Positions 1-64,000 of a stretch of 64,000 bases of DNA are shown here, piece after piece. The notes beneath the pieces are model-generated. The model saw nothing but the letters and a program-made list of their open reading frames with translations. It had not been told where the DNA came from and searched no databases. Position numbers and translations under genes: made by a program. How positions within the stretch are numbered: position 1 is the first letter of the stretch; the number at the start of each line of letters is the position of its first letter. Where the stretch lies: assembly GCA_038087875.1 (NCBI GenBank), contig CM075993.1, positions 10,790,001 through 10,854,000 of the forward strand, in the 5' to 3' direction. Source of the DNA: Malacoraja senta (lineage: Eukaryota).

Positions 1-780
1 GATCATGGCTGATCATGCAAAATCAGTACCCCATTCCGGCTTTTTCCTCCGTATCCCTTGATTCCGTTAGCCCCAAGAGCTAAATCTAACTCTCTCTTGA
101 AAACATCCAGTGAATTGGCCTCCACTGCCTTCGGTGGCAGAGAATTCCACAGATTCACAACTCTGGGTGAAAAGGTTTTTCCTCATCTCAGTCCTAAATG
201 CAAATACACTGACTGGGCTTGTATTTGCTGGAATTTAGGATGAGAGGGGATCTTATAGAAACGTATAACATTCTTAGAGGATTGGACAGGCTAGTTGCAG
301 GAAAAATGTTCCTGATGTTGGGAGAGTCCAGAAGCAGGGGTCACAGTTTAAGAATAAGGGGTAGGCCATTTAGGACTGAGATGAGGTGTGATGGTCTGGG
401 CTGCGTCCATAAATCTCTGCAATTTCCTGTGGTCTTGGATGGAGCCGTTCCAAAATCATACTTGCCAACACAAAATTTAACAATTTGACAAAGCTCATGT
501 CAAAATGGGACCAAAATCATATCTTCTCAAAAACCCTGTTGTTTTGTTTGCAGATACTATAGCAGTATTCACTGACACCGTTACAGCTTTATAAACAACC
601 ACTTACATGCGTAAATAAGTCAAATGTAAAAAGGATCTCCACTATTAAGAAAAGGATTACTTGCAGAAGCCTGAAAAGACAATGTTTGATTTAATGTGAA
701 GTCTGCAATCTGACAGATCAGAATAAAATGCAAAAAGAGTTCACAAGTGTTCAGTGTTTTTGAAGGCCCTGCATTTAGTC

Positions 781-2240
781 AGAGTCATACAGCGTAGACG
801 CAGGCTATTTGGCCCATCTTGCCCATGCCAACCAAGATGCCCCATCTACACTATAAAGCTATTTATCTAAAAACCACCTGCCCGCATTTGCCACATATCC
901 TTCTAAACCTTTCCTATCCATGTACCCGGCCAAACGTCTTTTAAATGTTGTGATAGTACCTCCTCTGGCCACTTGTTCCACATACTCAGGTTCCTGCTAA
1001 ATCTTCCTCCTCTCATCTTAAACCTATGCCCTCTAGTTCTTGATTCCCCCAACTCTGGGTAAAAGACTGTGCATCTACCTTATATTAACTTATACTCTTA
1101 TATGCCTCTATAAGATCACCGCTCATCCTCCTGCGCTCCAAGGAATAAAGTCCTAGCCTGCCCAACTTCTCCATATAGCTCAGGCCCTCAAGTCCTGGCA
1201 ACATGCTCGTAAATCTCTGCATGCTGTCTAGCTTAACAACATCTTTCCTATAGCAGGGTGACCAAAACTGAATGTTACTCTAAATGTGGCTGCACCAACA
1301 TCTTGTACAACTGCAACATAACATCTCGACTTCTATACTTAGTACCCTGACTGATGAAGGCCAATGTGCCAAAAGCTTTCTTGACCACCCGATCTACCTA
1401 TAATGCCACTTACAAGCCACCTCCAACAGGATCCCACTACTGGCCACTACTTCCCATTTCCACCCTTTTCTGCTCATTCGAGAGACCATTCTCTCCGAAA
1501 TTCCCTGGTCAACTCGTCCCTTCCCACCCAAACCACCCCCTCCCCCCTCGACTCCATTCAAGGACCCAAAAGAGTCTTTCCAGGTGAGGCAGAGGTTCAC
1601 TTGCACCTCCTCCAAACTCATCTACTGTATCCGCTGTTCCAGGTGTCAACTTCTCCACATCGGTGAGACCAAGCGCAGGCTCGCCGATCGTTTTGCTGAA
1701 CACCTCTGCTCAGTCCATCTTAACCTACCTGATCTCCCAGTGGCTCAGCACTTCAACCCCTCCTCCCATTCCCACACTGACCTTTCTGTCCTGGGCCTCC
1801 TCCATTGTCAGAGTGAGGCCCAGTGCCAATTGGAGGAGCAGCACATCATATTTCACTTGGGGAGCTTGCACCCCGGCGGTATGAACATTGACTTCTCTAA
1901 CTTCAGATAGCCCTTGCTTTCTCTTACCATCCCCTCCCCAGTTCTCCCACTAGTCTTACTGTCTCCCATTACATTCTATCTTTGTCCCGCCCCCTCCCCT
2001 AACATCAATCTGAAGAAGGGTCTCGACCCGAAACGTCGCCCATTCCTTCTCTCCAGAGATGCTGCCTCACCCGCTGAGTTACTCCAGCTGTTTGTGTCTG
2101 CCACTTTCGAGGAACTACGTATCTGCGCTCCTAGATCCCTTTGCTCTATAACACTCCCCAGAGCAATGCCATTCACTGTGAAGGTCCTGCCCTGGTTTGC
2201 TTCTCAAAATGCAACACCTATTAACCATTCCTCAGCCCAA
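781..2240 (-). mobile_element. CR1/HER1-type LINE 3' fragment, interrupted by a Penelope insertion
   Basis: Similar to other CR1 3' ends in the window (e.g. 32757-33489). The sequence resumes after 2098. Confidence 0.8.
1412..2098 (+). mobile_element. Penelope-like element 3' part: GIY-YIG endonuclease fragment plus pLTR with hammerhead core
   Basis: ORF 1584-1910 (IYCIRCSRCQLLHIGETKRRLADRFAEH...PVAQHFN) is a PLE GIY-YIG domain. It is followed by CTGAAGAAGGGTCTCGACCCGAAACGTC. It is flanked by an 8-bp duplication TGCCACTT (1404-1411 / 2099-2106). Confidence 0.88.
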
Positions 2241-2760
2241 TTGATCACGATCCAGCTGTAATTGTTGATAACAATATCATTTACTCACCCAAAACTTCCC
2301 CAACAGCTGAGGCAACTAGTCACTCCCACCCACAATGAAGGAAATAACCTTGAAGATGCCACGCTTTGAGTGAAGTCAAATTTGCATTTCATGTGAGGAT
2401 ATACAATAACATCAAGAGTGATCTTACGTACCAGCACCAAAATTCTTACAGTGGTTGCAACATACAGATAAATATAATAAATACAATAAATTAATAAGTT
2501 ATACTAGGTAACCATAATAACGCAATACCGAAGTGTGCAGTGCAACCAAAGACAGTCTATGTAAGATCATAGAATGGGCTGAAGGGCATGTTCTTGTACT
2601 GTTCTATGAGATGATGGTCAGAGTTGACCAGAGTTTAGTAGCATGATGTTTGCCAGGAAGAAGCAGTTCTTCTGTGATATTGTAATGCCACACCTGGCCT
2701 GTTTTTGATCTGTTCTTTGAGCTTCCCGCATGAATTAAGAACGTTCCAGTTTTCAATTTA

Positions 2761-3080
2761 GGGTGGCACAGTGGTGTAGCTGCTAGAGCTGCTGCCTTGC
2801 AGCACCAGAGACCCAGGTTAGATGCTGACCTTGGATGCTGTCTATGCAGTTTGCACGTTCTCCCTGTGACACCGTGGGATTCATCCGCGTGCTCCAGTTT
2901 CCTCCCACATCCCAAAGATGTGCAGGTTTGTAGGATAACTGGCCTCGTAAATTGCCCCTCGTGTGTAGGGAGTGGAGAAAGTGGGATGTCATAGTACTTG
3001 TATGAATTGGTATTCAATGGTCAGCATGCACTCCGTGGGATGAAGGGCACATTTCCATGCTGAATCTTCAAACTAAACTA
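2761..3080 (+). mobile_element. tRNA-derived V-SINE (HE1-like)
   Basis: tRNA-like head with A box (TGGTGTAGC) and B-box region, the central V-domain-like gtttcctcccacatcccaaagatgtgcaggtt, and a CR1-like tail ending in (AACTA)n. Confidence 0.8.
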
Positions 3081-3445
3081 ATTGGATTATGCAGAAGTTT
3101 GTAGTAAAATGCTAATATTACAAGCTTAACTCACCTGGAATTGTCGACTGCATGCAAGATATTAAATATGGATTGTAATTATCAAACTTGAAAGTAATTC
3201 TTAAAATTGTTCCTATCTGGAATATTTTAGTGGTTACTAAGTTCTTCAAATAGCAGATACAGAAGGATAGTTTAAAATACGAGAATGAAGCACATGTGGA
3301 GAATTTCAAATAAGCCGACAGATAATTGCTGCATTTAGAAATTTGCATATTTTGTGCTATATTCATTTCATAGGATTATTTGCTTGTCGAATCACACCAC
3401 TAAGCCTGAGGGGAAAAGAGAGTATGCATGATCGGGCAATCAGCA

Positions 3446-3762
3446 TGTGTCGGAAAGAAATGCAGATGCTGGTTTAAATTGAAGGGAGACACAAAATGCT
3501 GGAGTAATTCAGCAGGACAGGCAGCATCTCTGGAGAGAAGGAATGGGTGGAGTTTTGGGTCGAGACCCTTCTTCAGTCTGAAGAAGGGTCTCGACCCGAA
3601 ACGTCACCCATTTCTTCTCTCCAGAGATGCTGCCTGTCCCACTGAGTTGCTGCAGAATTCTGTGTCTACATTCGGGGGTCTCGACCCAAAACATCACCCA
3701 TTCCTTCTCTCCATAGATGCTGCCTGTCCCGCTGTGTTACTCCAGCATTTGTGTCTACCTTG
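3446..3762. repeat. Palindromic Penelope-pLTR-derived repeat (representative of many copies)
   Basis: The arm tgctggagtaa..cagcatctctggagagaaggaatgggt..tcgagacccttcttcag is followed by its reverse complement. Similar pairs occur at ~6480-6630, 22645-22860, 23675-23910, 25433-25615, 27685-27890, 34675-34850, 37690-38015, 43467-43680, 45762-45936, 51170-51388, 53075-53265 and 57668-57853. Confidence 0.85.
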
Positions 3763-4097
3763 AGGCAATCAGTATGCATACCATTGAGCATACCATACAG
3801 AACCCTCTTGTGGGAGATTTGAACCAGAACAAACTAATGATGACCTTCTCATTAAAGCTTGCCAACCACCTTCCATAAATAGTATCCATACCGATAACAT
3901 GTTGGAATTGCGATTACTGCCTGTGAAATCATACCATGATAAATCAAGGATGGAAACTGGGTGGAAGAGAAATTATAGATGCAGCAATGCTCATTATTAC
4001 TCTCAGAGCACCAATAATATAGAAAATTGGACACAGTCAAGGACATCTTTTAACTTCTGTTCACAAATATTAATTAAAAACAAGTTGGCAAAGTTGA

Positions 4098-4655
4098 AAT
4101 GTGTAGGAAGGAACTGCAGACGCAGGTTTAAACAGAAGATAAAGACAAAAAAAGTTGGAGTAACTCAGCGGGTAAGACAGCATCTCTGTGGAAATGGAAT
4201 AGGTGACGTTTTGGGTCGAGACCCTTCTTCAGACTGAGAGTCAGGGGAAAGGGAAACTAGAGATATAGACAGTGATGCCGAGAGATATAGAAAAAATGAA
4301 TGACATACATGTAAAAAAGTAACAATGATAAAGGAAACAGGCCATTGTTAGCTGTGGCCTTGGTAAAAACAAGTACAATGAGACTCAACAAGACGACTTT
4401 GAAGCTGTTACGACTTGGGTGGGGGAGAGAGGGAATGCAGGAGTTACTTGAAGTTAGCGAAATCAATATTCATACCACAGGGTTGTAAGCTGCCCAAGCG
4501 AAATACTACATGCTGTTCCTCCAATTTGCATTTGGCCTCATCCTGACTGACAATGGAGGAGGCCTAGGACAGACAGGTGAGTGTGGGAATGGGAAGAGGA
4601 ATTAAAGTGTTTAGCAACCGGGAGATCAGGTAGGCCCAGGCAGGCTGAGCGAAGT
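4098..4655 (-). mobile_element. Penelope-like element 3' fragment
   Basis: Reverse complement of the GIY-YIG C-terminus and pLTR seen at 1750-2100. Confidence 0.8.
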
Positions 4656-4929
4656 TGAAAGTTTTTGCCTTTTCGTTTTTCTTGGTCAGTTTCTCACCAA
4701 CATAATTTGCAAATGTCTGGTCACAATCTCAATCACACTTGTCACACTGTCTACTGACAACTGCCCAAAATAATTTTTTGGCTAATAAGCCTTCTGGTCA
4801 AAGTGGCTTTATATTTCACTCCTCTTCTCTCCTTATCCGACACCCATTTGTCTCCTCTCCATCTCTAGCCTTTGTCCACCCATTGTGAACCAAAACCCAC
4901 CTCACCTAAAAAACCCACCTCACCTATAT

Positions 4930-5770
4930 TAGCGTAGACTCGGTGACCACTTCGTTCAATACTTGCGCCAAGGCCTTCCTAATCTTCCGGTTGGTAATCA
5001 TTTCAACTCCCCTTCCCATTCCCACACTGACATTTCTGTCCTGTGGATGCCAGAGTGAGGCCACATGCAAACTGGAGAAACAGCAACTCATATTCCACTT
5101 GGGTAGCTTACAACCCAACATTGAATTCTCCCGTGACTAGTTGAATTCTCCCGTGACTAAGTGAATTCTCCCGTGACTAATTGAATTCCCTAATTTTAGG
5201 TAACATGTCACTCACTTCCCCCCCCCCCACCCCCAAACACTACCCCCTCTCCCCCACACTACACCACTATTCCCTCCCTGTGCCTCATCTGCACTACCAC
5301 TTATTTCTCCCCTCAGTCCCCACCCCCCTTCTACTTTCTGGCATCACAATCTACAACTGTTTAAACTGTCTCACACCTTCCTTTCTTATCTCAGCCTTTG
5401 TTCCACCGTCTGCCAATCAAACCCACACCCCCCCTTGCCCATGTCGCCCTATTACCTGCTACGCTTTGTCGTACATCTCCACTTTTCCAGCTTTCTTCTC
5501 CTCCACGACCCCCCCCCCCCCCAAATCGGTCTGAAGAAGGTTCTCGACCCAAAACGTCACCGATCCATGTTTGCCAGAGATGCTGCCTGACCTGCTGAGT
5601 TACTCTCGCACTTCATTTTGTTTTGTTTATCACTTACCAAGCTTTGCCCCATCTCTTTACTAGCTTTCGCTCCTCCTGTACTACAAGCAGCTTGAGGGGT
5701 CCCAAACTGAAACATCGCCTGTCCATGTCCTCCAGAGATGTTGCCTGACCTGCTGTTACTCCAGCACATT
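4930..5770 (+). mobile_element. Penelope-like element 3' fragment(s)
   Basis: ORF 4943-5140 ends ...EATCKLEKQQLIFHLGSLQPN. It contains a 20-bp triplication TGAATTCTCCCGTGACTA at 5121-5180 and a hammerhead-like motif at 5525-5564. Confidence 0.8.
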
Positions 5771-7227
5771 TTCTTTTGTAAAGTAGCATTTGTAATTTCT
5801 TGTATGTCTGGATAAAGTGACAAATGGAAGTTGTAGGCACTTCAGTGAATTTTGTTTAAAAAAAATACCTGCAAAATAGACGCTACCTTTTGATAAGTTC
5901 TAATCAAACTACAAGATAGCGAAGATTATAATAAGATAGACACAAAAAGCTGGAGTAACTCTGCAGACAGGCATTAGTTATTATAGTACTTAGTAATCTT
6001 TTTTTTCCAAAGATAGAAAATAAAATGAAACTAATTAGTTCATTCCGATCAAAACTACACATCTGGGATTCCTACAAGATTGTTTTTTATTTAAATTTCC
6101 CAACAGGATGTGAAATTCTCACAACAAAAAAAACTTCAAACCACAGGTGAAAACGTATCTCATAGTAAACCCCTAAATTTCCCCAAAACTGGAAGTTTCA
6201 GTTTCAATCTCAGTGTACCCACAACAACATAGTTCATGACGGCAGACCACGTTACGTATACCTGCCATTGGCTCTAATATTTCAAATGGCTTGTTGGACC
6301 CAAAATATCAGGAAGGCAACAATTTCCTGCAAGTGAACATCAAGACCAAAATTATAAAATCCATTCCTTAGCCACCACCTCCTAACCTCCCTCAGGCAAG
6401 GCAAGTGCCAGAACAACATGTAAAAGACATTTGGACAGGTACATAGGAAAGGTTTGGAGGGAATGTGTCAAAAGGAACAGCAGGTGCTGGTTAATACCGC
6501 AGATAGACACAAAGGGGTGGAGTAACTCGGCGGGTCATGCAACATCTCTGGAGAAAAAAGGATTGGTGACGTTTCGGGTTGAACCCTTCTTCAGGATCTG
6601 AAGAAGGGATCCGATCCCACGACACCCATCCAATCCACAAAGTTTTAGAGGGATATGGGTCAAATGTGAGCAGGAGGGACTAGTGTAAATGGGGCATCTT
6701 GGTCAACATGGGCAAGTTGGGCTGAAGGGCCCGTTACCATGCTGTATGACTGCGACTCTAAGTGTCCCATCTGATTGAAAAGTTAGAGGACAAAGCAACA
6801 TGCGCTGGTGATTGTAAGTGCAAATGACGGGAGAGATTCTTGTATTTTCTTCCTCTTTCCCTCTTCTGACATAGGGTCCAGGACCTGAAATATTAACTTT
6901 GTTTTTCCATAGATACTCCCTGACCTGCTGAATGTTTTGAGCACTTTTGATTTCATTTTAGTTACATTTACCATCCCCAAATCATAATCTTCACTTGCAA
7001 ACAGCCCAAACCTGCCCAATCTCAAAGTAACTACTGTCCAAACTCTTATCCCACGACTGACAATATTCTGACCTACACTAATCATTTATTTTTGATGAGC
7101 TACATTGAGCTACAATGCTCCTTTTAAAATATTCTATCTAGCAATAAAAAAAAAACACCCGCTGAAAAGCCAACATGACAACTGGAGATAAAATACTGAA
7201 GATACTCAGCAGATCAGGCAGCATCTG

Positions 7228-7781
7228 CTATTCTTGCTATTGAGGGAGATTCTTGCTGTTGAGGGAGATTCTTGCTATAGAGGGAGTGCAGCGTAGGTTT
7301 ACAAGGTTAATTCCCGGGATGGCGGGACTGTCATATGCTGAGAGAATGGAGCAGCTGGGCTTGTATGCTCTGGAGTTTAGAAGGATGAGAATGGATCTCA
7401 TTGAAACATATAAGATTGTTAAGGGTTTGGATACGCTAGAGGCAGGATACATGTTCCCGATGTTGGGGGAGTCCAGAACCAGGGGCCACAGTTTAAGAAT
7501 AAGGAGTAAGCCATTTAGAACGGAGAAGAGGAAACACTTTTTCTCACAGAGAGTGGTGAGTCTGTGGAATTCTCTGCCTCAGAGGGCGGTGGAGGCAGGT
7601 TCTCTGGATGCTTTCAAGAGAGAGCTAGATAGGGGTCTTAATAATAGCGGAGTCAGGGGATATGGGGAGAAGGCAGGAACGGGGTACTGATTGGGGATGA
7701 TCAGCCATGATCACATTGAATGGCGGTGCTGGCTCGAAGGGCCGAATGGCCTACTCCTGCACCTATTGTCTATTGTCTATT
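7228..7781 (+). mobile_element. CR1 LINE 3' fragment
   Basis: ORF 7253-7690 (EGVQRRFTRLIPGMAGLSYAER...RVVSLWNSLPQ) is the CR1 ORF2 C-terminus. It is followed by the 3'UTR hairpin and a (CTATTGT)n tail. Confidence 0.9.
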
Positions 7782-7852
7782 GCATCTGTGAAAGCTAAAC
7801 ATTTGAGATGAATGACGAGCTTCAGAACTCAGGTAGGTCAGAACTTTGGAAC

Positions 7853-8400
7853 AGCACGGTGACACAGAGATAGAGTTGCTGCCGTACAGCACCAGAGACC
7901 CAGGTTCGATCCTGACTAGGGGTGCTGTGCACGTTCTCCCCGTGACCTGCATGGGTTTTCTCCGGGTGCTCCGGTTTCCTCCCACACTCCAAAGACGTAC
8001 AGGTTTGTAGGCTAATTGGCTTAATATAACCGTAAATTGACCATGTTGTTGTTCGTACTTCGTAGTCGAAGAAGACCATGACTTCAGTGTTTTTGTTTGT
8101 GGGTCCGGAGGTGACTGGTGAGACCGATCCGGGCCTGGAAGGCTCGCCCGCATATGGGACACAGTTGGGTGGGTGCTGCAGTTGAATTTGAAGTGGCTCG
8201 AGCCTTGCGCGCGGCGCGTTTCCCTGAGCTTCTGCGGTGCGCTTCTTCTCAGCTGCATGCGCTCCTGTGGTGATCTTGCTTCGCCAAATTGACCATAGTG
8301 TGTGTAGGATGGTGTAAGTGTGCGGGGATTGCTGTTCGGTGTAAACTCGGTGGGCCGAAAGGCCTGTTTCTACGCTGTATCTCTAAACACTAAACTAAAC
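7853..8400 (+). mobile_element. V-SINE interrupted by an RTE fragment
   Basis: SINE head and body at 7853-8044 and tail at 8286-8400. Confidence 0.85.
8045..8285 (-). mobile_element. RTE-clade (BovB-like) LINE 3' end with 11-bp TSD
   Basis: The minus strand encodes ...KRAARKARATSNSTAAPTQLCPICGRAFQARIGLTSHLRTHKQKH* (C2H2 finger; one frameshift upstream). The tail is GTCTTCTTCGACTACGAAGTACGAACAACAAC. TSD AAATTGACCAT at 8034-8044 and 8286-8296. Confidence 0.85.
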
Positions 8401-11059
8401 ACATCTATGCAACCACCCCCCACACCTTTCCCCATTTCCTGAAGCATATCAGCAAACCCATCTCCGACACAAAGCTTGGTAATAGCATGACCTGTATCAC
8501 CAGCAGACATTGTTAAATTACTTTAGATTCCTTCATCCAAATTGCTGATGCAGACTGAATAACTGGGCGTCAGACCTCATGAGTCATAACCTGCCAACCT
8601 AGAAACAATGTGTAAGAAGGAACACAAAATGCTGGAGTAACTCAGAAGAAGGGTCTCGGCCCGAAAGGTCACCCATTCCTTCTCTCCAGAGATGCTGCCT
8701 GTCCCGCTGAGTTACTCCAGCTTTTTGTGTCTGACCTGGAAACAATGCCTAATGTCGGTAAAGCAATCCTCAATCGACACTTGTATACTGCGTGGACATA
8801 GCGATTCCACAATTTCGTAATAGATTTTGGGCTACATTTTCTCACGAATTCATTCCCAGAGAGGAGCGCCCATCAAGTTTTTCAACAGCACATAATACAA
8901 AATCTCTCTCTCAGCGAGTTGAAAATACTTTTTCATTTCCACGAATTCAAATCAGAATGTCTGCCAAATAACTCGAGCGCCAAGTCCTTTACTTGCTCAG
9001 CTGCAAACGAATCAGATTCCAAATATCACTTTTTGTAAATGATTTAATATGACAGCGAAGCTTAACTGAGCTGGAAAATTATGGAAACACATTTGGCCTG
9101 ATTTTGTTTAACTCAACGTCAGGAGCTGGCCTCCATCTCGACCACGCCCTGGGTCATTGACCTCCCTTGGTCATTCCCTGAGCTTGCCATCTGCTCTCCA
9201 AACCCCCAATTCACACCACACTCCTGAACCAAATGGAAGGAATGAACTGCAGCGCACCAAGGGATGTGGTCTGAAACAAAAGCTGTAGTTAAAGTAAGTC
9301 CACAGATGTGACTCAAAGACAGGTTTTAAAAGTATAATGCATTTTTGCACGGTTTGAATGAATATATCTAATGTCTTTTGAAAATGATCAGAGTAAATAA
9401 AAATATTATTTCCCTGCACTTTTCTGCAACTCAGCTGCAATTTATGGGAGTTAATTCTATTACTTAGAGTTACAGAGGTATGCAGTAGGGAAACAGGCCC
9501 TTCTGTCCAACTTGTCCATGTCAACCAGGTTGATTAACTGAGCTCGTCGTATTTTTCTGGGACTACTCCAAACCTTTCCGATTCATGTAGCTGTCTAAAT
9601 GGCTTTTTAACTGTTGGCATCTGCCTTTACCAATTTCTCCGGCATATTTTTCAATATATCGAAACTCTTCAAATCCCTTTTAAATCTATGATCACTAGCT
9701 TTAGACTTCCTTATCTTGTGGAAACAACTGCCGTGAGTTACCTTATCACACCCCTCATGATTTTATATACCTCTATAAGGTCACTCCCATGCTCCAAGGA
9801 AAAGAGTTCTCATCTACCCAGGCTGTCCTCATAACTCAAACCCTCCAACTGCAATAACAACATTTCAGGGGTTGTGGGGAGAAGGCAGGAGAGTGGGGCT
9901 GAGAGATCGGCCATGATTGAATGGCGGAGTGGACTTGATGGGCCAAATGGCCTAATTCCGCTCCTATCACTTATGAAAACACAATGTGCTGAAGTGCTCG
10001 GGGGCAGTATGGTGGTGCAGCGGTAGAGTTGCTACCTTACAGCGCCCAGAGACTCGGGTTCAATCCTGACTAGGGGTACTGTCTGTACGGAGTTAGTACT
10101 TTCTCTCTGTGACCGTGTGGGTTTTCTCCGGGTGTGAGAGTTGCAGACTCCAATACCACGTGCTCTGACTCTCCTGTCCTATGCAACATTTCACAGTTTA
10201 GAAATTTCACTTTTCAATCTTTGCCCTCACTTTTGAAATATTCACGCCCCCCAAAGTTTGCCTTCTGGCTTCAGGGCAAGTTTAATTGCTCCATCATGGA
10301 CAACCATGGCGTAGGAAGGAACTACACCATATAACCATGGCTTCAATTATGAAAGCCATTCACTTGAATTTGCTGCAGAAGCCATTCAGCTGATTGCTAA
10401 TTTTCAATACTCAAAATCAACACTATCGGCCAACCTTTTTGTCAACTGTCTAAATATCGCTACGTTTGGTTTGGTTTATAAAATGAAGCATTAAACACTG
10501 AAAATACTCAAAGTGAAACAACATCAATGGGGAGAAAAGCTGGTTATGTTCCATCTGACACCATCTTCCTCTCCAGAAATGCTCTTTGAGTTAGAGAATT
10601 TCCATATATTTGCATATATGTTTTTTGCAGTTACACACAAAATAAATAAATGACTTGTGCAAAGACCTGTAATATAGATTTTTACTTTTTGACTGGAAGA
10701 TTCAATTACTAAATCCAAATATATGATAAGATTGTACACATGACATAGATAGGCGAGTGTGCTACAGGAAGAAACGATGACAGTACTACCCAAAGATTCT
10801 ATGATCTTTGGCACTACCATCCCTACTACATGAAAGTGCACTCTGGCCCCATGCATTAGAATAAGTTAAATCCATTTCACTTGTGAAAGAGCTTACAAAT
10901 TTAAAACTTTTAAAATTTTACCAGGGTGGTTTACCCAGGAATTGACCCAAATTTAATTTCTATATACGGTCTTAGAAACAGTTCATATGGTTATTCAGGT
11001 TACTCTGAATTATATTATAAGAACTTTGAAAGGTAATAGATTTACCTTCCTGTTATGAG

Positions 11060-11400
11060 ATGCCTGGATAGAGTGGATGTGGAGAGGATGTTTCCATTGG
11101 TGGGAGAGTCAAGGACCAGAGGTCATAGCCTCAGAATTAAAGGATGTTACTTCAGGAAGATAAGGAGGAATTTCTTTACTCAGAGGGTGGTAAATCTGTG
11201 GAACAGAAAGCTGTGGAGGCCAAGTTAAATCATATCTTTAAGGCAGAGATAGATATATTCTTGATTAATACAGGTGTCAGAGGTTATGGGGAGGAGGGAG
11301 GAGAATGGGGTTAGGAGGGAAAGATAAATCAGCCATGATTGTGTGGCGTGGTAGACTTGATGGGCTGAATGGCTTAATTCTGCTCCTATCACTTATGAAC
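11060..11400 (+). mobile_element. CR1 LINE 3' fragment
   Basis: LDRVDVERMFPLVGESRTRGHSL-type sequence plus tail. Similar copies at 16615-16930, 28885-29238 and 41225-41447. Confidence 0.8.
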
Positions 11401-12134
11401 CAACTTCATTTTATAAACAGTAAAATGAAGGAGGCAGACTGCATAAAGTGACTGTACTTTGCAATTTAAATATTTTTGTATTTGAATGAGGTATTTAAAG
11501 GTAATATTTCCAAAGCAGACCGTAATGTGCTATTGGAAATGATCTGAGAATCATACATATGTCCATGACATTAAAAATTAATGTACAAAGTCTGTCTTGT
11601 TTATCAAGCTGATCCCAGCATGAGATACAAGGATCAAGTGGAATCTTTGCCTATTCCATGCTACAGATGAATAATATGGGTATTATGGGATTAATCAGGA
11701 GCGGTGCCAAACGACAGGAGAGGGGATGAAAAAGGATGGAATGGTCAATTCTGTAAATGTTATGGCAGGGGTGTATGTTAGAATTAGAAAGCTGGCCTTG
11801 GGCATACATTGCCTTTGCAAGAAATAAAGGGCTTTCATACAATATTATATTTATATAAAGTATTCAATCATTCATACAGATTTTCTAAAGCAATAAAAGT
11901 AGACCTTCGTAGACCCAATGCTACTTGAGTTCATTTCAAGTCAATTTACAATCTTTTGGTTTCTGATGAAGGGTCTCGACCGAAAATGTCACCCATTCCT
12001 TTTCTCCAGAGATGCTGCCTGATCCGCTGAGTTACTCCAGCATTTTGTAACAATCTTTTAGTTTCCTTTGTTTTCAAAATTGCATCAAAAAGGATCATCC
12101 ACATTGTTCTGGGTAGAGAATTGCAATAATTCCA

Positions 12135-12810
12135 CTTACAGATGCACCATAGAAAGCATTTTATCAGGATGCATCACAGCTTGGTTTGGGAACAGCTCCA
12201 TCCAAGACCACAAGAAATTGCAGTGAATTGTGGACACAGCCCAGACCATCACACAAACCAACCTCCCTTCCATTGATGCCATTTATACCTCACGCTGCCT
12301 TGGCAAGGCCAGCAGCATAATCAAGGATGAGTCGCACCCTGGCCACTTCCTCTTCTCCCCTCTCCCATCAGAAAAAAAGGAACAGAAGTGTGAAAACACA
12401 CACCACCAGATTCAGGGGCATTTTCTTCCCAGCTGTTATCAGGAAACTGAATCATCCTACCACAACCAGAGAGCACTGCTGAACAACTATCTACCTCATT
12501 GGTGACCCTTGGATTATCCTTGATCAGACTTTGCTGGCTTTACTGGGGAGAAGGCAGGAACGGGGTACTGATTGGGGATGATCAGCCATGATCACATTGC
12601 ATGGCAGTGCTGGCTCGAAGGGCCGAATGGCCTACTCCTGCACCTATTGTCTATTGTTTACCTTGCACTGGACGTTATTCCCTTATCATGTATCTATACA
12701 CTGCAAATGGCTCAATTGTAATCATGTATAGTCTTTCCCGTGACTGGATAGCACGCAACAAAAGCTTTTCACCGTACCTCAGTACACATGAGAATAAACT
12801 AAACTGAGAA
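12135..12810 (+). mobile_element. Rex1/Babar-type LINE 3' fragment with inserted CR1 tail (12545-12656)
   Basis: RCTIESILSGCITAWFG / SIIKDESHPGHFLFSPLPS-type coding remnant and a 3'UTR ending in aataaactaaact. Confidence 0.78.
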
Positions 12811-14436
12811 CTTTCCAAATTAAAAAAAAACTAATCTCATCTTAGTTTATGGCCTGGAGACTAAGGAAAGTTCTGGTGTAGAAAATCAGAGGAAATAAAC
12901 TGTGTATTGTCAGGTCAATCATGGAAAGCTTAAGCAGTGGCAACACTGTGAGAAAAGGGTTCTCACCCCATTTACTGCGATTTCCCATGCTATCTCTGTT
13001 TCAGTTCTTGTTCCCCTTCTTAGCTTCTCCCTCATCTTCCTTAATGCACTCTTCCAGAAATATCAACTTTAACAAGCATGCACCTCCTCTCAGAAAAGGC
13101 ACCTACTTCATATCAACCCAGATTCTCTTGACCTTCAATGGCATTTTCTTTGCACTCTCCAATCCTTGCCATTCCTCTTCAGAAACTACACTTTTACTCC
13201 CACTTCTCCACATCTGAAGTCACTGACCTAAATATTAACTCTTTCTCTCCAACATGTCTGACCTGATTAACATATTCAGAACTTACTTTAATCCCACTGA
13301 AAAGTTATTGCAGCTCTAGGAAGTGAAACTATGAAGCGACAACTCTGTAATATTGTCATTTGTACCCTTAACCACATTAAAGACATAGGCCTCTTCATTT
13401 AACTTTGATCTGCCATTTTGGCTCTCAACTTAAAGCATAAATACAGCTGCCGAGATTGACATATTTTATCCGACCTGCTTTTAACACCATACGTTCATGT
13501 GATAGGAGCAGAATTAGGCATTTGGCCCATCAAGTCTACTCCACCAGTTCAATCATGGCTGAGTCTCTCAACCCCAACCCTCTCAACCCTCTTCTGCCTT
13601 CTCCCCATAACCTCTGGCACCCGTACTAATCAAGAATCGATCTATCGCTGTCTTAAAATTATCCATTGACTTGTTCGGAGCCATTTTGAGCTGAAAATTT
13701 ATATTTATTGTAAAAGTTACGTAAGATTGGATCCCATCCATAAATTCCTTGATTTACTTTTGGGCAAAGTCCATGTGTAAAGATCATTATCTTTAAAACG
13801 ATCATTCAATTATGACTTCAGCATGACAGATTTGTACAAGTGGACACATTTTGTATTTGACAAGAGATGCAGACACAGATTACATTTCAAACAAATCAGA
13901 AATTAATAAATTTAGGTAGAAGTCATTCAGCCCTTTATGCTCGCGAATGCTTTGGCAAATTAATCCTAAAATTAACCCAACTGTTTCATTTGCCTTCCAT
14001 ACCTCGCATACACTTCTGCTTTGTAAATATCAAATTTCAACAATCTTGCACAAATGTATTTAATAGCCAAACAGGAACTAACCAAACCATGTTTCTTTTA
14101 AATACACCCAAACTTATTGCCGGTGAAAATGCTGAAGTTTAACAAATTGAAAGAGAATATTCATTTAAATTTGCAATAACAGAGTATGAAAGCAAATAGT
14201 GACCAGGAATCAAGGGACTAAGTTTTACCCACAACATTTTAATTTAAAATTCATTGGCAGTTAAGAAATGAACATATGTAACTGATGGAGACATGAGAAA
14301 CTGCAGATGCTGAAGTCATGAGCAAAAAACAAAAAAGTGCTGGAGGAAATCATCAAGTCAGGCAGCAAGTGCAGGGAATAGACATTTGATGTTGCGAGTT
14401 TGCATCCTTCTTCAGACTCTGGTAATACTAATTATT

Positions 14437-14745
14437 GGGTGGCACCCTGGCGCAGTGGTAGAGTTGCTGCCTTACAGCACCAGAGACCTGGGACCCAGGT
14501 TCAATCCGGGTGCTTCTCTATATACGGAGTTTGTACGTTCTCCCGAGACCCGTGTGAGTTTTCTCCGAGATCTTCGGGTTCCTCCCACTCTCCCAAAGAT
14601 GTACAGGTTTGTAGGTTAATTGGCCTGGTAAAATTGTAAATTGTCTCTAGTGTGTGTAGGATAGTGTTAGTGTGCAGGGATCACTAGTCCGGTGCAGACC
14701 CGGTGGGCCAAAGGGGTTATTTCAGGCTGTATCTCTAAACTAATC
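14437..14745 (+). mobile_element. V-SINE (HE1-like)
   Basis: Full head-body-tail match to the other copies. Confidence 0.82.
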
Positions 14746-17233
14746 TCTGAATTGCTATAAGAAACATTCAGAATTAACAAAAACTTACGGCAGATGAGTC
14801 ATTTGGCCTACTGTACTTGCACCTGTGGAAAAAAGTGCTCTGGTGCTCCACCTTACAGCATTCAGTCCATATCCACAAATATACACCTTGATATCATTTA
14901 GATAACATTGAAGATTCCGTCACCAAGGGCAACAGATTGGCACAGTAGGTGGAGAACTGCTGCTTCAGACTTCAAAGACGCGGGTCAAATCCTGACCTCA
15001 GGTGCTGTCCATGGAGTTATTTGCCATAAGAGGCATAATCCTTTCTAAATCACCCTGTGGACCCTCTTCCAATCTTATCTTCCAATCTTGTTCCCATTCC
15101 TTTTACACACATGGTTAAACTCAGCCTATCCAAACCTCACAAAACGCAGCCATTGCATCTAGCCCCTTTCATACTTGACAAGCGAATGAAAAGGCGATAA
15201 AACAGGCAAAAGTGATCTAGGTGAGAGTAAAGGAAGAAAAATAAAGTACAAATGAAATCCAAGCTAAGGAACAGAGTGAAGCCAATGGGAAATAGTCCAG
15301 AGTTAAACTCTGTGGCATAAGCAGATTATCTAGAAGTCGAAACTGAAAGGAAAACAATAACATTTATTTTATAGCTAAAACACAGTAATTTAACCTTCCT
15401 TGTGGGTATAAGCAAAGCACAAATACCAAATGAAACCATGTGCAAACAAATTTTACACCCAGAGGTCACAGAACTATGAATGCCAAGGATATCGGTATTT
15501 CTTTGGAAAGAGTTATTATTGCTGGCACAGAAAAATAGAAGTCCTTATTGAATGGCGGTACTGGCTCGAAGGGCCGAATAGCCTACTCCTGCACTATTTT
15601 TCTGTGTTCTATGTTTCTAGAGTCAGGGAAACAAAAGATATAGACGATCAATGTAGAGAGATATAGATTCAAGATTCAAGAGAGTTTATTGTCATGTGTC
15701 CCAGATAGGACAATGAAATTCTTGCTTCAGCACAACAGAATATAGTAGGCATGAACTATAGCAGAACAAATGAATGGATAATGGATCAGTCTGAAGAAAA
15801 GGTCTCGACCCGAAACATAACCCATTTCTTCTCTCCAGAGATGCTGCCTGTTCAGCTGAGCTACTCCAGCTTTTTGTGTCTACAATAGATAATGTTTGTT
15901 GTGCTCCCTTTTAAGTCATCATTGTCCAGTTCTCACACTCTTTCAACTGACAAAGACCACAATCTTGTGCATTCTTTAAATTTACTGGGCTCAATTATAA
16001 TACTGTGTGACAACTAAAAAAAATGAATTGAAATTGTGTTTACATATTCATAGGAATAAACTCCAACAGTCCAGAAAATCTGCAAGACTGGTATTGGAGT
16101 AATCAATTGTCCCATTTTCTCACAGAGAGTGGTGAGTCTGTGGAATTCTCTGCCTCAGAGGGCAGTGGAGGCAGACTCTCTGGATGCTTTCAAGAGAGAG
16201 CTGGATAGGGCTCTTAAAAATAGCGGAGTCAGGGGATATGGGGGAGAAGGCAGGAACGAGTACTGATTGTGGATGATCAGCCATGATCACATTGAAGGGC
16301 CAAATGGCCTACTCCTGCACCTATTGTCTATTGTCAATTATCAGAGTTTTACTGTACTCCAAAACATTACCAGTCGGTAGCTGAAACTAAAAGTCTAATA
16401 GGAAACTAAATTCTACGGAGCTTGGAAACCTTTAAAACAAACTGGGGGAAATTCTACTGACGTGGTTGCTTAGCCATGTGGACATGGACCACAGATGCTC
16501 TGGACAGCAATATTGGCAATTATCGTATTCTGTAAATTATTTCAGTCTACATGCTGAGTGAAATCCTGAGTGTGGAACTGCCCCACTTCCATCTTGCCAT
16601 TAGTCAGGACTGCTTAGAGTGGATGTGGAGCAGATGTTTCCACTAGTGGGAGAGTCATGCACCAGAGGTCACAGCCCTCAGAATAAAAGGACGTTCCTTT
16701 AGGAAGGAGATGAGAAGGATTCTTGAGTCAGCGGGTGGTGAATCTGTGGAATTCGTTGCCCCAGAAGGCTGTGGAGGTAGATAGATAGATATATTCTAGA
16801 TTAGAACAGGTGTCAGGAGTTATGGGGAGAAGGCAGAAGGGAGGGAGAAAGATCAGCCATAATTCAATGATGGAGTAGACATGATGGGCCAAATGGCCTA
16901 ATTCTGCTCCTATCACTTATTAACATGAACTTCTGAACCTGCTGGACAGTGGGTAGCCTTAAATTCGTAGGCCTTTTCGCAACTTTAAATTTTATAAACC
17001 AAATTTCTCTAGGGTATCAAACACATAACACATAGCATGCAACAAAAGCTTTTCACTGCACACTAAACATTTTATCTATTGTTGCGATCGGGAGTTATAC
17101 TTAACCCTGAGGGACGCTTCCTTCAGCTTACCCTAAATCATTAACAAAATTGTAATGACAGCTAGTGTCAAATCTTAACAATAGACAAGACACAAAAGAT
17201 ATTTGAATGAAAATCATCTAGGTTCTAAAAAAG

Positions 17234-17433
17234 NNNNNNNNNNNNNNNNNNNNNNNNNNNNNNNNNNNNNNNNNNNNNNNNNNNNNNNNNNNNNNNNNNN
17301 NNNNNNNNNNNNNNNNNNNNNNNNNNNNNNNNNNNNNNNNNNNNNNNNNNNNNNNNNNNNNNNNNNNNNNNNNNNNNNNNNNNNNNNNNNNNNNNNNNNN
17401 NNNNNNNNNNNNNNNNNNNNNNNNNNNNNNNNN
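17234..17433. other. Assembly gap (200 N)
   Basis: Run of exactly 200 n, probably a placeholder of unknown true size. Confidence 1.
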
Positions 17434-17444
17434 AAGTGAGAGGA

Positions 17445-17737
17445 TACTATGCAGAAACAGGCCCTTCGGCTCACCGAGTCCACACCGACCAGCGATCCCC
17501 ACACATTAGCACCATGTACACACACTAGGGACTATTTACACTTATACCAAGCCAAATAACCTACAAACCTGAACGTCTTTGGAGAGTGGGAAGAAACCAA
17601 AGATCTCAGAGAAATCCCACGCTGTCATGGCAAGAACGTACAAATTCAGTACAGACAGCACCCGTAGTCGGGATTGAATCCACGTCTCTGGTGCTGCAAG
17701 CACTATAAGGCAGCAACTCTACCGCTGCGCCACCGTG
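17445..17737 (-). mobile_element. V-SINE (HE1-like)
   Basis: Reverse-complement full copy. Confidence 0.82.
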
Positions 17738-18189
17738 CGAGTCAACAGAGAAGTTGAGGGCGAAGACAAATTCTGCCAGCCAGAGGAGATTCGCACCCAT
17801 TTCTCCCCCCCCCCCCACTCCCCTTTCATTTACATTCCTTCTTCTAGCTTCACAATTGTCAACTCTTCAATCCTTTGTCTCACACATTCTGTCTTTTCAT
17901 CTCTGGCCTTGGTCCAACCATCAGCCTATCAAAAAACCCTCTCACCTGTATCCACCTATTACTTGCCAGGCTTTGTCCTGCCTCTCCACTCTTCCATGCT
18001 GCCTGACCTGAGTGACTCCTGCACTTTGTGTCATTTTTTTATAAACCAGCATCTGTAGTTCCTTGTATTCCACTAAAAAGTTTACGTTTTTTTTGCCAAG
18101 TGAAATTTACACATTGTTTAAAACAAAAAGGGAAGAAAGTTAATGTTTGTCAAGAGGAATGTTTTTGTAAATGCATGCAGTTTTGAGCT

Positions 18190-19420
18190 GTCGACGAAGA
18201 TGATCGATGAGGGTAGGGTGGTGAATAGACACAAAATGCTGAGTTACTCCATGCACGGCATCTCTGGAGAAAATGGTTAAGTGACGTTTCAGGTCAGGAC
18301 CCAGTAGGGTGGTGGAAGTTGTCTACATGGATTTTAGTAACACATTTGTAAAAAAATCTAGAAGATTAAGATGCATGGGATTAACAGTAACTTGATCATA
18401 TGGATTCAGAACTGACTTAATGAAAGTAGGCAAGAGAGTTGCGGTGGAAGGACAATATTCAAGCTGGAGGTCTGTGCCCAGTGGAGTTCTGCAGAGTTCT
18501 GAGCTGGGATCTCAGATAGACACACAATGCTGGAGTAACTCAGCGGGACAGGAGCATCTCTGGAGAGAAGGAATGGGTGACGTTTCGGATCGGGATCCTT
18601 CTTCAGACGTATGTGATATATTTAAATAAACGACATAAATAGAGGTTGGTTAGTAAAATTGCGGATGACACCGAGATTGCTGGGGTCGCAGACTGTGAGG
18701 GAGGCCGTCAAAGTATACACCAGGATACAGACCAGCTACAGAAATGGGCGGAGAAATTGTGGATGGAGTTTAATCCGAGCAAGTGTGAGGTGTTACACTA
18801 AGGGACACAAATATATGGCATGACCCTTAACGGCATTGATGTACAGAGGGACATTGAGTATAAAGTCATGATGCAGCTTTATAGGACTTTGGTCTATTAG
18901 ACATCTATGTCACGTGCAGATCTGGTCACCCCCAATGCAAAGATGTGGAGGCTTTGGAAAGGGTAGAGAGATGGTTTACCGGAATGATGCATGCATTGGG
19001 GGGATTAGTTACAAGAAGAGGTTGGACAAACTTGGTTTGTTTTCTCTGCACCGATGTTGCAGGGAGACCTGATGTATAGAATGATGAGAGGCATGAATAA
19101 GGTAGCAGTCTATTTCCCATGGTGGTAAAATCAAATACTAGAGGGCACAGCTTTAAAGTGAGAGGCAAATTGTAAAGATGTGGGGGGAAAGTTAGTTTTG
19201 CAAAGAGGGAGGTGGGTGCCTGGAACGTGCGACCTGGGATGGTGATTGAAACAGATACGATAGTTGCATTGCAGAGACTTTTGGAAGGAAACATGGATGT
19301 ACTGGGAATGGAGGGATATGGATTTATGCATAGGAAGATAAGAGTTGGTCTTGGCATCATGCTTGGCACGGACATTGTGGGGTAAAGAGCCTGTTTTGTG
19401 CTGTCATATTCTATGTTCAA
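18190..19420 (+). pseudogene. Old degenerate CR1 RT fragment with two Penelope pLTR insertions
   Basis: Remnants of VVYMDFS, SGVLQ.S.LG, ADDT (gcggatgacacc at 18661) and KCEVLH motifs with many stops and indels. Confidence 0.8.
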
Positions 19421-21879
19421 TGTATTTAGAAGCTTTACACAAGCTTAGACTGTTACTGTGCTAAAGATTCAAATTGGACACCATTTTAATGAAAATGTCC
19501 ATGCACTGTACAGTTTACAAACGCAACAACATCTTGTAAGTACTGGTTTAGTTATTTACATGCACTTCCACATGCTCACATAACCACAAACAACAAACAC
19601 AAATCTTGCGTGGATACTTTTTCAATTATGTAATAATAGCACAAAACTAATACGGAAGAAACAAATTAAACAATAATAAGGTGCAGAAACCAACTCATAA
19701 AGCCTGTTTTCAATTTGAATTTTACAACTGAAAAACATTTACCAGTATATTTACTTTAAATTTGCAAGTGAAGGGTTTAAATACTTGAACTGCACACATA
19801 TTTGGCTAAGCTCACAATTCCACTCGCTAACAAAAAACATTTAAAAAAAACCCATCTGTGAAATATTTCCACCATCATTAAGTGGACCTATGGGTTTAAA
19901 ATGATACAGCCCAAAGGAACTCTGTACAACAATGTTCGTAATTGACTTGGATCAGATTTCTTTGTCTCATGTCGCCCCAATAGTGGTAAAGACAAACTGG
20001 CATTAAATAATTTAGCTCCAGCATTAATCCAGGCTTCAAAGCACACTTTCAACCAGATGTACAGTTATGTAATAACATTCAATTTGCTTCAATCACAATT
20101 CTTCAATCTGAATGGAATTTCATTCCACAATGCTGTCGCTTCACCATGAATCTTTTCTTACGGAAAGAGAACAGATCAGTTCTCTACTGTAATTCTATGA
20201 TCCTAATAAATCCTCATTTCCAATTAATGGGACAAATTTGAAATTTTAAAAGCAATGGTTTAATTGCAAACTAATCATCCAAACATAAATGCTGACAAAG
20301 AGATTATTGAATTGTGCACTTCCTGCACGGCCATGAATAGAGGCCCCACAACCTTCTGCTCTGCTTCACCAGTCGATGAGATTAAGGCTGATCCTGGCTC
20401 AGTTCTATGTTCCCCTTCAACCCTTATATACCTGGATTTAAGAGTACAGAAAGCTGTTGAGCACTGATCAGAATCAAGGACTCTTCACAGCTCCCATTAA
20501 AAAAAACTCAGCTCCATCTTAAATGGCCAGTAAAATGTATTAACTGAAAGTGATGCTCATGATGAAGAGAACAATTGGCAATGGGAAATTTAAAGCAATA
20601 AATATTGTACAATGGTCCTCACAGGTTCAAACATTTATCATCAGGAGAAGAAGAAATTATGAGAATTTTCTATACTGAGCTACAATTTTCTAGTTTTCAA
20701 AACTGTCGTAAATTTTGGTGCCTAGCTGCATGTATAATTTTTTAGATGGGGACTGAATTATATGCTTCACAGTCAAACCAAGCCTGTTCTAAAGTCCACA
20801 TTTGCCCATCCATTCTCATCTGTGGCATCACAAAGTAGAGGGTCAGTTGGAACCGCACAAAGCAAGTTGTGAGTTCTACTTCTGCTCCATTTATACAGAA
20901 TTACTGAGCATAATGCCAGTTGCATGATCTGCAACGCATTTAGACGTGGAAGCTGTGCAAGTGTGTGGTTAGGCAACTTTGAGGGCTGAGAGAACAACCT
21001 ACACTTATGTTAAATTAACTGTGGGAAGATTTTGTAAAATAATAAACCGGTCTGATGTAGCATTATATTTAAAATATAAGCAGCATCCCATGTGGAGTCT
21101 GGTCAGAAGTAACTTTTCTGTTGTGACATTTATACTAAACCTAAATTATCCATGTATCCTAACGCAAAATCTATACACAGTAAAACCAATCTGTTGTGTG
21201 TAGCCAGTGTACATCACATTTTGCTGTAAATGCTAGAGTTACGTTGTGGTTTATTTGGTACACTTAAATAGGAAATGACGTTTCATTAGGCAAACCAGCA
21301 AACTAATACACCTTGACATGTGCAACTCGTTGAAGCGATTTAAACTTACTTCAAAAGTGCTTTCACTGGCAAAATGACACTCAGCAAACTGATAGAAATT
21401 TGCCAGTTTGAAATGGACTAAATACAAATATTTTCGACTAATTATACACCATAATCCAAGAAGAATACATGGGATTACTCTTGTTGAAAGCAAGTGTTAC
21501 GACTATCACAGGAAGTGCGCATACTTCACATGAGACACCCAGAAACCGTAATCAACACCGGATGATCAATTTTATTCATACTGAAAGTTCCGTTTTGAGA
21601 CTAAAATTGTAACGTCTTTGCAAATACCCTAAATGTAGAGACCAATAATAACAAAATGGAAGACATTTATATTCAGAATACATCTCAAATTAAGCTACAT
21701 TCTCAACTTACGCAGAAGACGATTGTTAAATCTTGACAAGACACAAAAAGCTGGAGTAACTCAGCAGGTCAGTCAGCATCTCTGATGCCTATAAATCCTG
21801 ATATTAGTTCACTCGATTAACACTTAAAAACCACAGATGTTGGAAATATGCCAACAGGTGTTCTAGGGATACAGCAGGT

Positions 21880-22235
21880 CCACACAGAAAAAGGTGAAGC
21901 ACCTCATATTTCACTTAGGTAGCTTACAACCCAGCCCTATGAATATTGACATCTCCAACTTCAAGTAACCCTTGCTTTTCCCTCTCTCTCCATCCCTCGC
22001 CCATCCTAGTTCTCCGACTAGTTGCAGTCCTCCTGATTAAAGTTTATGATTGTATGCCTCTTTGTCACCTTCCCCATAGCTAACAATGATTTATTCTACA
22101 TTTTCCTTGATCTTCGTCCCCTTTGATCAGTTTCTACACCTTGCCCTACAAAATCTCTATGTCTCCCTCTCCCCTTAATCTTGCCAGAAGAAGGGTCTCG
22201 ACCAGTAACGTCACCCATTCGTTCACTCCAGAGTC
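21880..22235 (+). mobile_element. Penelope-like element 3' fragment
   Basis: cacctcatatttcacttaggtagcttacaaccc (GIY-YIG C-terminus) followed by the pLTR motif. Confidence 0.75.
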
Positions 22236-22891
22236 TACCTAAAGGCAGCAGAATCTCCTCAGCAATTTGTGCTTTAAGATAATGCTCCAACTCATTTTGA
22301 AATTCAAATCTTTGCACTTCAAGCAAATGTCCCACAGTTAGCACTAGAATCCCAGACTGGTCCAAGTCCTCCCAAAACACTTTAAGTTGCACTGGACACA
22401 GATGATGATTTATAAAGACGTTATAATTTGGTCTGGTCAAAGATTTTGTCTTTTAGATGGGAGGGCGTGTCCAGGGAACATGCTGCACACATATTTCCAG
22501 CTGCACTTGCATAATCCAGATGTGCCGCAATATCTTCAACGTACTAATCTGACATGGTCTGAATGAAAGGCAGAACATAGTCCAGAACCATCTCCTCAGC
22601 CTATGATGAGATCTCCTCAGAACAACAATCCATAAATCTAACATCGATACAAAATGCCGGAATAACTCAGCGGGACAGGCAGCATCTCTGGAGAAGAATG
22701 GGTGACGTTTCGGATCGAGACCCTTCCTCAGTCTAAAGAAGGGTCTCGACCCAAAATGTCACCTATTCCTTCTCTCCAGAGGCTGCCTGTCCCCCTGACT
22801 TACTCCAGCATTTTGTGTGTCTTCAGTTTAAACCAGCAACTGCAGTTCCTTCCTACACAATCCATAAATCTAACCTTATCGCAGTGGCACC

Positions 22892-23208
22892 AGTTTAGTT
22901 TAGTTTAGAGATACAGCGCGGAAACAGGCCCTTCGGCCCATCGGGTCCGCGCTAACCAGCAACCCCCACTCATTAACACAATCCTACACACACTACGGAC
23001 AATTTTTACATTTATACCTAGCCAATTAACCTACAAACCTGTACGTCTTTGGAGTGTGGGAGGAAACTGAAGATCTCGGAGAAAACCCACGCAGGTCACG
23101 GGAAGAACGTACAAACTCCGTACAGACAGCACCCGTAGCCGGGATCGAACCCGGATCTCTGGCGCTGCAAGCACTGTAAGGCAGCAATTCTACCGCTGCG
23201 TCACCGTG
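22892..23208 (-). mobile_element. V-SINE (HE1-like)
   Basis: Reverse-complement full copy with (TTTAG)n tail. Confidence 0.85.
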
Positions 23209-24299
23209 CAGTTGGCACAAAGAACAACATCCCACTGCCAGTCAGACTACCAGGGACCTTGAAAATGAACCCTCCTGCTCTCCATGCACGACTTTGAAGC
23301 TTGAAAGCACGCACCACCAAACTCAGGAACAGCTTTTTCCATTCTGTTATCAGGTTTCTGAACAGTCCTACCATAAGCTCGGGTACTGTCCTATTCATCT
23401 CTATCCCTTTGCAGACATTGGACTTTGTCTATCGAACTGATACGCTGCAATGCTGAAAACTAAATTTTGCACTTTGTATCTTACCTTTGCTGTACCTATT
23501 GTACTTGAGTTTGACTTGATTATACTCACGTATTTATGTAAAGTATTATCTGATCTGACTGGACAGCATGCAAAGCAAAGATTTTCACTGCATCTCTTGC
23601 ACTTGACAATAATAAACCTAAACCTAAATTGTGTACTTAGAATCCAGGTTGCCAACTTTAACCATGGCTTGGGTAGCAAGGAACTGCAGATGCTGGTTTT
23701 AACAGAAGATATACACAAAAGCTGGAGCAACTCAGCGGGACAGGCAGCATTTCTGGAGAGAAGGAATGGGTGATGTTTTGGGTAGGGTCTCGCCTCACCC
23801 AAAACATCACCCATTCCTTCTCTCCAGAAATGCTGCCTGTCCCGCTGAGTTAGCTCCAGTTTTTGTGTATATCTCATGTTAAAACCAGCATCTGCAGTTC
23901 CTTGCTACCCAAGCCATGCCTAATTCAAGATTTGCAAATGGAAATGCCTAATTCAAAATCCAAGGACAGCTCAACAGTCCAAGGGAGGGAAGAAACATCA
24001 CTGCGTATCTTTGGACCTTTCAGTGACTTAACAGCCACAGATCCGTGGGTGGTGGATAAGGGAGGGTACGGAACAGAATCATTGTGGATAGCAGGCCATA
24101 TGCTGGAAGTGATAACGGCAGTCCTTACAGAGGTGCCTTGACAACATGGGTGGGGACAGGCATACAAAACAGCTGGCCCCAGGGAAGTCTCTTGACAGCA
24201 GATCAGTTGCCAAGACTGGGTCACTAACAATAAATAGCACACCCACCTAGGGAAGGGGCAGAGAACGGACAACAGCCAGGCCCCTCGGTGATGGGAGGA

Positions 24300-24850
24300 A
24301 TGCAGAGAGGGGGGGGAAGAAGGGAGAAGGCCCCAGAGTAGTGATGGGGGGGATGGGGGGATGGGGGTGGGGGGGCATAATGGGGTAGGGTGAAGCAAAG
24401 GGTGGGAAAAGCCACAGGATAGTGGGAGTATGGGCTCAGGAGCGGCAAGGTCCGGGGTAGCGGGAGCAGGTGGGAAAGCCCCCGGGATAGTTGAAGCAGA
24501 GGATGGAGGAAAGAACCCGGGATAGAGCGAGCAAAGGGTGGGGAAAGCACCGCGGTCGTAGGAGCAGGGGGGGGGGGGGGGGGAGAGAGAATGGCCCCTG
24601 CTGGACGGAGCAGGGGGTGAAGGCTCCGGGGTAAGTAAATGGCCGGGGAGAGCAGTAACTGGAGGCGGGGGGAGTGGGGTGATGGTCCCGGGGTAGAGGG
24701 TTGGGGGTAGCGGGAACAAGGGGATGGGGAGGGGGATGGGGAGGGAGGTGGGGGTGTTGAAGGCCCCGGGATGGCGGGAGGAGGGATGGGGAGGATGGGG
24801 ATGATGGGGAGTGGGGTGAAGGCCCCGGGGGGTGGGGGTGGCGTCGCCCC
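24300..24850 (+). repeat. G-rich low-complexity tract with recurring CCCGGG(A/G)TAG-like motifs (5' end of RAB8B intron 1)
   Basis: Many GGG+ runs on the + strand, with repeated motifs such as tccggggtag, cccgggatag and gaaggccccggg. Confidence 0.7.
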
Positions 24851-24868
24851 TCACTCACTCACACTCAC

Positions 24869-24992
24869 CTATAGTGGAGATGAAGGTGGTGTTGAAGGCG
24901 TCCTCCGAGAAGCGGAAGAGGAGGCAGGTTTTGCCGACGCCGCTGTCGCCGATCAGCAGCAGCTTGAAGAGGTAATCGTACGTCTTCGCCAT
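24869..24992 (-). CDS. RAB8B: First coding exon (124 nt) of Ras-related protein Rab-8B-like GTPase
   Basis: The minus strand from the ATG at 24992 translates to [41 protein letters not shown](G), including the P-loop GDSGVGKT. It is followed by a canonical donor ATAG|GTGAGT at 24868. Residues CLL and NTT fit RAB8B rather than RAB8A (CVL, NST), from recalled sequences. It lies in a CpG island. It is missing from the ORF track as a separate entry because it is a short exon. Confidence 0.92.
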
Positions 24993-25020
24993 GTCGGGCT
25001 GAGCGGGCGGCGGCGGCGGC

Positions 25021-25316
25021 GGGCGGAGTGACGGCAGACGCGGGGCGGCGGCGGGCGGAGTGACATCAGACGCGGGGCGGCGGCGGGCGGAGTGACATCA
25101 GACGCGGGGCGGCGGCGGGCGGAGTGACGGCAGACGCGGGGTGGAGTGACATCAGACGCGGGGCGGCGGCGGGCGGAGTGACATCAGACGCGGGGCGGCG
25201 GCGGGCGGAGTGACGGCAGACGCGGGGTGGAGTGACATCAGACGCGGGGCGGCGGCGGGCGGAGTGACATCAGACGCGGGGCGGCGGCGGGCGGAGTGAC
25301 GGCAGACGCGGGGCGG
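25021..25316. repeat. GC-rich minisatellite (10 units of 32 or 22 bp) immediately upstream of the RAB8B ATG
   Basis: Unit GGGCGGAGTGAC(AT/GG)CAGACGCGGGGCGGCGGC. Unit starts are at 25021, 25053, 25085, 25117, 25139, 25171, 25203, 25225, 25257 and 25289. Confidence 0.95.
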
Positions 25317-25360
25317 TCCTGCATCATCCGCAGCCCGACGTCATGCGCGGCCGACGAACA

Positions 25361-25380
25361 GCCTGCTGGGGATTGTAGTC
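25361..25380 (-). promoter_or_regulatory. ZNF143/THAP11-type ACTACA-TCCCA promoter motif
   Basis: The minus strand reads GACTACAATCCCCAGCAGGC, close to the known ACTACAnnTCCCAGnAnGC motif of vertebrate housekeeping/bidirectional promoters. Confidence 0.65.
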
Positions 25381-25679
25381 TCATGGTGGAGGCCCAATTC
25401 ATTGTGAGAAGCAGAAACATAGAAAATCGGTGTTTAAGAAGGAACTGCAGATACTGGAAAATCGAAGGTAGACAAAAATGTTGGAGAAACTCAGCGGATG
25501 CAGCAGCATCTATGGAGCAAAGGAAATAGGCAACGTTTCGGCCCGAAACGTTGCCTATTTCCTTCGCTCCATAGATGCTGCTACACCCGCTGAGTTTCTC
25601 CAGCACTTTTGTCGACATAGAAAATAGGTGCAGGAGTAGGCCATTCAATATGATCATGGCTGATCATCCAAAATCAGTT

Positions 25680-26542
25680 CTTTACCTCTCTACATCATCG
25701 TCTATATCTCTCATTTCCCTCTTCCCTAACTAGTCTGAAGAAGGGTCTCGACCCGAAATGTCACCCATTCTTTCTGTCCAGAGATGCTGCCTGAGCCGCT
25801 GAGTTACTCCAGCTTTTTGTGTCTATCTTTGGCTTAAACCAGCATCTGCAGTTCCTTCCTACACAGGTTATCTAGAAGATAGACATGCTGGAGTAACTCA
25901 GAGGGTCAGGCAGCTTCTCTGGATACAAGGAATGGGTGATGTTTCGGGTCGAGACCCTTCTTCAGACTGAGAGTCAGGGGAAGGGGAAACGTGAGATGTA
26001 GACGATGATATAGAGAGCTATAGAACAAACGAATGAAGTACATGCAAAAATGTAAGGATGATAAAGGAAACGGCATTGATAGCTGTTTGCAAGGTGACAA
26101 TGAGATTCATCAAGACGGCAGTTTATCCATGTGCAGGAAGGAACTGCAGATGCTGGTTTATACCGAATATAGATACAAAATGCTGGAGTAACTCAGCGGG
26201 ACAGGCAACGTCTCTGGATAGAAGGAATGGTTGAAATTTCGGGTCGAGACCCTTCTTCAGACTGAGAGTCAGCTTAGAGGGAGACACAGAGATAAGGAAG
26301 TGTAAGGTGTGGAAACGAGACATCAAAGGAGATGAGGTTCAAGGAAAATATAGAATAGATCATTGTTAGCTTGGCGAAGGTGACTGCGAAGCATACAGAG
26401 ATAAAATGTAATCAGGAGGACAGTTAGAATGGTTGGAGAACTAGGAAGGGGGAGGGATGGAGAGAGAGGGAAAGGGAAAGCAAGGGTTACTTGAAGTTAG
26501 AGAAGTCAATATTCACAACACTGGGGTGTAAGCTGCCCAAGT
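25680..26542. mobile_element. Cluster of Penelope pLTR/GIY-YIG fragments in both orientations
   Basis: Three pLTR copies plus a minus-strand GIY-YIG C-terminal piece (26480-26540). Confidence 0.78.
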
Positions 26543-28188
26543 TGGTGGTTAGGTGGCTAGTCTTGTTTCTCATTAGCTGCTATTATCCTATCGGCAATAC
26601 ATGTTGCCTAGGGCATACAGTTACTAACTATAACATTTGGTTATAAAATGAGCAAGAATCAGGTGTATTCCAACCTTGCTGTTCCTGATAAAAAATTGAA
26701 TTTGAGACTCGCATTGTGTATATTATACAATTACAGAGTGGTTATAGCATGGAGGCCATTGACATAGAAACATAGAAAATAGGTGCAGGAGTTGGCCATT
26801 CGAGCCAGCACCGCCATTCAATATGATCATGGCTGATCATCCAAAATCAGTATCCTGTTCCTGCTTTTTCCCCATATCCCTCGATTCCGTTAGCCATAAA
26901 AGCTAAATTTAACTCTCTTGAAAACTGTTTGGCCTGTTATGTCTGCATTGGATCTTGTAAGAACAGTTCCATTGGACCCACTACCTTTTTTGTACGCATT
27001 TCACAGCCTATTTACTTTTTAAATACTCTGTTGCAATCCGGTTTCATAACATTTCATTGTCTGATTGCAGTGCCTTTATTTAATACTTCTGCTCAATATT
27101 CTTTCTACGCTCTGCGGACTTCAAGTCTAAGAGACTTCATGCGTTCTGCAGTCTGGTACATTCTTTACAGAGCTGACTATTTTTAATACTTCACTGCCTT
27201 TGGGGGTTTTGGTTTAAACAGCTGTACCTAATGCTTTGTTTATATGTTCCAGCCTGCTGGATCTTTATACTCTGCTGCCTGGTGTCTCTCATGCAGTTCT
27301 GCCTGCTGAATATTTTATGCGGCAGTGGCTACAGTTATTTTTATGCTCCGCTACCTGCTGGTTTATTTAGACTTGCTCTTTCCTTGATTCGTTGCCTGCT
27401 TTTTTAATACTCTGCCACCTCCTGGATTCCATGACACAGTACTGTCTGCTAACTTCTGGAATGCACTGACAGCAATTGTAGTGAAGGCAGAATTTATTGA
27501 TTTGTATCATGCAATGGGACAGAATCTTCACTGCTCTTGTTTAGAGGTTTCATTGACCTGTTAGTTTTAATACTGTATAGGTGGCATTTTACAGAGCTCT
27601 CTGCTGGACGATGTCATACCGAGATAATGTATCTTGTGTTATATATATCTTGGTGCCTGCTATCCTGTTATGCTTTCTGTCTAAGATATACACAAAGTGC
27701 TGGAGTAACTCAGCGGGTCAGGTAGCATCTCTGGAGAAAAGGAATAGGTGATGTTTCGGGTCGAGAACCTTCTTCACCTAGACGTCACCTATTCCTTCTC
27801 TCCAGAGATGCTGCCTGACCCGCTGAGTTACTCCAACCTTTTTGTGTCTATCTTCGGTTTAATCCAGCATCTGCAGTTCCTTCCTACACATGCTTTTCTG
27901 CCTGCTGGTTTATCTACATTTCCCAGCCTGTTGTTCCCTTCTTATAAGCTTAACTCCTGGATTTGCCTGCCTGTTTGTTATGTTTTACTGACTGCTCTCA
28001 AGCAGGGTCTGAAGAAGGGCCTTGGCCGGAAACATCACCTACCCTTATCATTCACAGATGCTGCCTGACCCGATTAGTTACTCCAGTACTTTGTGTTTTA
28101 TTTATAAACCAGCAGCTGCAGTCCCATGTGTCTGCTCTTAATGCTTTGCTTCCACTTTTTTGTTAGACTCTGTGGTATGATTTTGTGT

Positions 28189-28323
<135 letters not shown>

Positions 28324-29402
28324 ATGTTTTCAAGAGAATCAAGGGATATGGGAAGAAAGCAGGAACGGGGTACTGATTTTGGATGATCAGCCATGATCAT
28401 ATTGAATGGCGGTGCTGGCTTGAAGGACCGAATTTTCTATCTTTCTATGTTTCTGTTACTGGGCTTTTTTTTCCTCAGCTGTCTTATCATTATGCTTCAT
28501 TCCTTCTTTATGTTTCTTTGATGTTTCTTCAATGTTTTTTTTATTTTTACTCTACGTAATGGGATTTTTTTCTCTTTGGTTGAATAATTTTTTTCTTGAA
28601 ACCTCAAATTCTATTGTATCTTTATTACTCCTCAATTTGGGCTCATATAGAGCTGGTAGCTGTTTTATTTTTTCGTGAGCTGCCTGCTTTTTTTCCCCAC
28701 AGAGCTGTTTGCTGTTCCTCTTCAGCTCAGTTGCAACGACCCACGCCACCCTGGCCACACTCTCATTTCACTCCTACCATCGGGAAGGAGGACTAGGGGT
28801 CTTAAAACCGTGACCACAAGTTCGAGAAGAGCTTCTTCCCAACAACCATCAGGCTCTTGAACACAAACCTCAAGTATGAACTACTGGGCTTGGATAGAGT
28901 GGATGTGGAGAGGATGTTTCCACTAATGGAAGAGTCTAGGACCAGAGGTCATAGCCTCAAAATTAAAGGGCGTTATTTTAGGAAGGAGATGAGGAGGAAT
29001 TTATTTAGTCGGAGGGCGGTGAATCTGTGTAACTCTTTGCAACAGAAGGCTGTGGAGGCCAAGTCAGTGGATATATTTAAGTCAGAGATAGATAGATTCT
29101 TGATTAGTGCGGGTGTTAGAGGTTATGGGAGGAAGGCAGGAGAATGGGGTTAGGAGGGAGAGATAGATCAGCCATGATTGAATGGTGGAGTAGACATGAT
29201 GGGCCGAATGGCCTAATTCTGCTCCTATCACTTATGATAAACTTGTGTGAGGTGTCTTTGATTGCACCAAGGACTTTGTTTATTTATTGCTTGTGCTGTG
29301 GCTATTAGTTTATTTCTTTTTTGAGTATTATACTATATTATTAATGAACACTAGGTTTTACAGGCCTGTTATGCTGCTGCAAGTAATAATTTAATTGTTC
29401 TG

Positions 29403-29685
29403 TTTAGTTTAGTTTAGAGATACAGTGCGGAAACAGGCCCTTCGTACCAGCGAGTCCGCGCCGACCAGCGATCCCCGCACACCTACGCTACCCAACACAC
29501 ACTTTTACATTCATCCAAGCCAATCGACCTACAAACCTGTACGTCTTTGGAGTGTGGGAGTCACTCACGCGGTCACGGGGAGAACGTACAAACTCCGTAC
29601 AGACAGCTCCAGTAGTCAGGATCGAACTCGGGTCTCTCGGGTGCAAGCGCTGTAAGGCGGCAACTCTACCACTGCGCCACCGTGT
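29403..29685 (-). mobile_element. V-SINE (HE1-like)
   Basis: Reverse-complement copy with an internal deletion. Confidence 0.82.
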
Positions 29686-30435
29686 CGCTCTGTTGTGGGC
29701 ACACATGACAATTAAACACCTTGATTTGACTCTCGACTTTGCTCGTTGGATTTCGTTCTTACATTGCTGCCTGCTTTTGATGACCTTCTGCTGTGTCTTG
29801 GATATTCTGATGCAGTGCAGACCTGGTTTGTTATCCCTTCACTTCCTGCTATTTCAGTCATGCTCGGAGTGCTGCTCACTGACGGGATGTTTTTATTCCA
29901 TTGTCTGGTGTGTTTTCATGAAGAGCTGTCTTTAAACACTCTCCTTCCTGTTGCTTTTCATTTCAATCCTTGCATTCTGCTGGCTCTTTATTGCTGTTTT
30001 ATATATTAACAATGCTGCTTGTTAGTTGTTTTATACTCCATTGCCTGCATTTATTTATACTGTGCAGAGTGTGTTTTATTATACGACACTACTGTGTTTT
30101 TTACATAGTACTGGTTCATACCTTTTAATTTACTAGTAATTTTTTACTTGCAGTTAGTTGCCTGTTTTTCTGAATTTAATCTGCGGGTTTTGATTGGGAG
30201 TTGATCGCCTGAAGAATCTCTGCTAAGGCACTGCCTGTTTTATTTGGTTTCTTTTATGTTACAGTACTGCCTGCTGGTTTCCTGTTCTCAACTTGAACTT
30301 GCAAGGTTCGTCACCTTTACCGCGTTTCCACCCACCTCTTATTTTCACTGGGTTCATTTCTGACCTTTCTCTTCCTTCCCTTGATTTTTCTTTCTCTGTA
30401 TCGGACCAGAGTATTGACCAGTTTGCACAAGGATA

Positions 30436-31684
30436 CAGTGACGTGCGGTGAGGTCAATGGCTGGGGAGGCACTGGCTAGTATCAGTGGCCCGGCCCCCCC
30501 TTAATTGATCATCGCGTCTCCCCGTGAAAGAGAGGGTTGGAGCCGGGGCTGTGTGTGTGAAGCACGGCGACTGGAGGGGCGGGAGCGTTGCCCCGCAGGG
30601 CCGGCCTTAGGAGGTGCGGGGCCCAATTGGGAACAATTTTGGTGAGCTCCAGGTTCCCAGCCAAGGTCTGTAGAATCATAGAAATACCAATGAAGTCTAT
30701 TATAGACTTTATATCTCTATGGTAGAATGGAAAGTAATCAAAATGTGTGCTTAAACAGTGCCTGCGAGTTAATGGACCAAATAGACCTAAGCTACATTTT
30801 AATATAAAATTGCAAACATGTAAGTCTACAAGTAGCAAACAACATGTGTGGATCACCTCTGAAAAGTACGGGGCTGTGTGGGTGAAGCACGGCGACTGGA
30901 GGGGCGGGAGCGCTGCCCTGGGACCGTGAGGGACCTCCCCCTCTCCCCCTTCTCCATTCCCCCTCACACCTCCCTCCCCCGTCTACCCCTTGCTTCCCCC
31001 TCCACGCCTCTCTCCCCCCTCCACCCGGGGTAGATCTACCCGAGCCGAGAGTACATTATTCCAGCGCGGGGCCCAATTGGGAGCTCTCAGCGGCCCAGAG
31101 CCTCCAAATCAGCCGCAAAAAATCAACGAATCAACCTACCAGTCAGCACCGCCAGCGGTGGAACCCAGTGCTGCGCCGCCGCTGCTGAAGCTAGCTAACG
31201 TGGAGGGAGAGTGAGGTAGCGTCAATTACGTGGGCTGAGCCTATGTAATTGACGCTCACTCGCTCTCCCTCCACTGGGCACAAGACACGCCCCCTTGTGA
31301 GGCAGATGTGATCGCTGCCTCCCCTGGTGCTTTTTCATTGCAGTTTTATGATGAGACCAGCGAGCACAAATGTAATATATTTATATGTGAAATACGTTAC
31401 CTGACAATGGAAGGTGAGGACATGTAATGAAGGGGTTTACATTACATAGTAACAGGCACACGCTTATTGCCCGCGCTCCATGCATTTTCTGAGGGGTTGC
31501 GCAATCAGAGGGGAGGCTCAGCTCATTGCTGCCTCACCTCTCATCTCTCCCTGTATTTGCAGCGGATCAGTGGAAAAATCTTTATATTTATTTAATTTTA
31601 TTATTTTTCTTTACATTTCTTAACAGCTATTTTCATTGGGAGTATGACAGGTGAGGCTCTGCCTCCCCTGACCGCACGTCCCTG
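30436..31684. mobile_element. Non-autonomous hAT-like DNA transposon
   Basis: TIRs CAGTGACGTGCGGTGAGG / CCTGACCGCACGTCCCTG (2 mismatches in 18). 8-bp TSD CAAGGATA (30428-30435) / CAAGGATG (31685-31692). No transposase ORF. Confidence 0.8.
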
Positions 31685-32289
31685 CAAGGATGCTATGAAC
31701 TCCCTGTGTCTTTTGACTGCGCATCCTTCCACTCTGCTTCCTGGACAGGCACCATCACTTCCTCTTAATGTCTCTGACCCTGTCTCGTCCATTCCGATCG
31801 CTCCTCTCTCCACATCAGTGTTTCTGATATCTGAAGAAGGGGCTCGACCCGAAACGTCACCCGTTGCTTCTCTCCAGAGATGCTGCCTGACCCGCTAAGT
31901 TACACCAGCATTTTGTGTCTACCTTCTGAGATGTCTTCATTATCTTCCCCACCCTGATTGAGGCGGCTTGAGACTAGGTCTGTTCTGTTTCCCATGCCTG
32001 ATCTCCCATTCCATCTCTTCTGACCTAGAGCAATGGTAGAGTTCCTCATATCCTCACCTACCACTCCACCAGCCTCCGTGTTCATCCATTAATTCCCTGC
32101 CATCTCTGCTGTGTTCAACACAACAGCAGACAAGCCTTCCCCTGCCCCCCTGTTCCTCCCTCCACCCATCCCCCACTCCCCTCTCCCCCCCCCCCGCCCC
32201 TCCCCACCTCTCTCCTCTCCCCCTTCCCCCTTCCTCCCCCCCTCTCCCCTTCCTCCCTCCTTTCCTCCACCCACCCCCCCGCCCCCAAC

Positions 32290-32497
32290 CAACACATTAG
32301 GGACAATTTACAGAAGCCAATTAACCTACAAACCTGTACGTCTTTGGGGTGTGGGAGGAAAACCGGAGCACCCGGAGAAAACCCACGCAGGTCACGGGGG
32401 GAACGTACAAACTCCGTACAGACAGCAGCCGTAGTCAGGATCGAACCCCGGTTTCTGGCGCTGTGAGACAGCAACTCTACCACTGTGCCACCGTGCC
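32290..32497 (-). mobile_element. V-SINE (HE1-like), tail truncated
   Basis: Head and body match the other copies. Confidence 0.8.
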
Positions 32498-32756
32498 TCC
32501 AGGGCACCCAATGACACTCAGTCCTGCTGATAGGTAACAGTCTCTCTGTGTCTGAACATCCAGTGAGAATGGCCGCTGCCACACTGCATATCTGCTTAGG
32601 CCGGGACTGGGCTTTTCAGATACTTGCACGTTGCAAGATGGCGCCAGAACGTGGTGAATCTCTGCGGCTATTCCAGAGAAGGATCCACATTCCTCATGCT
32701 TAGTATTTGACTGGATAGCACGCAGAACAAACGTTTCACTGTAACTCTGTACATGT

Positions 32757-33489
32757 CATGGAATCATGGAGTGATACAGCGTAGAACCGGCCCTTTGGCC
32801 AACTTGCCCACACCGACCAACATGTCCCACCTACACTAGTCCCACCTGCCTGCGCTTGGTCCATATCCCTCCAAACCTGTCCTATCCATGTACCTGTCTA
32901 ACTGTTTCTTAAATGTTGGGATAGTCCCAGCCTCAACTACCTCCTCTGGCAGCTTGTTCCATACACCCACCACCCTCTGTGTGAAAATTTTGCCCCTCAG
33001 ATCCTATTAAATCTTTTCCCCTTCACCTTAAACCTATGTCCTCTAGTCTTCAATTCATCTACTCTGGGCAAGAGACTCTGTGCATCTACCTGATCTATTC
33101 CTCTCAAAATCTTATACACCTCTATAAGATCACCCCTCATCCTCCTGCACTGCATGGATTAGAGTCCCATCCTACTCAACCTCTCCCTATAACTCAGACC
33201 CTCTAGTCCTGGCAACATCCTCGTAAATCTTCTCTGTACCCTTTCCAGCTTGACAACATGTTTCGTATAACATGGTGCCCAGAACTGAACACGATACTCT
33301 AAATGCGGCCTCACCAACGTCTTATACAACTGCAACATGACCTCCTAACTTCTATACTCAATACTCTGACTGATGAAGGCCAATGTGCCAAAAGCCTTTT
33401 TGACCACCGTATCTACCTGCGACTCCACCTTCAAGGAACCTGCGCTCCTAGATCCCTCTGCTCCACAACACTCCCGAGAACCCTACAGT
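32757..33489 (-). mobile_element. CR1 LINE 3' fragment
   Basis: Reverse complement of the CR1 ORF2 C-terminus and 3'UTR (matches 37375-37690 and 55425-55760). Confidence 0.88.
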
Positions 33490-34352
33490 CAGTGACGGAA
33501 ATCGCTATCAAAATATGGAGTGGACCGGGGGACGGAATATCTTGGTGGCTACGCGCGCATGCACACACTCACACACACACGCGAGGCTTCGGAGGCTTCT
33601 GCCGTTGGCCCTGTGAACGGTAATTTCAGCTCAATCCAGCGCCAAATGCAGCTCAACTGCCTGTCTCACCAGATTAACCTACAGCCCTGCCTGGACTGAT
33701 GGAATACCAGTCCGGAGCTGTGGAGCTAGCTCTGCTTCTCCGCACTGGCTGTAAACCTGGGCCATATTTCCCGCAAGTCCAGGCAGGGCTGTAGGTTAAC
33801 CTGGCGGGACAGGCAGAGTTGAGCTGGGTTTAGCGCTGCTTCTCTGCGTTGGCTATGGGCCTGGGGGCACCGTGCCCGTCTGAATCCCGACCTCTCTGGC
33901 CACCCCCGGGCGTGGGGGGGGGGGGGATGGTCCAGTGGCGGTTCGGTAGCGATTGCTGCGCCGGAGAGCCGGCTGGGATCGATCCTGGTTACGGATGAGG
34001 CGCAGGTCTGTGTCGTTGTGACCCTATGACCTGGGCACATCTCCCTCCTCCAATCACCGCGCTCTATCCTCAGTCCCACACCCCTACATCCGCCTCTGAC
34101 CGACACCTTCATCCTCCAATCATCTCGCTGAATCATCATGTCCCGCCCCCATTGCCTGCTGACTGACGTCTCTCTCGTCCAATCGGCGCCCTCGATCCTC
34201 AGTCCCACCCCCACTGTCTCGCGGAAAGCAGAGATTTCACCGGGTTTTAAAATCCGGATTACAAAAAAGGGGGGAGAACGTCCCCCACCTCTCAAAACAG
34301 AGGGGGGACGTGTCCCCCCTGCCCCCCCTGCCCCCCGGGATTTCCGCCACTG
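33490..34352. mobile_element. Non-autonomous hAT-like DNA transposon (MITE)
   Basis: TIRs CAGTGACGGAAATC / GATTTCCGCCACTG (1 mismatch in 14). Perfect 8-bp TSD CCTACAGT at 33482-33489 and 34353-34360. Confidence 0.88.
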
Positions 34353-35714
34353 CCTACAGTGACAATAAATACGCTACAGTAAAGGCCCTGGAACTGGCAG
34401 CTTCCTCAGATGGTGCGAGGAGCAGCCCTGGAGCATCAGACTGGTGGCAGAGTAATTGATCATTTAACTGTTTAGTTTAATTTACTTTAATGTCACACGT
34501 GTACCGAGGTACAGTGAAAAGCTGTTGTTGCGTGCTAACCAGTCAGCGGAAAGACAATACATGATTACAATCGAGTCATCCACAGGGAATATTATGAAAA
34601 ACATTTAGTGCAATAGAAAGCCAGTAAAGTCTGATTAAAGATAGTCCAAGGGTCTCCAATGAGGTAGATAGTAGATAGACACAAAAAGCTGGAGTAACTC
34701 AGCGGGCCAGACTGAGTCTGAAGAAGGGTCTCAACCCGAAATGCCACTTATTCCTTCTCTCCAGAGATGCTGTCTGACCCGCTGAGTTACTCCAGCATTT
34801 TGTGTCTATCTTCAATTTAAACCAGCATCCATCCGCAGTCCCTTCCTAAACAGGTAGATAGTACTTCAGGACTGCTCTCTAGTTGTGCTAAGGAGCAGTC
34901 CTGAACTACCATCTACCTAATTCTTCTCCAATGAAAATGGCTTTAATTTGGGACATGGGAATGGGAGGAAACCATTCAGCCCGTCAAACCTGTGAAGAAC
35001 ATCAGTGGAGGCCATTTAGCCCGTCGAAGATGCTCCACCATTATCCAAGATCTTGGCCCATCAATACCTCATCGCCCAAGAAGGAACTGCAGATGCTGGA
35101 AAATCGAAGGTAGACAAAATTGCTGGAGAAACTCAGCGGGTGCAGCAGCATCTATGGAGCGAAGGAAATAGGCAACGTTTCGGGCCGAAACCCTTCTTCA
35201 ATACCTCATTGCCATTCACCCATCTGCTATCCACCACTCTCTCTACCCAAACCCAACTCCAATCTATCTGTCTCTGTCCTGGATCATCCCAACGCCCTCA
35301 ATTTGTCCGGAAAGAGTTGCACATTTCCACCATCTGCTGCAGGAAATATTTTATCCAATTTCACCCTTGAGATGCTCAGTTATAATTTAAAGATTATGAT
35401 TATGCTTCCCATCACAGCAACCATCTCAATTGCGTGGAAGATGGATTGTCCCTGTACAGGAGAGTTAAATCTTTACTGCCTACTTACGACAGCCGATGCA
35501 GGTTGCACACAAGATTCATCACCATCTCTGTGCAAATGTGAATGTACACATCCTGATAATCACAACATCAATTCCTGTGATAGCTGCCATAAGGGATTCT
35601 AGTTAAATCATTGTCTTCTGCCTGCAATTAAACTGCTGCAAGATACACTGTGGAGGTGAGGGAGTGTGGATCCGATTCTGAGCTGTGGAAGATGTGGAGA
35701 AACAAAAGAGAAGA

Positions 35715-35952
35715 GGTGGCGGTAGAGTTGCTGCCTCACAGCGCCAGAGACCTGGGTTCCATCCTGACCACGGGTGCTGTCTGTACGGAGTTTGTACCTT
35801 CTCCCCGTGACCCGCGTGGGTTTTCTCCGGGTGCTCCGGTTTCCTTTCACATGCCAAAGACGTACAGAGTTGTAGGTTAATTAGTTTCTGTAAATTGTCC
35901 CTCGTGTGTGGGATTGGACTAGTGTGGGCTCGATGGGCCAAAGGGCCTGGTT
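35715..35952 (+). mobile_element. V-SINE (HE1-like)
   Basis: Head, body and tail match. Confidence 0.8.
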
Positions 35953-36046
35953 CAAGTTCGAGTTCAAGTTCACATTTATTGTCACGCACCAATTAAGGTA
36001 CAGTGATATTTGAGTTACCATACAGCCATACAAGTAAAAATAACGC

Positions 36047-36600
36047 AATCTATCTATCTATCTTTCTATCTATATCTATCTTCTATCTAGACTATTACTA
36101 AAACTCTCATCTTACATGGAAACATCGAAAATAGGTGCAGGAGTAGGCCATTCGGCCCTTCGAGCCTGCACCGCCATTCAATATGATCATGGCTGATCAT
36201 CCAACTCAGTATCCTGTACCTGCTTTCTCTCCATACTCCCTGATCCCTTTAGCCACAAGGGCCACATCTAACTCCCTCTTAAATATAGCCAATGAACTGG
36301 CCTCAACTACATTCTGTGGCAGAGAATTCCAGAGACCACTTCCGGTCTGCGTTGTCATTAAATTTGCGCAAAAACGCTACCCTATATCGCTAGGATTTTT
36401 TGCCACCTTACTTACCATACTTCTCTGCTCTAAGCCACCAAGTTTTGTCCCGATCGGTAAATATGAGAAAAGTTATGAAGGTTTAAAATATCGTGTGATC
36501 AGCAGATTGGTCTTCTCGCCTGTCAGTCACCATGAAGATAACGCCCCTTCCGGCACCCGCTGCAGAATAAAGCCCCGGAGGCGGGACTAAGTAAACAAGC
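36047..36600 (+). mobile_element. Probable non-autonomous Helitron-like element 5' part, interrupted by a CR1 tail (36116-36333)
   Basis: The (TCTA)n...TATTACTAAAACTCTCATCTT start resembles Helitron 5' termini. It continues with gaccacttccggtctgcg after the CR1 piece. No 3' CTAG hairpin was identified. Confidence 0.4.
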
Positions 36601-37374
36601 CGTGCTGATTGAATCCGCAAGAGTGGATTCGGGAAAGCCGCTGTGTGGAGTCGGGTAAGCAGGTATGGAGCCGGGAGGTGCTGTGTGGTGCCGCGGCCGA
36701 TGGCCGCTGTGTGGACTCCCTGCCCCCCACACACCCCTCCCCCGCCACACCACCCCCCCCCCCACACCATCCCCTCCCCTCCCACACGGAGGGGGTGGAG
36801 AAAGATCACATGTCTGTCGAGTTAAGTGACTGAAAAGGTTTTCCCCTAATTCCCCCCCCCCACCCCCCACATAAGGCATAGCGAGAAACATTAAAACATT
36901 AAAACATACATACATTTTAGATACACTAAAAATAACAAAAAAGTCAAAATAACTCGTTGTAGCTCTAAACTAAACTAAACTAGACTGAAGAGAAGGGTCA
37001 GAGATGGTTCCGATGACAATAGGTGGAGGGTGGGGAAAAGGAGCAGGGACGAGGAATCTTCCCAGCACACCGTCTGATTATAATCTCCCACTACTGCAAA
37101 CTACTGCAGATGCTGGAAATCTGAAATAAAAACGCTGGAAGCACTCAGCAGATCAGGCAGCATTAGTGGAAGAAATATCCAAGATAACGTTTCAGCCCAA
37201 TGATCTTAAAACAGAACAGAAAAGAAAAAGCAGAATCAAAATGTGTTTTAAGAAAGAACTGCAGATGCTGGAAAGGGAAGCAGAGAGAACAGAAGGGAAT
37301 GCCTATAATGGGATATAGATTAGAAACTGACTGATACAAGTGGTGGTAAGGTCAGTGGAAAGCAGTGGATATTT

Positions 37375-38290
37375 ACGTGGATGTTGCCAGGACTGGAGGG
37401 AGAGGTTGAGTAGGCTGGGTCTCTATTCCTTGGAGAGCAGGAGGATGAAGGGTGATGTATAAAATGATGACAAGAATAAATCGGGTAGATGCACAGAGTC
37501 TCTTGCCCAGAGAAGGTGACTCGAGGACCAGAGGACATAGATTTAAGGTGAAGGGGAAAAGATTTAATAGGAATCTGAGGGGTAACTTTTTCACTCAAAG
37601 AGTGGTGGGTGTATGGAACAAGCTGTCAGAAGAGAAAGTTGAGGCAGGGACTATCCCAATATTTAAGAAACAGACAGGTACATGGATAGAGAAAAATGCT
37701 GGAGAAACTCAGCAGGTGAGGCAGCATCTATGGGGCGAAGGAATAGGTGATTTCGGGTTGAGACCCTTCTTCAGACTAGTGTAGCTGGGAAATGTTAGCC
37801 GGTGGTTTTGGTGGTTTCAACCCGAAACGTCACCTATTCCTTCGCTCCATAGATGCTGCCTCACCCACTGAGTTTCTCCAGCATTTTTGTCTGAAGAAGG
37901 GTCTCGACCCGAAACGTCACCTATTCCTTCGCTCCATAGATGTTGCCTCACCCGCGGAGTTGCTCCAGCATTTTTGTCTACCTTCCATTTTTCCAGCATC
38001 TGCAGTTCTTTCTTAAACGGTACATGGATGGGACAGGTTTGGAGGGATATGGACCAAACGCAGGAAGGTGGGACCATTGTGTAAGAAGGAACTGCAGATG
38101 CTAGTTTAAACTGAAGATAGACACAAAAAGCTGGAGTAACTCAGCGGGACAGGCAGCATCTCTGGAGAGAAGGAATGGGTGATGTTTCGGGTCGAGACCC
38201 TTCTTCAGACTAGTGTAGCTGGGATATGTTAGCCGGTGTGGACAAGTTGGGCCGAAGGGCCTGTTTCCACGCTGTATCACTCTATGACTA
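37375..38290 (+). mobile_element. CR1 3' fragment split by several Penelope pLTR insertions
   Basis: ORF 37452-37784 (RVDAQSLLPREGDSRTRGHRFKVKG...RVVGVWN). CR1 resumes at 38018 and 38208. Confidence 0.8.
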
Positions 38291-38299
38291 AAACAAAAT

Positions 38300-41110
38300 T
38301 CAGATTCAGATTCAGATTCAGATTCAACTTTATTGTCATTGTGCAGTGTACAGTACAGAGACAACGAAATGCAGTTAGCATCTCCCTAGAAGAGCGACAT
38401 AAATATGAGCAGTAAATAAATAAATCTAATCTAATAAATCCTGGTGGGAGGAGTGTCGGGGGGGGGGGGGGTGTGATTGGCAGTCACCGAGGTACAGTGT
38501 TGAGTAGTGTAACCGCCGCAGGGAAGAAGCTGTTCCTGGACCTGCTGGTCCGGCAACGGAGAGACCTGTAGCGCCTCCCGGATGGTAGGAGGGTAAACAG
38601 TCTGTGGTTGGGGTGAGAGCAGTCCTTGGCGATGCTGAGCGTCCTTCGCAGACAACGCTTGCTTTGGACAGACTCAATGGTGGGGAGTGAGGAACCGGTG
38701 ATGCGTTGGGCAATTTTCACCACCCTCTGCAGTGCTTTTCCGGTCGGAGACAGAGCAGTTGCCGTACCATACTGTGATGCAGTTGGTAAGGATGCTCTCG
38801 ATGGTGCAGCGGTAGAAGTTCACCAGAATCCGAGGAGACAGATGGACCTTCTTTAGTCTCCTCAGGAAGAAGAGACGCTGGTGAGCCTTCTTGACCAGAG
38901 TTGAGGTATTGTTGGTCCAAGAGAGGTCATCGGAGATGTTGACCCCCAGGAACCTGAAGCTGGAAACACGTTCCACCTCCCTCCCGTTAATGTGGATGGG
39001 GGTGTGCATGCCGCCCCTAGACTTCCTGAAGTCTACAATGAGCTCCTTGGTCTTCTTGGAGTTAAGGGCCAGGTTGTTGTCAGCGCACCATGCTGCTAGG
39101 AGCTGGACCTCCTCCCTATAGGCCGACTCATCGTTGTTGCTGATGAGGCCAATCACCGTTGTATCATCTGCATACATGGTGTTAGTACCATGTACAGGTG
39201 TGCAGTCGTAGGTGAAGAGGGAGTAGAGGAGGGGGCTCAGCACACAGCCCTGTGGAACGGCCAGGTGTTCAGGGTGAGGGTTGAAGAGGTTGTGCTTGTC
39301 TAACCTAACAGACTGGGGTCTGTTGGTTAGAAAGTCCAGTATCCCAGTTGCAGAGGGAGGGGTCGATGCCCAGGTCACCGAGTTTGGTGATCAGTTTAGA
39401 GGGTATGATGGTGTTGAATGCTGAGCTGTAATCGATGAACAGCATTCTTACGTAAGTGTCTCTGTTGTCGAGGTGGGAGAGGGCGGAGTGAAGTGCCGTT
39501 GAGATGGCATCCTCCATACTCCTGTTCTTGCGGTAGGCAAACTGATAGGGATCCAACGTGGGGGGTAGGCAGCCTTTGAGGTGTGCCAGGACCAGCCTCT
39601 CGAAGCACTTGGCGATGATGGGAGTAAGTGCAACTGGGCGGAAGTCGTTGAGGCTCGCTGCAGTGGAGTGTTTTGGCACCGGCACGATGGAGGTGGATTT
39701 AAGGCACGTGGGCACAACTGCTTGGGCAAGTGACAGGTTGAAGATGTCAGTCCAGACGTCTGTCAGCTGCGCAGCACAGGCCCTGAGGACGCGCCCGGGG
39801 ATGCCGTCGGGGCCAGCAGCCTTACGTGCATTAGTCCTACTCAGTGCCACGTACACGTCGAAGGGGGTGAGTGAGAGGGGCTGGTGATCGGCAGGGAGCA
39901 CCGCCTTGATGGCCAACTGCCGATTGTCCCTATCGAAACGGCCATAGAAGTGGTTGAGCTCCTCAAGGAAGGAGGCGTTACTGGATGTGGGGGTGGTGTT
40001 GGTGGGTCTAAAGTCCGTGATGGCCTGGATGCCTTGCCACATGCGTCGGGGGTCGGAGTTGTTGTTGAAGTGCTCCTCAATCCTGAGTTTATGGCAGTGC
40101 TTGGCCTTCTTTATGCCCTTCTTCAGGTTGGCCCTGGATGAACTATAGGCTCGGGCATCGCCTGACCTGAAAGCGGTGTCCCGTGCTTTCAGCAGTAGCC
40201 TGACCTCGCTGTTCATCCATGGCTTCTGATTCGGGAATATGGTCACCTGTTTGAGGGAGGTGATGCTGTTGATGGTGGAGTTTATAAAGTCCAGAACAGA
40301 TGATGTATAGGAGTCAATGTCCGTGTGGGAGTCAAGGGTGGCCTGGGCTGCAAACGCCTTCCAGTCAGTGTTTCCAAAACACTGCTGAAGTGTGGAGTCC
40401 GCATCCTCTGACCAGACTTTAACTGTCCTCACAGTGGGTTTAACCCGTCTGATGAGTGGGGAGTACTTTGGGAGCAGGAACAATGAGAGGTGATCAGACT
40501 GTCCAAGGTGGGGGAGGGGGACGGCTTTGTAAGCTTCAGCCATGTTGGTGTAGACTTTGTCCAGTGTCTTGCCTTCTCTAGTGGCGAAGGAGACATGTTG
40601 GTGGAATTTGGGGAGTACAGTCTTCAGGTTGGAGTGATTGAAGTCACCCGCAACAATGAAGGCTGCCTCGGGGTTGTGAGTCTGTTGTTTGCTAATGGCA
40701 GAATGCAGATCTTTCATTGCAAGCTTGGCATTAGCATCAGGAGGAATATAGGCTGCAGTCACAACAGTGGAGGTAAACTCTCTGGGCAGATAGAACGGTC
40801 TGCATCTAACCAAGAGGAACTCTAGGTTAGCTGAGCAGTGACTCTCGATGATGGTGGTGTCCGTGCACCATGCTTTGTTTACATAAATGCACAGACCTCC
40901 ACCTCTGGTCTTACCGGAGTCAATTGTCCTGTCCGCTCGGAGTAAATGCCGCCCCGTTAGCTGGATGGCGCTGTCAGGAACGTCGGTGTTGAGCCAAGTT
41001 TCAGTGAGGATCAAGATGCTGCAGTCTTTGATCCAGTTGTGGGAGGTGATCCTTAGCCGGATTTCGTCCATTTTGTTAACCAGTGAGCGCACGTTGGCGA
41101 GGAAAAGGCT
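38300..41110 (-). mobile_element. Near-complete Rex1/Babar-clade LINE (APE endonuclease + RT), 5'-truncated, frameshifted
   Basis: ORF 39305-41092 has ILTETWL, AGDFN, TLD, SDH (endonuclease) and [30 protein letters not shown] (RT). ORF 38674-39378 has VPQGCVLSPLLY, YADD and KKAHQRLFFLRRLKK. The 3' tail is (TCTGAA)n at 38300-38326. Confidence 0.92.
39305..41092 (-). CDS. Rex1/Babar endonuclease-reverse transcriptase polyprotein, N-terminal part (frameshifted at ~39330)
   Basis: 595-aa ORF with the motifs listed for the element above. Confidence 0.85.
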
Positions 41111-41447
41111 AGGAATCGCTAGGAATCGCTAGGAAAAGGCTAGAAAAGGTGTGTCCTCTGAATGCCTTCCATTGTTCATCCACTACCATGCCTTTAATGT
41201 GTTTTCCCAATCAATCACATCTATTAGTGAAAGGCTTGGACAGAGTGGATGTGGAGAGGATGTTTCCACTAGTGGGAGAGTCTAGGACCAGAGGCCATTG
41301 CCTCAGAATAAATAGACATACCTTTAGACCTTTGGAAAGGAGATGAGGAGGAATTTCTTTAGTCAGAGGTTGGTGAATCTGTGAATTCATTGCTACAGAC
41401 GGCTGTGGAGGCCAAGTCAGTGGATATCTTAAAGGTGGAGATTGATA

Positions 41448-41745
41448 GGTACGGTGGCGCAGCAGTAAAGTTGATGCCCTACAGCGCTTTCAGCGCCGGC
41501 GACCCGGGTTCGATCCTGACTACGGGTGCTGTCTGTACGGAGTTTTTGTACGTTCTTCCCATGAATGAGAGAGTTTTTCTCCGGGTGCTCCGGTTTCCTC
41601 CTACACTCCAAAGATGTACAAGTTTGTAGGTTAATTGACTTCTGTAAATTGTCCCTAATGTGCCGGGTAGAACTAGTTTATGGGGAGATCGGTGGGCCAA
41701 AGGGCTTGTAGCTCAACGTTGTTTATCTAAAATCTGAAGTCTAAA
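41448..41745 (+). mobile_element. V-SINE (HE1-like)
   Basis: Head with GGTTCGATCC B box, plus body and tail. Confidence 0.8.
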
Positions 41746-41902
41746 TGTCTAAAGTCACTGGGTGTCCTGGAAATAATTCACAACCTCTGTGGGAAATCAA
41801 ACGGGAAAAGTCAATGAAGTAAAGAGAAATTGGGCAGACGTCGATTGAGCCAAGGTGACAGCACAGGAACAGGCACTTGAGTCCACAGTGATAGAATACA
41901 AT

Positions 41903-42365
41903 AGAAGAATAGAATGCCTTTTATTGTCATTCAAACAGCTTGGTTTGAGTGAAATTGCATTTCTACAGTCTTAACATTACAAAAAAAAACAAGACACACA
42001 CTTAACACAATTTACACAAACATCCATCACAGTGAATCTCCAACAGCTCCTCACTGTGATGGAACGCAAAAGTCTTATCTCTTCCCTTTGTTTTTCTCCA
42101 AGTCCAACTTTGTCCAACTGCAACGTCGAGGTGACTGGGGCTCCCGATGTTAAAGCCCCCGGCAGGCAATGGTAAGTCCCGCGGCCGTTTAAGCCGCGCC
42201 GGGCGATGTTAGGCCCCGCTCCGAGTCCTTTAAACCCCGCGATTCCGGCGGGAGAAGTTGCCGTTGTGGGAGCTCCGAAAAGCGGCCTCCCACCAGGGAC
42301 CCGCGAGCTCCCGATGTTCCTGTCCACCGGGCCTGCGGCCGGAGCCTCCGAAGCTCCGATGTCGG
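41903..42365 (-). mobile_element. Non-coding GC-rich retroposon-like element with Rex-type 3' tail
   Basis: GC-rich body, a 13-bp hairpin at 42023-42063, and a tail (minus) ending gacaataaaaggcattctattcttct, like the Rex tail at 38326-38345. Confidence 0.55.
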
Positions 42366-42583
42366 GTTGTCTTGTTAACCAGATCATATCTTCTTGTGCA
42401 GGGTCCATATCCCTCTATTCCCTGCATTTCCATGTCCTTGTATAAAAGCACTACATCATGTATCATCACTGCATCATCACCGAGGGCAATGGGTTCCAAC
42501 CCCACACTACTCACTGTATAAAAAATAACTTGCCCCCACATCTCATTTCAACTTTCCCTCTCTCACAAATCTATGCCCTCTAA

Positions 42584-42897
42584 TTTAGTTTAATTTAGAG
42601 TTACAGCGCGGAAACAGGCCTTTGGCCCACCAGGTCCGCGCCGACAAGCGATCCCCGCACATGAACACTATCCAACACACACTAGGGACAATTTTTACAT
42701 TTACCAAGCCAATTAACCTACAAACCTGTACGTCTTTGGAGTTGTTGGAGGAAACTGAAGATCTCGGAGAAAACCCACGCAGGCCACGGGGAGAACGTAC
42801 AAACTTCATACAGACAGCACCCGTAGTCGGGATCGAACCCGGGTCTCCCGCGCTGCATTCGTTGTAAGGCAGGAACTCTACCGCTGCTCCACTGTGA
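42584..42897 (-). mobile_element. V-SINE (HE1-like)
   Basis: Reverse-complement full copy. Confidence 0.85.
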
Positions 42898-43894
42898 CAG
42901 ACCAAATCGTTGAGTTGAGTGTACCGAGGTAGAGTGTAAAGCTTTTCACGTGTACCGAGGTAGAGTGAAAAGCTTTTGAAGCGTACTAACTTGTCAGCGG
43001 AAAGATAATACATGATTACAATCGACCCATCCACAGTGTACAGATACATGATAAAGGGATAAAGTGAATAATGTTTAGTGCAAGATAAAGCCAGTACAAT
43101 CCAATCAAAGATAGTACAAGCGTCTCCAATGAGGTAGATAGTAGCTCAGGACTGCTCTCTAGTTGTGGTAGGATGGTAACAGCTGGGAAGAAAAGGTTCA
43201 GCCTGTCTTCGCTATCTATAATTCTCATCATTCTTTATACTTCTATCATCTCCCCTCAACCTCTGACGTTTGAGAGAAAACAAACCAAGTCTATCTAACC
43301 TCTCCTCGTAGCTGAATCTAATCCAGGCTGCAGACTTGATGATGGATATAGTGGTCAATGAGCAACAGTTTAGCCAATGACAACAAAGCCACTATTGCAA
43401 ATCCTGCGATTTACACTTGGAACTTAAGGCACCATATTCAGAAATAAAACAGCCAGTGCCACAAAGGACAGGCAGCATCTCTGGAGAGAAGGAATGGGTG
43501 ACGTTTCGGGTCGAGACCCATCTTCAGACAGAGCTCAGTTCTCTCTTTCTGCAGAAGGGTCTCGACCCGAAACTTCACCCATTCCTTCTCTCCAGAGATG
43601 CTGCCTGTCCCGCTGAGTTACTCCTACATTTTGTGTCTATCTTCGGTGTAAACCAGCATCTGCAGTTCCTTCCTACACATTACCACATAGGGGTTGACTT
43701 TACTCGAGTCCAGTTCATGGAACAATCATAAGGGATTGGAGCAGAATTAAGTTTACTCCGCCATTCAATCAGGGCTGATCTATCTCTCCCTCCTAACCCC
43801 ATTCTCCTGCCTTCTCTCCATAACCTCTGACACCCGCACTAATCACAAATTTATCTATCTCTGCCTTAAATATATCCACCGACTTGGCCTCCAC

Positions 43895-44462
43895 AAGAGT
43901 CAAGAGTGTTTTATTGTCATATGTTCCAGATAGAACAATGAAATTCTTACTTGCTGCAGCACAACAGAATATGTAAACATAGTACATAACGGGAGAAAAA
44001 AAAAGTTCCGTGTGTATATATACACATGCACACATACTCGATAAATAAACAGATATAGTGCAATAATAATAATAATCTGTTGTAGTTCAGAGCTTATTTG
44101 TTGTCATGTTTAATAGCCTGATGGCAGTAGGGAAGAAGCTGTTCCTGAACCTGGACGTTACAGTTTTCAAGCTCCTGTACCTTCTTCCCAATGGCAGGAG
44201 TGAAATGAGTGTGTGGCCAGGATGGTGTGGGTCTCTGATGATGCTGGCTGCCTTTTTGAGGCAGCGACTTTGATAAATCCCTTCGATGGTGGGGAGGTCA
44301 GAGCTGGTGATGGACTGGGCAGTGGTCACAACTTTCCCGCTCCTGGACGTTCAAGTTGCCGAACCAGGCCACGATGCAACGAGTCAGCATGCTCTCTACT
44401 GTGCACCTGTAGACGTTCAAGAGAATCCTCTTTGACATGCCGAATCTCCGTAATCTTCTCAG
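43895..44462 (-). mobile_element. Rex1/Babar LINE 3' fragment
   Basis: ORFs 44298-44501 and 44087-44329 (YRCTVESMLT, SIIRDPHHPGH..RFRNSFFP). A related 3'UTR occurs at 54278-54640. Confidence 0.82.
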
Positions 44463-46389
44463 GATTTTTGCCACAGAACCTTCTATGGCAAAGAATTCCA
44501 CAGAATCACCACCCCTCTGACTAAGAAATTTCTCCTCATCTCCTTCGTAAAAGAACCTTTAATTCTGAGGCTATGACCTCAAGTCCTACTGTCCCACTAG
44601 TGGAAACATCCGCTCCACATCCACTCTATCCAAGCCTTTCACTATTCTGTACCTTTCAATGACGTCCCCCCTCATTCTTCTGAACATTCTTCTAATCGAT
44701 GGGAATATTGAATTATTAGTCGGGGCACCTCAAGCTGCACCTCACAAGCATCTTGCACTTGGACTGGGAAATAATAATTCATGCGCTCAGATTACTATTA
44801 ATATGTACAATGGAGCCTTGTATTAAACATGTCACTCACAGAGGGGCAGTGATACATTTTGAGTGACTACTCCATTTGAAATCTCTATTTAAAAAGCCAT
44901 ATTCTGTCATTTCTTATGAATCAACCTTGTAATTATTTCGGAGCGGGGAGGCTGTAAGGATTTAACTCACGATGTCCTTTCCAATGTTTGCCCACAGCTA
45001 AAGTGCAGCGTAGCAGCACCAGTGATTAATCCTCTGCCTTCAGCGCTGAACAGGAGCTCCTTTTCATTGCAAAGGCAATCAGTGAGATGGAAAGTTTGCT
45101 GCTGCTGCCAAATGGTTAAAGCAGTGGTTTGGGCAAAGAGTTCACAGACAGAGCTCGTGTGGGACCCACTCATCTCCGAATGGATTCACACTCCCCGCTC
45201 CTCCCCACAGCAAAGTCAAACGGGAAGCTCTCAGTCAATCCAACCATCAAGAGTCGTGTGAGAAGGAACTGCAGACGCCGGTTTACACCGATGATCGACA
45301 CAAAAAGCTGGAGTAACTCAGCGGGTCAGTCAGCATCTCTGGAGAAAAGGAATAGGTGGCGTTTCGGGTCGAGTCCCTTCTTCAGACTGAGAGTCAGGGG
45401 AAAGGGAATCGAGAGATTGGAGGGCTATGGACCAAATGGTGGCAGATGGGACATGTTGGCCGGTGTTGGCAAGTTGGGCCGAAGGGCCTGTTTCCATGCT
45501 GTATCACTCTATGATACTCTATGGGCCTGTTTCCATGCTGTATCACTCTATGATACAAGATGACTCTATGATACCGAAAGATATAGAATAAATGAATGCA
45601 AGATATGCAAAAGGTAATGATGCTCAAGTAAAGGTGGAGCTCACTATGGTTCATTGATGGCTGTGGGTTAATTGTCATAAGCAGCCGGTCTGGAACAATG
45701 ACATCTTACTTGCTGCAGCCTTGCAAGCACCTTCACGCAATAACAACACAAATAAATACATGGTAGACAAAATTGCTGGAGAAACTCAGCGGGTATGGCA
45801 GCATCTATGGAGCGAAGGAAATAGGCAACGTTCGGGCTGAAGAAGGGTTTCGGCTCCACAGATGCTGCTGCACCCGCTGAGTTTCTCCAGCAATTTTGTC
45901 TACCTTCGATTTTCCAGCATCTGCAGTTCCTTCTTGAACAAATAAATAGATGATCATTATTAGTAATACAGCGTGTCCAGACCATAGACTGAGGTGTGTT
46001 TTGCAACCAAAACATGATCTATAGTAAATCATGGCTGAGGTAGGGCTGTGAAGTAAGAACAACAGAGCGGCTTAATATTAAAATAAAGATTCATTACATA
46101 AATGAATCAGGCATGGCAGGGCGGTATGGTGATCACAGTGTGTGGCAACTGATGGAAACCATTGGCTTTCAGGGTGACCATAAGCACCAAGCAGTTTTGA
46201 ACCATGCGACGCTATTGGGAAGGCTGCATTGAGATGGGTACTCCCTTGACATTGATTGTTGGGAAAGTAGTTCCAGTGGTAACAAAGACCCAGCAATCTA
46301 TTTCCAGTTTCAGTTTAGTTTATTGTCACATGTACCGATGTACAGCGAAAAGCTTTTGCTGCTGCTAACCAGTCAGCAGAAAGATAATA

Positions 46390-47987
46390 CAGTGCATTCA
46401 GAAAGTATTCAGACCCCTTCACTTTTTCCACATTTTGTTAAGTTACAGCTTTATTTTTAAATGGATTAAAAAAAAATTGTGATCATCAATCTACACACAA
46501 TACCCCAGAATGAAGATGGGTAAACAGGTGTTTAGAACATTTTGCAAAGTAATTAAAAATAAATAACAAAAATATCACATTTGCATAAGTATTCAGACCC
46601 TTTGCTATGACACTCAAAATTGAGCTTAGGTTCATCCTGTTTCCATTGACTATCCTTGAGATGTTTCTACAACTTGATTGGAGTCCACCAGTGGTAAATT
46701 AAATTGATTGGACATGACTTGGAAAGGCACACACCTGTCTATATAAGGTCCCACAGTTGACAGTGCATGTCAGAGCAAAAACCAAGCCATGAAGACGAAG
46801 GAATTATCCGGAGACCTCCGAGACAGGATTGTGTCGAGACACAGATCTGGGGAAGGGTATAAAACAATTTCTGCAGCATTGCAGGTCCCGAAGAGCACAG
46901 TGGCCTCCGTCATTCTTAAATGGAAGAACTTTGGAACTACCAGGACTCTTCATAGAGCTGGCCGCCCGGCCAAACTGAGCAATCGGGGGAGAAGGGCCTT
47001 GGTCAGGGAGGTGACCAAGAACCCGATGGTCACTCTGACAGAGCTCCAGTTCCTCTGTGGAGAAGGAACCTTCCAGAAGGACAACAATATCTGCAGCACT
47101 CCACCAATCAAGCCTTTATGGTAGAGTGGCCAGACGGAAGCCACTCCTCAGTAAAAGGCACATGACAGCCCGATTGGAGTTTGCCAAAAGGCATGAGAAA
47201 CAAGATTCTCTGATCTGATGAAACCAAGATTGAACTCTTTGGCTGAATGCCAAGTGTCACATCTGGAGGAAACCAGGCACCGCTCATCACCGGGCCAATA
47301 CCATACCTACGGTGAAGCATGGTGGTGGCAGCATCATGCTATGGGGATGGTTTTCTGCGGCAGGAACTGGGAGACTAGTCAGGATCGAGGGAAAGATGAA
47401 CGGAGCAAAGTACAGAGAGATCCTTGATGAAAAACTGCTCCAGAGCAGTTCTGGACCTCAGACTGGGGCAGAGGTTCACCTTCCAACAGGGCAACAACCC
47501 TAAGCACACAGCCAAGACAACGCAGGAGTGGCTTCGTGACAAGTCTGTGAATGTCCTTGAGTGGCCCAGCCAGAGCCCGGACTTGAACCCGATCGAACAT
47601 CTCTGGAGGGACCTGGAAATAGCTGTGCCTCGACGCTCCCCATCCAACCTGACAGAGCTTGAGAGGATCTGCAGAGAAGAATGGGAGAAATTACCCAAAT
47701 ACAGGTGTGCCAAGCTTGTAGCGTCATACCCAAGAAGACTTGAGGCTGTAATCGCTGAAGGTGCCTCAACAAAGTACTGAGTAAAGGGTCTGAATACTTA
47801 TGTAAATGTGATATTTCAGTTATTTCATTTTAATGACTTTGCAAAAATTTCTAAAAACCTGTTTTCACTTTTTTATTATTGTGTAGATTGATGACAAAAA
47901 AATGAATATAATCCATATTAAAATAAGGCAGTACCCTAACAAAATGTGGAAAAAGTGAAGGGGTCAGAATACTTTCTGAATGCACTG
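46390..47987 (+). mobile_element. Tc1-like DNA transposon (IR/DR type), transposase pseudogene
   Basis: TA-flanked TIRs CAGTGCATTCAGAAAGTATTC... (~210 bp, with inner and outer AAGTATTCAGACCC repeats). The transposase is broken into ORFs 46789-47124, 47312-47503 and 47424-47780. The second catalytic D is mutated (QQGNN). Confidence 0.93.
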
Positions 47988-48413
47988 TAGATGATAAGGG
48001 AATAACTCTTAGTGCAAGGTAAAGCCAACAAAGTCCGATCAAGGATTTACGTGGCGACCATTTGCATACCTTGGAAAGGTATATAGCAAACAGCAAAGAA
48101 TTTCACTGTGACTTGTCATGTGTGAAAATAAAGTATTAATTCATTTAGTGCGCCAAGATCCCTTCTCTTTATAACTTTTCCCCATCGTTTTTTAAAATCA
48201 GAGCTACCCTGACCTCCCCCATCATTGCACCTGCCCATCTTTTTCCATTTTGGTGTCAGCTGAAATCCTTCAATATTTATTCACCAACCTTGATTACTTT
48301 GCAACCACATCTCTGCAAGCTTAACACCATCTAGGACACAGTGGCCAAGTAGATTAGCACCTCACCCACCACCAGTGCACAGTGGCTGCAGGGTGCAACG
48401 TGTGCTGCAGTTA

Positions 48414-48642
48414 AGGGCCTGTCCCACTTGGCCGTCATTTGCGCGTAAATGACGCGACATCATTTACGCGCCATGACGCACGCGACGTGACACGCACGTG
48501 TTGCGCGCATGGTGCACATTACGCACGCATGGTGCGCGATGACATAGGCAGTGACGCGCGGCCGCGCAGGATTTTGTGATGTACAAAATCTTCGCTCACC
48601 ATCTGCGTGACGCGCAAATGACGGCCAAGTGGGACAGGCCCT
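48414..48642. mobile_element. PIF/Harbinger-type MITE
   Basis: ~33-bp perfect TIRs AGGGCCTGTCCCACTTGGCCGTCATTTGCGCGT and a 3-bp TTA TSD (48411-48413 / 48643-48645). The interior is CpG-rich. Confidence 0.85.
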
Positions 48643-49107
48643 TTACTCACCTCGGCTGCACCTCCCAAATCTGTGACCTGTACCAATGAAGCGGACCAGA
48701 CAAGGGCAGCAGGTGGAAGGAACATAACCCCTGCAAATAGACACAAACAGCTGGAGTAACTCACCACCCCCTCCCCAGGTACTTTCCCCCTGCAACTGCA
48801 GGTGTAATTCCTGTCCCTATACCTCCTCCCTCGATTGTGTCCAGGGACCCCGACTTGAACAACAGTTCCTGCTTACACGTAACCTCCCGTAGATTGGCCT
48901 GCATGTCGCACATCTTCCACACTTGATGCTTGGCAAGGCCAGCAGCATAATCAAGGACGGGTCGCACCCCGGCCACTCCCTCATCTCCCCTCTCCCATCG
49001 GGCAAAAGGTATAGATGTTTGAAAACACACACCTCCAGATTCAGGGACAGTTTCTTCCCAGCTGTTATCAGGCAACTGAATCATCCTACCACAAACAGAG
49101 AGCAGTC

Positions 49108-50939
49108 ATAGAAACATAGAAATATAGAAAATAGGTGCAGGAGTAGGCCATTCGGCCCTTCGAGCCTGCACCGCCATTCAATATGATCATGGCTGATCAT
49201 CCAACTCAGTATCCCGTACCTGCCTTCTCTCCATACCCCCTGATCCCCTTAGCCACAAGGGCCACATCTAACTCCCTCTTAAATATAGCCAATGAACTGG
49301 CCTCAACTACCCTCTGTGGCAGAGAGTTCCAGAGATTCACCACTCTCTGTGTTAAAAAGTTTTTCCTCATCTCGGTCTTAAAGGATTTCCCCCTTATCCT
49401 TAAGCTGTGACCCCTTGTCCTGGACTTCCCCAACATCGGGAACAATCTTCCTGCATCTAGCCTGTCCAACCCCATAAGAATTTTGTACGTTTCTATAAGA
49501 TCCCCTCTCAATCTCCTAAATTTTAGCGAGTATAAGCCAAGTCTATCCAGTCTTTCTTCATATGAAAGTCCTGACATCCCAGGAATCAGTCTGGTGAACC
49601 TTCTCTGCACTCCCTCTATGGCTATAATGTCCTTCCTCAGATTTGGAGACCAAAACTGTACACAATACTCCAGGTGTGGTCTCACCAAGACCCTGTACAA
49701 CTGCAGTAGAACCTCCCTGCTCCTATACTCAAATCCTCTTGCTATGAAGGCCAACATACCATTCGCTTTCTTCTCTGCCTGCTGCACCTGCATGCCTACT
49801 TTCAATGACTGGTGTACCATGACACCCAGGTCTCGCGGCATCTCCCCATTTCCTAATCGGCCACCATTTAGATAATAGTCTGCCTTCCCGTTTTTGCCAC
49901 CAAAGTGGATAACCTCACATTTATCCACATTATACTGCATCTGCCAAACATTTGCCCACTCACCCAGCCTATCCAAGTCACCTTGCAGTCTCCTAGCATC
50001 CTCCTCACAGCTAACACTGCCCCCCAGCTTAGTGTCATCCGCAAACTTGGAGATGTTGCTTTCAATTCCCTTGTCGAGATCATTAATATAAATTGTAAAT
50101 AGCTGGGGTCCCAGCACTGAGCCTTGCGGTACCCCACTAGTCACTGCCTGCCATTGTGAAAAGGACCCGTTTACTCCTACTCTTTGCTTCCTGTTTGCCA
50201 GCCAGTTCTCTATCCACATCAATACTGAACCCCCAATACCGTGTGATTTAAGTTTGTAGCCTAATCTCTTATGTGGTACCTTGTCGAAAGCCTTCTGAAA
50301 GTCCAGATACAACACATCCACTGGTTCTCCCCTATCCACTCTACTAGTTACATCCTCGAAAAATTCTATAAGATTCGTCAGACACGATTTACCTTTCGTA
50401 AATCCATGCTGACTTTGTCCAATGATTTCACCACTTTCCAAATGTGCTGCTATCCCATCTTTAATAACTGACTCTAGCAGTTTCCCCACTACCGATGTTA
50501 GACTAACTGGTCTGTAATTCCCCGTTTTCTCTCTCCCTCCCTTCTTAAAAAGTGGGGTTACGTTTGCTACCCTCCAATCCTCAGGAACTACTCCAGAATC
50601 TAAAGAATTTTGAAAAATTATCACTAATGCATCCACTATTTCTGGAGCTACTTCCTTAAGTACTCTGGGATGCAGCCTATCTGGCCCTGGTGATTTATCG
50701 GCCTTTAATCCATTCAATTTACCCAACACCACTTCCCGACTAACCTGGATTTCACTCAGTTCCTCCATCTCCTTTGAGCCCCCTGCTATTTCCGGCAGAT
50801 TATTTATGTCTTCCTTAGTGAAGACGGAACCAAAGTAGTTATTCAATTGGTCCGCCATATCCTTGTTCCCCATGATCAATTCACCCGTTTCTGACTGCAA
50901 GGGACCTACATTTGTTTTAACTAATCTCTTTCTCTTCAT
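49108..50939 (-). mobile_element. Young 5'-truncated CR1 LINE
   Basis: Uninterrupted RT frame and an octamer-repeat tail (CTATGTTT-like). Near-identical 3' copies at 61520-61948 and 36116-36333. Confidence 0.93.
49206..50939 (-). CDS. CR1 ORF2 reverse transcriptase (C-terminal 577 aa, no endonuclease)
   Basis: KSPGPD, NYRPVSLTS, QHGF..GKSCLTNL, YLDFQKAFDKVPH, SGVPQGSVLGP and KFADDTK motifs with no stops. Confidence 0.9.
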   Translation of the reverse strand: MKRKRLVKTNVGPLQSETGELIMGNKDMADQLNNYFGSVFTKEDINNLPEIAGGSKEMEELSEIQVSREVVLGKLNGLKADKSPGPDRLHPRVLKEVAPEIVDALVIIFQNSLDSGVVPEDWRVANVTPLFKKGGREKTGNYRPVSLTSVVGKLLESVIKDGIAAHLESGEIIGQSQHGFTKGKSCLTNLIEFFEDVTSRVDRGEPVDVLYLDFQKAFDKVPHKRLGYKLKSHGIGGSVLMWIENWLANRKQRVGVNGSFSQWQAVTSGVPQGSVLGPQLFTIYINDLDKGIESNISKFADDTKLGGSVSCEEDARRLQGDLDRLGEWANVWQMQYNVDKCEVIHFGGKNGKADYYLNGGRLGNGEMPRDLGVMVHQSLKVGMQVQQAEKKANGMLAFIARGFEYRSREVLLQLYRVLVRPHLEYCVQFWSPNLRKDIIAIEGVQRRFTRLIPGMSGLSYEERLDRLGLYSLKFRRLRGDLIETYKILMGLDRLDAGRLFPMLGKSRTRGHSLRIRGKSFKTEMRKNFLTQRVVNLWNSLPQRVVEASSLAIFKRELDVALVAKGIRGYGEKAGTGY

Positions 50940-51432
50940 ACCTCATATCCAACCTCATATCTACCTCATTGGGGACCCTCGGACTATCTTTGATCGGACT
51001 TTGCTGGCTTTACCTTGCACTAAACGTTATTCCGTTATTATGTATCCGTACACTGTGAATGGCTCGATTAGAATCATGTACTGTCTTTCTGCTGACGTGT
51101 TAGCAGCAACAACAGCTTTTCACTGTTCATCGGTACACGTGACAATAAACTAAACAGAAACTAAACTGGTACTGGAAATATCGAAGGTAGACAAAAATGC
51201 TGGAGAAACTCAGCGGGTGAGGCAGCATCTATGGAGCGAAGGAATAGGTGACGTTTCGGCTCGAGACCAAGGGTCTCGACCCGAATCGTCACCTATTCCT
51301 TCGCTCCATAGATACTGCCTCCCCCGCTGTGTTTCTCCAGTATTTTTGTCTACCTTTGATTTTTCCAGCATCTGCAGTTCCTTCTTAAAGACTGCAACTG
51401 GAAATTGATTGCTGGGTCTTTGTTACCACTGG

Positions 51433-51567
51433 GGGGTGGAAGATTGCAACCTACACGTGGTCCGCCCTGTTTCGACTAATGCAATCATCTCGACGTGCAC
51501 AAACGGAAGATCAAATAGAACAAGTTGTCCAACAACTTTAGGCTGCGCACGCCACACGAAAGAAGAA
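51433..51567 (+). mobile_element. Short non-LTR 3'-end insertion with (AAG)n tail and 11-bp TSD
   Basis: TSD GTTACCACTGG (51422-51432) / GTTACCATTGG (51568-51578). The empty site is visible in the paralogous segment at ~46260-46300 (minus). Confidence 0.75.
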
Positions 51568-51841
51568 GTTACCATTGGAACTACCTTCCTAACAATACCC
51601 AATCTCAATACAGCCTTCCCAACAGGGTCCCATAATATGTCAAGGATTCATGAATAGAAAATCTTGTTTGACAAATCTTTGACTATTGCAATGATGCAGA
51701 AATTAAAGTAGAGATCTCAGTTGTTCATATCAATCTGAACGAGGGCACCTGGTGTAATATGACCAACACAATGCAGGTTCACCACAGATTTCCCAGCATC
51801 CTTGGTCCCAGAGCCTTTCCAGATGATCCATTTTGCCAGAA

Positions 51842-52264
51842 GAACAGAGGTCACCGTCTCCGAGAGGAGGCCAACGGTACCGGAATGTTCCGCCAAGGCC
51901 ACAGAGGGGCCGAGATACCGGCAAGCAAATTCGGCCTCGCAAGTCGGCATACCTGAAGAAGGGTTTCGGCCCGAAACGTTGCCTATTTCCTTCGCTCCAT
52001 AGATGCTGCTGCACCCGCTGAGTTTCTCCAGCACTTTTGTCTACCCTCGCAAGTCGACTATGGGAACGGATCTGCCGGCTCCGCCCGGGCCAGAGTTCCA
52101 GAGCCCCGGCCGCAGGGGGGAAATTCAACCCGCCGATCGGCGCAGAAGCCCCAATGAGGAAGAGGTTGGCTCACCTCACCTGGCCTGGGCACCACATTTT
52201 TGGGGGGACTTCCGAGGGGGTTTTAAGTGCGCTCTCGTAATTCATCGTCCGGATTCATCATCTG
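51842..52264. mobile_element. Unclassified GC-rich insertion with 9-bp TSD inside an old CR1 remnant
   Basis: TTGCCAGAA at 51833-51841 and 52265-52273. The flanks join into a degenerate CR1 FADD..IGG region. It hosts a Penelope pLTR piece (51947-52044) flanked by a CCTCGCAAGTCG duplication. Confidence 0.55.
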
Positions 52265-52519
52265 TTGCCAGAAAATCGGTGGAGGACAAGGTAATAGAGC
52301 TCTAGGAGATCTTGTCAGCATGGTGGAATGGGCAAGATAAATGAAAAATGACATTGTAGAATTCCCCCAATCTTTTAAACAATTGTAAAAAGTTTTAAAA
52401 CTAAAGATTTAAAAAATGAACTCACCTCCTCTGTTCCTCTCTGAGTGTGAGAATTCAGAATATTTACCAATATCTGTAAACATCAGCCATTGTAATGGGA
52501 CTCTCCCACTGGTGGAAAC

Positions 52520-52848
52520 CAAAGATCCTATAGATCACTCCTGCTAAATGCAATGGCTGACGTGTAGTACGCAACGGAACGGATGTTGCGGGGAAACAGT
52601 TTGTGTTAATAAATTATAATTCTGAAAATGAGGAGAAGATTTTTACCAAAGAACTTTTATTTTTACGAGGATGCTTCCGTAACCGGCTACCGTCTCCGCA
52701 CTAGTTATCTTTGCTCCGCTATGGGATCTTTGGTGCGTAGACGGAAGCCAGTTATGGAAATGGGGCCGAAAATTACCCATGAATCTGCCCATGACCGTAC
52801 TACGTCTTTTTTGTCGAGTGATCTATCTTGCTCGCTATGGGATCTTTG
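52520..52848. mobile_element. Non-autonomous DNA transposon with CAAAG termini and 8-bp TSD (P-element-like)
   Basis: TIRs CAAAGATCCTATAG / CTATGGGATCTTTG (1 mismatch in 14). Perfect TSD GTGGAAAC at 52512-52519 and 52849-52856. Confidence 0.75.
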
Positions 52849-55424
52849 GTGGAAACGTCTCCCTGTAATGCCCTTTAAGATCTTGTATCATTCAATGAGA
52901 CCGCCTTCAATCTGCTAAACTCCAAAGTAAACAGGTTCAACTTCTTTCTCTGATCCCAGAATTAGCCGAGTGAATCTCCTTTGGTTAGCCTCCAGTGTTA
53001 TGGACTGTTGGCCTGTCCTACAGCCTTGCTATTAACATGTTGCACAGACAAGGAAGAATATGCCCTGGGAACGAGGAATTGCAGGTGTTGGTTTACAGAC
53101 AAACCCCCACGAAGTGCAGAGTAACTCAGTGGGTCAGGCAGCATCTCTGGTTACATGGATAGGTGACATTTTGGGTCATGTCTGAAGAAGGGTCCTGACC
53201 CGAAACCTATCATGTTCTCCAGAGATGCTGCCCGACCCGCTGAGTTACTCCAGCACGTTGTGTCATTAAAAAATATATTGCCCTTGTAAATTTTGCTTTT
53301 AGCTGCTCCATTAACCAACTTGGACTCATCTGAACAGAGGTGTTCCCTTCCCCAACTTCGCAACTAATTGAAAAATAATTGTTCTCTCTTTCCCAGTTCT
53401 GACATGGGTCTGTACCTGAAATATCAACTCTTTTTCTCTCCACATATGCTGCCTGACCCGCCATGCATTTTTTGTTTATTTCAGAATTCCAGCATCTGCA
53501 TTTTTTCCTGATTCCAAGGTCAATAGACAATAGACAATAGGTGCAGGAGTAGGCCATTTGGCCCTTCGATCCAGCACCACCATTCAATGTGATCATGGCT
53601 GATCATCCCCAATCAGTACCCCATTCCTGCCTTCTCCCCATATCCCCAGTCCAGTGATGATCGGAGCTGGCAAACCTGTTCCTTCTCTGGAATGTGTAAG
53701 GAACTGCAGATGCTGGTTTACACTGAAGATAGACACACAATGCTGGAGTAACTCAGCGGGTCAGGCAGCATCTCTGGGGAAAAGAAATAGGTGATGTTTT
53801 GGGTTCGAGACCCTTCTTCAGACTGACTTGGGAAGGGGGACCATTCCTTCTCGAGAATGTCAACAATTAGCAACTGAAAGCTTCCTGTGGAGTTATTATT
53901 AAGACATTCTGCCTATCAGGCAATTGAATCATCCTACAACTACCAGAGAGCAACGCTGAACTACTATCTACCGTGTTGGCGACCCTCGGACTATCCTTTG
54001 CTGGCTTTACCTTGCACTAATCATGTATCTATACACTGTAAATGGCAATCATGTATTGTCGTCCTGATGACGGGATTGCACGCAGCAAAAGCTTTTCACT
54101 GTACCTCGATACACGTGACAGTAAACTAAACTGAACTGAACAGTAGATGAGGTTGGAGGAGGTGCAAGTCTCTAGAATACCAGCCACTGAGTGACTGAAA
54201 GTTTCCTGCGGAGTTACTATTAAAACATTCTGCCTAAATACGTGACGATTCTCATTCCAGTCTTGCTGCTTTCAAGAATCAAGAGAGTCCAGAGTGTTTT
54301 ATTGTCATATGTCCAAGATAGAACAATGACATTCTTACTTGCTGCAGCACAACACAATATGTAAACATAGTACACTGTGAACAATATAATAAATGAGAGG
54401 GAAAAAAGTTCAATGTATGTTTCTATACACTTACTCACAAATACACATATGCAGTATATAGATCATATATATATATATATTTACACACGTACACACAAAA
54501 TACAAACTATAATCGTGCAGCATTAATAACAATAATAGTCTATTGTAGTTCAGAGTTTACTTGAGGTTGTCCGGTTTAATAGCCTGATGGCTGTAGGGAA
54601 GAAGCTGTTCCTGGACGTTACAGTTTTCAGGCTCCTGTACCTCCAACCCCCCAGTCTGGAGAAATCCCTGGACTGCTGGAGTCAAGTTGTGCTGATCCGA
54701 CACGAGTATTTAAATCCGTTTATGCCAGGCTTATGTTGGTTCCTTAATAGTTGAACATCCATAACCGGCCATAGCACCCTGACCTTGACAAACTAACTAA
54801 GCAGGAGCAGGCAATGATGTGTAGAAGGTTAGTGGCCAGCAGACAAATGATGATAAAATATCTCTGGGTGCTAAAACAATAGCTGTATGTCTTGTGTGAC
54901 ATATTGCATCACTTCCAGGCTTTGAATCACAGGCCATTTATTTTGAATCTGCATTCAACTATGTTTTATTGTCATAATAAAGCAACTGCCACAGAGAGGG
55001 GGATTTTTATCGTGTCCAATCTTCAAATTGTTACATTATCTTCACAGCTCAGAAATCAGGGGATTCAAATTCATCCTGATAATAAGTGTCATTAAAATAA
55101 TGAAATCAATCTGAAAGGACTGACAGCGGAATCTGGTCGTGAAAATGTACAGCTTGTGTTGATCCTGTCTATCGCAGCTGAGAATGTGTAGCGGGGGGGG
55201 GGGGGGGGGGGGGCTGGGTCCGTCTCAGCCTGTCCGTAGCACCAGTACCTCAGGGGCCGTCGCTGTCAGACAGGAAAACAAAATGCAGATGCTGGTTTAT
55301 ACCGAAGATAGACCCAAAGTGCTGGAGAAACTCAGTGGGACAGGCAGCATCTCCGGAGAGAAGGAATGGGTGACGTTTCGGGTCGAGACCCTTCTTCAGA
55401 CTCATCTACATGATATTCATGACA

Positions 55425-55760
55425 TGTATGCACAGAGTCTCTTGCCCAGAGTAGGGGAATCAAGGACCAGAGGACATAGGTTTACAGTGAAGGGGAAAAG
55501 ATTTAATAGGAATCTGAGGGGTAACTTTTTCACACAAAGGGTGGTGGGTGTATGGAACGAGCTGCCGGAGGAGGTTGTTGAGGCAGGGACTATCTCAAAG
55601 TTTAAGAAACAGTTGGACGTGTACCCCGGATAGGACAGGTTTGGAGGGATGTGGTCCAAACGCGAGCCGGTGGGACTAGTGTAGCTGGGACATGTTGGCC
55701 GGTGTGGGAAAGTTGGGCCAAAAGGTCTGTTTCCACGCTGTATCACTCTATGACTATGAC
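55425..55760 (+). mobile_element. CR1 LINE 3' fragment
   Basis: AQSLLPRVGESRTRGHRFTVKG... plus the 3'UTR and (CTATGA)n tail. Confidence 0.85.
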
Positions 55761-56055
55761 ATGTACAGAGTTACAGTGAAACATTTGTTCTGCGTGCTAT
55801 CCAGACAAATACTAAGCATGAGGAATGTGGATCCTTTGGAATAGCAGCAGAGATTCACCACATTCTGGCACCATCTTGCAACTTGACTCTATATCTCTAT
55901 GACTATGTCTGATATAAGATTCAGTTACATGAGGACACACACAATATGTTGAAAGTCAAAAAAAACGCAGATGCTGGAAATATGAAATATATGGAGAAGT
56001 TGCTGAAACACACAATAAGTCTGCAGAAATGGAAACAAGGATAATGTTTTGGCTA

Positions 56056-56940
56056 TGTGTAGGAAGGAACTGCAGATGCTGGTTTAAACTGAAGATAGAC
56101 ACATCAAGCTGGAGTAACTCAGTGGGACAGGCAGCATCTCTGGAGAGAAGGAATAGGTGACGTTTTGGGTCGAGACCCTTCTTCAGACTGAGAGTCAGGG
56201 GAAAGGGAAACGAGAGATATAGACGGTGATGTAGAGAGATATAGAACAAATGAATGAAATAAATGCCAAAAAGTAACGATGATAAAGGAAACTGGCCATT
56301 GTTAGCTGTGGGCTAGGTGAAAATGAGTTACAGTTAATGAAACCTAATAAAGACAACTGAAGGTAGTATGACTTGGATGGGGGTTGAAAATGAGTTACAG
56401 TTAATGACACCTAATAAAGACGACTGAAGCTAGTATGGATGGGGGAGTGATGGAGATAGGGGGCTGCAAGGGTTACTTGAAGTTCGAGAAATCAATATAC
56501 ATTGTTTTGGATATTTGCAGAAAGGACTGTAGATGTTGGTTTAAACTGAAGATAGACACTTAAAGCTGGAGTAACTCAGCGGGCCAGGCAGCATCTCTGA
56601 AGAAGGGTTTTAACCTGAAATGTCAGCCATTCCTTCTCTCCAGAAATGCTGCCTTACTCGCTGTTACTCCTGCTTTTTGTGTCTATTTAAGGTTAATGCT
56701 TTATCCAATTCCCTTTCTCAGAACGAGGAGAGAGAAAAGGATGTTTAAGAAGGAACTGCAGATGCTGGAAAAACGAAGGTAGACAAAAATGCTGAAGAAA
56801 CTCAGCGGATGAGGCAGCATCTATGGAGCGAAGGAAATAGGCAACGTTTCGGGTCTCGACCCGATATGTTGCCTATTTTCTTCGCTCCATAGATGCTGCC
56901 TCACCCGCTGAGTTGCTCCAGCATTTTTGTTTACCTTAGA
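56056..56940. mobile_element. Cluster of Penelope pLTR fragments and palindromic pLTR pairs
   Basis: The same motif family as above. It includes a ~66-bp internal duplication at 56318-56440. Confidence 0.78.
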
Positions 56941-57179
56941 GAGAAAAGGAGTTGTTTTTTACTCGCAGAGAAACAAGAGTTCCCCTGGTCCTCACCTTCC
57001 ATCCACCAGGCTTTGCATTCAACACAAGGAACTGCAGATGGAAGAATCTTGTGTATAGACATTGTGCTGGCTTACACTCAGCAGGTCAGGTAGCATCTCT
57101 CGAGGACACTGTTAGGTGACGTTTTGGATCTGAAAAAGGCTTCCAAGCATTTCTCCAGAAGACAACCTGTTATTCCGAA

Positions 57180-57650
57180 TATAGGAGCAACTTCTGCAGT
57201 TGTACAGAGCCCTAGTGAGACCACACCTGGAGTATTGTGTGCAGTTCTGGTCCCCTAATTTGAGGAAGGACATTCTTGCTGTTGAGGGAGTGCAGCGTAG
57301 GTTTACAAGGTTTATTCCCGGGATGGCAGGACTGTCATATGCTGAGAGAATGGAGTAGCTGGGCTTGTACACTCTGGACTTTAGAAGGATGAGAGGGGAT
57401 CTCATATAAGATTGTTATGGGCTTGGACACACTGGAGGCAGGAAACATGTTCCCAATGTTGGGGGAGTCCAGAACCAGGGACCACAGTTTAAGAATAAGG
57501 GGTCAGCCATTTAGAACAGAGACGAGGAAACACTTTTTCTCACAGAGAGTGGTGAGTCTGTGGAATTCTCTGCCTCAGTGGGCGGTGGAGGCCGGTTCTC
57601 TGGATGCTTTCAAGAGAGAGCTAGATAGGGCTCTTAAAAATAGCGGAGTT
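57180..57650 (+). mobile_element. CR1 LINE 3' fragment
   Basis: The same subfamily as 7228-7781. Confidence 0.85.
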
Positions 57651-58339
57651 CCAGCTTATTAAGGAAAGGTGTAGGAAGGAACTGCAGATGCCGGTTTAAA
57701 CCGAAGGTAGACACAAAATGCTGGAGTAACTCAGCGGGACAGGCAGCATCTCTGGGGAGAAGAAATGGGTGACGTTTCGGGTCAAGACCCTTCTTCATGA
57801 CTCTGAAGAAGGGTCTCGACCTGAAACGTCACCCATTCCTTCTCTCCCAGAGATCTTTTTGTTATGGAAAGGGCTAAGGCTGGTCTGGAAAGTAAGGTCC
57901 TCAATTAGAGGCAAGACCAATTTTAATATAAGGCATGATCTGGAAAAGGTAGACTGGGTACAGCTACTTGCAGGTAAAGGTTGCAATAGTTGCTGCCTCA
58001 ACTGCCTCCTCCGGCAGCGCCTCAACTGCCTCCTCCGGCAGCTCGTTCCATACACCCACCACCCTCTATGTAAAAAAAAGCTACCCCTCAGATCCTATTA
58101 AATCTTTTCCTCCCTCACCATTACCTATCTCTTCTGGTTCTCCATTCCTCTACTATTGGCAAAAGACACCCGATCTATTCCTCTCACGATCTTGTACACT
58201 TCTATAAGATCACCCCTCATCCTCCTGCGCTCTGAGGAATAGAGTCCCAGCCTGCTCAACCTCTCCTTGTAGCTCAGGCCCTCGAGTCCAGGCAACATTC
58301 TCGTAAATCTACTCTGCAACCCTATCCATCTTGACAACA

Positions 58340-58656
58340 TCCTTCAGTTTACTGGTCTTTAGCACTAGGTACTCCATCTGGGCCACGCATCTTTCGTGGG
58401 TTCACCCTTTTGAAGGATGCTCAGACCACCGGAGTCGGAGTCTGAGATCCTAGGGCCGTCAGAGAATGTGGGATGCTCATTGTTCTCCCTTTCAAAGCAA
58501 ACATAGAGGCATTGAGCTCATTTGGAAGTGATGTGTCATTGCCACGTATGCCACCTGGTTTTGCCCTGCAGGAAATAATGGTGTGCAAATCCTGACACAA
58601 CTGTCGTGCAACAGTCTTTGGCTCCAATTTAGCTCGAAATTGTTGATGGGACGATC
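58340..58656 (-). pseudogene. Degenerate Rex1/Babar ORF remnant (continues at 60853-61050)
   Basis: QFRAKLE...RQLCQDLHTI...SLPNELNA and RVNPRKMRGPDGVP-like remnants. 60853-61050 gives PSQKPWM...YKRS. Confidence 0.65.
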
Positions 58657-59172
58657 TTGGCTCCCATAGCCGGCGGCATTTGGGCCCTCGCGTCGGGACG
58701 ATCAAGCGCCCGCATCGGGGGAGATCTCAGCTCCCCCGCGCCGGGCAATCTGACCCCGGGTCAGGGCTGGTCGAAACCTTGTGCGTCGTTTGGAGCTTCC
58801 CGACATCGGTCTCTACCCGAGACTGCGAGCTCTCGATGGTGAAATCTGCAGGCTGCGGTTGGAGCGTCGATCCCAGACAAGGGATGTGCCCCGATGGTAA
58901 GTCCACGTCCCCGCTGTGAGGCTCAAAGTCAGTCCTGAGCAAGGCCTCCAGCTCAACGATGTTAGGCCGCAGAGCGACCGGAGATACGTCCCGGACAACA
59001 ATCGCATCTCCGGCAAGGTAAGAGACTGAAAAAAAGGGTCCCCCGACCCCCCCACCACATAAAACAAATCAGAGAACATTAACACAAACTTTTAAAACAC
59101 ACAAAAAATAACAAACAAATGACAAAAAGACAGACAGACTGTTGGCGGCTGCCATCGCGGCGCTCCCTGGTG
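58657..59172 (-). mobile_element. Non-coding GC-rich repeat (family shared with 36600-36950 and 63195-64000)
   Basis: Shared order of motifs: ATGGCAGCC, T-rich tract, TATGTGG+G-run, CAGTC..TACC..CGGAGATGCG. Confidence 0.6.
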
Positions 59173-59248
59173 TTGAATCAACCCTTAACAGCCACTGAGC
59201 AACTTAATCTTGTTTTTTCAGTCATTGGGGCTCAACCGTATCTATATA

Positions 59249-60851
59249 CAGTGGCTTGCAAAAGTATTCATACCCCTTGAACTTTTCCACATTTTGTCAC
59301 GTTACAACCACAAACGTAAATGTATTTTATTGGGATTTTATGATAGACAAAACACAAAGTGGTGCATAATTGTGAAGTGGAATGAAGTGGAATGAAAATG
59401 ATACATAAAAAACTGAAAAGTGTCGCGTGCAAAAGTATTCAGCCCCCCTGAGTCAATACTTTGTAGAACCACCTTTCGCTGCAATTACAGCTGCAACTCT
59501 TTTGGGGTATGTCTCTACCAGCTTTGCACATCTAGAGACTGAAATTTTTGCCCATTCTTCTTTGCAAAATAGCTCAAGCTCAGTCAGATTGGATGGAGAG
59601 CGTCTGTGAACAGCAATTTTCAAGTCTTGCCAGAGATTCTCAATTGGATTTAGGTCTGGACTTTGACTGGGCCATTCTAACACATGAATATGCTTTGACC
59701 TAAACCATTCCATTGTAGCTCTGGCTCTATATTTAGGGTCGTTGTCCTGCTGGAAGGTGAACCTCCGCCCCAGTCTCAAGTCTTTTGCAGACTCTAACAG
59801 GTTTTCTTCCAAGATTGCCCTGTATTTGGCTCCATCCATCTTCCCATCAACTCTGACCAGCTTCCCTGTCCCTGCTGAAGAAAAGCATCCCCACAACATG
59901 ATGCTGCCACCACCATGTTTCACAGTGGGGATGGTGTGTTCAGGGTGATGTGCAGTGTTAGGTTTCTGCCACACATTGCGTTTTGCATTTAGGCCAAAAA
60001 CTTCAATTTTGGTCTCATCTGACCAGAGCACCTTCCTCCACATGTTTGCTGTGTCCCTCACATGGCTTGTGGCAAACTGCAAACGGGACTTCTTATGGCT
60101 TTTTTTCAACAATGGCTTTCTTCTTGCCACTCTTCCATAAAGGCCCGATTTGTGGAGTGCACGACTAATAGTTGTTCTGTGGACAGATTCTCCCACCTGA
60201 GCTGTGGATCTCTGCAGCTCCTCCAGAGTTACTATGGGCCTCTTGGCTGCTTCTCTGATCAATGCTCTCCTTGCCCAGCCTGTCAGTTTAGGTGGACGGC
60301 CATGTCTTGGTAGGTTCGCAGTTGTGCCATACTCTTTCCATTTTCGGATGATGGATTGAACAGTGCTCTGTGAGATGTTCAAAGCCTGGGATATTTTTTT
60401 ATAACCTAACCCTGCTTTAAACTTCTCCACAACTTTATCCCTGACCTGTCTGGTGTGTTCCTTGGGCTTCATGAAGCTGTTTGTTCACTAATGTTCTCTA
60501 ACAAACCTCTGAGGCCTTCACAGAACAGCTGCATTTATACTGAGATTAGATTACACACAAGTGGACTCTATTTACTAATTAGGTGACTTCTGAAGGCAAT
60601 TGGTTGCACTGGATTTTATTTAGGGGTATCAGAGTAAAGGGGGCTGAATACTTTTGCACGCCACACTTTTCCGTTTTTTATTTGTAAAAAAATTTGAAAA
60701 CCATGTATCATTTTCATTCCACTTCACAATTATGCACCACTTTGTGTTGGTCTATCACATAAAATCCCAATAAAATACATTTACGTTTGTGGTTGTAACG
60801 TGACAAAATGTGGAAAAGTTCAAGGGGTATGAATACTTTTGCAAGCCACTG
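59249..60851 (-). mobile_element. Tc1-like (Passport/Eagle-like, IR/DR) transposon with intact transposase
   Basis: TA TSD (59247-48, 60852-53). ~200-bp TIRs CAGTGGCTTGCAAAAGTATTCATACCCC with inner repeat TGCAAAAGTATTCAGCCCCC. Length 1603 bp. Confidence 0.95.
59453..60472 (-). CDS. Tc1 transposase, 339 aa, DD34E
   Basis: Paired-like HTH, GRPPK, WSDETK, QQDND + 34 aa + E in SPDLNPIENLW, C-terminal KGGSTKY. No stops. Confidence 0.95.
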   Translation of the reverse strand: MKPKEHTRQVRDKVVEKFKAGLGYKKISQALNISQSTVQSIIRKWKEYGTTANLPRHGRPPKLTGWARRALIREAAKRPIVTLEELQRSTAQVGESVHRTTISRALHKSGLYGRVARRKPLLKKSHKKSRLQFATSHVRDTANMWRKVLWSDETKIEVFGLNAKRNVWQKPNTAHHPEHTIPTVKHGGGSIMLWGCFSSAGTGKLVRVDGKMDGAKYRAILEENLLESAKDLRLGRRFTFQQDNDPKYRARATMEWFRSKHIHVLEWPSQSPDLNPIENLWQDLKIAVHRRSPSNLTELELFCKEEWAKISVSRCAKLVETYPKRVAAVIAAKGGSTKY

Positions 60852-61197
60852 TATGTGAAACTGTCCTCAAGCTGGATGGATACGTGGACCTCTTGTATGA
60901 GGTTGGGTCGCCAGGCATGAACACCACAAAATTAGTCCCCAGCAGATTATGAGATTCCTGGATCATCCAGGGCTTCTGGCTGGGAAGACTCGGAATGTTT
61001 TTGTCGGTACACACTCATCCGGGCATTTATTATGAAGTCTTTATCACTGGTGTTGGTGAAAATATTCACTGAGACCTGACTTAGAGAAAAGCAGCACCTT
61101 TATTGTTGACAGGGCTCTGGGAGAAGAGGCAAGAGTCAAGTCTGTGAGCACCTTCTCCCCGAGCGATCCTTACAGCTGTTTTTAGTTTAATTTTTTT

Positions 61198-61500
61198 GTT
61201 TTAGAGATACAGCGCGGAAACAGGCCCTTCAGCCCACAGCGATCCCCGCACACTAACACTATCCTACACACACTAGGGACAATTTACATACCCAAGTATA
61301 CAAACCCGGGCCAATTAACCTACAAACCTGTACGTCTTTGGAGCGTGGGAGGAAACCAAAGATCACGGAGAAAACCCACACGGGTCACGGGGAGAACGTA
61401 CAAACCCCGTACAGACGGCACCCGTAGTCGGGATCGAACCCGCGTCTCTGGCGCTGCAAATGCTGTAAGGCAGCAACTCTACCGCTGCTCCACCGTGCTG
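61198..61500 (-). mobile_element. V-SINE (HE1-like)
   Basis: Reverse-complement full copy. Confidence 0.85.
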
Positions 61501-61519
61501 CCCTGGTTTATATTTTAGA

Positions 61520-61948
61520 TACATAGATACATAGAAAATAGGTGCAGGAGTAGGCCATTCGGCCCTTCGAGCCTGCACCGCCATTCAATATGATCATGGC
61601 TGATCATCCATCTCAGTATCCCGTACCTGCCTTCTCTCCATACCCCCTGATCCCCTTAGCCACAAGGGCCACATCTAACTCCCTCTTAAATATAGCCAAT
61701 GAACTGGCCTCAACTACCCTCTGTGGCAGAGAGTTCCAGAGATTCACCACTCTCTGTGTGAAAAAGTTTTTCCTCATCTCGGTCTTAAAGGATTTCCCCC
61801 TTATCCTTAAGCTGTGACCCCTTGTCCTGGACTTCCCCAACATCGGGAACAATCTTCCTGCATCTAGCCTGTCCAACCCCATAAGAATTTTGTACGTTTC
61901 TATAAGATCCCCTCTCAATCTCCTAAATTCTAGCGAGTATAAGCCAAT
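61520..61948 (-). mobile_element. Young CR1 3' fragment
   Basis: Almost identical by eye to 49108-49540. Confidence 0.9.
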
Positions 61949-62289
61949 TTAATTTTATGATTAAACAATGGCAGGTGTTTACATTATTTGGGTGAGGGAC
62001 CAGTCAACCCATTAGCAACCTCCTAGTAGCCCCTTAGCAACGCCTTAGTCAATCAACCCTTAGCAGCCCTTTAGCAACTTAATCATGTTTTTCAGTCATT
62101 GTGGCTCAAGCGTATCTACAGTATATTTTGGCTATTGCAGGCCTCGTGACTTAGCAATGCACAATTCTCCACTTGGCATTTAGCCGACAATGTTAATGTT
62201 CAGTAAGCATGTTGTAGTGTCCACATAGACAAGTATCCCAACATCCTTTCTGGTTCCGAAATGTACTCCAACAACTTGCGGACGTTATG

Positions 62290-62455
62290 ATGAAGGGCTT
62301 CAAGGGCTTGGTTGTGATGCGCAACCTTCTGTAGGAATCTGGACCTCCTCCAACTCGCCTACCGCCACAACAGATCAACAGCGGATGTGATCTCGCTGGC
62401 TCTCCATCTCTGCTGGAGGACTTGGACAACAAGAACACATACGCCAAGCTGTTTA
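62290..62455 (+). pseudogene. Degenerate Rex1/Babar RT fragment
   Basis: LDLLQLAYRHNRSTADVISLALH...LDNKNTYAKLF-like remnant. Confidence 0.65.
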
Positions 62456-63182
62456 AGAAAGAACTGCAGATGCTGGAAAAATCGAAGGTAGACAAAAATG
62501 CTAGAGAAACTGGAGAAACTCAGAAACCCTCCCTACCCCTACATCAGTACAGCCCACTGTCTCCGCCTTTTCTTCCCGCCCCCCTCTCCCATCCCCACAT
62601 CAGTCTGAAGAAGGGTCTCGACCTGAAACGTCACCTATTCCTTCGCTCCATAGATGCTGCCTCACCTGCTGAGTTTCTCCAGCATTTTTGTCTACCTATG
62701 GCAAGCTGTTGTTCATAGACACAAAAGGCTGGAGTAACTCAGCGGGACAGGCAGCATCTCTGGAGAGGAATGGGTTGAGACCCTTTGGGTTGAGACCCTG
62801 CTTTAGACTGAGAGTCAGGGGAGACATAGGGAGGGTAACGGTAAAGTGTGAAAACGAGAGATCAGAGGGGACGATGCTCAAGGAAAATGTAGAATAGATC
62901 ATCGTTGGCTGAGGGGAAGGTGACAACGAGGCATACAATCAGTAAGATTCATCAGGAGGGCAGTGAAACTAGTCGGAGAACTAGGATGGGGGAGGAATGG
63001 AGAGAGAGGGAAAGCAATGGTTACTTGAAGTTAGAGATGTCAATATTCATACAAAATGTGTAGGAAGGAACTGCAGATGCTGGTTAAAACCAAAAATAGA
63101 CACAAAATGCCGGAGTAACTCAGCGGGACAGGCAGCATCTCTGGAGAGAAGGAATGGGTGACGTATTGGGTCGAGACTCTTC
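62450..63182. mobile_element. Cluster of Penelope pLTR fragments
   Basis: The same motif family, both subfamilies, in both orientations. Confidence 0.75.
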
Positions 63183-63194
63183 TATATTTCTTTT

Positions 63195-64000
63195 TTTCCA
63201 AGATGGCGGATGTGCAGGAGTGGGCGCCGTTTGTATGGCAGCCTGCCTGCAGTCCGTCGTCTAACTTTTTTATTGTCTGAAACATTTTTTTATTGGAGTC
63301 TATTCTTTCTATGTGGGGGGGAACTGTTTTAACCCCAGTCCTACCTGGTCGGAGATGCGGTTTTCCTCCTAATCGCGTCTCCGATCTCCCCATGCGGCCT
63401 TCCATCGGGCTGGAGCGGCGTTCCTGCCGGGGACCACAGCTTCGGCGGCACAGCGCTGGGACACCAACGGGGAGCGGGCGATGCCTTGCCGGGTCGCCGC
63501 TCCGGAGTGCTGTGGCCGCCGACCACCAACATCGGGCAGCCGCGGTCTGTGGTTTGAGGGCATCCCGCCGCGGGCGGGCGACGCTGGATCAGGAACACCG
63601 CGGAGTCGAAGCTCCAACCGGCGCGGCCTGAAGTCCGCGGGCGTCGCAGTCTCCGGGGAAGGAGCGGCCGCTTCAGACATTTTCAAGCTGCTGAGGACTT
63701 TTCCACCCGATGCGGGTGGGCAGACAACATCGGGCTGCCGTTGCGGCGACTGGCTGCAGTGGCCTCAGACTGGCCCCGACCTCGGGTGGACTAGGAGGAG
63801 GAGGAGGACTGGACATTTTAGTGCCTTCCCTCACAGTGGAGAGTGTAGATTCTACTGTGGGGGGATGTTCGTGTTTGTGTAAAATCTCTTATAGTGTGTT
63901 GTCATTTTTTCTATCTCTTTTTATTATTTGTATGGTTAGTAACTGTAAAGCACTTTGGCTTTTGATTTAATTCAATTGGAAAATGTGCTATATAAATAAA
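63195..64000 (+). mobile_element. Non-coding GC-rich retroposon with YY1-like head and L2-type 3' tail
   Basis: Starts CCAAGATGGCGG, has a CpG-rich body, and ends TGTAAAGCACTTTGG...AAATGTGCTATATAAATAAA, resembling L2-clade 3' ends. Confidence 0.6.

Follow-up and report, generated by a model that had tools for sequence, protein, structure and literature searches.

Analysis of the 64-kb skate window (the whole stretch of DNA examined) identified a host coding exon and a dense population of short repeats. The exon, at 24869..24992 on the minus strand, is Rab8 coding exon 1, with 39 of 41 residues identical to RAB8A; the two differing residues would make it RAB8B, and 1-24868 was taken as a Rab8 intron. 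A profile HMM (E<1e-3) retrieved 68 copies or fragments of the repeat from both strands, covering 6,787 bases at about one copy per kb across the window, and the reversed window gave 0 matches. The hammerhead core is spanned by 39 of the 68 copies, in agreement with the preliminary description, where this most frequent repeat had been counted by eye at 35-45 copies on both strands. All 11 invariant bases and H17 are intact in 20 of the 39 spanning copies, and stems II and III are also intact in 13 of these 20. The repeat carries the bulged nucleotide after A9, the G10.1-C11.1 pair and helix II, and its positions 15.2-16.2 are palindromic (CG in window copies) without a stable helix III. A strict core pattern matched 15 times in the window against 0 in 100 shuffles, and a covariance model built partly from six window copies gave 36 matches at E<0.01, one of which belongs to another repeat. 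Rfam searches returned no hammerhead family at the gathering score anywhere in the window and none even at E<=10 in 1900-7000; a canonical type I fold with a helix I of about 6 bp was found neither by these searches nor in stem I of the intact copies.

The plus-strand copy starting at 1404 begins with the 3' remnant of a Penelope-like element (PLE) ORF (1404..1910), which encodes the GIY-YIG C-terminus with CCHH residues. This open frame matched Pfam PF01541 at E=0.0016, below the curated cut-off, and its zinc-finger linker is deleted. It is followed by a pyrimidine-rich 3' UTR or pseudo-LTR spacer (1911..2009, +), whose length differs among subfamilies (about 100-400 nt), and, 100 nt downstream of the frame, by the minimal hammerhead core (2010..2037, +), consisting of C3-A9, a bulged A, a 4-bp stem II, G12-A14, the ACGT stem III palindrome and GUC. 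The cut is predicted between 2037 and 2038, and stem I of this copy has 1 bp. The repeat body (2038..2102, +) runs down to the short 3' end and contains a pyrimidine tract for which pairing with the core strand is predicted. The motif had been described as lying directly 3' of GIY-YIG coding fragments (1584-1910), and this arrangement is confirmed.

Remnants of the GIY-YIG C-terminus immediately precede six window copies and share their orientation. Longer copies occur at 4101..4687 (-; GIY-YIG C-terminus at 4447-4687, UTR, G12-mutated core, tail), 4933..5614 (+; minor subfamily, core 5531-5558), 21891..22271 (+; GIY-YIG C-terminus, broken core) and 26131..26573 (-; GIY-YIG C-terminus, UTR, core with broken stem III, tail), and one of the three independent copies in 62602..63184 (intact core 62605-62632, +), that at 62714-63052 (-), reaches the GIY-YIG stop region. 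At 48732..48886 a short minus arm lies beside a plus-strand PLE fragment keeping the Cys linker motif. The best homologs of the GIY-YIG remnants are batoid proteins of 65-76% identity that have RT, Cys linker and GIY-YIG. The Cys zinc-finger-like linker between RT and EN was identified in fragment 48758-48886 and in homologs P0001-P0003, and PLE-type RT is present in the homologs, its only trace within the window being a 30-residue fragment at 30326 (E=0.001). From these domains and homologs the parent would belong to the Neptune/Nematis EN+ group, here called Neptune-type with the two taken together.

Among 43 related metagenome-contig loci that had at least 300 nt downstream, 24 carry the same motif 70-360 nt past GIY-YIG, and the 15.2-16.2 palindromes of relatives are CG, TA, GC and TG. 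The covariation check proposed earlier, run across 17 chosen sequences, showed covariation in all three stems (I, II and III): pairing holds in 90.8% of cells but in 61.2% after shuffling, and 0 of 500 shuffles reached the observed value. Short copies have the same subfamily sequence as long ones. We conclude that the repeat is very probably the 5'-truncated 3' end of Neptune-type PLEs carrying a known minimal hammerhead (PMC4209133, PMC8557442, PMC11167929), its dispersed copies being likely pasted from uncut RNA by the enzymes of the element itself and likely inert. The type I minimal core of PLE origin put forward in the preliminary description is thus supported by the core, its GIY-YIG neighbours and the related loci, and massive amplification is borne out by the 68 copies or fragments in 64 kb and by their abundance in reads and contigs. 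The window is without a full-length parent, so the master element's own hammerhead is unseen.

Arms are arranged as 15 head-to-head pairs against 3 convergent and 2 tandem arrangements. Solo copies are present at 18503..18608 (-), which combines an intact core (18579-18606, sense to RAB8B) with a 2-bp stem I and a compensatory change in stem II; at 51953..52049 (+), a member of the GUU subfamily with a target-site duplication, an intact core (51953-51980) and 1 bp of stem I; and at 55281..55402 (-; intact core 55372-55399). The tailed copy at 25732..25864 (+) has an intact core (25735-25762) and a 2-bp stem I, and an older copy at 28007..28125 (+) has a 4-bp stem I and an intact core with damaged stems II and III. 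Head-to-head pairs were found at 6465..6630, whose intact core (6568-6594, -) lies sense to RAB8B with 0 bp in stem I, folding predictions pairing its core strand with the other arm, a weak match (E=0.37) outside the 68; at 22633..22858 (18-bp target-site duplication; intact core 22704-22731, -), predicted to fold as a single ~95-bp hairpin; at 25432..25618 (GUU subfamily, target-site duplication), with the joint inside stem II; at 43430..43678 (intact core 43500-43527, -); and at 57669..57854 (intact core 57803-57830, +). Two pairs share 56519..56941 (intact core 56597-56624, +), the second joined inside stem II. Three-arm insertions with target-site duplications lie at 3447..3764 (one minus arm with tail and two plus arms; intact core 3578-3605, +) and 37684..38018 (tandem 37813/37889, sole complete core 37891-37918).

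Analysis of the ends revealed 5' truncation, inverted neighbours, optional tails and target duplications in window copies. Target duplications flank 12 of 51 units, among them 8 of the 15 multi-arm units, against 0.5% of 400 mismatched pairs. The 3' ends cluster twice along the profile, 30 of them at positions 87-107 and 36 at 117-133, and copies may bear a tail of about 40 nt; one tail per pair was seen in 11 of 15 pairs only (p=0.06). The scissile bond is spanned by 59 of the 68 copies, none of the 68 starts at profile positions 23-43 (the cut falls after 31), and 5' ends pile up at the motif start, which may reflect run-off at the RNA's 5' end. The GIY-YIG-end homology, the motif itself, the geometry of insertion and the pattern of decay are observed, and from them we infer a four-step route. 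After nicking the target DNA, the PLE protein would begin reverse transcription inside the RNA, either about 60-65 nt 3' of the cleavage site, which yields the short end, or about 100 nt 3' of it, which yields the tail end. Synthesis would pass through the intact scissile bond and usually halt within about 25 nt, in the motif's 5' half. Both target strands would often be primed, yielding a head-to-head pair within one target duplication, and after insertion the motif would decay neutrally.

Stem I has 0-2 bp in 13 of 13 intact copies (at least 3 bp in 0/13) and at least 3 bp in 21 of 25 relatives, a comparison whose p-values are exaggerated because the relatives are not independent, with about 14 of them forming one family. 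The longest stems I, at 5525 (6 bp) and 28007 (4 bp), sit in otherwise damaged copies: the perfect 6-bp stem reported at 5525-5564 is indeed there, but its core (5531-5558) carries a G12 mutation and a mismatch in stem II. All four examples of stem II in the preliminary description were correctly placed, but those at 6606 and 53190 are broken copies, the former lacking GAAA-CGTC and the latter having lost the cleavage triplet by deletion. The dominant subfamilies have a stem I of 1-2 bp, and in predicted folds the downstream pyrimidine tract forms a competing helix with the core strand that would mask the core; cleavage would thus need a partner RNA and probably the PLE protein. Fold predictions, computed on single strands, often pair the core strand in relatives as well (median unpaired 0.30 vs 0.24, p=0.10) and therefore do not foretell activity.

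The catalytic G12 decays like any CpG (mutated in 15/58; other CpG sites in 85/409). The proposed comparison of core and flanking mutation gave a divided answer. Individual copies show no measurable protection of the core when composition is matched (14 changes observed vs 18.3 expected, p=0.18), the core seeming more conserved only without such matching (15/444 vs 171/2535 in the flank, p=0.005), but CUGAnGA / GAAA / UH is unchanged in all five rough subfamily majorities (0 of 10 core positions varying vs 18 of 73 other positions varying between copies, p=0.11), suggesting that the ribozyme was of importance to elements while they were active. Among the reads and contigs listed, molecule ends did not pile up, a weak test of cleavage (polyA short-read run).

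For each GIY-YIG-bearing copy there are about 10 short ones in the window (6 of 68) and, from read depth, roughly 15-20, and head-to-tail joints with a ~91-nt unit recur in contigs, as expected if short units were cut out by hammerheads, circularised and reverse-transcribed as a lineage of their own; non-LTR retrozymes, argued to derive from PLE flanking repeats, are also reported in the single chondrichthyan sampled by Li et al. 2026 (10.64898/2026.07.22.740005). We regard such a retrozyme-like, non-autonomous population, proposed in the preliminary description, as unlikely. The window's two tandems have one complete core apiece, none of the 68 copies begins at the cleavage site (P=0.03 were 5% to do so), the geometry is that of 5'-truncated PLE insertions, subfamily sequence is common to short and long copies, stem I is short in every intact copy, and 8 of the 9 dimers tested by Li et al. 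were uncleaved. Cleavage of RAB8B pre-mRNA by intronic copies, with altered host expression, is more improbable still. Among the 25 intronic copies 12 are sense, and three of these, at 6594, 18608 and 22733, keep core and stems II and III, but sense copies are not depleted (13 antisense; intact cores 3 and 3, a small sample) and density is equal upstream (1.01/kb in the intron vs 1.11/kb). Their stems I measure 0, 2 and 0 bp, predicted stem II probability is <=0.20, two of them sit in head-to-head pairs, the 22733 copy being locked in a predicted -140 kcal/mol hairpin, and intronic intact copies have no intact same-strand partner within 1 kb. Since the motif is often mutated and predicted to misfold, the host gene's RNA is likely not cut.

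Two further readings concern the sequence just before the core. As a refinement of the 5'-truncated PLE interpretation, it is possible, though doubtful, that transcription of the PLE begins at the Initiator-like TCAGT immediately ahead of the core, and that internal priming near the capped 5' end runs off after 95-135 nt, the short cDNAs integrating in bulk. With only about 3 nt of RNA ahead of the core, a short stem I would then be explained, and the repeats would be complete copies of the RNA's 5' end. Among 39 copies starting at profile position <=5, only 11-13 have upstream sequence in common with another copy or reach GIY-YIG and the remainder start within about -3 to +5, but 20 other copies start at 6-22, and three solos begin with target microhomology and no extra G. 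The biggest 5' loose-end pile among those listed in X24, X22 and X1 lies before 2009 (2,222 reads in X24, 2,610 contigs in X22; upstream letters unrelated, agreement 0.32-0.36), although the query copy's mismatch at 2008 by itself breaks alignments at 2009. Majority upstream letters end in GAG in runs X22 and X18, the ending expected of an untemplated, cap-derived G, but in CAG in X24 and X1; five window copies begin with G (14418, 15788, 34715, 51953, 55402). Recurrent joints lead from the short 3' end to 2009 again, in 26 contigs of X22 and 22 of X18, and fit re-initiation after run-off. Internal initiation, and products that shorten as the template is 5'-truncated, are shown in PMC11167929. 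Against it, the start site is unmapped, no molecule-end pile-up is among those listed, and TCAGT does not precede the motif in relatives. It is improbable that an intron ending at the AG before the core brings in a new stem I strand and so activates the ribozyme, as noted for Drosophila virilis Penelope. In long copies GTAA occurs at the stop codon, the pyrimidine-rich spacer varies and CAG abuts the core, and the D. virilis Penelope intron ends at helix I (PMC4209133), but the AG is present in 0 of 24 relatives, candidate donors offer by inspection no better stem I, no forward skip is among the best 15 of 835 joints, and short copies have no common preceding exon. Somewhat more tentatively than run-off itself, we suggest that batoid Neptune elements evolved a self-masked hammerhead at the capped RNA's 5' end, opened by the element protein, the template staying uncut and run-off flooding the genome with 95-135-nt cDNAs, often two per target. 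The repeats, likely 10^5 or more copies, would then record PLE start sites, priming sites and second-strand resolution.

Comparison with PLE minimal hammerheads (Cervera & De la Pena 2014, PMC4209133) revealed the same core, bulge after A9, G10.1-C11.1 pair and palindromic 15.2-16.2. There too, motifs in the flanking repeats (pLTRs) are mostly dispersed singles from truncated copies, sometimes close opposite-strand pairs, as in the skate. Described members have a stem I of 2-6 bp (4-5 bp in Schistosoma families, 2 bp reported for D. virilis), and the skate's dominant subfamilies differ in having 1-2 bp and a predicted competing helix with the downstream tract. PLE hammerheads having been described since 2014, the observation is correct but not new in kind. 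Neptune/Nematis EN+ PLEs (Craig et al. 2021, PMC8557442) share GIY-YIG with CCHH, Cys linker, 5' truncation, inverted truncated neighbour, optional 30-40-nt one-end tail and variable target duplication, whereas skate copies, compared with those elements as summarised there, are extremely biased to ~100-135 nt with 5' ends piled at the hammerhead. Poseidon PAc of Anolis (Frangieh et al. 2024, PMC11167929) likewise has two RT start sites past the hammerhead that define the tail, an uncut RNA template and RNA-seq without ends at the cut site; it belongs to another PLE clade, its ORF begins within the hammerhead, at stem II, a start for which the window element showed no counterpart, and its ribozyme activity was shown with protein, whereas the skate motif is known here from sequence. 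Animal non-LTR retrozymes (PMC7229834; Li et al. 2026, 10.64898/2026.07.22.740005) are similarly short, non-coding, hammerhead-bearing, PLE-related and of high copy, but have tandem units, complete and usually canonical hammerheads and circular RNAs, whereas skate copies are solo or head-to-head and minimal, with PLE insertion marks at their bounds.

Bibliographic listings contained nothing on this element in skates or rays. Sample size could matter for questions on the role of PLE hammerheads and on the resolution of PLE insertions, both of which tens of thousands of short, sharp-ended insertions make testable by computation. Head-to-head pairs, at about one per 4 kb, would place many ~90-bp hairpins in pre-mRNAs. 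Intact cores number about 300 per Mb in the window (20 in 64 kb), against 4,000-9,000 per genome in coelacanth and Xenopus under differing criteria (PMC4209133).

The window copies were collected by a seed search followed by a profile HMM built from 18 of them, which gave 71 matches at E<1. We retained the 68 with E<1e-3; these copies and fragments of the repeat occupy 6,787 bases, the reversed window gave no match, and every window count reported here refers to the 64 kb and not to the whole genome. Analysis of the retained copies revealed that 39 of the 68 span the hammerhead core, which bears out the preliminary description of a hammerhead-core repeat present in many copies on both strands. 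All 11 invariant bases and H17 were retained in 20 of the 39, and in 13 of these 20 stem II also had its four pairs and stem III its palindrome. A strict core pattern had 15 matches in the window and none in 100 shuffles, and the covariance-model search that had been recommended, carried out with a model of 17 sequences that included six window copies, returned 36 window matches at E<0.01, one of which belongs to another repeat. The examples of stem II variation cited earlier were located at their positions, but the cores at 6606 and 53190 are broken. No hammerhead family of Rfam matched the window, and the Rfam miRNA matches obtained in a search of 1900-7000 are the inverted repeat pair. No further copies turned up when viral and metagenome contigs were scanned with exact patterns, and the viral collection contained no relative of Penelope-like elements (PLEs).

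Two near-hammerheads were noted at 1351-1376 and 33370-33395 (plus strand), antisense to a LINE-like coding remnant, with CUGAUGA, a 3-bp stem and AAAA replacing GAAA. G12 is missing in both, and they are likely a chance resemblance that follows from the codons of the opposite strand.

The open frame at 1404-1910 codes for a GIY-YIG C-terminus whose best homologs among longer proteins were from Mobula, Leucoraja and Hypanus, with 65-76% identity (7 matches of 67 candidates). These batoid homologs, together with relatives of 800-900 residues, carry RT, a Cys linker and a GIY-YIG at the C-terminus, the layout of Neptune and Nematis in PMC8557442. Six repeat copies directly follow GIY-YIG remnants and share their orientation, confirming the proposed position of the motif directly 3' of this coding sequence. 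The relatives were drawn from the best 80 of 494 confirmed related loci in metagenome contigs, and among these 80 the motif was found 70-360 nt after the GIY-YIG end in 24 of the 43 loci with at least 300 nt downstream. Alignment of six window and 11 related sequences, chosen by hand for variety, gave a positive answer to the stem covariation test that had been suggested: covariation was present in stems I, II and III of these 17 sequences, 90.8% of the cells were paired versus 61.2% after shuffling, 48 double changes were counted and none of 500 shuffles was as good, while slid-alignment controls paired 26-44%. Since the three stems covary and the motif recurs after GIY-YIG in relatives, the motif is, judged from sequence, by ancestry a genuine hammerhead. 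It corresponds to the min-HHR of PMC4209133, which describes dispersed single motifs left by truncated PLEs together with opposite-strand pairs, and reports that monomers do not cleave and dimers cleave at a low level. The repeat is real and its initial naming as a PLE minimal hammerhead is correct; what stands out is how dense it is, how eroded its stem I has become and that 5' ends gather at a hotspot. At one related locus, L005:126, a minimal hammerhead whose stem I has 6 bp is present immediately upstream of an almost complete PLE ORF, in the 5' flanking-repeat position. We rejected the idea that the frame across the repeat is coding: it is interrupted by a stop in the A2 subfamily, and in the profile consensus the remaining two frames are closed.

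In each of the 13 intact copies stem I is limited to 0-2 contiguous pairs; 21 of 25 relatives have at least three. The median predicted probability of stem II was 0.00 in the intact copies versus 0.93 in the relatives, the low value arising because the core strand pairs with a downstream pyrimidine tract; in the relatives too the core strand was often predicted to be paired (skate copies versus relatives, p=0.10). Relative to the best fold, the predicted hammerhead fold lay 7-15 kcal/mol higher in four copies of the main subfamily, 9.4 kcal/mol higher at 28007 and 0.8 at 5525, all fold values being single-strand predictions on mutually related sequences.

G12, which lies within a CpG, was mutated in 15 of 58 copies, akin to other CpG sites (85 of 409), and at non-CpG positions the core had changed less than the flank (p=0.005) before matching of base composition. 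The preliminary description had named equal mutation of core and flank across subfamily consensuses, together with absent self-cleavage, as the outcome that would count against it, and on the mutation rates the answer was divided: the core of the copies is not measurably protected once base composition is matched (14 versus 18.3, p=0.18), but it is unchanged in all five rough subfamily majorities. None of the 18 shared variant positions falls within the core (p=0.11). Our reading is that the core was under selection in master elements and that copies, once inserted, decay neutrally.

Neighbouring copies at most 60 nt apart formed 15 head-to-head pairs, 3 convergent pairs and 2 tandems. The 3' ends fell at profile positions 87-107 in 30 copies and at 117-133 in 36, with two others apart; sequence shared between copies ceases past the tail, an optional 3' extension of about 40 nt, and the flanks diverge. 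Exactly one arm was tailed in 11 of the 15 head-to-head pairs (p=0.06), and both arms belonged to a common subfamily in 11 of the 12 pairs in which both were assigned. Target duplications of 12-18 matched letters were detected at 12 of 51 units versus 0.5% of 400 mismatched pairs, and they surround 8 of the 15 multi-arm units; since a single target duplication encloses such a unit, a pair represents one insertion. These marks are those given for PLEs in PMC8557442. According to PMC11167929, two internal RT start sites account for the tail, both target strands are primed and the template is uncut RNA. The scissile bond is spanned by 59 of the 68 copies, and the 5' starts were distributed with 39 at or before profile position 5, 20 between 6 and 22 and 9 at or beyond 44, the interval 23-43 being empty; we infer that the templates of the copies were uncut or re-ligated RNA. 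Pair junctions at the hammerhead palindromes had, by eye, an overlap of 2-5 nt in about 6 of 15, and the rest had none or insertions.

The pair at 23673-23908 carries the tail and an identical 10-nt flank on both arms, unlike the other pairs, and is likely a later inverted duplication. The copies at 37684-37777 and 38079-38211 (minus strand) have 30 nt of upstream sequence in common, presumably resembling a LINE 3' UTR; either the site is a preferred target, or the sequence was duplicated locally. The head-to-head pairs (3447-3675, 22633-22858, 23673-23908 and 12 others) form hairpins of about 90 bp, approximately one per 4 kb, several of them within the Rab8 intron (z=-14 for 22625-22865); such hairpins might serve as substrates of ADAR or Dicer or favour back-splicing.

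The 5' ends of about 47 of the 59 cut-spanning copies fall in a stretch of roughly 25 nt where the motif begins. This hotspot fits stalling of the RT at structure, and it also fits run-off of the RT at the capped 5' end of the RNA. Run-off is hinted at by an Initiator-like TCAGT at the motif start, which is absent in relatives; by a G leading five window copies and the loose-end majority in two of four runs, though not in the other two; and by joints going back to 2009, although the aligned reference copy is mismatched at 2008. In Drosophila virilis the start site and an intron lie inside the flanking repeat, according to PMC2377424, and a start site near the skate motif is therefore plausible. 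Among the titles searched, no paper was found on strong-stop-type truncated inverted PLE products or on non-autonomous palindromic PLE derivatives.

An active retrozyme has two or more successive units, each bearing a complete motif, as stated in Li et al. 2026 (10.64898/2026.07.22.740005), and PMC7229834 separates retrozymes from minimal PLE motifs. Neither of the two tandems of the 64-kb window contains two complete cores, so that the retrozyme-like population put forward in the preliminary description is not supported. The test was limited to 64 kb, and contigs from related organisms repeatedly show head-to-tail joints with a unit of about 91 nt, so complete-motif arrays may exist elsewhere.

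Exon 1 of Rab8 is located at 24992-24869 on the minus strand, and the label RAB8B is a tentative one that depends on two residues. A short motif search of the window found neither later Rab8 exons nor RPS27L; a 200-base N gap occupies 17234-17433. The region 1-24868 contains 25 copies, of which 13 are antisense and 12 sense, and their density equals that upstream of Rab8. Three sense copies have an intact core and stems, with a stem I of 0, 2 and 0 bp, the 22733 copy lies within a predicted -140 kcal/mol hairpin, and no intact same-strand pair within 1 kb was found in the Rab8 intron. With this strand balance, stem I and lack of an intact partner, the suggested effect of cleavage on the RAB8B pre-mRNA found no support, and hammerhead cleavage of the Rab8 pre-mRNA is unlikely. 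At 24993-25100, in the Rab8 5' UTR region, lie GC-rich units repeated in tandem, each about 33 nt long and with TGATGTCA or a similar motif.

A search of sequencing runs showed no recorded RNA run with the sequence, and entries with small shares were set aside. One raw polyA run and three contig sets were aligned to 1400-2110 at 80% likeness. From the polyA run, whose organism may differ from that of the window (of the words sampled from a repeat-rich stretch, a share of 0.38 occurs in its DNA run), 22,211 of 7,335,232 records aligned. The two mate directions gave nearly the same depth over the repeat (7,803 and 8,212), which was 15-20 times that over the GIY-YIG, and depth and mate balance are consistent with passive transcription of embedded copies. 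No pile-up of molecule ends was seen at 1400-2110, a weak result as only ends of at least one fifth of the depth were considered and reads were pooled over many loci; that pooling likewise weakens the count of forward-skip joints, which was 0 among the 15 joints listed of 835. The contigs aligned numbered 198,262 in set X22 and 219,955 in set X18, totals which are not copy numbers but suggest that the family is very large. The joints with inversion to 2050 in reads and contigs may reflect a subfamily whose alignment stops there. RNA editing was rejected, as A>G and T>C made up no greater share of the differences from one copy in the RNA reads than in set X22, and a splicing switch was unsupported by the long copies, the 15 listed joints, the relatives or the sequence upstream of short copies.

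Other elements were also identified in the window. A Tc1-type transposase with an open frame of 343 residues and HTH and DDE domains lies at 59453-60484 (minus strand), and fragments of a related element at 46747-47797. Long open LINE frames are found at 39305-41128 (minus strand; AP endonuclease and RT, 607 aa) and 49206-50942 (minus strand; RT, 578 aa), and an (AT)n tract of 130 nt extends over 28192-28321.
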